42,135 nt of DNA from an uncultured Methanospirillum sp. (GCA_964637135.1 CAZWTX010000002.1:124001-166135), one strand, 5' to 3'. Shown: positions 1-42,135, numbered from the stretch's first letter. The notes: generated by a model from the letters alone, not told the origin. Translations and numbers: made by a program.

Positions 1-977
1 AAGAGATGATTATCATGAAAAATCCTGACTACTGGGGAAAGAAAGCATCTATAAACGAAGTTGATTACAAGGTGGTTCCGGAAGCTGCAACCCGTTCATT
101 GCTCCTTGAGAGTGGCGATGTCGATATCATCCAGATCGTTCCAGCCGATATCGCTAAATCGTTTGCATCCAAATCCGGTTTCACAGTAAATTCGCAACCG
201 ATTTCCCGTGTCAGGGCAATGTTCTATAACTGTGAAAGCGGCCCGTTTGCAGATCAGAAAGTCAGACAGGCGATGAACTATGCTATAGACCGGCAGGCAA
301 TTGTCGATTATATTTTAGAAGGGGTCGGATCTCCAGCCGCCAGTCTCTTCCCACCTGAGTTTTTCTGGGCTGATAAGAGTATACAGCCGTTTGCATACGA
401 TCCAGAAAAGGCAAAGACCATGCTTGCCGAAGCAGGGTGGAAAGATTCCAACAACGACGGAGTTCTTGATAAGGACGGAGAGAAGTTGTCAATAACCCTG
501 GTAACGTATCCCGAACGTGCTGAATTACCTCCAATCGCTGAGGTCATCCAGGATCAGTTGAAGGAAATTGGTATTGAAGTCGAAATTAAGAGTCTTGATA
601 ATGATTCATCGATTGCCCTTCGAAACAAGGGAGATTTCGACATCTACCTCATGGGAAGAGGACTGCTTTTTACCCCTGATCCTGACGAGGTTATGATGAC
701 TGATTACCATTCTTCCGGGACATCAGGAGATGGTTCCGGAGCATACCGGTGGTCAAATGCCCGGGTGGATGAATTGATAGAACAGGCCAGGGCGGTAAAC
801 GATCCGGATGCACGAAAGATACTCTATGATGAAGCCCAGCAGATTATCGTAGATGAGGCACCGGTATCATTCCTGAATTATTATGTAAACCAGGATATTA
901 CCTCGAGCAACGTGAACGGATACCGGATGCATCCGACCGAGATGTCCTATCACCTGGAGGATGTAACCCTCAGTTAA
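1..977 (+). CDS. ABC transporter substrate-binding protein, family 5 (NikA/DppA/OppA-like), 5'-truncated by the window edge
   Basis: The frame is open from the window start. SBP_bac_5 motifs PFADQKVRQAMNYAIDR, YDPEKAKTMLAEAGW and YDEAQQIIVDEAP. Closely similar to the C-terminal two-thirds of 2904..4439. Confidence 0.9.
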   Translation, partial: EMIIMKNPDYWGKKASINEVDYKVVPEAATRSLLLESGDVDIIQIVPADIAKSFASKSGFTVNSQPISRVRAMFYNCESGPFADQKVRQAMNYAIDRQAIVDYILEGVGSPAASLFPPEFFWADKSIQPFAYDPEKAKTMLAEAGWKDSNNDGVLDKDGEKLSITLVTYPERAELPPIAEVIQDQLKEIGIEVEIKSLDNDSSIALRNKGDFDIYLMGRGLLFTPDPDEVMMTDYHSSGTSGDGSGAYRWSNARVDELIEQARAVNDPDARKILYDEAQQIIVDEAPVSFLNYYVNQDITSSNVNGYRMHPTEMSYHLEDVTLS

Positions 978-988
978 CCCCCTTTTTT
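978..988 (+). terminator. Putative archaeal oligo(T) terminator after the binding-protein gene
   Basis: CCCCCTTTTTT directly after the TAA. Similar T6 runs follow the binding-protein genes ending at 6870 and 28502. Confidence 0.4.
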
Positions 989-998
989 GGTATCGATA

Positions 999-1943
999 AT
1001 GCGTAACTTTATTCTCATTCGTCTTCTCCAGACCATCCCGGTTCTCCTTGGGATCACCTTCATTGCCTTCTTTCTCCTGTATCTTTCTCCGGGAGATCCT
1101 GCAGAAATAACTCTACGTGCATTGATGAACACGGATAACCCCCCTGATGAGGCCGTTGCTGAACTTCAAAAAGAGATGAACCTCGACAAACCCTGGTACA
1201 TCCAGTACACATCATGGCTCTCACGGGTGATGACCGGTGACCTGGGGTATTCATACCAGACACGGAGAAGTACGGTTGATGAGATTAAACGGGCATTTCC
1301 GGTAACATTTCTGTTATCGACGATTACATTACTTATTTCATGCATTATCGCCATCCCCATCGGTATCCTGGCAGGGATCAGGCAGAATGGGATAATCGAT
1401 CACTTTTCACGTGCACTATCCATCCTGGGTCTCTCAATCCCGGATTTTTTTCTCGGGATCCTGGGCATTCTCATCTTCTCGATTTATCTGAAAATCTTGC
1501 CGGTAGCAGGGTATAAGGGGCCTGAATACCTGATCCTTCCTGCGTTTGCCCTTTCAGCCGGACTCTTTGCGATCACCATGAGGCTCATGCGGACAAGTAT
1601 GGCCGAGGTATTAGAGGAGGAATACATTCGTACGGCGGTTTCAAAAGGCCTTGACAGACCCTCTATCATCAGGAGGCATGCGATAAAAAATGCCATCGTC
1701 CCGGTAATTACCTACATCGGGACCCAGTATGGCTGGCTGTTTGGGGGAACGATGATCATCGAATCACTATTTGCCATTCCCGGAATGGGCAGGCTCTTTG
1801 TGGATGCAGCCTCTACCCGTGACATCATGGTGATGCAGGGCTGCGTTCTAGTATTTGCTATTGTATTTGTGATCATAAATCTCGGTATCGATATCTCGTA
1901 TTACATCCTCGATCCACGGATCCGGGAGGAAAATGAAAACTGA
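999..1943 (+). CDS. Nickel/peptide ABC transporter permease (NikB/DppB-like)
   Basis: N-terminal RLLQTIPVLLGIT..SPGDPA, GDLGYSY, EAA loop EEYIRTAVSKGL, C-terminal LDPRIR. ATG at 999 preferred over TTG at 987. Confidence 0.92.
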   Translation: MRNFILIRLLQTIPVLLGITFIAFFLLYLSPGDPAEITLRALMNTDNPPDEAVAELQKEMNLDKPWYIQYTSWLSRVMTGDLGYSYQTRRSTVDEIKRAFPVTFLLSTITLLISCIIAIPIGILAGIRQNGIIDHFSRALSILGLSIPDFFLGILGILIFSIYLKILPVAGYKGPEYLILPAFALSAGLFAITMRLMRTSMAEVLEEEYIRTAVSKGLDRPSIIRRHAIKNAIVPVITYIGTQYGWLFGGTMIIESLFAIPGMGRLFVDAASTRDIMVMQGCVLVFAIVFVIINLGIDISYYILDPRIREENEN

Positions 1944-2808
1944 TCATAACCTGACCGGTCTTGTGGACTGGTGGGCAGAGACGGTCCCCCGTGTGAGACA
2001 AAAACCGCTCCTGCTCATAGGATTCGTAATACTTATCCTGATGTGCCTGATGGCTGTTTTCGCACCCTTCCTCGCTCCCCATGATCCTGATGAACAGCAT
2101 CTAAAGAACCGGTTCTCTGCCCCGTCAGTCGAGTATCCGCTTGGGACTGATCAGTTCGGACGATGCATCCTGAGCCGGGTCATCTACGGGTCTCAGACAT
2201 CACTCTCGATTGCGGTAATTTCAACGGCCATCGTGGTTGTAATCGGCGTTTTGGTTGGATTATATGCAGGGTATTATCGCAGACTGGATGGAATCCTAAT
2301 GCGTTTTACTGACCTCATGCTTGCATTTCCGAGTATGGTCATCACCCTCGGTCTTGTAGGGATATGCGGCCCGAGTGTCGAGTCTATCATACTCGCCTTA
2401 ACAATTCCGGGATGGGCCAAGTACGCACGGGTGACCCGGTCAACCACTCTTTCCCTGAAAACCAGGGGGTTTGTTGAAGGATCCCGGGCTCTTGGAGGAA
2501 CACATACCCATATCATCTTCCGGCACATCCTCCCAAACTCTGTCGCACCCATCATGGAGATAGCAACCCTTGGTCTTGGAGGAAAGATAATTTCTATCGC
2601 CGGACTTGGGTTTCTGGGTCTAGGAATTCAGCCTCCAACCCCCGAGTGGGGGACTATCATGAATCAGGGATTACCACTCCTTGGAAAGGCACCGATGATT
2701 GCGTTATCAGCAGGACTAATGATCATGATCTTTGTCCTCGCAACTAACCTGATCGGATCCGAAATCCGGGAGATCATGGATCCAAAGTCTGATTCCATTA
2801 TTCTATAA
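1933..2808 (+). CDS. Nickel/peptide ABC transporter permease (NikC/DppC-like)
   Basis: YPLGTDQFGRCILSRVIYG, EAA loop FVEGSRALGG, RHILPN, LGFLGLGIQPPTPEWG. Overlaps the upstream permease. Confidence 0.92.
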   Translation: MKTDHNLTGLVDWWAETVPRVRQKPLLLIGFVILILMCLMAVFAPFLAPHDPDEQHLKNRFSAPSVEYPLGTDQFGRCILSRVIYGSQTSLSIAVISTAIVVVIGVLVGLYAGYYRRLDGILMRFTDLMLAFPSMVITLGLVGICGPSVESIILALTIPGWAKYARVTRSTTLSLKTRGFVEGSRALGGTHTHIIFRHILPNSVAPIMEIATLGLGGKIISIAGLGFLGLGIQPPTPEWGTIMNQGLPLLGKAPMIALSAGLMIMIFVLATNLIGSEIREIMDPKSDSIIL

Positions 2809-2903
2809 TCCTAAAGACTTTCCATGGGTTAACTCCCTGGTTTTTTTCAGATGAGAATAGTAAGTCTGATTTAGTGCTACGAAATTAATATTAATGTGAT
2901 ATA

Positions 2904-4439
2904 ATGACGACTGTCACCTTTCGTTGGGTATTTCTCCTACTCCTCCTGATAACCGGAATTACCCTGGTATCAGGAGTATATGCTGAAGAGCTCATTGTTG
3001 CAGGACCATGGGATGCTGATAACATCGATCCGCATGTATCCGGATGGCTCCCACAGTCTTTAGGGGTCATTGAGACACTGGCTGATGTTGATATTGACGG
3101 AACACTCATTCCCTCCCTCGCTACTTCCTGGGAGGTCTCCGAGGATCAGAAGACCTGGACTTTTCATCTTCGGGACGGGGTTATGTTCCATGATGGGACG
3201 CCGTTCACCGCCGAAGCGATGAAGAAATCACTGGAGCACTCCATCGAGAAATCAAGTTCCTTCAAATCGCTTCCTATCGCTAATATCGATGCGACGGATA
3301 AAAATACCCTGAAAATTACCCTTACGAAACCATTCCCCTCATTCCCGGCATATATGGCAAAAGGAGAGAGCGGAGCGCTATCGGAGAATTGTGTTGCACA
3401 GGGAGATGTAACCTCTCCAATCGGAACCGGTCCGTTTTCTTTCGTCTCCTATTCCCCAAATCAGGATTATGTGATTGAGAAGAACAATGCATACTGGGGA
3501 GAGAAAGCAAAGGTGGACAAGGTTACATGGCAGGTTGTTCCTGAAGAACTCACCCGGGCAATGATGCTCCAGAGCGGAGATGTGGATATCATCTTTGAAC
3601 TCTCCCCGAGTGTTGCACAAGACCTGCGATCTGATTCTTCTGTTACCGTAACTGAACAGCCTATTGCACGGGTCAGGGTCATCCAGTATAATGCAGAAAA
3701 AGGACCGTTCGCGGATCAGAAAGTCAGGCAGGCGATGAATTATGGCATCGACCGTCAGAGTCTCATCGATTATGTACTTGAAGGGGTAGGAACTCCGGCT
3801 GCGGGTCTTTTCCCTCCTGAGTTTGCATGGGCAAACAAGGATATTTCGCCGTCCCCATACGATCCGGAAAAGTCAAAATCTATGCTTGCCGAAGCCGGAT
3901 GGAAAGATTCTGATAATGACGGAATTCTTGACAAAGAGGGAGTGCCCTTCAGGATCACCTTCATCACGTATCCTGAGCGGGCCGAACAGCCGGAACTTGC
4001 CGAGGTTATTCAGGATGAACTCAAAAAGATCGGTATCGATGTTGAACTAAAGGTAGTCGATTACGATACCTGTGCTGAGATACAAAAGACAGGAGATTTT
4101 GATATGTATCTGGTTTCACGGGGCACCTTGTGGACTCCTGATCCGGATGATGTAATGATGTCTGATTATCATTCAAGCGGGACATTTGCAAATGGGTATG
4201 GTGGATACCACTGGAAGAGCGAACAGGTTGATAAATTAATCGAGGAGGCACGGACGACTCAGGATCTTCAGGCCCGGAAAAAGATGTACGACGAGGTTCA
4301 GCAGATCATCATTGATGAAGCGCCGGTCTCATACCTGAGTTATTATGTTATTCTTGATGCCGTGAGCTCTAAAGTTCAGGGATTCCATCACCATCCGACT
4401 GAACTTGATTACTTCCTTGAGGATGTATCACTCGGATAG
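2904..4439 (+). CDS. ABC transporter substrate-binding protein, family 5 (NikA/DppA-like), second paralog
   Basis: Hydrophobic signal peptide, PSLATSWEVSEDQKTWTFHLRDGVMFHDGTPFTAE family-5 signature, PIGTGPF. Confidence 0.92.
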   Translation: MTTVTFRWVFLLLLLITGITLVSGVYAEELIVAGPWDADNIDPHVSGWLPQSLGVIETLADVDIDGTLIPSLATSWEVSEDQKTWTFHLRDGVMFHDGTPFTAEAMKKSLEHSIEKSSSFKSLPIANIDATDKNTLKITLTKPFPSFPAYMAKGESGALSENCVAQGDVTSPIGTGPFSFVSYSPNQDYVIEKNNAYWGEKAKVDKVTWQVVPEELTRAMMLQSGDVDIIFELSPSVAQDLRSDSSVTVTEQPIARVRVIQYNAEKGPFADQKVRQAMNYGIDRQSLIDYVLEGVGTPAAGLFPPEFAWANKDISPSPYDPEKSKSMLAEAGWKDSDNDGILDKEGVPFRITFITYPERAEQPELAEVIQDELKKIGIDVELKVVDYDTCAEIQKTGDFDMYLVSRGTLWTPDPDDVMMSDYHSSGTFANGYGGYHWKSEQVDKLIEEARTTQDLQARKKMYDEVQQIIIDEAPVSYLSYYVILDAVSSKVQGFHHHPTELDYFLEDVSLG

Positions 4440-4442
4440 ACG

Positions 4443-5186
4443 ATGAAAGACAGGATAATTGCATACTGGTCTGATGGTTCTCACCGGTATAACCGGAGTG
4501 TGCATGGTACCATCTTCTCCCCGTCTCAGAGAGCCAGATGGCAACGATACCTTGGCAGCCATCTCGGAGAAGGACCACACAATATTCTCGATATCGGCAC
4601 CGGGCCGGGCGTTATCTCCATTGCCCTCGCCGATATGGGACATACTGTAACTGCTGTCGATCTCTCTGATGAGATGCTTGCCAGGGCAAAAGAAAATGCC
4701 GAACATATCGGGGTGGATATTGCATTCCGGAAAGGGGATGCAGAAAACCTTCCCTTCGAGGATAATTCTTTTGATGTCGTAGTAAACCGGTGGGTTCTCT
4801 GGACAATTCCAAGCCCTGATAAGGCATTATCCGAATGGTACCGGGTACTCAAACCGGGAGGACGTGTTCTCTATATCGATGGAAACTGGTATTCACCCGG
4901 AAAAACACCGTATCAGAATGCATGGAAACAATTTTCAAATCTTCTTACTGCAGTTACGGAGATGAAAAATCCCTGGAAGCATGATTATCGCAAGCCGGTC
5001 ATCCAGGAATTATGGTCGACCCATGCATCCCGTCCGGATGACGATATCAACCTCTGTAAGAAGGCCGGGTTTACTAATGTATCGGTGTCCAGGGATGTGA
5101 ACGAGCATACCCTGACGATGATGGAGTATCTCAAGATGGGGTATTATGGTCCGGTATTCCTGGTGAGCGGAAGAAAGGGAGAATAA
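4443..5186 (+). CDS. Class I SAM-dependent methyltransferase (UbiE/Methyltransf_11-like)
   Basis: ILDIGTGPG motif I, AVDLSDEML, GDAENLPFEDNSFDVV, RVLKPGG. Confidence 0.9.
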   Translation: MKDRIIAYWSDGSHRYNRSVHGTIFSPSQRARWQRYLGSHLGEGPHNILDIGTGPGVISIALADMGHTVTAVDLSDEMLARAKENAEHIGVDIAFRKGDAENLPFEDNSFDVVVNRWVLWTIPSPDKALSEWYRVLKPGGRVLYIDGNWYSPGKTPYQNAWKQFSNLLTAVTEMKNPWKHDYRKPVIQELWSTHASRPDDDINLCKKAGFTNVSVSRDVNEHTLTMMEYLKMGYYGPVFLVSGRKGE

Positions 5187-5667
5187 TTTTCCTCCCCCCT
5201 GTAATCAGATCGGTGGCGAATACCCCTGGTTTATGAACCAATGGCATATTGTTGCAGGATATCCACTAGTGCTCCTCGTCACTTTATTTTCAACGTTGTT
5301 TTTTAGAGAAATTACCCTCATATTTAAGTGGCGAAGGACACTAGCCTTCAATTCGCAGGATGATTTCAACGGCCATAGCGGAGATTTCTTCACTCGTTCC
5401 ACAGGATTATAAGCACAGAAATGAATTATCGGCTCTGTTGACATCCTTCCGGAGGTTTTTGTTCGTGAAGGCACTTACGTTATTATGAATTGATCATGAT
5501 GTTTTGTAGAGGATGTCAACAGAGTCGATGATTCATCAACTTTTCCCAAACCATCCCAATCCGGTAGAGAATAATTATGAATTGAGATTGGGATCAGGGT
5601 TATTTACAGCATAGTCATTATTTTCATATCAATTAAGATAATTTATCCATTTTTCATACCTAATACT

Positions 5668-6870
5668 ATGTACTCCCGGGAGGGGATTACTATAAAAACA
5701 AGCACCGAATCAACAAAAAAGAACAGGAACCTCCTCTTTCACGGAATTGTTCTTCTTCTGATTTTCCTTCTCACAGCCGGAATAACCGGCACTGTCCTCG
5801 CTGATGATACAAAAACCATCACGGATATGCGTGGAAAAAATGTTACGATCCCTGCGGATCCACAGCGGGTGGCAATCATGAATGCCGGATTTCTTGCCCA
5901 GCTTACCCGGGCTATGGAAGTCAGCGATAAGGTGAAGGCAACCGGCGGACTTTTCTTTGACTGGGAGGACAACGAGGAGAAGAACGAGTATGTCTACCTC
6001 AATCCGGATTTTCAATATCTCCCGAACATTTATGGATGGCAGACCCCTCTGAATGCCGAGACTCTGGCGTTCACCAATCCGGATCTGGTCATATGGGAAG
6101 ATACCGAGTACACCCAGGGTGACAAGTACAAAACCCAGAACGATGTCGATATCGATACTATCGAGAACACGTTGAAGATCCCCCTTGTCCTGGTGAAAGG
6201 AACCGGACTCTATGGGAACGAGGACAACCAGGCAACATACGACACCGTTTCTTTAATGGGTGAGATCTTCAACAAGCAGGATAAGGCTGAAGAGATCAAT
6301 GCCGCGATGAAGAAGCGGGTTGCCGAGGTTGAGGAACGGACAAAAGAGGTTACATCTGATAAACAGGCAAAAGTGCTCTTTATCGGGCTCACCGATGAGC
6401 TTCCCTCTCCGGTATGGGCAAATGCGTATGGCGATGCCAAGTTCTCGGATAATATCCTAAATGTCAAGAACGTCGTGACCGACCAGAGTAACAAGAAGAT
6501 CTCTGCCGAGCAGATCATCAAGCTCAATCCTGAAGTGATCGTACTCACCTCTTACTCAGAGAAAGGACTTAACCCGGACATCTTCAAGGAAGATGAAACA
6601 TTCAAAGAACTCCGGACCGTCGATGCCGTCAAGAATGACCGGATTGTGTCGGTAGGGGATATGACCTGGATCGGGGATTATGGTCTTGACACCCCGATGA
6701 TCCTGATGACCGAAGCCAAGGGTGCTTATCCTGATCTGTTCAAGGACATCAATGGCAGGGACTGGAGTCTCGATTATCTCAAAGAGATCTACGGGATGAA
6801 TGATGATGAGGCTACCATACTCTACGATGATATCATCGGGATGAGCTGGACCAAAGAAAAAGATTTCTAA
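5668..6870 (+). CDS. Fe3+-siderophore/cobalamin-type ABC substrate-binding protein (Peripla_BP_2)
   Basis: Signal peptide, TITDMRGKNVTIPADPQRVA, ISAEQIIKLNPEVI, VDAVKNDRIV. Exact start uncertain (ATG 5668 or SD-preceded ATA 5692). Confidence 0.88.
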   Translation: MYSREGITIKTSTESTKKNRNLLFHGIVLLLIFLLTAGITGTVLADDTKTITDMRGKNVTIPADPQRVAIMNAGFLAQLTRAMEVSDKVKATGGLFFDWEDNEEKNEYVYLNPDFQYLPNIYGWQTPLNAETLAFTNPDLVIWEDTEYTQGDKYKTQNDVDIDTIENTLKIPLVLVKGTGLYGNEDNQATYDTVSLMGEIFNKQDKAEEINAAMKKRVAEVEERTKEVTSDKQAKVLFIGLTDELPSPVWANAYGDAKFSDNILNVKNVVTDQSNKKISAEQIIKLNPEVIVLTSYSEKGLNPDIFKEDETFKELRTVDAVKNDRIVSVGDMTWIGDYGLDTPMILMTEAKGAYPDLFKDINGRDWSLDYLKEIYGMNDDEATILYDDIIGMSWTKEKDF

Positions 6871-6887
6871 TCCTTTTTTACACCATC

Positions 6888-7922
6888 ATGCCGGTTTCAT
6901 CGACGCTTTTTCCTGAACGCAGACGGAAAAAAATTATCCTGCTTATTCTCCTTCTGGTTCTGATCGGTATCATGATGGTCACGGTCACCGCCGGAGTCTA
7001 TCCGATATCAGTCCAGGATGTGTATCTCTCTATTTTTCAGCATCTCGGGCTCGGAGAGCCGACAGGGCTCACCCACGACATAATCGTCTGGGAGATCAGG
7101 ATTCCCCGGGTACTGCTAGCTGCCCTGGTGGGGGGAGCTCTTGCAATATCAGGAGCAGTCTTTCAGGGCATCTTCCGAAATCCGCTGGTTGAGCCGTACA
7201 TCATGGGGGTCTCTTCCGGGGCGGCCGTCGGAGCCGGGCTTGCAATACTCTTTGGACTCATGATCTTCTCCATGCAGGGTTCTGCATTTCTCTTCGGGGT
7301 TCTGGCAGCTCTCCTCGCATACGGATTTGCAACGACCCGACGGGAGACCCCGTTGGTGAACCTGATCCTTGCAGGAATCGTCGTAAATGCCATGTTTGAT
7401 GCGGTACTCGCGATCCTGAAGACGATAGCACCGTATGGAAAACTTCAGGATCTCGTCTTCTGGCTGATGGGAGGATTAGGGGGAACAAAATGGGATGATG
7501 TCTCGGCCATCGGTGCTCAGATCCTTATCGGGGTGGTGCTCACCTCGCTCCTTGGCTGGCAGCTCAATCTTCTCGCCGTCGGTGAGGAGGATGCCCGATC
7601 CCTCGGGCTCTCCGTCGGCCGGATGAAAGCGATCCTGCTCGGCCTTGCAATCTATCTCACTTCCATATCGGTTGCCACGGTCGGGATCATCGCATGGATC
7701 GGCCTCATCATGCCGCATATCTCACGGATGATGGTCGGCCCCGATCACCGGATGCTTCTTCCGGCGAGTGCAATCATCGGTGCGATATTTCTCGTTATCT
7801 GCGATACCCTCGCCCGAACCCTCATCACGGCAGAGATCCCGATCAGCATCATCACGTCAGCCATCGGCGGACCGTATCTTCTCTATCTCATCCGGAGAAA
7901 CCGGTCCCTGTATTTCAGGTAA
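6888..7922 (+). CDS. FecCD/BtuC-family ABC permease
   Basis: WEIRIPRVLLAALVGGALAISGAVFQGIFRNPLVEPYIMGVSSGA, GEEDARSLG, GIIAWIGLIMPH. Confidence 0.93.
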   Translation: MPVSSTLFPERRRKKIILLILLLVLIGIMMVTVTAGVYPISVQDVYLSIFQHLGLGEPTGLTHDIIVWEIRIPRVLLAALVGGALAISGAVFQGIFRNPLVEPYIMGVSSGAAVGAGLAILFGLMIFSMQGSAFLFGVLAALLAYGFATTRRETPLVNLILAGIVVNAMFDAVLAILKTIAPYGKLQDLVFWLMGGLGGTKWDDVSAIGAQILIGVVLTSLLGWQLNLLAVGEEDARSLGLSVGRMKAILLGLAIYLTSISVATVGIIAWIGLIMPHISRMMVGPDHRMLLPASAIIGAIFLVICDTLARTLITAEIPISIITSAIGGPYLLYLIRRNRSLYFR

Positions 7923-7924
7923 TC

Positions 7925-8692
7925 ATGATAACGGTGCACAATTGTATCAGCGGATATGGGGAGAAGAGAATCCTGCATCAGGTCTCCTTCTCGGTTGAGG
8001 CAGGAGCTGTCTGCGGCCTGTTCGGACCGAACGGTTCGGGAAAGACCACTCTTATCAGGTGTTGCTCCGGATCCCATCCATATCAGGGAACCATACGGGT
8101 GAATGGATCTGACATCAGTATGCTCTCCCCCCGGGATCTTGCGAAACATGTCTCGTATGTGCCCCAGAATCACACGCCCATGTTTCCGTTCTCGGTCAAA
8201 GAGGTGGTTCTCATGGGAAGAAACCCCTATGTGAGCCAGATCAGCGGTCCGAGTGAGGAAGACCTAATCAGGACCGAAGTAGTGCTCGAAGAACTGAAGA
8301 TCCGGGATCTTGCCGATCAGCCATATACGGAGTTATCCGGCGGACAGAGGCAACTCGTGATCCTGGCCAGGGCACTCAACCAGGATACCCCGGTGATGCT
8401 TCTTGACGAACCAGCCTCGGCCCTTGATTTCCGAAACCAGATCCGGCTCTGGAGGCTGCTTCGACAACTTGCAGAGAAAGGAAAGACGATCCTGGCATGC
8501 ACCCATGATCCAAACCATATCTGCTGGTTCTGCGATCATGCAGTTGTGATGAAGACCGGAGAAGTGCTCACCCATGGAAGACCCCATGATGCCATCTCAA
8601 CAGGTGTGATGGAGGATCTCTACGGGGATCTCTGTGCAGTTGAGCTGCTCAAGGGACGGATGGTCGTCATGCCGGCTGATTGCTCCGAATAG
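7925..8692 (+). CDS. FecE/BtuD-family ABC ATP-binding protein
   Basis: Walker A GPNGSGKT, LSGGQRQ, Walker B LLDEP, H-loop THD. True start is ATG 7925; the 7694 extension overlaps the permease. Confidence 0.92.
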   Translation: MITVHNCISGYGEKRILHQVSFSVEAGAVCGLFGPNGSGKTTLIRCCSGSHPYQGTIRVNGSDISMLSPRDLAKHVSYVPQNHTPMFPFSVKEVVLMGRNPYVSQISGPSEEDLIRTEVVLEELKIRDLADQPYTELSGGQRQLVILARALNQDTPVMLLDEPASALDFRNQIRLWRLLRQLAEKGKTILACTHDPNHICWFCDHAVVMKTGEVLTHGRPHDAISTGVMEDLYGDLCAVELLKGRMVVMPADCSE

Positions 8693-8758
8693 AACCAGTA
8701 CAACGGTGGCGTACCTGGGTGGATACAGGGTTATCATCTTTGAAAGGAATAACTGGGT

Positions 8759-9343
8759 ATGGAGATCAGAGCGGAGGGAGATACCCTCTTTCTCGATGGG
8801 CGTGAACTCTCCACTCTAGATCTTTTCGTCAGCCGGGCTTTACGGATCATCGGGAACCATACGCCCTATGTCATCGTCAGTGGATATATCGCGATTCTGC
8901 TTGGCAGGACCAGAAGTACCGAAGATATTGATATCCTGATACCATTCAGTGAACCGGACGCATTTATTGCATTGCATGATGATCTGCTCCACCAGTATGA
9001 ATTCATCAATTCCGAGCCTGCATCAGGCCTCTATTCACTTCTCGTAAGTGGTTCAGGGATACGACTGTGTGAGAAGGATTCGTTCATCCCGAATATCGAG
9101 ATTAAATTTGTCATTCATGAATCAGATGCGTATTCTTTTGAGCACAGGAAACGTTTGCTAATACAGGGGAAACCATTTTTCATCAGCCCCTTTGAGATAC
9201 AGATAGCCTATAAACTCTGGCTTGGAAGTGAAAAAGATCTTGAGGATGCCATCTTCATCTATGAAGTTACCAGGGATCTGATAGATGAAGAGGTATTTCT
9301 GGACTTCTGCAATTCATTCGGGGTGACATATGAGACCCCCTGA
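8759..9343 (+). CDS. Nucleotidyltransferase-fold protein (AbiEii/DUF1814/DUF6036-like)
   Basis: YVIVSGYIAILLGRTRSTEDIDIL (G..R.T.DxD) and C-terminal YKLWLGSEKDLED (K...KD..D). Confidence 0.7.
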   Translation: MEIRAEGDTLFLDGRELSTLDLFVSRALRIIGNHTPYVIVSGYIAILLGRTRSTEDIDILIPFSEPDAFIALHDDLLHQYEFINSEPASGLYSLLVSGSGIRLCEKDSFIPNIEIKFVIHESDAYSFEHRKRLLIQGKPFFISPFEIQIAYKLWLGSEKDLEDAIFIYEVTRDLIDEEVFLDFCNSFGVTYETP

Positions 9344-9641
9344 TCCGGAGTTTCGGGAGAGAAACCGGCGGGAGCGGATTTTGTTCGTGAAAAGATCCGC
9401 AGAGTGGATTCGATCCGTATCAAATGAAGAATGGAGCAGAAGACAGAATGCTTTTTTGAATTCCCTCTTTGAAAACCGGAAAAATTTCCCTTTGAACCGG
9501 AAACAGTATCTCAGGATGATAACCATCGCCAGGGAAAAGGGAGACCGAAGAGAGGGTTCTCCGGACATGGCCGGATTTTTACAGAAACATCCCCCCATCA
9601 GGGATACATGTGCCTCCGGAGAAGGACAGACGGAAGAGTGA
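9330..9641 (+). CDS. Small basic helical protein, probable partner of the upstream nucleotidyltransferase
   Basis: Overlaps the upstream stop by 14 nt. SD-like GGGGTGA precedes the ATG. N-terminal NRRERILFVKRSAEWIRS..EEWSRRQN. Confidence 0.6.
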   Translation: MRPPDPEFRERNRRERILFVKRSAEWIRSVSNEEWSRRQNAFLNSLFENRKNFPLNRKQYLRMITIAREKGDRREGSPDMAGFLQKHPPIRDTCASGEGQTEE

Positions 9642-10106
9642 TATCATCCCCATCAGGCAGGCAGGATCAGAGATGCCAGTGTTTTGCCTGCATCTGTGCC
9701 CAGAAATGACCAGTACAGACTACCTGTACACAAAACGACTGGTGAGTGCCTCTTTCATGCAGGCTTCCATTTCAGAACACCAGGATCTGATCTGCTTCCG
9801 CGAGAACTGACATCCGTTGAGCAGCCAGGTCTTCTTTACATTGCATTGAGAAGAACTGGTTTGTGGTTATTATTTTAATCCATGCACGGATTCAAAAATA
9901 GAGGACCGCTTCTTTTTTCACTTCATTCTGGTCAATACTGCATGTACATAGTCCAATCGTTCCCAGGACCTGTGCTCCATTTGGGTAGTACAAACAGAAT
10001 CCTCTGAATTACAGCAAAATCCAGGCCCACCCTTTAATCCGCTATCTTCGCTTTAACCGTGATTGTTCGCGGAATAACCTCAAATCAATACCTCAAACAT
10101 CCAGGG

Positions 10107-10850
10107 TCATGCACTGTCATCATAGAACGGAAGACTGAGGGTAGAACTGAAATGGGTATAATCATACCTGCCCCGGATCGACCGGTTGTAATCAGTCTGT
10201 GCCACGAGCAGTATCCATTCATTCTGGTGGGGAAGAACGACTTCTCCTTTTCCAAAGGAATCCAGGCGGATCGACCGGGAATTTGTTTTTGAATCAGGAC
10301 TCGTCCCACTAATCAGAACAGTCGCATCGGAAAGCGGTTGTCCGGCATAATGCACCGAGACACGGTGATGATCGAGATCGATGGGACTCATACAGATCTC
10401 GAGATCACATGCAGCATACGCAGGTTTCTGAAAAGAATCCCCTACGTTGACGTTCGTCTTTGCATACTGGAAATAGTACCCGCTGATCTCCCCGTTAACG
10501 AGATCCCGCCGCTCCTTCCGGCACCATTCCCCGGAAGATAACCGGGAATAGACGCCGGCATGGTGGCCGGCAATGATGGTGTAGCATCCGACCTCGTGGG
10601 GAGTAAAAAATGATGATGGAAGGGCATTTTCCGTGTACTCAACCGGGAGGAAGAGCCGTTTTCCATGCGGACTGATCACGTACATCCACCATCCCGGATC
10701 GACCTCCATTACCCCCCCGTTTTGCATGTCGCCCGACTTCAGCGTGACCAACACCTCCTCGCCCGGATCGATGTGGGTTTTCACCGGTTCGATCCAGGGT
10801 TCATTCCCAATCGGGATCCTTTGAACAGTCATGGATTCATCATCTTGCAT
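10107..10850 (-). CDS. DUF4198-like (nickel-uptake-associated) protein
   Basis: GNEPWIEP start region, YYFQYAKTNVNVG, DLEI..P, VHYAGQPLSDATV, LDSFGKG, C-terminal HFSSTLS match the family layout. Confidence 0.6.
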   Translation of the reverse strand: MQDDESMTVQRIPIGNEPWIEPVKTHIDPGEEVLVTLKSGDMQNGGVMEVDPGWWMYVISPHGKRLFLPVEYTENALPSSFFTPHEVGCYTIIAGHHAGVYSRLSSGEWCRKERRDLVNGEISGYYFQYAKTNVNVGDSFQKPAYAACDLEICMSPIDLDHHRVSVHYAGQPLSDATVLISGTSPDSKTNSRSIRLDSFGKGEVVLPHQNEWILLVAQTDYNRSIRGRYDYTHFSSTLSLPFYDDSA

Positions 10851-10881
10851 GAAATGCGATAGGGAGTGTTTGTCCCGAGGA

Positions 10882-10909
10882 GTATTAAGTTTTGATATTT
10901 TGGTATTAC
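10882..10909. promoter_or_regulatory. Candidate NikR-type operator upstream of the DUF4198 gene
   Basis: GTATTAA-N14-GTATTAC with an AT-rich spacer. The 7-14-7 geometry matches the E. coli NikR operator. Confidence 0.4.
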
Positions 10910-11412
10910 ATTTTCAGGAAATATTGCTATATCATGAGACCATCAGGATAGAGTACCCTGGTGCAGGAATAGAGAACGCCCCGTCTGGATCCCCTCTATC
11001 CGGCTCATGATGAACCGCCGGTAATGACCGCAATTCACGGACTTCCCGCTCGTAACCGTTCCCCCGCCAGGATAACCGGCAGAATCTTCCGGATGCCCGG
11101 ACATTTCAATGAGAGATCGACAGTTCAGGGTGCCTTCAGCGGATATATCACTTGTTCATTCCTGTTCCCGGCGTTCTATCATTTCAGAAAGGAATGGCCA
11201 CCCTTGACAAAAGAGGAAACACGATCCATTCCGAGCCTATCAGGTTCACAGATCGTCAGAACGAAGAAGCATGTCAGGAAACAGGTATACTGCCGAAAAA
11301 ATCTCACCCGGCAGATTCTGGTTCTTACCATGAAATCTGTACCTGCATTATCCGCCGGAGCGGGAACATATTCGCTCCGGGGACATGTACGAGTGGAAAA
11401 AGGTAACGGAGG

Positions 11413-13119
11413 TTACCTGGCCGGGATGATCAGGGATCGTTCCCCGGCTGGTTCGAACTCACGAATCGCGCCTCTGGCAAATTCTTTTCGAGGTTCGGAG
11501 AAATCGAACTTCAGGGACGGATCCGCAAAGGTGATCTTCACGCGGGGATCGAAGCAGAACGCATCATTCCGTCCGAAGTGTGCAGCCCCAACAATTGCTG
11601 CATACTCTCCCTGATGTCCGACGTTCATCGCGTAGTTCGGATAATTCGGACCTCGCAGCTCTCCCATCGCACCGCGGTCAGGCTCTATCGAAAGAGAGTT
11701 TGCTGACCCGCACTGATCCTGGAGGTCGTACCCGAAGAATCCGAGTCTGGACCAGGCGTCTTTGTGGATGATCATCGAGAGGTACCAGCCGTTCAGGCCG
11801 GCATTCGAATTTCCGGTTGCCATCGAACAGGTGATTCCGGAGGCTGCGGCAAGTACGGCAGCCCGCTGAGATCCGCCGAAGTGATCTTCCATCAGGGTCG
11901 GGAACTGTTCGTACTGTTCCATACCGTAGATAGTCACCTCGGTGGCAAGATCGTTGACCAGTTCCTGGGTCGGCTTAATGGTCTTATCTGGTCCGGGCTC
12001 TGTGTAGTCATACCCGTACCTGTCTTTCAGATAATCCATACCGTGGTAGGTGAAATCGTCCAGAATATTGTCAGTGTAGGCAGCCGTTGCGTACTGGGTA
12101 AACCCGACCCCGCCTGACATGTAGGATCCAAGCCAGATCTGATCAAAGAGAACCGCCCCGGCAGATACCTGCTCAAGGGCAGCCCAGGCCGGATCATCCG
12201 GATGTTTCCGGTTTGCCTGGATGATATCGCTAAAGAGCCCGAACTTGATCCCGCCCGGTTCGTTCGGTCCCCGGGCACGTCTTGCCGGGAGGTGGCTTCC
12301 CATCTGGATGACCCCGGCATGCTTTGCGGCAAAGGAGAGATCGGCAACCGCAGCCTCCCCTGCACAGGTCCGGTACGCCGCAATAAACGACATCCCGATC
12401 TGCATGGCAGACCATCGGCTCGTCGTTCCCCCGTCGCAGACACGCCCGACGATCGTCGGGACATGAATAGCCTGGTACATTGATTTACCGACTTCAGCCT
12501 TCAGGATCTCGGCATGTCGCTTGCAGAAGAGCTTATCGATATTCAGGAGATATTGGGGATCGATCTCATCGGCAACCTCGTCATCTCCGGTAAAGACTTT
12601 AACAAAACAGTCGTCCACAAGACCGGGATGGGTTTCGACCATGTGTTCCTGTACGACTGCTCCCCCCGGCATTGCATGATTGAGAATATGGAGGTACTCG
12701 TTGATTGTCTCGGGAGTCACCTCTTTTCCAAGACGCTTCTGCAGGGTATTATGGGCCATATCCATCCCGACGATGACGGTCCGCCGGATCTCGTCCCACA
12801 TCTGCTGCATCGCGGTATTGTTAATGAAGTGAAGATCATCTCCCTCGACATACGTTCCGGTTCCGGAGACCTCATATGACATCAGCTGCCGCTGTCCCAT
12901 CGGAATACCACCGAGATGACAGTGATCGGGATCGTACATCGAGATCCCTCGTTTCTCCTCTATCCGCTTGTTCACCTCGATAAATTCGCGCTTTCTCGGT
13001 GACTGGTGAACCCCGTCAAAACAGTAGAAGGTCGTCTTCGTGGATTCGACATCCTGGCCTTTGAACTTCTCCTTGAGGGCATTCAGAAATTTCTTCTGAG
13101 AACGCTCGATCTTACTCAT
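11413..13119 (-). CDS. mcrA: Methyl-coenzyme M reductase alpha subunit
   Basis: AVVQEHM (axial Gln), [75 protein letters not shown]. Confidence 0.99.
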
Positions 13120-13886
13120 TTCTTCTCCTCCTTTGGCATGAATCCATACTTCGTCCGGAGCGTGTGAATCCGCTGGAGATACTCGATGTACTCAGGATCA
13201 TCCCGGAGCGGAGTTCCCATCAGAGAGTGAAAAATCGTGGTATGCTCTTTGAGCCACTCATCATCAAGCGGTTTTCCTACGTCGACACGCCGATCAAGCG
13301 GTACACCGATCTGATCCTTGACATACTTGACCCTACCGTCTTCACCCATCACGCACCGCTGGATGGCATCAAACTGCATCCCATCCTCGGAGAGACGGAG
13401 GGAGTGACCATGCACAGTAGCACCACGCAGGCTGACCCTGGCCGGATCGAACATCTCGGTTTCCATCAATGTGCTACAGTATTTTTCGAGATCCCGCTCG
13501 CGGCACTCTACGATCTGACGACCGGAGAGAGTTCCCGGGTCAATACCCCGGAACCGGTACATCTCGGCATAGGTCCGCTGGTATGGCTGGCTCGGAGCGA
13601 TGAACATCGAGTCTGCAAACTGTACATACCTGACCCGATCCCCGTGCATTGCACCATCGGTCGGCTTGACAATTTTTCGCATAGGACAGTCAACATCTGG
13701 GAGTTCATTCACCGGCGGGTGAACACTCTTGTATGCTGCTCCCGGGGCACGATGACCGAGAATCATAACGATATCCTCGTCTGGAATCCGGCGCATCTTT
13801 ACCAGTTCAATATTGGGATTCATCTGTCTGCGACGATTTTCTGCCACATTAGACGTTCCCGGTCCGTACTGCGGTGTGTATTTCAT
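13116..13886 (-). CDS. mcrG: Methyl-coenzyme M reductase gamma subunit
   Basis: [59 protein letters not shown] overlap with mcrA. Confidence 0.99.
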
Positions 13887-13891
13887 GGTGT

Positions 13892-14425
13892 CTATCCCTC
13901 CAGGGCATCATTCTCACACCGGGGGAGGTGCGAATGGAACTCTTCTACCGGTTCCACGAGAACCGGCTTTTCACGCGACCGGGGATCCGCCATCCCAATC
14001 AGCGATGCATCGGCATGTGAACCATATTTTGCGTAATCCACCATCGTCTGGGTCGGTTTGATAAATGTTCCCTTCTGAATGGAAAATCCGAATTTAACGA
14101 AGAATTCCTCGCAGGTACGCCTGATGAGTCCGATAACGCATTCGTCCTCAAGCTCAAGGATGATATCCCCGACCAGCATCCTGATATCAAAGGAGGTGGA
14201 CCCGACCGTGATGGATCGGCGAAGATCATTCGTGTTTTCCATTCCCCTGGCCGGACCGTACGGAATTACCTTTGGTATATTCTGCCCGTGAAGCAGTACT
14301 CTTCGGATTCCCGGTATCTCGACGATTTTGTTGAGAAGACGTTCACAGGTCTCCGGTTTGAGCATCCTGATTGAGATGATCCGAACCTGCGGGTAAACCG
14401 CCGAAACGGGTGCAACAGCGGTCAT
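13892..14425 (-). CDS. mcrD: Methyl-coenzyme M reductase operon protein D
   Basis: YPQVRI..RMLKPET.E.LLN, PKVIPYGPARG, TMVDYAKYG, GMADPRS. Lies between mcrB and mcrG. Confidence 0.96.
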   Translation of the reverse strand: MTAVAPVSAVYPQVRIISIRMLKPETCERLLNKIVEIPGIRRVLLHGQNIPKVIPYGPARGMENTNDLRRSITVGSTSFDIRMLVGDIILELEDECVIGLIRRTCEEFFVKFGFSIQKGTFIKPTQTMVDYAKYGSHADASLIGMADPRSREKPVLVEPVEEFHSHLPRCENDALEG

Positions 14426-14426
14426 T

Positions 14427-15728
14427 TCAGGCCCCCTCGGCGATCAGGTGTATCGGACGGTTGAAAACATCAATCCGCCCGTACGTCTCGCCCATTACCT
14501 TGGACGTCGTCTCCGGTGCAAACATCTGCGTCCCGGCATCCATTGCGGCTGCAGCAACGACGCACGGGATCGCAACCCCAGCTGCATGCCTGGTCACAAC
14601 GTGGTTGCCGTTGAAGATACCAGGGCCTCCACCCCCATAAATCGAATGCGAGAAGAAGGAGAAACCAACCCCGGTTCCCATACTCCGCCCGAAGTCACTG
14701 CAGGGAAGGCCGGTCTCATGTTCGATGAGATCGTTAAAGTAGAGGAGCGTTGCCGAAACGGCCTGAACAAACCTGCCTGCCCCGCAGTTGACAACCGTGG
14801 CTGCAAGCGTTCCAGCCGAGACATATGCATTCCAGAGCATCGGATCATCAGTCTCGTAGAACGTGAAGTATCCTCCCTTCTTCCCCGGCCTGATGACATG
14901 GTCCTCAAGGGCCCGTTCGACAAGGGACTGGACAACTGTTCCCACCGTTCCGTCCTGGCCGTTCCTTTTTACGAGGTCATAGACCATGTTGTCCGCATTC
15001 AGTCCCTGGTATGCATAACAGAGGAGTTGATTCCGCTCGAACGGCCCGACACAGCCCATCTCAAAGATACCTGAATGTTCAAGGGTGGCTGCAAGGGCAG
15101 CTCCCTGGAGGGCATTCCGGTTTGTCATCATCACGAAATGGTTGACTGAGATGTTCCGGAGAGCATACCCGATTCCTTCATTGTTCTGGGGAATCGTCAG
15201 GATTGAGGTCACCAGGGCTCCTTCCATATCCTGGGTCTGCGGATAGGATCCCCAGGCAGCTGCCTTCACGGTCGAAGCATCGAACGGGCTGATGTCAAAC
15301 TCGTCCACAATCGCATAGGTCACCGCGGATGCAACGGAGGTGATCGCTGCATCGTATGTCGCAGCACCGGTAAGTCGCTTGGTTGGCACTTTCACGAGGA
15401 GGAGATTACCCTTGTTAAACTCCATGATCTCGGTGTCGTCCCCTTCTTCAAGCTGCACCATCTCCCGAATTCTGGCGACAAGGGCATCCTTGCGTTCCAT
15501 GATCGGCAGATTCAGTTCACGCCCGGGAATTCTTCCCTTTCCAAGTTTTGCCCCGGACAGTGCCTGCTCGATACCATGCAGGTTGACATTGATCGTTCGT
15601 TTGGTCAGGTCAATGATTCGGCAGGTCGCCGGGTTGAGCAGCGGATGGATCCGATCCAGGGATACTCCGCTTTTCAGCAGTTTTCCATCGTCGGAATAAA
15701 GGTCGACGGATTCCTGATAGGTAGTCAT
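14427..15728 (-). CDS. mcrB: Methyl-coenzyme M reductase beta subunit
   Basis: DLYSDDGKLLK, WGSYPQT, PQNNEGIGYALRNI, YAYQGLNADN, GVGFSFFSHSIYGGGGPGIFNGNHVVTRH. Confidence 0.99.
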   Translation of the reverse strand: MTTYQESVDLYSDDGKLLKSGVSLDRIHPLLNPATCRIIDLTKRTINVNLHGIEQALSGAKLGKGRIPGRELNLPIMERKDALVARIREMVQLEEGDDTEIMEFNKGNLLLVKVPTKRLTGAATYDAAITSVASAVTYAIVDEFDISPFDASTVKAAAWGSYPQTQDMEGALVTSILTIPQNNEGIGYALRNISVNHFVMMTNRNALQGAALAATLEHSGIFEMGCVGPFERNQLLCYAYQGLNADNMVYDLVKRNGQDGTVGTVVQSLVERALEDHVIRPGKKGGYFTFYETDDPMLWNAYVSAGTLAATVVNCGAGRFVQAVSATLLYFNDLIEHETGLPCSDFGRSMGTGVGFSFFSHSIYGGGGPGIFNGNHVVTRHAAGVAIPCVVAAAAMDAGTQMFAPETTSKVMGETYGRIDVFNRPIHLIAEGA

Positions 15729-15807
15729 GATTTCAACCAGTTCTAGAATGTCAGTATGAAAGCCCGGAACCTGAGGTCAGAGCTGTAGGAAAGGTACCCC
15801 GGTTGTC

Positions 15808-15823
15808 TATTAAAAAGTTATCA
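15808..15823 (-). promoter_or_regulatory. Putative BRE/TATA promoter of the mcrBDGA operon
   Basis: Minus strand TGATAAC-TTTTTAATA about 80 nt upstream of the mcrB ATG. SD-like GGTTGA lies 4 nt before the ATG. Confidence 0.5.
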
Positions 15824-16543
15824 ATATTATAAATAAAGTAACACATGATATGATAATTTGTACAGAAAATATCACATATATACTTTTTGAATAAAACGGG
15901 ATTAAGGTTCTTTTATTAAAATAAATTACTCCCAGTATTTTTGAAGACGGTATTACAGCGCAGATACATCTCATTTATACAAAGAATCCACCCGGGTCCG
16001 ATGATCATCCCCCTGCATGAAGAAGATACCTATCTACCATGCCCGACGCATCTTTCTGAGGGAAATTATCAGGGATACAGACCCACAGCAAGACGGAAAA
16101 AAATAGCCGGCAGGCGGCATTCATAACTGAAACGAGAAGAGCCCGGTTTCACGCCGATGTCCCTCCATGCAGTCACGCCTTACGCAAACCGGGATAAGAA
16201 AGATCCCTACCCCGGTTATACGCTGGTATCTCTTTTGCCCGGACGAAATTATTCATTCAGACATGTACGGGTGAATTACATCGAACATCGGAACCTGATC
16301 ATGAATCGTGAGGGTACCTGAACCTGGCGTTCATAATCAATATACTGTTGCCATACCGTGTAAAAAATATTACGAATTAATTTTAATTATTACCCCCGAT
16401 CCCTATTTTTCCGGGATGATCGATGAACCAGTCTATCTGAAGCATATCAACCCGGATGGCGAAGGGCTAATAGCATAAAACAATAGAATTATTTCATACA
16501 AATTGAGGATCAATTCTTACAAAACCAGACCGGAGGGATACAG

Positions 16544-17509
16544 ATAGAACCAGAATCAGCAGAAGAGAGAAATGCCATCAGGTGGACGATTTCGGCACCA
16601 GAGAATCAGACACAGACCCGCACCCTTGTCATTCTTCTCGGTGACTGGTCGTACGGACTCATCCCGTACTGCGGGCCGGGGAGGAGAGAGGATCTCTGGA
16701 AGAGTGAATCACGGTTCCTTGAAACCATCTCCTCGTTCCTGACAAAACACGGGCTCTGGACATGTCATATCACCCATGATAGAGACCCCTATATCACGCC
16801 TGATGACCACGTCCTTGCAAAGATCGCCGGATCGGGCGGAGTGTTGCAGACATTAAAAGAGGATCAATCCATACCCTGGAAGGCAGAGGAGATGATATTC
16901 CTCGGTCACGGGCTGGGCGGGCATATCGCCTGCCAGCTGGCATCGTACGGGATCCATCCCCGGGCATGTATTTTTGCCGGCGGGGTATACTCTGACCTTG
17001 AAGTCATTCTTTCACAGAAATATCTCCCGCTCGTACAGATGCTGGGGGAGAGTACACGACCGGAAATGACATGGTCAATCGATGAATACTCGGTTCTCAT
17101 AGCAAAGAATCTCGGCCTGATCCTCCAGACCGCCAGGAAGAACGGAAAATCAATTCATATCCATAACGGAACCCGTTCACTCCTCTTTGCCATTCATCCT
17201 GAACTGAATAACGGTGACCAGATGCCACGGTCCCTCTTCAGGCATATCACTTCACCCACATTCATTCTCCATGGATCGGCAGATATCGATGTCTCTCTCT
17301 GGAACTCAGTCTCCATTGAACAGGCGGTGAAGCAGACGGTCCTCCATCCGAAACGGGAAATCATAAAAGACCGGGATCACTGGTTCAGGCCGGTACCGAA
17401 AAACCGCGATACCCAGTACTGGGAACGGTTTACCGGGGAGTGTTTTAACCGTGAAACCGATGAATATCTCCTGAAAACAATTCTTTCCTTCATCCACAGC
17501 CTGGCCTGA
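16544..17509 (+). CDS. Alpha/beta-hydrolase-fold protein with a Gly at the nucleophile position; probable non-canonical ATA start
   Basis: The frame is open from 16487 with no ATG/GTG/TTG until 16841. The upstream part encodes fold elements (TLVILLGDW, FLETISSFLTKHGLWTCHITHD). Elbow GHGLGG, PTFILHGSADIDV, DRDHWF. GGAGGG at 16532-16537. Confidence 0.7.
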   Translation: MEPESAEERNAIRWTISAPENQTQTRTLVILLGDWSYGLIPYCGPGRREDLWKSESRFLETISSFLTKHGLWTCHITHDRDPYITPDDHVLAKIAGSGGVLQTLKEDQSIPWKAEEMIFLGHGLGGHIACQLASYGIHPRACIFAGGVYSDLEVILSQKYLPLVQMLGESTRPEMTWSIDEYSVLIAKNLGLILQTARKNGKSIHIHNGTRSLLFAIHPELNNGDQMPRSLFRHITSPTFILHGSADIDVSLWNSVSIEQAVKQTVLHPKREIIKDRDHWFRPVPKNRDTQYWERFTGECFNRETDEYLLKTILSFIHSLA

Positions 17510-17980
17510 TGATGCCTGGCCGCTGTTGCCATCGTCATGGCTGGCAGGGGAACCGGCAAAAAAGAGAGAGTGAGGGGTGCTTCTCCTGGGAATGCATGTA
17601 GGTATGAATGAAAGTCTCTTCTGGCATGATTTACTGATCACTGTTCTGTTCAATGGCCCTGAACCATGTACAAGCGTGAGATAACAGCCCTCACTTCCCG
17701 GATCACTATCTCTTTTTTGTATGAATTAATATTACGATTTTACCTCCGGTATCCGCATCATAAAGAAATGTTTTACCGGCCGGTGATTTATCCATGGACA
17801 GATACCCATGGATTGTACCTCATTTTCTCTGAAACTTCAGGAGAGCTTTTTCAGAGAATGCCAACATGATGACCAAGATCAGGACACGCTATATCATGAT
17901 TACCGGGATCTTTTCTGAATAATTTAAAATTGATAACACTAAATAATCGGATTTGCAATGGAGTATGTACTATACACGCA

Positions 17981-19060
17981 ATGGATCCTGTCACTATACC
18001 GGAAGTCTACCGGTCAGGAATACGCAGACGGTGGATCTGTATCTTCAGCCTCCTCATACTCCTGGTTCTCGCCTCATTCATAGCAATAACGCTTGGATCG
18101 GCTAATATCCCCATGCCGGAAGCCGGTGAGGTACTCCTCCACGTTCTCACCGGCAGGCCGGCCCCACAGAACATCAGCGAGAGTACGGCTGTCATCATTG
18201 CAAATATCCGTCTTCCCCGCATCCTGCTTGCTATCCTGACCGGTATCAGTCTGGCCATGGCCGGAACGGTGATGCAGGCACTCCTTCGAAACCCCCTCGT
18301 CAGTCCGTTCACCCTCGGCCTCTCCTCTGCGGCATCATTCGGCGCTGCCCTGGCAATCGTCTTTCTCCCGTCGTTTCCCATTCTCATTGCCAAGGAGTTT
18401 CAAAACTCAGCCGTCGCATTCATGGCATTTATCTTCGGGATTCTCTCCATGATCCTGATATACGGGATTGCACGGAGCAGGGGCACCACCCAAGCAACCC
18501 TGATACTCTCCGGGGTGGTGATCGGGTATATCTTCCAGGCAGGGGTGATGATTCTCAAGTTCTTTACGAACAACGACAAGCTCCGGGAGATCACGGTATG
18601 GCTGATGGGGGGCATGTGGGGGGCAAACTGGTCGGCAATCCTGATCGTTCTTCCGGTAACCCTCCTCTGTTTCATCTTCCTCGAACGGAACGCCTGGGAA
18701 CTCAATGCCCTCATGGCAGGGGAAGACATCGCAAAAAACCTCGGGATCCGGATCGGATGGCTCAGGCTCTCCGGACTGCTCATTTCCACGCTGGCGGCCT
18801 CCTGCTGCCTTGCCTTCACCGGTATCATCGGGTTTGTCGGACTGATGGCGCCCCACATGAGCCGGATGCTGATCGGGGGGGATAACCGGTACCTTATCCC
18901 TTGTTCTGCCCTGATGGGGGCATGCATCCTCCTGGTATCAGACACCGTTGCACGAACAATCATGGCCCCGATCGAGATCCCGGTCGGGGTCATTATGTAC
19001 ATCATCGGCGGGGGGTTCTTTCTCCTCCTGATCCTGAAAGGAAAACGTCACATCTACTGA
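17981..19060 (+). CDS. FecCD/BtuC-family ABC permease
   Basis: NIRLPRILLAILTGISLAMAGTVMQALLRNPLVSPFTLGLSSAASFG, GEDIAKNLG, TGIIGFVGLMAPH. ATG 17981 preferred over TTG 17930. Confidence 0.93.
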   Translation: MDPVTIPEVYRSGIRRRWICIFSLLILLVLASFIAITLGSANIPMPEAGEVLLHVLTGRPAPQNISESTAVIIANIRLPRILLAILTGISLAMAGTVMQALLRNPLVSPFTLGLSSAASFGAALAIVFLPSFPILIAKEFQNSAVAFMAFIFGILSMILIYGIARSRGTTQATLILSGVVIGYIFQAGVMILKFFTNNDKLREITVWLMGGMWGANWSAILIVLPVTLLCFIFLERNAWELNALMAGEDIAKNLGIRIGWLRLSGLLISTLAASCCLAFTGIIGFVGLMAPHMSRMLIGGDNRYLIPCSALMGACILLVSDTVARTIMAPIEIPVGVIMYIIGGGFFLLLILKGKRHIY

Positions 19061-19064
19061 TACC

Positions 19065-19829
19065 ATGTATCTCTCTGTTTCAGATCTTACCACCGGATAC
19101 GGGCGGACACAGGTGCTCGGGAAGGTCTCCTTCTCAGCACAGGGCGGGGAGTTTATTGCCCTTATCGGACCGAACGGGAGCGGAAAAAGCACGCTTATCA
19201 AGGCGATCGCAACCATCCTCGATGCATGGTCAGGTACGATAACGATCAACGACAGTCTCATTTCTGCATATTCCCCTAATCAGCTTGCCCTTCTGATCGG
19301 ATACGTGCCCCAGAGTTTCCGGTTCATCCCGTTCACCACTGTCACCGATCTCGCCCTGCTCGGGAGAAAACCCCACGTGACCTGGTCACTGTCAGACCGG
19401 GATCTTGGCATCGTCCAGGACGCCGTAACAAGGATGGGCATCTCCCCCCTTGCCGCGAAATTCGTTGATGAAATCTCCGGGGGTGAACGACAGAAAGCGT
19501 TCATCGCCCGGGCACTTGCCCAGGAACCTGAACTCTTCCTCTTCGATGAGCCCACGAGTTCCCTTGACGTGAAACACCAGATCGAAGTCTGCCGGATCAT
19601 GCAGGATGTTGCCCATACCGAAGGAAAAACGGTGATTCTCGCGGTACACGACCTGAACCTCGCATACCGGTTTGCTGACCGGATCGTGCTCCTTTCGGAG
19701 GGGAGCGTCATCGCCGAAGGAGAGCCGGACGAGGTGATGACCCCACGCCGGATCCGGGATGTCTACCAGATCGATATCCAGTTCATCGATACCGGTACCG
19801 GCAGGTACCTCATCCCGGTTATGGCCTGA
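19065..19829 (+). CDS. FecE/BtuD-family ABC ATP-binding protein
   Basis: GPNGSGKS, ISGGERQK, LFDEPTSSLD, VHDLNLA. Confidence 0.93.
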   Translation: MYLSVSDLTTGYGRTQVLGKVSFSAQGGEFIALIGPNGSGKSTLIKAIATILDAWSGTITINDSLISAYSPNQLALLIGYVPQSFRFIPFTTVTDLALLGRKPHVTWSLSDRDLGIVQDAVTRMGISPLAAKFVDEISGGERQKAFIARALAQEPELFLFDEPTSSLDVKHQIEVCRIMQDVAHTEGKTVILAVHDLNLAYRFADRIVLLSEGSVIAEGEPDEVMTPRRIRDVYQIDIQFIDTGTGRYLIPVMA

Positions 19830-20670
19830 CCGTGGCGGACGGGCGGATGAGCCGTGAAATCCCGTCAGCGGTGATCTCATCAAGGCGGACATATTTTGCG
19901 CCGAGCCGCATGGCAAGTTCCTTCGCAAGGCCGAACGAGATCAGCCCCCGTTCGGTATCAATAACCAGTGCCGGAATATCCTTCTCCCGGATCGTCCCGG
20001 CGATCTCAAGCGCATCAGCCCGGGGATCTCCCCCCGAAAGGGCGATGTTTCCCTTTCCGTCCGAAATAAGGACGAGATGGGGGAGGGTATCCCGATCCTT
20101 AAGCCGTTCCCTCATCAGCACCGAGAGGCCGCAGGAGAGGCCTCCGGCAAGAGGGGTCTTTCCGCCGGTCGGGATGGCGGAGAGCACGGACCGGGCCCGC
20201 TCCACGCTTACCGTCGGCTCCATCAGAACCTCGGCAGACCGACCCCGGAAGACGACGAGCCCTACCCGGTCACGGTTCTGGTATGCCTCGGTGAGGAGGG
20301 AGAAAATCGCCCCTTTCACCGCACTCATCCGCCGTTCCACGCCCATGCTTCCGCTTGCGTCGACGATGAAGAGGATCAGGTTCCCGACTTTTCGTTCCCT
20401 GACCTTCTCCCTGATATCAGCGGGGGTGATCCGGATCGCGGTGTCTCCCGGCCGGGCCTGCTGGTATGGGGCTGCCGCCCGGATGGTGGCATCAAGGGCA
20501 ATATCAGGAGTTATCCGGACAGGGATCCGGCTCCGGACATACTGTCCGGTCGCCGAGAGAGCTGCCCTGCTCCTCCCTGATCCTTCCGGGATCTCCACGT
20601 GACGCCGGTCATCAGGTTTGAGCATCCCCTTCTGCACGAGGATCAGTGGATCCTCTCCAAAGACCGTCAC
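19819..20670 (-). CDS. chlD: Class I chelatase medium subunit, C-terminal vWA part (ChlD/BchD-like)
   Basis: [20 protein letters not shown] motif [36 protein letters not shown]. Lies in the -1 frame relative to the upstream AAA+ ORF. Confidence 0.85.
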
Positions 20671-21761
20671 CTGGCTGGCGTCCGGCCGGTCTGCAGAAGG
20701 GGAGGACGAGGGTGCTGGTGCTGCCCTGGTTCCTCTCCATGATTCTTCCGGATCGACTCCTCGAGTTTTTCCGGGTCAAACTGCTGGTCAGTAAAGGGTT
20801 TTCTTCGCATCCGGTGGGGAAGAACAAACCCGGCTGCCTCCCTGACGTCGTCCTCTGTCACGACCTCCCGTCCGTCACAGGCAGCAATCGTCGTTGCCGT
20901 CTTGATCATCGTGATATCTGCCCGGTGTCCGTCGACGTCCATATCGATGCAGATCGTAACAACGAGCCTGAGGAGATCCTCGGGGAACCGGACATCAGGA
21001 AGGAGCGCCGTTGCCCGGATAAGCGACGAGCGGATCATCTCGTCTTCCCCGGTCCAGGTCGCGATAAATGCATGCTGGTCTGCTTCGTATGCCATTCTCC
21101 GCCTGATCACGTCCATCCGGATATCCGGATCGCGGATTCCTTCAACCTCGACACAGAGTCCGAACCGGTCAAGGAGCTGGGGTCTGAGATCTCCTTCCTC
21201 CGGGTTCATCGTTCCGATCAGGGTGAAGACCGAGGGATGGGAGAAGGAGATGCCTTCCCGTTCGACGATGTTCACTCCCATCGCGGCAACATCCAGGAGC
21301 ACGTCAACAATATGATCATTGAGGAGGTTCACCTCGTCGACATAGAGGATGTTCCGGTTTGCTTCTGCAAGGATCCCGGGTTCGAAGCTCTTCTCTCCTT
21401 TCTTGATTGCCTGCTCGATATCGATCGTCCCGACGACCTTGTCCTCGGTCGCACTCACCGGGAGCTCGACCACGTGTACCCGCCGGGTTTCGGTTCCGGG
21501 TCGCTCCCCCTGGCTTCGGCAGCGATGGCAGAGCCCGGCAGGATCGGCCGGGGAACACCCGAACGGGCAGCCGTTCACTACCTCGATCTCGGGGAGAAGG
21601 GCGGCAAGTCCACGCACCGCCGTTGATTTCGCCGTTCCCTTCTCACCCTTGATCAGGACCCCGCCGATATGCGGATTGACGGCATTGAGGAGCAGGGCTT
21701 TCTTCATCCGGTCCTGTCCGACAATGGCAGAGAACGGATAGATGTTGTGAAAGTGATGCAT
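20667..21761 (-). CDS. chlI: Class I chelatase AAA+ subunit (ChlI/BchI-like)
   Basis: YPFSAIVGQ, Walker [57 protein letters not shown]. Confidence 0.92.
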
Positions 21762-21918
21762 TGTTCACACTCATGCCTTATTGAATGAGACTTTTTTTGT
21801 TTTCATTCTAAATTGAATTATTCATTGCTATGAGATCGGTATTTCTTCATATTATTGTTGACAAATATCCCCTACCGTTTTATCCGGGCCGCACGCCGAC
21901 CGGGAAGGGGGCCGATCA

Positions 21919-24900
21919 ATGAAGATTACAGCAGTCATGTGGAATTCATACCTTCCGCTCTTCCGGAAGGCGGCAAAATCAATCGGTACAGACCTCTGCA
22001 TCCATGCAACGCGGGATCTCGAGGATAAGCCGGAAAAAGTACGGCAGGTGATCAGGGACTGTGAATCTGCAGATCTCATCCTCCTGTACCGGACCGGGAG
22101 TCTCTTCTGGACGGAGATCGAAGACGAGATCCGCAGGATCGGGCAGACGATCCCGATCGTCTGCGTCGGGTACGATCCTTCCTACTGGCTCCTCTCAACC
22201 GTGGATCCGGCAATCGTCGCGACCACGTATGCTTACATCTCCTATAACGGGCGTTCCAACATCGAAAACCTCCTGAAGTACCTCCCGACCTGCCTCCTCG
22301 GGATCAATCGCTCTCCACAGCCGCCGATTCCCGTTCCCTGGGAAGGAATCTGCCATCCGGATGCTGCAAGGGATGCACTCACGATGGAGGAGTTCATGGA
22401 CTGGTACCCGGCACGGAACGCTCCCTGGATCGCGGTCCTCCTCTCCCGGACTGCATGGGTCACCGGTAACCTTGCAATGGAACACCTGGTGATCCGGTCG
22501 CTCGAAGAAAAGGGGCTTAATGTTATCCCTGTCTTCACATACGCGGTCAGGGACGATGCCCTCGGGGCAGCAGGCATGGCTGATGTCATCGAGAGATTTC
22601 TCCTCTCCGGAAAGATGCCGAAAATTTCCGCTCTCGTCAAGCTTGTCTCCTTCTTTGTCGGGGCCAGTAAGGAGGACTCCTCCTCGTCTGCCAACCCGGG
22701 CCGCGGGGTCTCGGTTCTCTCCCGGCTGGGCGTCCCGGTCTTCCAGCCGATCATCGCATACTACACGTCAATCAGCCGGTGGGAGGAGGAGAACACCCTT
22801 ACTGGTGATATCGGATGGTCAGTCGCCCTTCCCGAGTTTGAAGGCGTTATCGAACCGATCATCATCGGCGCCCAGGCTGAAGGCGGGGAACCCTCCGGTC
22901 AGCGCCGTCCGATCCCGGACCGGGTGGAGAAACTGGCACGCCGGGTCGCCCGCTGGGTCAGGCTGACCGCGACGCCGAGAGCTGAACGAAAAGTCGCATT
23001 CATCCTCCACAATGCCCCTTGTGCCGGGGTTGAGGCAAATATCGGGAGTGCTGCTCATCTCGACTCCCTGGAGAGTGTCGCCCGGATCCTTGCTACCATG
23101 AAGAAAGAGGGATACCAGGTAACTCACCCGGCATCGGGTGAGGAACTTGCACGGTTATTCCTCGATAAAAAGGCGATATCAGAGTTCAGGTGGACCACCG
23201 CCGGGGATATCGTAGCTCATGGCGGCTGCCTTGCCCGGATACCCCGGGACGAATACACCGCCTGGTTCGCTTTCCTCCCGGAGCGTACCCAGGCAGAAAT
23301 GACCGATGCATGGGGAGAACCACCAGGAAAGGGGATGGTCTTTGAAGACACCATCCTTGTCACCGGTCTTTCATTCGAAAACGCCATCGTATGCGTACAG
23401 CCCAAGCGGGGCTGCTATGGGGCGAAATGTGATGGCGAGGTCTGCAAGATCCTCCATGACCCGCATGTCCCCCCAACCCACCAGTACCTTGCCACCTACC
23501 ACTGGATCGATCAGGTGTTCGGTGCCGATCTGATCATCCATGTCGGAACCCATGGCAACCTTGAGTTCCTGCCCGGTAAAGGAGTGGCCCTCTCCGGGAC
23601 CTGTTATCCTGATATCGCCATCGGTGACATGCCCCACCTGTACATCTACAATGCCGACAATCCTGCAGAAGGAGCGATCGCGAAACGACGGAGTTATGCA
23701 TGTATCATCGATCACCTCATGCCGGTGATGGAACAGGCAGGGTTGTACGACGAACTCGAGGATCTCGAACGGATCCTTGATGAGTATGAGAGCGCCCGGT
23801 ACGACCCGGCACGGGCCCACGCCCTCGCCCACGAAATAGGGGAGGCGATCCAAAAGGCCCACCTCGAGAGGGAATTCCCGGTTAACCATGACACGGATAT
23901 CGGCGATATCCTTCCCCGTCTTCACGAGCAGCTCAGCCGGCTCCGGCTCACAAAGATCCCGGTCGGAATGCATATCTTCGGGAATATCCCGGATGACGGG
24001 AAAGAGATCGCACTCATCCGGGCAGTACTGGAATACGAGACCGGACCGGGATCCCTTCAGGCAGCGATCGCCGGAGAAATGGGATACTCCTCACCGATCC
24101 TGGTCAGTGAACCAAAAGCAGGTACTTCCGGTGATTGCGACCCGGACGGCAGGATCAGGGAAGAGATCTCCGCCCGGGCTGCCAGGATCATAACCGCCGT
24201 TCTCGCCGGCGGGAAGACCGGCGCCGCCATCGGTCTTCCGGGCAGTGATCCCGGAACCGTGGATCTCCTGGTCAGCCGGATCCTGGATATCCATGAACGG
24301 ATCCAGGCATCTGACGAGATGCGGGCGCTTCTCTCTGCCATGAACGGCTCGTATATCCCCCCGGGGCCCTCGGGACTGATCACAAGGGGACGCGATGACA
24401 TCCTCCCCACCGGCCGGAACTTCTACTCACTTGATCCCCACCGCCTGCCGAGCCGGTCGGCATATACCGTCGGGGAACAGCTTGCCTATGCCCTTCTGAA
24501 GCGATACCGGGAGGAACACGGGCAGCTCCCCGAATCGGTCGGGTACTACTGGATGGCAAACGACGTCATGTGGACAGACGGAGAGGGCCTCGCCCAGCTC
24601 TTCGCCCTGATCGGAGTCAGGCCGGTATGGCAGGGGAACGGAAGGGTGAAGAGTTTCACGATCATTCCTCCCGATGAACTCGGCCGGCCACGGATTGACA
24701 TCCTCGTCCGTGCCTCGGGGATCATCAGGGACAACTTCCCCCACCTCATCGAACTCCTGGATGATGCAGTTTCAGCGGTTGCCGCCCTCGACGAACCTGA
24801 CGGGATAAACTACGTCCGGAAACATGCCAGGGAAGCCGTCCAGGAACAGGATTCCTCCTGGCGGGAAGCAACTCTCCGGATCTTCGCTGGTATGGAGGGA

Positions 24901-25722
24901 ACCTATTCGTCCGGGGTAAACCTTGCCGTCTATGCCGGGGCCTGGAAGGAAGAGGCCGATCTTGCCGATATCTATCTCGCGTATAACGGGTATGCATACG
25001 GCCGGGGTGTCTCTGGGACAGCCTCGCACGGGCAGTTTGCGAAGGCCCTCTCCACGGTCGGGGTCACGTTTAACAAGATGCCGACCGACGAGTATGATCT
25101 CCTCGGGTGCTGCTGTTACTTTGCAAACCAGGGAGGGATGACAGCAGCCGCACGCCAGCTCTCCGGGAAGGAGATCCCGGCATACTTCGGGGACACCCGC
25201 GAACCGGGACAGGCCCGGGTGAACACGCTCGGTGACGAGATACGGCGGGTCGTCAGATCGAAGATCCTCAATCCCCGCTGGATAGAGGGAATGAAAGAGC
25301 ACGGGTACCGGGGGGCAGCGGAGATCTCAAAACGGGTCGGGCGGGTGTATGGCTGGGAAGCCGCGACACAGGAAGTGGACGACTGGATCTTCGACGAGGT
25401 CGCGGAGACCTTTGTCAACGATCCACAAATGCGCGATTTCTTCGCGGAGAAGAATCCATATGCCCTTGAAGAGATGGCACGGCGGCTGCTCGAGGCAGAA
25501 GAGCGGGGACTGTGGGATGCCGACCCTGAGATCCTGGAAGAACTGAAGAACTCGTACCTCGAGATCGAGTCATGGATGGAGGACGAGGAACATGTCGGTG
25601 AATTCCAGGGAGGATCGGTTGATATCATCACCCGGGCCGATGCCCCGGAATGGGATGCATCCATGCTGCAGGTGCTTGGACAGGTACGGGGAAAGATGCA
25701 TAAGCGGGAGCAGAATGGTTAG
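21919..25722 (+). CDS. cobN: CobN/ChlH-family chelatase large subunit
   Basis: 1267 aa. ALPEFEGVIEP, PPTHQYLATY, HVGTHGNLEFLPGK, LPTGRNFY, LGRPRID, LLGCCCYF, LNPRWIEGMKEHGYRGA. Confidence 0.95.
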   Translation: MKITAVMWNSYLPLFRKAAKSIGTDLCIHATRDLEDKPEKVRQVIRDCESADLILLYRTGSLFWTEIEDEIRRIGQTIPIVCVGYDPSYWLLSTVDPAIVATTYAYISYNGRSNIENLLKYLPTCLLGINRSPQPPIPVPWEGICHPDAARDALTMEEFMDWYPARNAPWIAVLLSRTAWVTGNLAMEHLVIRSLEEKGLNVIPVFTYAVRDDALGAAGMADVIERFLLSGKMPKISALVKLVSFFVGASKEDSSSSANPGRGVSVLSRLGVPVFQPIIAYYTSISRWEEENTLTGDIGWSVALPEFEGVIEPIIIGAQAEGGEPSGQRRPIPDRVEKLARRVARWVRLTATPRAERKVAFILHNAPCAGVEANIGSAAHLDSLESVARILATMKKEGYQVTHPASGEELARLFLDKKAISEFRWTTAGDIVAHGGCLARIPRDEYTAWFAFLPERTQAEMTDAWGEPPGKGMVFEDTILVTGLSFENAIVCVQPKRGCYGAKCDGEVCKILHDPHVPPTHQYLATYHWIDQVFGADLIIHVGTHGNLEFLPGKGVALSGTCYPDIAIGDMPHLYIYNADNPAEGAIAKRRSYACIIDHLMPVMEQAGLYDELEDLERILDEYESARYDPARAHALAHEIGEAIQKAHLEREFPVNHDTDIGDILPRLHEQLSRLRLTKIPVGMHIFGNIPDDGKEIALIRAVLEYETGPGSLQAAIAGEMGYSSPILVSEPKAGTSGDCDPDGRIREEISARAARIITAVLAGGKTGAAIGLPGSDPGTVDLLVSRILDIHERIQASDEMRALLSAMNGSYIPPGPSGLITRGRDDILPTGRNFYSLDPHRLPSRSAYTVGEQLAYALLKRYREEHGQLPESVGYYWMANDVMWTDGEGLAQLFALIGVRPVWQGNGRVKSFTIIPPDELGRPRIDILVRASGIIRDNFPHLIELLDDAVSAVAALDEPDGINYVRKHAREAVQEQDSSWREATLRIFAGMEGTYSSGVNLAVYAGAWKEEADLADIYLAYNGYAYGRGVSGTASHGQFAKALSTVGVTFNKMPTDEYDLLGCCCYFANQGGMTAAARQLSGKEIPAYFGDTREPGQARVNTLGDEIRRVVRSKILNPRWIEGMKEHGYRGAAEISKRVGRVYGWEAATQEVDDWIFDEVAETFVNDPQMRDFFAEKNPYALEEMARRLLEAEERGLWDADPEILEELKNSYLEIESWMEDEEHVGEFQGGSVDIITRADAPEWDASMLQVLGQVRGKMHKREQNG

Positions 25723-26679
25723 ATGAATGCCATCGAAATTGAAGGACTCACGAAGAACTACGGGGAACTGTGTGCCGTGAACGGAATGACCCTGGATATC
25801 TCAAACGAGATATTCGGACTGCTCGGTCCGAACGGATCCGGGAAGACGACCACGGTGCTCATGCTCACTACCCTCCTTGCCCCAACCGCGGGTTCTGCCC
25901 GGGTTTGTGGATTTGACGTCATGAAAGAACCTCTCCGGGTCAGGGAACAGATCAGTTACGTCCCGCAGGACATGGCAGTCGATGTGAGGCTGACCGGGCG
26001 GGAGAATGTCAGGATGTACGCCGATCTCTACGGGGTATCCCGGCCGAAAGACCGGACCGACGAGGTGCTTGCGGTGCTTGAACTCTCCGGCCGGGCAGAC
26101 GAGCGGGCAAAGAACTACTCAGGGGGAATGCGGCGCCGGCTCGAACTTGCCCAGGCCCTCGTGCATGATCCCGAGGTGCTGTTCCTCGATGAACCGACCG
26201 TCGGGCTCGATGTCGCAGCACGGAAGAAGATCTGGGAACATATCCGTTCGCTGAAGAAGCATGGTATGACCGTCTTTGTCACGACCCATTACATGGACGA
26301 GGCTGACCGGAACTGCGACCGGGCTGCCATAGTGGACAAGGGCTCGGTGAAAGCCTGCGACACCCCGGGAGGACTCCGGGAGATGATCCCGGGTGATATC
26401 ATCGTCGCAACCGTCACCGGAGCAGTAGAACGGGAAAACCTCCCCGGAATCACCTGGAAGGAACAGGACGGGGATGAACTGGTTTTCGGGGCGGAAAACG
26501 GGGAAGAGGCCATGATCGCGATCCGTGAGATGCTGAAGAGACAGGGCGTCGGCCTTTCCGGGATCTCCCAGCGACGACCGACACTTGACGATGTCTTCCT
26601 GTACCTCGTCGAGAGTGCCGAGGACACCCGCCCGTTTAACCTGAGCTCGTTTCGGAACATGCTCGGGAGACGGGGATGA
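25723..26679 (+). CDS. ABC-2 exporter ATP-binding protein (DrrA-like)
   Basis: GPNGSGKT, YSGGMRRRLE, FLDEPTVGLD, TTHYMDEA, PTLDDVFL. Confidence 0.92.
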   Translation: MNAIEIEGLTKNYGELCAVNGMTLDISNEIFGLLGPNGSGKTTTVLMLTTLLAPTAGSARVCGFDVMKEPLRVREQISYVPQDMAVDVRLTGRENVRMYADLYGVSRPKDRTDEVLAVLELSGRADERAKNYSGGMRRRLELAQALVHDPEVLFLDEPTVGLDVAARKKIWEHIRSLKKHGMTVFVTTHYMDEADRNCDRAAIVDKGSVKACDTPGGLREMIPGDIIVATVTGAVERENLPGITWKEQDGDELVFGAENGEEAMIAIREMLKRQGVGLSGISQRRPTLDDVFLYLVESAEDTRPFNLSSFRNMLGRRG

Positions 26680-27401
26680 ACGCGATCCTCGTTTACTGTC
26701 GTCGCGATCTGATCCGCTGGGTGAGAGGAAAATGGGGATTCATCTCAACGATGATCACCCCGGCAGCATGGCTCCTCTTTGTGGGCCTTGCACTCCCCAT
26801 CAGGTTCACCGATAACTACATCGACTTCATCACGCCGGGGATCCTGGTCATGACGATGCTTTCCGCAGCGATGAGCGGCGGAGGACTTCTGATCATGGAC
26901 CGGATGCTCGGGTTCTTCAACAAGTTCCTCGCACTCCCACCGCCCCGGGAGACGATCCTGTACGGGAAGATCCTCGTGACCACCATAAGGGGGATGATGC
27001 AGGCAACGATCATCCTCATCTTCTCAGTCCTTCTCGGGGCTGCCATCCTCAACCCGGTCCAGCTCCTCCTGACGTATGGTGTCCTGATGATATTCGGCTG
27101 CCTCCTCTCCGCATTCAGCACGACCCTTGCGATCTACGTCGGGGACCACGATAACTATGCAGCCGTCAACGCGATGATCACGATGCCACTCTTCTTCACC
27201 TCAAGTGCGATGATGCCGTACGACGTGATGCCTGACTGGATGCGGACAGCAGCGATGGTAAATCCGCTCAGTATTGCGATTGATGCGATCCGGGAAGTAA
27301 AGACGGGGATATTTCCCTTCGATTCATTTGGCATTCTCCTGCTTCTCACCGGAATGATGCTCCTTGTCAGTGTGACCATGTTCAGACGGATACGAATCTG
27401 A
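26676..27401 (+). CDS. ABC-2 exporter permease (DrrB-like)
   Basis: Six hydrophobic segments, YIDFITPGIL, MPLFFTSSAMMP, NPLSIAIDAIR. ATGA overlap with the ATPase. Confidence 0.9.
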   Translation: MNAILVYCRRDLIRWVRGKWGFISTMITPAAWLLFVGLALPIRFTDNYIDFITPGILVMTMLSAAMSGGGLLIMDRMLGFFNKFLALPPPRETILYGKILVTTIRGMMQATIILIFSVLLGAAILNPVQLLLTYGVLMIFGCLLSAFSTTLAIYVGDHDNYAAVNAMITMPLFFTSSAMMPYDVMPDWMRTAAMVNPLSIAIDAIREVKTGIFPFDSFGILLLLTGMMLLVSVTMFRRIRI

Positions 27402-27485
27402 CTTCAGTCAGATCATTTCATAAATATTTTTTATTCGTGTGATCAAGGTGAGAGCCATGACAGTACTGGTGACAAAACGACAGGG

Positions 27486-28502
27486 ATGTGGACCATGGTA
27501 AACCGAAGAACCACAGAAATCCTATTCTGCCTGATCCTGATTTCCGGGCTCCTTGCAACCGGATCTGCCCTCGCAGATGTAAGTATCACGGACAGCGAAG
27601 GAAACCAGATCACCCTGGCAGCACCGGCCTCACGGATCATGGCCACTAACACCGATTGTGCCGAGATGCTTGTTGCTCTCGGGGCGGCAGACCGGATTGC
27701 CGGCGTGAGCCGGTACGTGGTAAATGACACCGTGCTCATGAGTCATCTCCCGGAAGGGGCTGAGAATATCGGGGACTGGCAGATCCCTGACATCGAGAAG
27801 ATCACCGAGATGAACCCGGATCTCATCATCTCATACTCAAGTTCGAAACCAAAGAATCTCGACCAGATAACCGCACTCGGGATCCCGATCGCATACCTTG
27901 ACTGTTACATGAGCGATACCCTCGCCGACGATGCACGGGCTCTCGGGACACTGACCGGCACCGAAGAAAAAGCCGAATCGTTTGCCGCATGGTACTCAAA
28001 ATGGAACAACGCTGTCAGCGAACGGATGGAACCGGTCAATGATAGCCCGACCGTATACATGGAAGGATATTCCGACTTTTCTGCCCAGGGGAAAGGGAGC
28101 GGGGGTGACGGGGTCCTTGCCCTGGTACGGGGAACGAACCTTGCTGCCGCCCTGAACGAGCAGTGGCCAAAGGTGAGCGCCGAATGGGTGATCAGCGAGA
28201 ATCCGGATTACATCCTGAAACTGCTGTCATCCACGAATGCAAAGACCCTGGAGGAACTTGTCGCCGATATCTCTGCACGGGAAGGATTCTCTACGATATC
28301 AGCCGTGAAGAACGGAAAGGTATATGCCCTGAATGGGGAGCTCCTGCTCAGTCCGAAATATCCGGTTGGGCTTGTAACGATGGCAAAGATCCTCCATCCG
28401 GATGCCTGTAGCGATCTCGATCCGGCAGAGGCCCTGGAAGAATATGACCGGGAGTTTGTATCAGGGTTCACCGGAATGGAGACCGTGTACCCGGGAATCT
28501 GA
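27486..28502 (+). CDS. BtuF/Fe-siderophore-type ABC substrate-binding protein
   Basis: Signal peptide, SITDSEGNQITL, PDIEKITEMNPDLII, WPKVSAEWVISENPD, ISAVKNGKVY, MAKILHPD. Confidence 0.9.
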   Translation: MWTMVNRRTTEILFCLILISGLLATGSALADVSITDSEGNQITLAAPASRIMATNTDCAEMLVALGAADRIAGVSRYVVNDTVLMSHLPEGAENIGDWQIPDIEKITEMNPDLIISYSSSKPKNLDQITALGIPIAYLDCYMSDTLADDARALGTLTGTEEKAESFAAWYSKWNNAVSERMEPVNDSPTVYMEGYSDFSAQGKGSGGDGVLALVRGTNLAAALNEQWPKVSAEWVISENPDYILKLLSSTNAKTLEELVADISAREGFSTISAVKNGKVYALNGELLLSPKYPVGLVTMAKILHPDACSDLDPAEALEEYDREFVSGFTGMETVYPGI

Positions 28503-28605
28503 ACGGCGGAGGGGATGAAATCCCCGTACCTGTTTTTTCAGGATAGAGCCTCCTACAATTCAGGAGAGGCAGGCGCCCTATCACTTTCACCCGGTTTACC
28601 TGAAT

Positions 28606-28614
28606 TTTTTATAA
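28606..28614 (+). promoter_or_regulatory. TATA box of the 28636 gene (probably leaderless transcript)
   Basis: TTTTTATAA about 22 nt upstream of ATG 28636, with no SD motif. Confidence 0.5.
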
Positions 28615-28635
28615 CGCGGGGCCGACTCCTGTGCC

Positions 28636-29196
28636 ATGAGGGCCCGTCAGAATCTTTTCACCGCGATCCAGCCCCGTGCGTTCTCCGTGATCCACGGTTC
28701 ACCTGAGGATTTTGCCCGGGATCTTGCCGATATCCCCGAACAATACCCTGCCGGAAGAATTACCGATCTCACCTCGTACCCCCGCAATCCATACCTCCGG
28801 ATACGTGAGGGGTACCAGGACCGGGTTCATTTCCAGGCCGTCTTCACACTAGATGATCTCATGGAGGCAATCATCACTGACAGATCGACGCTCCTGATCC
28901 TCGAATATTCATTTCACTGGCTAATCACTGCAGACGATGAAGAGATCGACCGGTTTGCCGGGGTATGCCGGGACCGGGCACGATGGTGGGGACCGGTGAT
29001 CCTCATCACCTGCGTGATGGACCGGGAGATGGTCAGGGTGCGGGAACAGGCAGATCAGTATCTTTCGATGATCTCGCTGCTGTATCACGGAAAAGAGGTT
29101 TATTCAAGGGACCAGCGGGGGCTTGGTGATTTTCCGGGAAGGGAGGGGCCGGTTCTCCCAACCGGAAAATGCGGTCAGCAGCAACTGCTCGTGTAG
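28636..29196 (+). CDS. Hypothetical protein resembling inactivated RadA/ImuA-like proteins of Methanomicrobia
   Basis: AVFTLDDLMEAI..STLLILEY and PVILIT..D......ADQY pattern. C-terminal PIP-like DQRGLGDF and GQQQLL. No Walker A. Confidence 0.45.
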   Translation: MRARQNLFTAIQPRAFSVIHGSPEDFARDLADIPEQYPAGRITDLTSYPRNPYLRIREGYQDRVHFQAVFTLDDLMEAIITDRSTLLILEYSFHWLITADDEEIDRFAGVCRDRARWWGPVILITCVMDREMVRVREQADQYLSMISLLYHGKEVYSRDQRGLGDFPGREGPVLPTGKCGQQQLLV

Positions 29197-29200
29197 CGAA

Positions 29201-29587
29201 TCACACCCGTATCCGGCTCTCCCGGATCAGTTCCCTGACCCGTTCGAGACTATGGATCTTCTCCTGGTAACACGTGGTTATCGTTCTCTGGAGCTGATCG
29301 ATGATCCCTTCAACCGGAACAGCAAGCCGGTATACCTGGATCGGTCTTCCTTTTTTCGAGCCAAGATTCCGGGAGACCCCGATCCACTGCCTGCCCATGA
29401 GATCCTTGATCGCAAAACTCACTTCCGGCTGCCTGAGATCTGCCCACCGTTCGATCTCCCGGGATGTGAGATCGATGTCCTTGAGCAGGATCGCAAGAAC
29501 CCGTGCAGTATTCTTCTTCAGTCCGATCTCGGCAAAAATTCCGGAGATCTCCTCATCGAGATCTGAAAAAACCTGATTTGTACGCAC
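29201..29587 (-). CDS. Winged-helix transcriptional regulator (COG4738/EarA-like family)
   Basis: IGLKKNTARVL, TSREIERWADLRQPEVS, KGRPIQVYRL. GTG 29587 follows SD-like GGTGGGG. Confidence 0.8.
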   Translation of the reverse strand: MRTNQVFSDLDEEISGIFAEIGLKKNTARVLAILLKDIDLTSREIERWADLRQPEVSFAIKDLMGRQWIGVSRNLGSKKGRPIQVYRLAVPVEGIIDQLQRTITTCYQEKIHSLERVRELIRESRIRV

Positions 29588-29953
29588 CAGTACCCCACCA
29601 CTGATAGATAGTATCCGGGAAGGGTAATAATAATCACCCCTGATCCCGGCATGGTATTCATTCCAGAATGCCAATAATCCAAAAGCTATTCATATAGCCG
29701 GGCATTGAACTGAACGGGGCAGCGTAATAGTTTTCCGAATATATCAGAGAGAACCCGGCCCCCTTCACCTAGGGTGATATCAGGGCAGGATATCATTCTC
29801 CACCCGGTCAGATCCCACCGGAAGAATTACCGGATCGGGGTATGTCCACCGAAGGCATCCCCCCATATAAAACAGGGGTGTATGACCACTATAGCAGGGT
29901 ATACCTTCTCCCACCGGAAGTAGAGGGAACCGGTCGGATAGGACTGACGCGGA

Positions 29954-31072
29954 TTAAAAAAGCCAGGTCATCCGCGGGATCATGTCTGTCAGGTGATACT
30001 GGTAATCGTCAAGCCACCGTGCCTCGGGATTTGTCCGGTAGACAAGCATTTTATATGCATCATCAGGAGTGGCGACCTGGTGGTATTTCATATAGATGTG
30101 ATGGGCAGTCTTGCCGAGGATCTCGATCTTTCCGGTCTTATGTGACATGATAAACCGGGCCCGTCTGGCAAGTCCGGAACAGCGGGCCTGTGCCTGGTGA
30201 AAGATGTGAAGGCTTTCCTCAAGGGGAACCGTCAGATGCCGGTTCCCCGACGTCGGCCGGCACTGAAAAACATAGTACGGGGAGATACCATGTTTCGTGA
30301 GACCGTTGAAGAGTTCTGAGAGAATCCCGGGGTGATTGTTCACCCCCCGGATAATCGGCGTCTGGTTAATGATCTCGGCACCAGCCTCCTTCAGCAGGTG
30401 TGTCGCTTCCCGTGCCGTACCGGTAAGTTCTACAGGGTGATCAAAATGGGCTACCTGGTAGATCTTCTTCCCCGGATGGACATGTTTCCTGATAACCTCG
30501 ACGATATCAGGATTGGAAATCAGTCTTCCAGGATCATAGGCAAGAACCTTTGAACCGATCCTGATATTGGCGATATGGGGAATCTCCCGGATCGTGGTAA
30601 GAATCTCATCGAGACGGGAAGGAGAAAGCATGAGGGGATCCCCGCCGGAGAGAAGAACATCTGATAGTTCAGGCTGATTCCAGAGGTATTCGGCTGCCTT
30701 CTTCATATCGCAGGTTTCGGGCTCGGAGCCTCCCGAAAAGAGCCGTTTCCTGAAACAGAATCTGCATATTCCGGCACAGACGGAACTGACCAGGAGGAGG
30801 GCGGTCTGCGGGTATTTATGCTGGATTCCCGGCTGAACCGTATACTGTTCTTCACGGGACGGGTCAAGCGTTCCGTGGCCGGCGCATTCCCTTGGATCAG
30901 GCAGGATGATCCGTCGTATCGGATCATTGGGATCTTTCAGATTCATCAGGGAGAGATAGTAGTCATTGGAGCGAAACGGATAGACCCGCTCAACCTCCAG
31001 CATCTGTTCATATTCATGACGGGGAATCAGGGATGATAGTCCGGTCTCATTAAGGGATGAATAGTATTCCAT
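29954..31072 (-). CDS. KamA-family radical SAM protein (lysine 2,3-aminomutase-like)
   Basis: QHKYPQT, CAGICRFCFRKR, DVLLSGGDPL, HFDHPVEL, NQTPIIRGVN, PYYVFQCRP. ATG 31072 follows SD GGAGTTGA. Confidence 0.9.
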   Translation of the reverse strand: MEYYSSLNETGLSSLIPRHEYEQMLEVERVYPFRSNDYYLSLMNLKDPNDPIRRIILPDPRECAGHGTLDPSREEQYTVQPGIQHKYPQTALLLVSSVCAGICRFCFRKRLFSGGSEPETCDMKKAAEYLWNQPELSDVLLSGGDPLMLSPSRLDEILTTIREIPHIANIRIGSKVLAYDPGRLISNPDIVEVIRKHVHPGKKIYQVAHFDHPVELTGTAREATHLLKEAGAEIINQTPIIRGVNNHPGILSELFNGLTKHGISPYYVFQCRPTSGNRHLTVPLEESLHIFHQAQARCSGLARRARFIMSHKTGKIEILGKTAHHIYMKYHQVATPDDAYKMLVYRTNPEARWLDDYQYHLTDMIPRMTWLF

Positions 31073-31290
31073 AGCAATCAACTCCGAAAGGGGGAGTGCC
31101 ACCAGACCGTTATAACCCGGAGGATATGGTGAACCGGCATGTCCCGACAAGGAGAACTCCCGCAGGACATGAATACTGCTCATTACTACTATAAATTGTT
31201 TTTTAACTTTGACCATCAAAAGTGATTATCATATTGCCGGAATCCTCATACAGTTTATCAGTGAAAACGGCAAACGAGAGAGTGAACTGA

Positions 31291-33207
31291 ATGGTGAAAT
31301 CACCCGGTGAGGGTTTGCAACTCCAGATCAGGCAACTCATCGAGCAGTACCCGAAGGGACTGAGTATCGAGGAGATTGCAAAAAGGCTCTCGATCAGCCG
31401 GACAACGGCGGCAAAATACCTCAGCGCGATGGAACAGTCCGGAAAAGTAGAATTGCGCCCATATGGGCCTGCAAAAGTATTCTCCTGTTCCAAACGCGTC
31501 CCCATCGATGAGATCATCTCACTTCTTCCCCATCTCATTCTGGTGCTGAACCGGGATCTCTCTATCATACAGGTAAATACCCCCCTTCTCACCCATTTAA
31601 ACCTTAAACGGGAGGATCTCATCGGCCATGACATCAGGTATTCACCCCTTGGACAATATCTGAATGAAGAACGGATCGAACTCCTCCGCCAGGCTATTTC
31701 CGGGACCTCCCTGACCCTTGAAGAGGATCTGACACTCGGAGAGAACCGGTTCCTCTTCCAGGTCAGGATCATTCCTATCCTTCTCCCTGATGCCGGGCAG
31801 GGGATCCTTCTCCTCCTTGAGGATATCACCACCCTGAAAACCTACCAGTACCATCTTGAGGAACTTGTCGCAGAACGGACAGCCGAACTGAGCGATCTCA
31901 ACCGCCAGCTCCAGGAAGAGATCAGGGACCGGAAAGAAGCCTCCCGGCAGTATGGAGAAAGTCAGAGCCAGTACCGGCAGCTCGTAGATAATTCAACCGA
32001 CCTGATTCTTAAGTATTCAACAGACGGGGTGCTCACCTTCCACAACAGTCTTGCGGAGGAGATTCTTGGATTGAGAAAAAACAGCCGGAAGCGACTGAAT
32101 CTCCTGGGAACATGTCTCCCCGATACCCCGTTATGGAGCACGTTTGCATCGACACTCCTTTCGGAACTGCCGGTAGATCCAGAACTGATCCTCCGGGCCG
32201 AGGTCGAGTACCCATCCGGGCAGCCATGCTGGATCTCATGGACATTTCACTGCATCAGGTCGCTTGCTGGGGTTTCGGAGATCCTCTGTATCGGAACCGA
32301 TATCACCGAACGGGTCCTCTCCGAACGACGTGTGAGGGAATCCGAGGCGACCCTCCGGCGAATCCTTGCCCATCTTCCCGATCCCACCTTTGTCATCGGA
32401 TCTGACAGGAAGATCCTCTTCTGGAACCAGGCGATGGAGGAGATGACCGGAGTTCCTGCCAGGGAGGTGATCGGAAAGGAACGGGGATCCTTCACGCCGT
32501 CAATCTTCGGATACCCCCGGCCGGTTCTGTCAGATCTCATCTTCGAGCCTGATAACGAGGTTATCAGGGGCTATTTCCAGGATCTCTCCCGGGACGGCGA
32601 GGTTCTCACCGCAGAGACACGGGGAATCGGAAAAGACGGGAGGGAGCGGATATTCTGGAGCAAGGCAAGTCCACTCAAGGATGAGGCCGGCACGGTCACG
32701 GCTGCCATCCAATCGCTTCGCGATATCACCCTTCACCAGCAGATGGAGACCGAACTGGCGGTGAGTGAGTGCCGGGTCAGGGGGATGCTTGAGGCATCCA
32801 AGGATCTTATCCTCATCCTTGACCAGGAGAAGAAGGTTCTCTCTTCCAACCATGCATATAACCGGATTACCGGAACTGAAACCCTGATGCTCCGGGGCCT
32901 TCCCATCTCAAAGGCACACCTTCCCGGAAATCCGGCTGACTGGGATCTCCTGCTTGATACGGTGATCCGGACACGGCTCAGCAACCGGGTTGAGATCCCT
33001 GCTATCGTCAAGGACCGTGATATCTGGCTCGACTGTTATATTATTCCCTATTATCCCCAGAATTCACGGGATCTTCACATCCTGCTGGACATGCGTGATA
33101 TCACCACCCTGAAGACAACTGCCGAACCGCTCTGGGATGACGAACGAACCCTCCAGGAGATCAGCCGGCAGGTCTCAAAGATTCTCCCCGGACTTGGCAA
33201 CCAGTGA
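31291..33207 (+). CDS. N-terminal HTH plus multiple PAS-domain sensor/regulator
   Basis: YPKGLSIEEIAKRLSISRTTAAKYL HTH. Four PAS/PAC repeats ending in DIT. No kinase H-box or HATPase domain. Confidence 0.85.
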   Translation: MVKSPGEGLQLQIRQLIEQYPKGLSIEEIAKRLSISRTTAAKYLSAMEQSGKVELRPYGPAKVFSCSKRVPIDEIISLLPHLILVLNRDLSIIQVNTPLLTHLNLKREDLIGHDIRYSPLGQYLNEERIELLRQAISGTSLTLEEDLTLGENRFLFQVRIIPILLPDAGQGILLLLEDITTLKTYQYHLEELVAERTAELSDLNRQLQEEIRDRKEASRQYGESQSQYRQLVDNSTDLILKYSTDGVLTFHNSLAEEILGLRKNSRKRLNLLGTCLPDTPLWSTFASTLLSELPVDPELILRAEVEYPSGQPCWISWTFHCIRSLAGVSEILCIGTDITERVLSERRVRESEATLRRILAHLPDPTFVIGSDRKILFWNQAMEEMTGVPAREVIGKERGSFTPSIFGYPRPVLSDLIFEPDNEVIRGYFQDLSRDGEVLTAETRGIGKDGRERIFWSKASPLKDEAGTVTAAIQSLRDITLHQQMETELAVSECRVRGMLEASKDLILILDQEKKVLSSNHAYNRITGTETLMLRGLPISKAHLPGNPADWDLLLDTVIRTRLSNRVEIPAIVKDRDIWLDCYIIPYYPQNSRDLHILLDMRDITTLKTTAEPLWDDERTLQEISRQVSKILPGLGNQ

Positions 33208-33332
33208 TGCGTCGATTTAGCCCGCAATCCGGGTTCCTGTTTTTTTCTGGATTCCCGGCCGGAATTATCTGTTGCACCCGTCTACCGAGAAGCGGAACTG
33301 GCTTTCATGGACATGGGTTCACCCGTAAACCA

Positions 33333-34097
33333 TCAGATCATACCCATTTGCATGAGAATCTCCGGAGGTATCTCCTGGTCCGGTGTTACTGCAGGAGTGA
33401 CCGGTGCTGCGGCCTGATCCGACGTCCGGACGGCAATATCGATGGTCCCGTATTCTCCTTCTATCCCGAGGATGAAGAACCCTGAGGAGTAGACTGTGAA
33501 CTCTTTCGCTGAAGCAGTGCTAAACCGGCGGTTAAAACCCTCTTCGAAGAGGATCTTTCCAAAGGGATCGCGAACCGTTACCCGGGCCCAGGAGATGAGC
33601 GGGGATCCCTTCGGTGTTACCGAGAACCAGATCGAAAAGGGACCTTTTTCAACGGTTATCTCCCGTTCCCTGATGAGCGTGTTGAGCGGTATGGCAGACT
33701 CGGTGTATATCGTGTAAAGCGGATCAGGCCTGATATCAGGAGAGGGCTCATAATACACGGATGTTCTCCCGGGGACAAAGTGATCAGCCGGCAGCCGGTC
33801 AGGTAAGGATGAGACATGGGAGGTCGGGACAGGAGAGGGAAACGGAACCGGTTCACTGATCTCTATTGGAGTGAGAGGTTGTTCTTCCCCGCTGATATCC
33901 GGATTCTGATCAGGAACGATTTCATCGATGGAGAGATCATGCTCTTCGCCCCCTGACGGAATGGTAATACATCCGGCAGAGAGAAGGGCTGAATAAATGA
34001 GGATCATCGTCATAAGCCAGAACACGTACCTGTCTCGCGCAGTCCCGTTCCCATTATTAAACATGAGATCACTTCTGTAAAATCGACCGGTTTTCAT
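33333..34097 (-). CDS. Hypothetical lipoprotein/membrane-anchored protein
   Basis: Hydrophobic stretch ending in lipobox-like LLSAGC, Pro-rich linker, beta-rich C-domain. ATGA overlap with the upstream receiver gene. Confidence 0.65.
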   Translation of the reverse strand: MKTGRFYRSDLMFNNGNGTARDRYVFWLMTMILIYSALLSAGCITIPSGGEEHDLSIDEIVPDQNPDISGEEQPLTPIEISEPVPFPSPVPTSHVSSLPDRLPADHFVPGRTSVYYEPSPDIRPDPLYTIYTESAIPLNTLIREREITVEKGPFSIWFSVTPKGSPLISWARVTVRDPFGKILFEEGFNRRFSTASAKEFTVYSSGFFILGIEGEYGTIDIAVRTSDQAAAPVTPAVTPDQEIPPEILMQMGMI

Positions 34098-34471
34098 TGC
34101 GTCATCCGGCCATCAATCCGCTGAAGACGATCAAGGGCTGAAAGGACCATATCTTTCCGGCACGGTTTGACAAGGTACCCGGACGCACCAAGCTTCATCC
34201 CAAGCATAACTACCTCCAGGCTTCCTTCGCAGGTACAGAGAAAGATAGGTACCGGATTATTTTCTCCCCTGATAGTCCGGATCACCTCGGTCCCGTTCAT
34301 CGGATCCATGACCAGATCAAGAAATACCACATCCGGATAGGCTGTTCGGATTACTTCTGTCCCGATATCCCCGTCTTTTGCAGTTCCAACAATCTGGTGT
34401 CCTGCATCTGAAAGGATCGAAGCAAGATGATCAATATCCCGAGTATTATCGTCAATAATGATGATACGCAC
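34094..34471 (-). CDS. Single-domain response regulator (CheY-like receiver)
   Basis: IIIIDD, phosphoacceptor VFLDLVM, MNG, conserved Thr, GYLVKP. GTG start. Confidence 0.9.
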   Translation of the reverse strand: MRIIIIDDNTRDIDHLASILSDAGHQIVGTAKDGDIGTEVIRTAYPDVVFLDLVMDPMNGTEVIRTIRGENNPVPIFLCTCEGSLEVVMLGMKLGASGYLVKPCRKDMVLSALDRLQRIDGRMTQ

Positions 34472-34590
34472 AATGCTTCCTGTTGCTGGCTGATCGTATG
34501 CTCAGGGTGTATCTTCCCGTCAATGTGATCAATTATTGCTTAGCAAAATAAAAAAAAGTTCACAACACAGTACCTCAGCAGAGTGATGAG

Positions 34591-37500
34591 ATGGTGACGG
34601 GAGGAGACGGGGTACTCAGCAGGGCGCATGGCAGGGGCCTGATTCTCTCTGAGTACCGGATCCATGACGATATTGTCAGGATCTGCATTACCAGGACGCT
34701 GCAAGGGAAGATGCGCTACCATCTTTCAGAACCGGATCTCCCGGACGGAGGACTGCTCTTGGAGGAGACCAGGTCATGGCTTGGCAAGGCAATCCGCGAT
34801 CCTGGCAAAAAGCAGCAGATCCGGCAAAACCTTCCATCTGCAATACGGGATGAACTTAAAAGGCGTGATCCATCGATCAAACCGGAGATCATGGACCGTA
34901 TCGGGTATTACCTGATACGGGATGCATCAGGGCTCGGAGAGATCCAGCCATTTCTTGAGGATCCCGAGGTCAATCTCGTCAGGATAGATGATAAGGGACA
35001 GGTTGCCATCCTGCACCGGCAGTTCGGCTGCCTTGAAACAGATGTATCCGTATCTGAAACGAAGAAGGGGCATATCTGGAAGAAAATCCTGAACCGGGGC
35101 ATCGATTCCCCAATACAGCTGAAAACTTCAATCCACCTGCAGATCCGTTCCGGGTGGTATGTCAGGGCTATACGAACCCCTGACCCGGGAGAGAGGATAA
35201 CATGCATCGAAATCGGGAAGCATCCTGACCTGTCGGATCATCCGGGGAAGGAACTCTCCACCCTGTTTCCATCTGATGCTTCCCTTGAAGCACTCTACCC
35301 GGTTCACCGTACGATGAATGCCGCTCTTGTCAGACTTAGTGGGGATCTCTCGTATGATCTCCTCCCGGAGGGATTTTCTTTCGCAGACTGGTCGTTTTTC
35401 GATGCCATACGGAGTGCAGTCCCATTCTCCATGCTGAACCACCCGCAGCATATCGCCATGTTAATCCCCCGTATTCTCCCAACCGGCACCGGCGAGATTG
35501 CCGACCGGCTTGCAGATAATATTCGTGCCGATTCTGACCTGGTCAGGCTGATCCGGGTTATGATGACCGATCCCAACCTCGCCGGAATACGGATTTACGG
35601 TCCCGGTCTGCCGATCGAGGTCTCCCACGGTGTCCGAACAGAATGGATTAAAACAAGAATTATCCCCGATCAGCTGGCTATCGACACCCTCGTTGCATTC
35701 TTCCGGAAAGCAGGACGCAAAAAGACCAGCAAGGGAGTAGAACATGAGATCATTTCCTTCGCCGGAGGAGAAGAGGTGATCTTTGATACGCGGGATAATG
35801 ACGGACCCGCCATCACGATCTCACTCACCCGGACCAGTACTGAAGACAACCAGGTCCCGGTCAGTCAGACAGCCGGAACGGGAACGATCCCGATCCCCGG
35901 GTATGAAAGAACACCGGGATCAGATCCCGGAACCGACCGGAGAATTACCGATCTTCTTGACGGGATCTTTGGAGAGGCAGATCCGGATGAACCCGAACCC
36001 GACAACCGGGATCGGGATGCAGGCCGGGATGACGGGGAACCGCCATTCAGGAGACGACGGCCGTTCATGCAGTACCTCTCCGGGATGACCCCGCTTCTTG
36101 GAAAGAAAGAAGAGAAAGAACCAGACCTCACTGTCCCCCAGGTTGAATCAGTCCTGAAGATCGAGGCATACGAGGGAAGCGTAGCCGAGGAGGCATACTG
36201 GTTGATAGAACCGCATGCCTACGCGGTCATCCTCACCGACCGGAACAGGGACCGGGTATACCGGGTTGTCGAGCCTGAACTCAGCACCAGGGAGCGGATC
36301 GTTCTCGAAGAAACCCACGAAACCCTCCGGGATGTCCTCGTATATGACAAACCGGTCAAAAAAGGGAGCCTCTTTCTTGAATACGGAGAGGTGGCACAGG
36401 TGATCAGATCCTATGATCCAGGCATCCCCGACGACCGGATATCAGTCCTTTACTACTACCTGAAACGCAACCTTGCCGGGTACGGGAAGATAGAACCGCT
36501 GATGCATGACGAACTCCTCGAAGATATCTCCTGTAACGGCCATGATCTCCCGGTCTTCGTCCATCATCGCATGTATGGAAGCATCCCGACAAGTGTTTAT
36601 TTCGAATCCGATGAACTGAACCGGTTTGTCCTCAAACTCTCCCAGAAGGCAGACAAACAGGTCTCGCTGACCTCTCCGCTCCTTGACGCGGCCCTTCCCA
36701 CCGGTGCGAGGGCCCAGATAACCTACTCTGATGTCATTTCCACGAAGGGTAGTTCGTTCACCATCCGGAAGTTCCGGACAGATCCGATGACCCCGGTCAC
36801 CCTCATGTCGTTCGGCACGTATGATCCGGAGCTGCTCAGTATCATCTGGCTCGCCCTCGAAAACCGTAAGAGCCTGATCGTCGTCGGGGGTACGGCAAGC
36901 GGGAAGACTTCTGCGATGAACTCGTTCTCATTCTTCATCCCGCATACCTCAAAGATTGTTTCATTAGAAGATACCCGGGAGATCCAGATCCCCCACCGGA
37001 ACTGGCTCCCGGTACAGACACGGGAGAATGCCTCCATCAACGAGCGGGGGAACATCGATCTCTTCGATCTCCTCAAGGCCTCGCTCAGGCAGCGGCCAGA
37101 GTATATCATCGTCGGAGAAGTCAGGGGTAGCGAGGCCCAGACACTCTTCCAGGCAATGAACAGCGGGCATACCACCCTCTCCACCCTCCATGCCGGAACG
37201 ATCGAGGAGGCACTCAACCGACTCACGAACGAACCGATCAACGTTCCCCCCGCGATGTTCGGGGCACTTGACCTGGTAGTTATCCAGTCTTTCCATTACC
37301 AGGACGGACGGATGATCCGGCGATGCGATGCTATTCACGAGATATACCTCGAGGAAGGCGACCGGGTCGGCTGGAACACCCTGTACGAGTATACCCCGGA
37401 GAACGATCAGTTTGTCAAACGATTTGGGCGATCGAAGGTACTTGATGCGATCCGGTACATGCATAACTGGAATGAAAAGGAACTTGCATACCAGCTCGCC

Positions 37501-37596
37501 CTCAGGCGGGAATTTTTAACCCGGCTCAAACACGGAGAGAAGGTCGACCCGGGAACGCTCATCAGGATGATCACCGATTTGAGGAAACGGGCATGA
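34591..37596 (+). CDS. Archaeal type IV pilus assembly ATPase (FlaI/TadA/VirB11-like) with a long N-terminal extension
   Basis: EDISCNG, SSFTIRKF, Walker A GGTASGKT, SLEDTRE, LRQRPEYIIVGEVRG, His box GHTTLSTLHA. Confidence 0.93.
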   Translation: MVTGGDGVLSRAHGRGLILSEYRIHDDIVRICITRTLQGKMRYHLSEPDLPDGGLLLEETRSWLGKAIRDPGKKQQIRQNLPSAIRDELKRRDPSIKPEIMDRIGYYLIRDASGLGEIQPFLEDPEVNLVRIDDKGQVAILHRQFGCLETDVSVSETKKGHIWKKILNRGIDSPIQLKTSIHLQIRSGWYVRAIRTPDPGERITCIEIGKHPDLSDHPGKELSTLFPSDASLEALYPVHRTMNAALVRLSGDLSYDLLPEGFSFADWSFFDAIRSAVPFSMLNHPQHIAMLIPRILPTGTGEIADRLADNIRADSDLVRLIRVMMTDPNLAGIRIYGPGLPIEVSHGVRTEWIKTRIIPDQLAIDTLVAFFRKAGRKKTSKGVEHEIISFAGGEEVIFDTRDNDGPAITISLTRTSTEDNQVPVSQTAGTGTIPIPGYERTPGSDPGTDRRITDLLDGIFGEADPDEPEPDNRDRDAGRDDGEPPFRRRRPFMQYLSGMTPLLGKKEEKEPDLTVPQVESVLKIEAYEGSVAEEAYWLIEPHAYAVILTDRNRDRVYRVVEPELSTRERIVLEETHETLRDVLVYDKPVKKGSLFLEYGEVAQVIRSYDPGIPDDRISVLYYYLKRNLAGYGKIEPLMHDELLEDISCNGHDLPVFVHHRMYGSIPTSVYFESDELNRFVLKLSQKADKQVSLTSPLLDAALPTGARAQITYSDVISTKGSSFTIRKFRTDPMTPVTLMSFGTYDPELLSIIWLALENRKSLIVVGGTASGKTSAMNSFSFFIPHTSKIVSLEDTREIQIPHRNWLPVQTRENASINERGNIDLFDLLKASLRQRPEYIIVGEVRGSEAQTLFQAMNSGHTTLSTLHAGTIEEALNRLTNEPINVPPAMFGALDLVVIQSFHYQDGRMIRRCDAIHEIYLEEGDRVGWNTLYEYTPENDQFVKRFGRSKVLDAIRYMHNWNEKELAYQLALRREFLTRLKHGEKVDPGTLIRMITDLRKRA

Positions 37597-39467
37597 ACCT
37601 TCGGCTCTTCTCACCGAGAACGGTTGAAGCCTGGCTTTCAGGAACAAATCTCCGGCAATCGATCCGATCTGCCCATCTCCCATACTCTCAGTACCGGTTC
37701 TTCCTGATCCTTCTCTGGTCGACCATTGCCTCCACGGCAATCTTCGGTCTCGCTGCCTTTTTCATCCTGACCGGGGCAGTTAACCCAGTCCCGGCACTCG
37801 GGCCAATTATCACCACCCTCATTCTCTTCATGATCCTCGTTCCCGGGGTATTCCTCGCAATCTATACCTATCCTGCAACACTCGCCGCGGGACGGAAGAA
37901 TTCTATAGACCTCGATCTCCCGTATACCATCACGTACATGCAGGCACTCTCCTCAACGATGACCCTTAACAATGTCATCAGGAAGATCTACGAGGCCGAC
38001 GATCTCTTCGGCGAGGTTTCGAAGGAGTTCGGCCTGATCGTCCGGGATGTGGAACTCTTCGGCGACGATCTCTACACCGCGATCAAGAGCCTTCAGAAAG
38101 TCACTCCCTCAAAAAACCTCGAGGATTTTCTCAACGATCTCCTCCTCCTCTCGAGCAGCGGGGGGGATATCACGAATTTCCTCGCATCCCGGTCAGCGTA
38201 CTTCCGTGAAACGGCTGCACGGGATCTCGACGCCCTGCTCAAGACGATCGAGGTGATGGCAGAAGTGTATGTTACTGCCTTTGTTGCCGGACCGATCACG
38301 ATGATCATCATCATCGTCGCACAGAACCTGGGGGGAAAATCAGATCTCGCCGGGTACATGCCGATGATCATCCTTGGACTGGCACTCGGGTCTATGGGGA
38401 TGATCTATATCCTTCACCTGATGCTTCCCGAGATCAGGATGGACATCACGAAGAAACCGGTAGAGGCCGGTGAATTCTCCGATCTCCCGGCTGCCACGGG
38501 CGGGTATACCAGCGTCGACCAGAAGTTCCTGAAACATCTCGAGGGAAAACGGAACCGGTACCGGCTTGAAAACCTCCTGAAAAATCCGGCCCGGGCATAT
38601 ATCTCGAATTTCCAGATATCCGGGATCCTGAGCGGTGCGCTCGGAGTGGTGCTCCTCGTGCTGTATGTCCATCCCGTTCTCTTCCCTGCCGTCTCATCGC
38701 TCTCTTTCGAGGCCTTTCTTTCGATCTTAGCCATCGTGGTGATGGCCCCTATCTCGCTCTCGTTCGAGGGGAGAACCTGGTTCGTAACCAATGTCGAGAA
38801 GCATACCCCCGAGTTCCTCCGTCAGCTCGTGGACATGAAGGATGTCGGGGTCACCCTCCAGACAGCGATCACCCTCATCTCCCGCTCCAAACTCGGGGTG
38901 CTTTCCCAGGAACTCGTGATGACCTCGGAGGATATCCGTCGCGGTGCCACGACGATCAATGCCCTGGTGAGGATGGAAGAGCGGATTGGTCTCGTATCAG
39001 TGAAACGGGCGATATCGCTCCTCGTGAAAGCAAGCGAGGTGACCGATTACATCAAGGATGTGCTGATCATCGCGATCAATGACTTCGAACATTACCTGAA
39101 ACTCAAGAAGGACCGGTTCAACATCGCGATCACGTACGTGATGATCGTCTACCTGGCGGTCGGGATATACCTCTATACTGCCTACTCGCTGAACGTCTCC
39201 TTTGTCGCCTCGTTCACGAACTTTGATGTCTCCTTTGATACCTCGGGAAACCTGACCGACATGTTCCGGATCGGGATCGTTCTCTCGTTCTTCTCCGGTC
39301 TCATGGCCGGCCAGCTCGCTTCGAACAGTATCCTTTCAGGGTTGAAACATGCAATCCTCCTTCTGCTCGGGACATTCCTTCTCTTCGAGTTCTTCATCCC
39401 GATGCAGATCGATCTCGCAACCGCTGCTGCTGCTGCGGCGGCGGCCGATGTTACCGGAGGCATATGA
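37593..39467 (+). CDS. Type IV pilus platform membrane protein (FlaJ/TadC-like, two T2SSF domains)
   Basis: IDLDLPYTITYMQALS, FGEVSKEF..IVRDVELFG, second repeat PEFLRQL..MKDVG, multiple TM segments. Confidence 0.9.
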   Translation: MNLRLFSPRTVEAWLSGTNLRQSIRSAHLPYSQYRFFLILLWSTIASTAIFGLAAFFILTGAVNPVPALGPIITTLILFMILVPGVFLAIYTYPATLAAGRKNSIDLDLPYTITYMQALSSTMTLNNVIRKIYEADDLFGEVSKEFGLIVRDVELFGDDLYTAIKSLQKVTPSKNLEDFLNDLLLLSSSGGDITNFLASRSAYFRETAARDLDALLKTIEVMAEVYVTAFVAGPITMIIIIVAQNLGGKSDLAGYMPMIILGLALGSMGMIYILHLMLPEIRMDITKKPVEAGEFSDLPAATGGYTSVDQKFLKHLEGKRNRYRLENLLKNPARAYISNFQISGILSGALGVVLLVLYVHPVLFPAVSSLSFEAFLSILAIVVMAPISLSFEGRTWFVTNVEKHTPEFLRQLVDMKDVGVTLQTAITLISRSKLGVLSQELVMTSEDIRRGATTINALVRMEERIGLVSVKRAISLLVKASEVTDYIKDVLIIAINDFEHYLKLKKDRFNIAITYVMIVYLAVGIYLYTAYSLNVSFVASFTNFDVSFDTSGNLTDMFRIGIVLSFFSGLMAGQLASNSILSGLKHAILLLLGTFLLFEFFIPMQIDLATAAAAAAAADVTGGI

Positions 39468-39874
39468 CCGGAAGAGAGAGTGCCGTCTCGCCGGTCATCG
39501 GGGAGATGCTGATGCTCACCCTCGTACTTATTCTCCTTCCGGTGGCGACGATCAGCCTGATCACGCAGACACCTGACGATAGGATCCCGTCGGTGACGAT
39601 ACGGATGGCTGCAAACGAATCGGTGATCGTCCTCGCCCACAAGGGAGGCGACTGGGTCAGTTCTGAATCGCTCACAGTGATCCTCCGGAATGGAACTGAC
39701 GAGACGATCTTCAGGTCAGGGGAGATCGTGCATGATCCTGCCTCAGTCAGTTTTGATCTCGGGGACCGGCTGATCGTTGACCGGTCCGGGTACCCGGATG
39801 GGAGCCGGGTGGATCTCGTCATTCCCCGGGCGGTACTCTTCTCCGGGATCCTCTCCTCCGGGGAGGAACCATGA
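39464..39874 (+). CDS. Archaeal type IV pilin (DUF1628-like)
   Basis: Class III signal RESA|VSPVIGEMLMLTLVLIL and the HKGGD motif. Confidence 0.88.
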   Translation: MTGRESAVSPVIGEMLMLTLVLILLPVATISLITQTPDDRIPSVTIRMAANESVIVLAHKGGDWVSSESLTVILRNGTDETIFRSGEIVHDPASVSFDLGDRLIVDRSGYPDGSRVDLVIPRAVLFSGILSSGEEP

Positions 39875-40740
39875 ACAGGAGAGAGAATGCTGTCTCACCG
39901 GTGGTGGCATTCCTCCTTATTCTTGTCGTGATCGTCTCGTTCCTCTCGATCCTCCAGGGGAGTTATCTCCCCCGACTCAAGGAAGAAGCCGAAGTTCAGC
40001 ATTTGCATGCCGTAGAGGAAGGGATGGTTGAGATCGGATCTGCGATCGGCAATCTGGTTGGAGCTGAAGGAAGACAGTCACGGCAGGTACCAATCCCGCT
40101 CGGAGGCGGAGACGTGCTCTTTTCACCGACCAGATCATCCGGAACCCTCCGGATCGTTCCCGATGATGATCCGGTCTGCACCCTCTCGGTAACCAACGAA
40201 ACCGGACAGACCTGTGCATTTTCCGTTAATATCTCCAGGATCACGTATTCCCCGGTCTCAGGATTCTGGGTCAGCCAGGGGTATTCCTGGACCCCGGGGG
40301 TGGTATCCGTGCAGAAGGGATCTCGGATCACCCCGCTCAGTTATGTAAACGAAAGCCGAGCCGATGAACAGGAAACCGGGTTTCTCTCGATGCTTCTCAG
40401 GTTCTCCCCCGAAGGGGCAGCTGACAACCTCACCAGTATCGGGATTGGATTAACCAGCCTGGTTCCAGGGAATAATACCTTTGTCAGCAGCAACGGGATC
40501 GGGGAGGTGCTGATCCTGGCAACAGAACAAGAGATGCGGATCCGGAACATCAGCAGTCTGACAGTGACCTTCCGGGCAGACACGCAGGGTAATGCTCTTA
40601 CAGATCGGTTCAGGGGGGATTTTGAAGAGATTGCAGCCAGGTACGGGGGGGTGACCGCGACATCCGGCCCGGGTCTACTCTTCTCTCCTGCGGTGAACGG
40701 GGAGATTACCAGGCAGGAGATCGCGATATCGGTCAGATGA
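39871..40740 (+). CDS. Type IV pilin-like protein (minor pilin)
   Basis: Class III signal RENA|VSPVVAFLLIL, YLPRLKEEAEVQH, IPLGGG. Confidence 0.8.
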   Translation: MNRRENAVSPVVAFLLILVVIVSFLSILQGSYLPRLKEEAEVQHLHAVEEGMVEIGSAIGNLVGAEGRQSRQVPIPLGGGDVLFSPTRSSGTLRIVPDDDPVCTLSVTNETGQTCAFSVNISRITYSPVSGFWVSQGYSWTPGVVSVQKGSRITPLSYVNESRADEQETGFLSMLLRFSPEGAADNLTSIGIGLTSLVPGNNTFVSSNGIGEVLILATEQEMRIRNISSLTVTFRADTQGNALTDRFRGDFEEIAARYGGVTATSGPGLLFSPAVNGEITRQEIAISVR

Positions 40741-41168
40741 CCGATGCTATTGCTTAAGGGTACACCCGGTTACGGAAATGAAAACAAGAGAGTAATGGAG
40801 ATGAGGGGGACCTGTCCTAACCTTTTTTCAGATGATGATATCGGTACTGTCCCGGGTAGTTTTTCCGGAGAAAGGGTATTAGGTACCCATCTCTTCACAT
40901 CCTCCTATTCGATGCAGAACTGGAGGTCTGGTATACGGCAGGCTGAAGAATAATTCCATTGCAAACAGTGGTTCAAGGTAATAGATAGGATAACTGGGAT
41001 ATGTTTCGGAAGGAAAAGAGATCTCTTTTGGAGGATATCCATGAATTCATAATACTTCATGAAAGAATCTGCAGTGCGTTAGGGCATAATGTTATTCTCG
41101 TATCTTGAATTGGCAGAACAGAAACATCCAATCCCTTTAGGTAATCGGACTGTGTTGATCGTTTCCTG

Positions 41169-41636
41169 TCAGCACCCGGTCTTATCTTGTTCAAGGATGA
41201 GATGAAAACCCTCAATGGTGCGAAAATCAGTGTCAAACGATGCGAGGTGATTGATATTATGTTCCATACACGTGGCAATGATCATGGCATCTCCTGAGAG
41301 AAGACGATACCTGCACGCTATGTCTGATATTAAAAAGGCATTCGTGCTATCCATACACACGAAGAAATCCCGGACCAACAAATTCAGACACTCTAGGTAG
41401 TCAGAGATATCCAGGTATCCATTTTTCCGAATATAATTTCTCACCGCGGCAATTGATTCAAGTCCAAATCGTTCACGGAGAAGGATTTTTGTTCTGGCAA
41501 ATAATGCCTCATGATAGATCAGGGGAGATATTACCAGTCGGTATTGAGTACTATGAATAAAATTTTGCACCAGATCCGAATCAGAACTCTCTAATATCGC
41601 AGGGATTATGACGGAAGTATCTACAAAGGCATCCAT
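41169..41636 (-). CDS. vapC: PIN-domain toxin (VapC family)
   Basis: FVDTSVII, ISPLIYHE, YRLLSGDAMIIATC, LASFDTDF. Confidence 0.88.
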   Translation of the reverse strand: MDAFVDTSVIIPAILESSDSDLVQNFIHSTQYRLVISPLIYHEALFARTKILLRERFGLESIAAVRNYIRKNGYLDISDYLECLNLLVRDFFVCMDSTNAFLISDIACRYRLLSGDAMIIATCMEHNINHLASFDTDFRTIEGFHLILEQDKTGC

Positions 41637-41812
41637 GATTCATCACGACAAATGCGAATCTCTTCTCGGGTAATGGGCCTTTTTAATTTAATTGGTTTGA
41701 AGGGGATCTTCCGTTCAATATGCACAAGAACACGCTCCCCATCAGATAAATTCAAGGGTACGACCGGTTTTAACACATTTTCAATATAGATACATTCAAT
41801 TGTCTCAGGCAT
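41621..41812 (-). CDS. Antitoxin, AF2212/DUF104 family
   Basis: MPETIECIYIENVLKPVVPLNLSDGERV signature. Overlaps the PIN gene start. Confidence 0.82.
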   Translation of the reverse strand: MPETIECIYIENVLKPVVPLNLSDGERVLVHIERKIPFKPIKLKRPITREEIRICRDESWMPL

Positions 41813-41995
41813 CCTTCCTCCATTGTGTAGGGCAATAATATTTCCTACATGATTCCAGCCTCAATAAATATCATGCCACTCAGGATATTTCATCTGGACA
41901 ACAGATAAATGAAAAATCTTTTATGGGCAGCCGTTGAGGCAACCATTAAATATCACAATGTATATTCTCACCTATCAGCCAACGGGGTGAGATAA

Positions 41996-42135
41996 ATGAA
42001 ACCATGGTATCTCATGGCAATTCTCCTGCTGCTCATCTTTTCAGGCAGCGGGGTCCTCGGAGCAGACATGACCTTTGCCTACTCAGGGGAGGCAACCTAT
42101 GACGAACTGCCGGCAACCATGAACCTGGCATTCAC
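41996..42135 (+). CDS. Secreted protein, probably an ABC substrate-binding protein, 3'-truncated by the window edge
   Basis: SD GGGGTGA at 41984-41990. MKPWYLMAILLLLIFSGSGVLGADMTFAYSGE signal peptide. Frame is open to the window end. Confidence 0.55.
   Translation, partial: MKPWYLMAILLLLIFSGSGVLGADMTFAYSGEATYDELPATMNLAF

Follow-up and report, generated by a model that had tools for sequence, protein, structure and literature searches.

A second-type MCR operon in a variable trace-metal island of Methanospirillum: a candidate nickel-starvation module

We analyzed a 42,135-nucleotide stretch of DNA (the window) from an uncultured Methanospirillum sp. (assembly G000). Its minus strand carries mcrA, mcrG, mcrD and mcrB (11413-15728), all over NCBIfam cut-offs; mcrC is absent from the window, and the operon has the BDGA form. 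All the genes named in an earlier note on this DNA were found in place, and its picture of mcrBDGA set among metal-uptake genes and away from mtr was borne out: the window holds no mtr gene, and mtrE-H lie on contig C26. The features are listed in Table 1.

To the left of the operon is a Nik/Dpp-type importer, whose first binding-protein gene and two ATPase genes begin left of the window. When tested as a NikABCDE importer, its components matched nickel families first, none of them over the curated cut-off. For binding protein 2, the solved relatives ranked second to eighth are nickel-binding proteins (E ~1e-61), ahead of DppA and HbpA. A SAM methyltransferase gene, with 15 tblastn matches in the genome, separates this importer from one of FecBCE type (5668-8692), whose ATPase gene (7694..8692) probably has its true start near 7925, as residue 78 is where its family matches start. 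The earlier note's labels Nik, BtuF and Fec correspond to top matches with scores under curated cut-offs, so the substrates that they suggest are putative. The DUF4198 gene is likewise about 4 kb from mcrB in G024, a complete genome of the same genus. The hydrolase-fold gene occurs in 15 of 401 genomes of the order, 14 of them in the window's genus, and within 1 kb of mcrB in five genomes; its start codon is uncertain, the frame being open upstream of GTG 16841.

Table 1. Genes and candidate regulatory sites in the window, by position
Feature	Position	Strand	Basis or remark
NikA/DppA-family binding protein 1, C-terminal part	1..977	+	PF00496; top NCBIfam match nickel NikA, below cut-off
NikB-like permease	987..1943	+	NF045470, 333.7 bits vs cut-off 350
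NikC-like permease	1933..2808	+	NF045473/TIGR02790, below cut-off
NikA/DppA-family binding protein 2	2904..4439	+	Family 5
Class I SAM methyltransferase	4443..5186	+	PF08241; one of many island paralogues
Class III (FecB/BtuF-fold) binding protein	5668..6870	+	PF01497; solved relatives weak
FecCD/BtuC permease	6888..7922	+	PF01032
FecE/BtuD ATPase	7694..8692	+	PF00005
DUF4198 protein	10107..10850	-	PF10670
Weak NikR-type inverted repeat	10882..10909	.	Before DUF4198 gene; matrix score 10.5
mcrA, accessory MCR	11413..13119	-	TIGR03256 above cut-off; clade placement; canonical motifs
mcrG	13116..13886	-	TIGR03259 above curated cut-off
mcrD, operon copy	13892..14425	-	TIGR03260; distinct from stand-alone McrD clade
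mcrB	14427..15728	-	TIGR03257 above curated cut-off
Candidate NikR-type operator	15818..15844	.	116 nt before mcrB start; matrix score 12.3
Weak NikR-type inverted repeat	16367..16393	.	Before hydrolase-fold gene; score 10.8
Alpha/beta-hydrolase-fold protein	16574..17509	+	Divergent from mcrB
FecCD/BtuC permease, CobN cassette	17930..19060	+	PF01032
FecE/BtuD ATPase, CobN cassette	19065..19829	+	Family matches
vWA half, ChlD-type motor subunit	19819..20670	-	TIGR02442/TIGR02031, partial
ChlI-type AAA+ chelatase subunit	20667..21761	-	TIGR02030, 438 bits vs cut-off 467
CobN-family class I chelatase large subunit	21919..25722	+	NF004646 above cut-off
ABC-2/DrrA-type ATPase, CobN cassette	25723..26679	+	TIGR01188 above cut-off
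ABC-2 membrane protein, CobN cassette	26676..27401	+	PF01061
Class III binding protein, CobN cassette	27486..28502	+	PF01497; BtuF/iron-chelate-like

The description of this MCR as second-type holds by comparison with G024, which carries both a canonical mcrBDCGA operon (McrA 78% identical to the window's) and a window-type operon (90%). A search for all mcrA copies found both types in G024 and one copy in G000: this assembly yielded neither a second mcrA nor mcrC, which is likelier to reflect an assembly gap. Seven McrA motifs around the F430 ligand or modified residues match those of other MCRs, six in 52 of 52 rows and one in 51 of 52; alignment to solved MCRs was also used. Their residues we take to be the axial Gln of F430, the active-site Tyr and the His, Arg, Gln, Gly and Cys modification sites. 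The single clade-specific column is M to T at 251. By these motifs the accessory MCR is a predicted methane-forming enzyme with a normal F430 site.

The window McrA falls in an accessory clade that spans Methanospirillum, Methanoregula and Methanolinea (SH-aLRT 96 for the first two genera, 14 rows; 99 with Methanolinea, 16 rows). Topology tests were run on a quick LG+G4 tree of 26 rows. Orthology to Methanobacteriales Mrt, as one clade with Methanobacterium Mrt, was rejected (p-AU 7.6e-5), as was a grouping with the canonical McrA of the genus itself (p-AU 2.6e-5). A separately branching mcrBGA of another family lies 0.4 kb from frhD-hcg-hmd in three genomes; a single origin with the accessory clade was not rejected (p-AU 0.13).

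The right end of a variable trace-metal island of about 112 kb (G000:C2:40033-152502, a Methanospirillum-type genome) falls within the window. The island of metal genes described in the earlier note is real, and its assigned extent, 1-28502, was far too small. Beyond the window, the island also contains hmd-hcgA-G, an FrhD-like gene and stand-alone mcrD; the Hmd/hcgA-G genes and stand-alone mcrD lie 17-26 kb from mcrA. Because hmd-hcg, the strongest clue, is left of the window, the earlier note could not have seen it. hmd scores above cut-off and is accompanied by hcg genes (TIGR01723, TIGR03957, TIGR03958, PF11576, PF06690, PF01784, PF06787), with hcgE assigned by position only. Hmd was found in only 12 of 401 genomes of the order; in nine of the 12, no more than 20 kb separates hmd from a second mcr operon, in two the genes are unlinked, and in one the contigs are too short to judge. 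All five Methanospirillum genomes with Hmd also have the window-type MCR. In genus g6, Hmd was detected in only two of eight genomes carrying this MCR, and of the six operons in genomes without detected Hmd, three adjoin nikR and the CobN cassette.

The earlier proposal had been made to depend on conservation of this neighborhood in relatives, and the neighborhood is conserved. An island marker (nikR, hmd/hcg, the cobN-chlID-fecCD cassette or another island gene) lies within 10 kb of the clade's operon in 15 of 16 genomes, G274 being the exception. None of 28 comparison operons (21 canonical, seven other mcrC-less) has one, with the markers drawn from the window's own island and the controls covered by shorter flanks, 0.2-14 kb on each side; 14 Methanoculleus-type loci lack a marker as well. 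In seven of the 16 genomes nikR is no more than 10 kb from the operon, and in four of these no more than 0.2 kb. Where at least 18 kb is covered on both sides of the operon, the CobN cassette is within about 20 kb in six of seven genomes; in the seventh, cobN is 70 kb away in the same island. The genomes compared are kin, so these counts are not independent events. Gene order varies from genome to genome, yet the linkage is kept from genus to genus, between proteins that are 80-90% identical.

An inverted repeat of NikR type (TRTTAC-N13/14-GTAAYA, 27-28 bp), strong at hmd, also precedes hcg genes and stand-alone mcrD. A weaker, moderate candidate site precedes mcrB, with one perfect GTGTTAC half-site and one weak half-site; 14 of 2288 G000 upstream regions reach its score of 12.3. 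Sites at -112 to -127 of the mcrB promoter were found in five of six genus-mates, window included, and promoter scores were 7.3-15.3 for the window type (six Methanospirillum genomes) versus -0.9 to 5.9 for canonical mcrB (11 genomes); in genus g6 the sites are mostly weak (7.2-12.9). The site before the hydrolase-fold gene is stronger at the same place in relatives (18.5 in G024, 13.7 in G007). Our own consensus was first picked by eye from promoters, mcrB among them. The published delta-proteobacterial NikR signal is GTGTTAC-N13/14-GTAACAC (PMC545781); the hmd site is the assembly's best match to it, with 1/14 mismatch. The mcrB site has four mismatches to the published consensus, and clade means of 4.5 and 5.12 hardly differ from 4.86 for other mcrC-less operons. 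Module loci contain 31 sites scoring at least 12 at spacer 13/14, versus 0-5 at each other spacer, and canonical mcr loci contain three. Genome-wide, G000 shows no enrichment (20 and 19 matches at spacer 13/14, 12-22 elsewhere); within the island there are five and three, yet five at spacer 8.

The nikR gene of G000, for a NikR with RHH and nickel-binding domains (orthologue PF08753+PF01402), is on another contig (G000:C9:70582-71100), and NikR proteins encoded next to the operon retain both the RHH strand and, for nickel, the H-x-H...C motif. The earlier suggestion of metal-responsive control gains a candidate metal, since the nikR and hmd/hcg neighbors and the NikR-type operator point to nickel. 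We infer that mcrBDGA is co-regulated with the metal genes and, because NikR is able to activate as well as to repress, the direction of that control likewise.

The core of the island is probably, though far from certainly, a nickel-starvation module, and the gene set suggests a kit for sustaining methane production when nickel is scarce. The best reading, to which we give somewhat better than even credence, is that importers, Hmd, extra McrD and accessory MCR would be released together by NikR. With ample nickel, Ni-loaded NikR would repress the module promoters; on a nickel drop these would open. Importers could then scavenge nickel chelates, and Hmd with Mtd would substitute for the NiFe hydrogenase Frh, releasing nickel for F430. 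Extra McrD may aid loading of the scarce F430, and the accessory MCR, with its ordinary F430 site, would take a larger share of the methane flux, borrowing McrC and activation proteins encoded elsewhere. A bolder joint reading is unlikely: a NikR-controlled famine MCR, making more methane per nickel or taking up F430 more readily, would have its own stand-alone McrDs, and the Cys-rich CobN-ChlID, driven by ATP, would insert or recover nickel in tetrapyrroles taken up from outside once there is too little nickel for CfbA. Its extreme form, with mcrBDCGA gone from the genome and the accessory MCR alone sustaining it without McrC, is unlikely, an assembly gap being simpler.

MCR is unable to work without nickel, and the two MCRs of many methanogens are usually ascribed to hydrogen supply. 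An accessory MCR clade tied to nikR, Hmd and metal uptake offers a tangible instance in which nickel would be the switch, within an order that has few Hmd-bearing genomes, and natural habitats are described as having nanomolar nickel, far under culture media (PMC12350162). The case is testable, as a cultured Methanospirillum with a second mcrA and Hmd has been reported and close relatives lack them. In that account, strain GP1 has a divergent second McrA (76.5% to canonical) with possible horizontal transfer; among the strains compared, second mcrA and Hmd are each reported only for GP1, and the passages concerned mention them apart, drawing no link between the two or with NikR or metal uptake (PMC11346949). 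The clade also offers a way into two further questions, what class I CobN chelatases do in methanogens and what McrD does. It has implications for how digesters are dosed with nickel and for surveys based on mcrA, in which the accessory paralogue branches apart from its host's canonical gene.

Among the closest parallels are two in Methanothermobacter. Mrt (mrtBDGA) is likewise a second, mcrC-less operon near hmd/hcg (PMC3087415), and its share of MCR is reported to rise under nickel limitation (PMC12350162). In contrast to Mrt, the window McrA nests among Methanomicrobiales McrA; DUF4198 and FecCD genes rather than mvh follow mcrA, and window-type operons adjoin nikR, importers, stand-alone mcrD and the CobN cassette. 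The nickel response of M. marburgensis has a similar cast (Hmd, HcgG, CobN, NikR, transporters, second MCR) and is a measured proteome (Hmd/Mtd, Elp-Hdr, CobN1, NikR1, transporters), in which Hmd, HcgG, CobN1, NikR1 and transporters go up and Mcr falls to about 10%, Mrt only to about 50% (PMC12350162); in the present case a variable island in another taxonomic order gathers the genes together, and the regulation is predicted only. The delta-proteobacterial NikR regulon, as described, shares the repeat structure and a near-identical half-site, and a nickel-free hydrogenase is also a predicted target (PMC545781); the present sites differ in their archaeal host, in a third-base G that is often A, and in an MCR operon as predicted target.

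A high-hydrogen isoenzyme pair, in which the accessory MCR is Mrt-like and made at plentiful H2, Hmd also suits high H2 and the metal genes are mere co-residents, is an unlikely rival. Both MCRs share the BDGA form without C; in Methanothermobacter, mrt (MTH1129-1132), mvh, hcgG (1137), hmd (1142) and hcgA-F (1143-1148) are neighbors (PMC3087415), and Methanobacterium record L220 shows mvh-hcgG-mrt adjacency. In M. marburgensis, Mrt was not induced but lowered by nickel limitation and was also lowered by H2 limitation, dropping under H2+CO2 limitation (PMC12350162). The accessory MCR is no Mrt orthologue by the tree test, however, and this rival leaves unexplained the proximity of nikR, the operator-like site that keeps its spacing from mcrB and the six genus-g6 operons in genomes where no Hmd was found.

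Hitch-hiking, by which an ancestral island acquired the operon and its pieces were kept, shuffled or lost, the MCR not being co-regulated with the metal genes, is quite unlikely. It would fit the shuffled gene order, the CobN cassettes found without window-type MCR, and remnants that suggest repeated loss: an McrA fragment of 39 residues flanked by the hydrolase gene and nikR (G008), a broken hcgG beside an McrA fragment (G016), hcgD-G with neither hmd nor window-type MCR (G013), and stand-alone mcrD, again with neither (G001). Against it, the link holds across genera despite shuffling, the separately branching mcrBGA of another family lies beside frhD-hcg-hmd, and the operator-like mcrB site is positionally conserved.

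The earlier note's own model, import of intact tetrapyrroles (F430, corrinoids, heme) with metal removal or exchange by CobN-ChlID and an MCR fitted to the salvaged or altered cofactor, found little support and is very unlikely. The CobN cassette does lie near the operon; M. marburgensis makes more CobN1 when nickel is limiting (PMC12350162), extra McrD copies would suit F430 handling (PMC10288656), and HmuS, a CobN-family protein, can strip heme iron, although its authors deem the role of archaeal homologues unclear (PMC12583661). The window CobN shares the H-x-G-(T/A)-H-G superfamily motif with HmuS and CobNST/ChlHID (HVGTHG at residue 541) and adjoins tetrapyrrole-type importers; this motif is common to all class I chelatases and so is not HmuS-specific. 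The HmuS motif LSLDHxxEFMGG (second axial His) is absent from CobN, with DLLGCCCYFANQGG in its place, and HmuS ranks below CobN and ChlH among its solved relatives. Unlike HmuS, the class I set is complete, with large subunit and both AAA+ and vWA motor subunits, and an encoded ATP motor points to insertion. An unusual GCCC, also in eight relatives' CobN, aligns with the acidic DSDD of solved CobN (cobalt chelatases), a replacement that would favor salvage. G292 has an operator-like site (12.2) in the interval separating chlID from cobN, but none scoring at least 8 precedes cobN or chlI in the window; the McrA motifs are canonical, and a class II CbiX/CfbA-type chelatase gene is already present elsewhere in G000. 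In other genomes the cassette or operon adjoins btuR, cbiZ and cbiA/cobB-like genes, which argues for corrinoids rather than F430.

The cassette's class III binding protein matches iron-chelate, B12 and heme binders alike (E 1e-14 to 1e-9). Orthologues of the cassette's FecCD permease beside cobN in relatives are 55-68% identical, and the vWA half, in a different frame in the window, is fused to the AAA half in the 10 relatives' loci examined. Genomes that gave just one mcrA match (G009, G013, G031) carry the cassette too; it is a predicted, separately mobile, ATP-driven chelatase/tetrapyrrole-uptake unit that often joins the module.

Profile scans of the window found every gene named in the earlier note, each at its place. 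The importer genes were confirmed in this way, but their specificity for nickel, B12, heme or siderophores was not, and we left their substrates unassigned because the family labels were best hits below curated cut-offs. The MCR operon of the window is a real feature, with mcrB, mcrD, mcrG, and mcrA but no mcrC. The nearest named records for McrB and Hmd place the host in Methanospirillum. The surrounding island exceeds the stretch first delimited on contig C2 of the source assembly (G000; 2.80 Mb, 116 contigs, 97.66% complete), where the window spans 124001-166135. Most of it is taken up by importers of the FecCD and family-5 types, binding proteins, ABC exporters, and SAM methyltransferases; a CobW gene also occurs there, as do some genes of unrelated kinds. 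An hmd-hcg cluster with a stand-alone mcrD lies in the island, 17-26 kb from mcrA. No runs of N occur on C2 from 105659 to the contig end. Neither an Rfam search (no riboswitch at gathering score) nor a tRNA scan gave any hit in the window, and a sigma-70/terminator scan, which is not meant for archaeal promoters, stayed at chance level.

Coordinates of the features in the window, the source assembly (G000), and relatives' genomes
Feature	Location	Strand	Remark
mcrB, mcrD, mcrG, mcrA	window 15728 down to 11413	minus	accessory MCR operon
Candidate NikR-type site	window 15818-15844		before mcrB
CobN cassette	window 17930-28502		
chlD split	window 20667-20780		
cobN	window 21919-25722		
Island	G000:C2:40033-152502		
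hcgG, F, E, D, C, B, A, hmd, FrhD-like protease gene, stand-alone mcrD	G000:C2:107878-118675		
FrhD-like protease gene	G000:C2:116362-116919		L006:16362-16916
Stand-alone mcrD	G000:C2:118130-118675		L006:18130-18672
FecE-type ATPase genes	G000:C2:54959-55783; 83010-83834		equal length, same N-terminal sequence
Nucleotidyltransferase-like gene, small basic ORF	window 8759-9641		between importer and DUF4198
MreA-family regulator	window 29201-29674	minus	above NCBIfam cut-off
KamA-like radical SAM aminomutase, HTH-PAS regulator, response regulator, archaeal type IV pilus cluster	window 29954-40740		
NikR-type site, score 14.9	G000:C4:43630		between formylmethanofuran dehydrogenase subunit A gene and TudS-related gene
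High-scoring NikR-type site	G000:C11:20674		before cobalt/nickel ECF ATPase gene
High-scoring NikR-type site	G000:C13:32752		before binding-protein cluster
Compact mcrBGA (no D, no C)	G054:C2:332409-344876; G085:C1:2007766-2020043; G111:C37:66974-79251		directly by frhD-hcgABCDEFG-hmd
Short McrA fragment	G008:C2:169342-169461		between hydrolase gene and nikR
Broken hcgG	G016:C162		next to McrA fragment
hcgD-G	G013:C1:253803-258894		without hmd

The description of the operon in the earlier note as a second-type MCR was borne out. Full-length McrA with 90-94% identity to that of the window was found in 7 of 24 genus-mates, whereas canonical mcrBDCGA copies had 76-78%, and the complete, one-contig genome of a relative (G024) carries both operons, indicating that the window's MCR is of an accessory type. 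McrB of this type was also present in 8 of 108 genomes of a second genus, which groups with named Methanoregula records and is called Methanoregula here. In quick trees, window-type McrA of Methanospirillum, Methanoregula, and two Methanolinea records formed one clade (SH-aLRT 99) that sits within the McrA of Methanomicrobiales; topologies joining it to Methanobacterium Mrt, or to the canonical McrA of the genus itself, were rejected (p-AU < 1e-4).

The window's copy is the one mcrA match in the whole G000 assembly, in which McrC was not found. Contig C26 opens with a NifX/ATPase gene cluster, then mtrE-H, and in relatives G009 and G022 this cluster lies ~3 kb after canonical mcrA; G000 likewise lacks the genes that normally precede mcrB. 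On these grounds we set aside the idea that the window's MCR is the organism's sole MCR, and the canonical operon is probably missing owing to an assembly gap left of C26. Among contigs of four runs that match the C26 start, those of two runs extend past its left end, by ~79 and ~750 nt, too short to decide adjacency to the canonical operon.

The neighbourhood of mcrBDGA was kept in relatives that carry this MCR clade. We measured distances to 12 marker genes, chosen from G000, in 16 genomes with the window's MCR clade; many contigs were short, and 15 of the 16 had an island marker within 10 kb of the operon, the exception being G274, with none. Within this distance lay nikR in seven genomes, hcgG in six, a hydrolase-fold gene in five, and hmd in three, as did chlI and fecD of the CobN cassette in five each. 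Where at least 18 kb of flank was available on each side (seven genomes), the cobN-chlID-fecCD cassette was within ~20 kb in six, and cobN of G024 was at 70 kb. No marker was found near 21 canonical and seven other mcrC-less operons, with flanks of 0.2-14 kb a side, or at 14 further Methanoculleus-type loci covered up to 10 kb a side. These counts overstate independence, because kin share neighbourhoods by descent. Hmd was found in 12 of 401 genomes of the order: in nine a second mcr operon lay no more than 20 kb away, in two Hmd was unlinked, and one was not judgeable. Three of the nine concern a separately branching mcrBGA without mcrD from another family, 0.4 kb from frhD-hcg-hmd; a single origin with the window's clade was not rejected (p-AU 0.13) and may or may not apply.

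The hmd and stand-alone mcrD promoters contain TRTTAC-N13/14-GTAAYA, a consensus initially read by eye from a set including mcrB promoters. With an operator matrix trained on 15 such sites, all from genomes other than G000, the candidate site before the window's mcrB scored 12.3, a level met by 14 of 2288 upstream regions of G000. The best site lay 112-127 nt before mcrB in five of six window-type Methanospirillum promoters; canonical mcr promoters of Methanospirillum (n=11) scored at most 5.9, and two of other genera 10.7 and 11.8. Module loci (162 kb, training promoters excluded) gave 11 matches with spacer 13 and 20 with spacer 14, and 0-5 with other spacers; canonical loci (218 kb) gave one and two. 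A genome-wide spacer control in G000 showed no enrichment at spacers 13/14. The motif agrees with the NikR signal of PMC545781, a consensus from delta-proteobacteria set here against an archaeal host. Of all sites in the G000 assembly, the one before hmd comes closest to that signal; the window's mcrB site has four mismatches to it, on which measure it is little separated from other mcrC-less operons. Methanoregula mcrB sites were mostly weak, and no site scoring at least 8 preceded cobN or chlI in the window. High-scoring sites elsewhere in G000 are tabulated.

Orthologues of the stand-alone McrD occur in G024 (two), G018, G019, G017, G007, G001, and G003, the last two being genomes in which window-type MCR was not found. 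These paralogues make up a separate clade on a long branch (SH-aLRT 100), and most of their genes bear a NikR-type site. McrD binds MCR while F430 is installed, according to PMC10288656. The FrhD-like hydrogenase maturation protease gene adjoins hmd/hcg or accessory mcr in many genomes, including two Methanolinea loci (L169 and L170), remote from any NiFe hydrogenase gene seen.

On balance, these sequences point to a nickel-starvation module with a NikR-controlled accessory MCR, a reading that we hold with moderate confidence. Nickel shortage would lift NikR repression, and derepression would bring about uptake, a nickel-free hydrogen route, extra stand-alone McrD, and the accessory MCR; limited nickel would thereby be routed to F430, and F430 to working enzyme. 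According to PMC12350162, Hmd and Mtd substitute for Frh when nickel is scarce, and in nickel-limited M. marburgensis Mcr fell to ~10% and Mrt to ~50%, with CobN1, NikR1, and transporters up. A hydrogen-driven, Mrt-like role for the accessory MCR seems unlikely, and it is compatible with nickel starvation, as both can be true.

Hmd was found in just two of the eight Methanoregula genomes with window-type MCR, and hcgG in none of the five searched among the other six. The CobN cassette was also seen in G009, G013, and G031, each of which gave a single mcrA match, and CobN was matched in 26 of 61 relatives. The scarcity of Hmd in Methanoregula and the cassette without a second mcrA match count against the module as a fixed unit, and remnants in G008, G016, G013, and G001 suggest piecemeal loss. 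Hitch-hiking of the MCR operon in the island is nevertheless improbable, given the repeated linkage.

The conserved CobN cassette comprises fecD-fecE, chlI/chlD, cobN, an ABC-2 pair, and a binding protein. The window's CobN keeps the superfamily His motif and has, at residues about 1061-1075, GCCC in place of DSDD of solved CobN proteins. GCCC recurs at 8 of 12 relatives' loci scanned, the rest being cut off, divergent or unmatched by the pattern, and is possibly a thiolate metal site of a CobN subfamily in Methanomicrobiales. The protein looks like an inserting chelatase, because the ATP motor is encoded with it. Cobalt is favoured as its metal because corrinoid-salvage genes (btuR, cbiZ, and cbiA-like) neighbour the module or cassette in some genomes; nickel is possible, given the Cys motif and the CobN rise in M. 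marburgensis under nickel limitation. A class II chelatase gene lies elsewhere in G000, outside the cassette. In the window, the AAA+ and vWA parts of chlD are separate genes and differ in frame; at ten relatives' loci chlD is a single ORF. As the frames overlap in the linker, a programmed frameshift may join them, of a kind described in PMC9227772; no run of at least six A was seen at the joint, and the split could equally be natural, like that of one pair in G033, or come from an assembly error.

Seven McrA motifs, around what we take to be the F430 ligand and modified residues, are unchanged, with one clade-specific column; we set aside a modified-cofactor MCR for this reason, and the proposal of an enzyme suited to salvaged cofactor gained little support. 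Cofactor salvage as the main purpose is very unlikely, given these motifs and the absence from the window's CobN of the HmuS motif in the form given in PMC12583661.

Methanothermobacter is already known to have a second MCR without mcrC close to hmd-hcg (PMC3087415, in whose list just one Methanomicrobiales species has Hmd), and PMC11346949 mentions, separately, a divergent second mcrA and Hmd for Methanospirillum strain GP1. In the literature searched, mostly open-access titles, abstract starts, and passages, no paper connected the second MCR of any Methanomicrobiales with hmd, nikR or cobN; within that scope, the association of the window's clade with nikR and with the CobN cassette appears new, as does the second mcrA-Hmd link. 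In a Methanobacterium record (L220), mvhDGAB, hcgG, and mrtBDGA are adjacent, like the Methanothermobacter order.

The two FecE-type ATPase genes may be a sign of recent duplication inside the island. The nucleotidyltransferase-like gene belongs to archaeal clusters, with weak DUF2204/AbiEii look-alikes, and its pair with the small basic ORF is perhaps toxin-antitoxin-like. The MreA-family regulator lies just beyond the island's right end. The type IV pilus cluster encodes an ATPase, a membrane protein, and pilins, and G113 and G266 have similar pilin genes next to the module.
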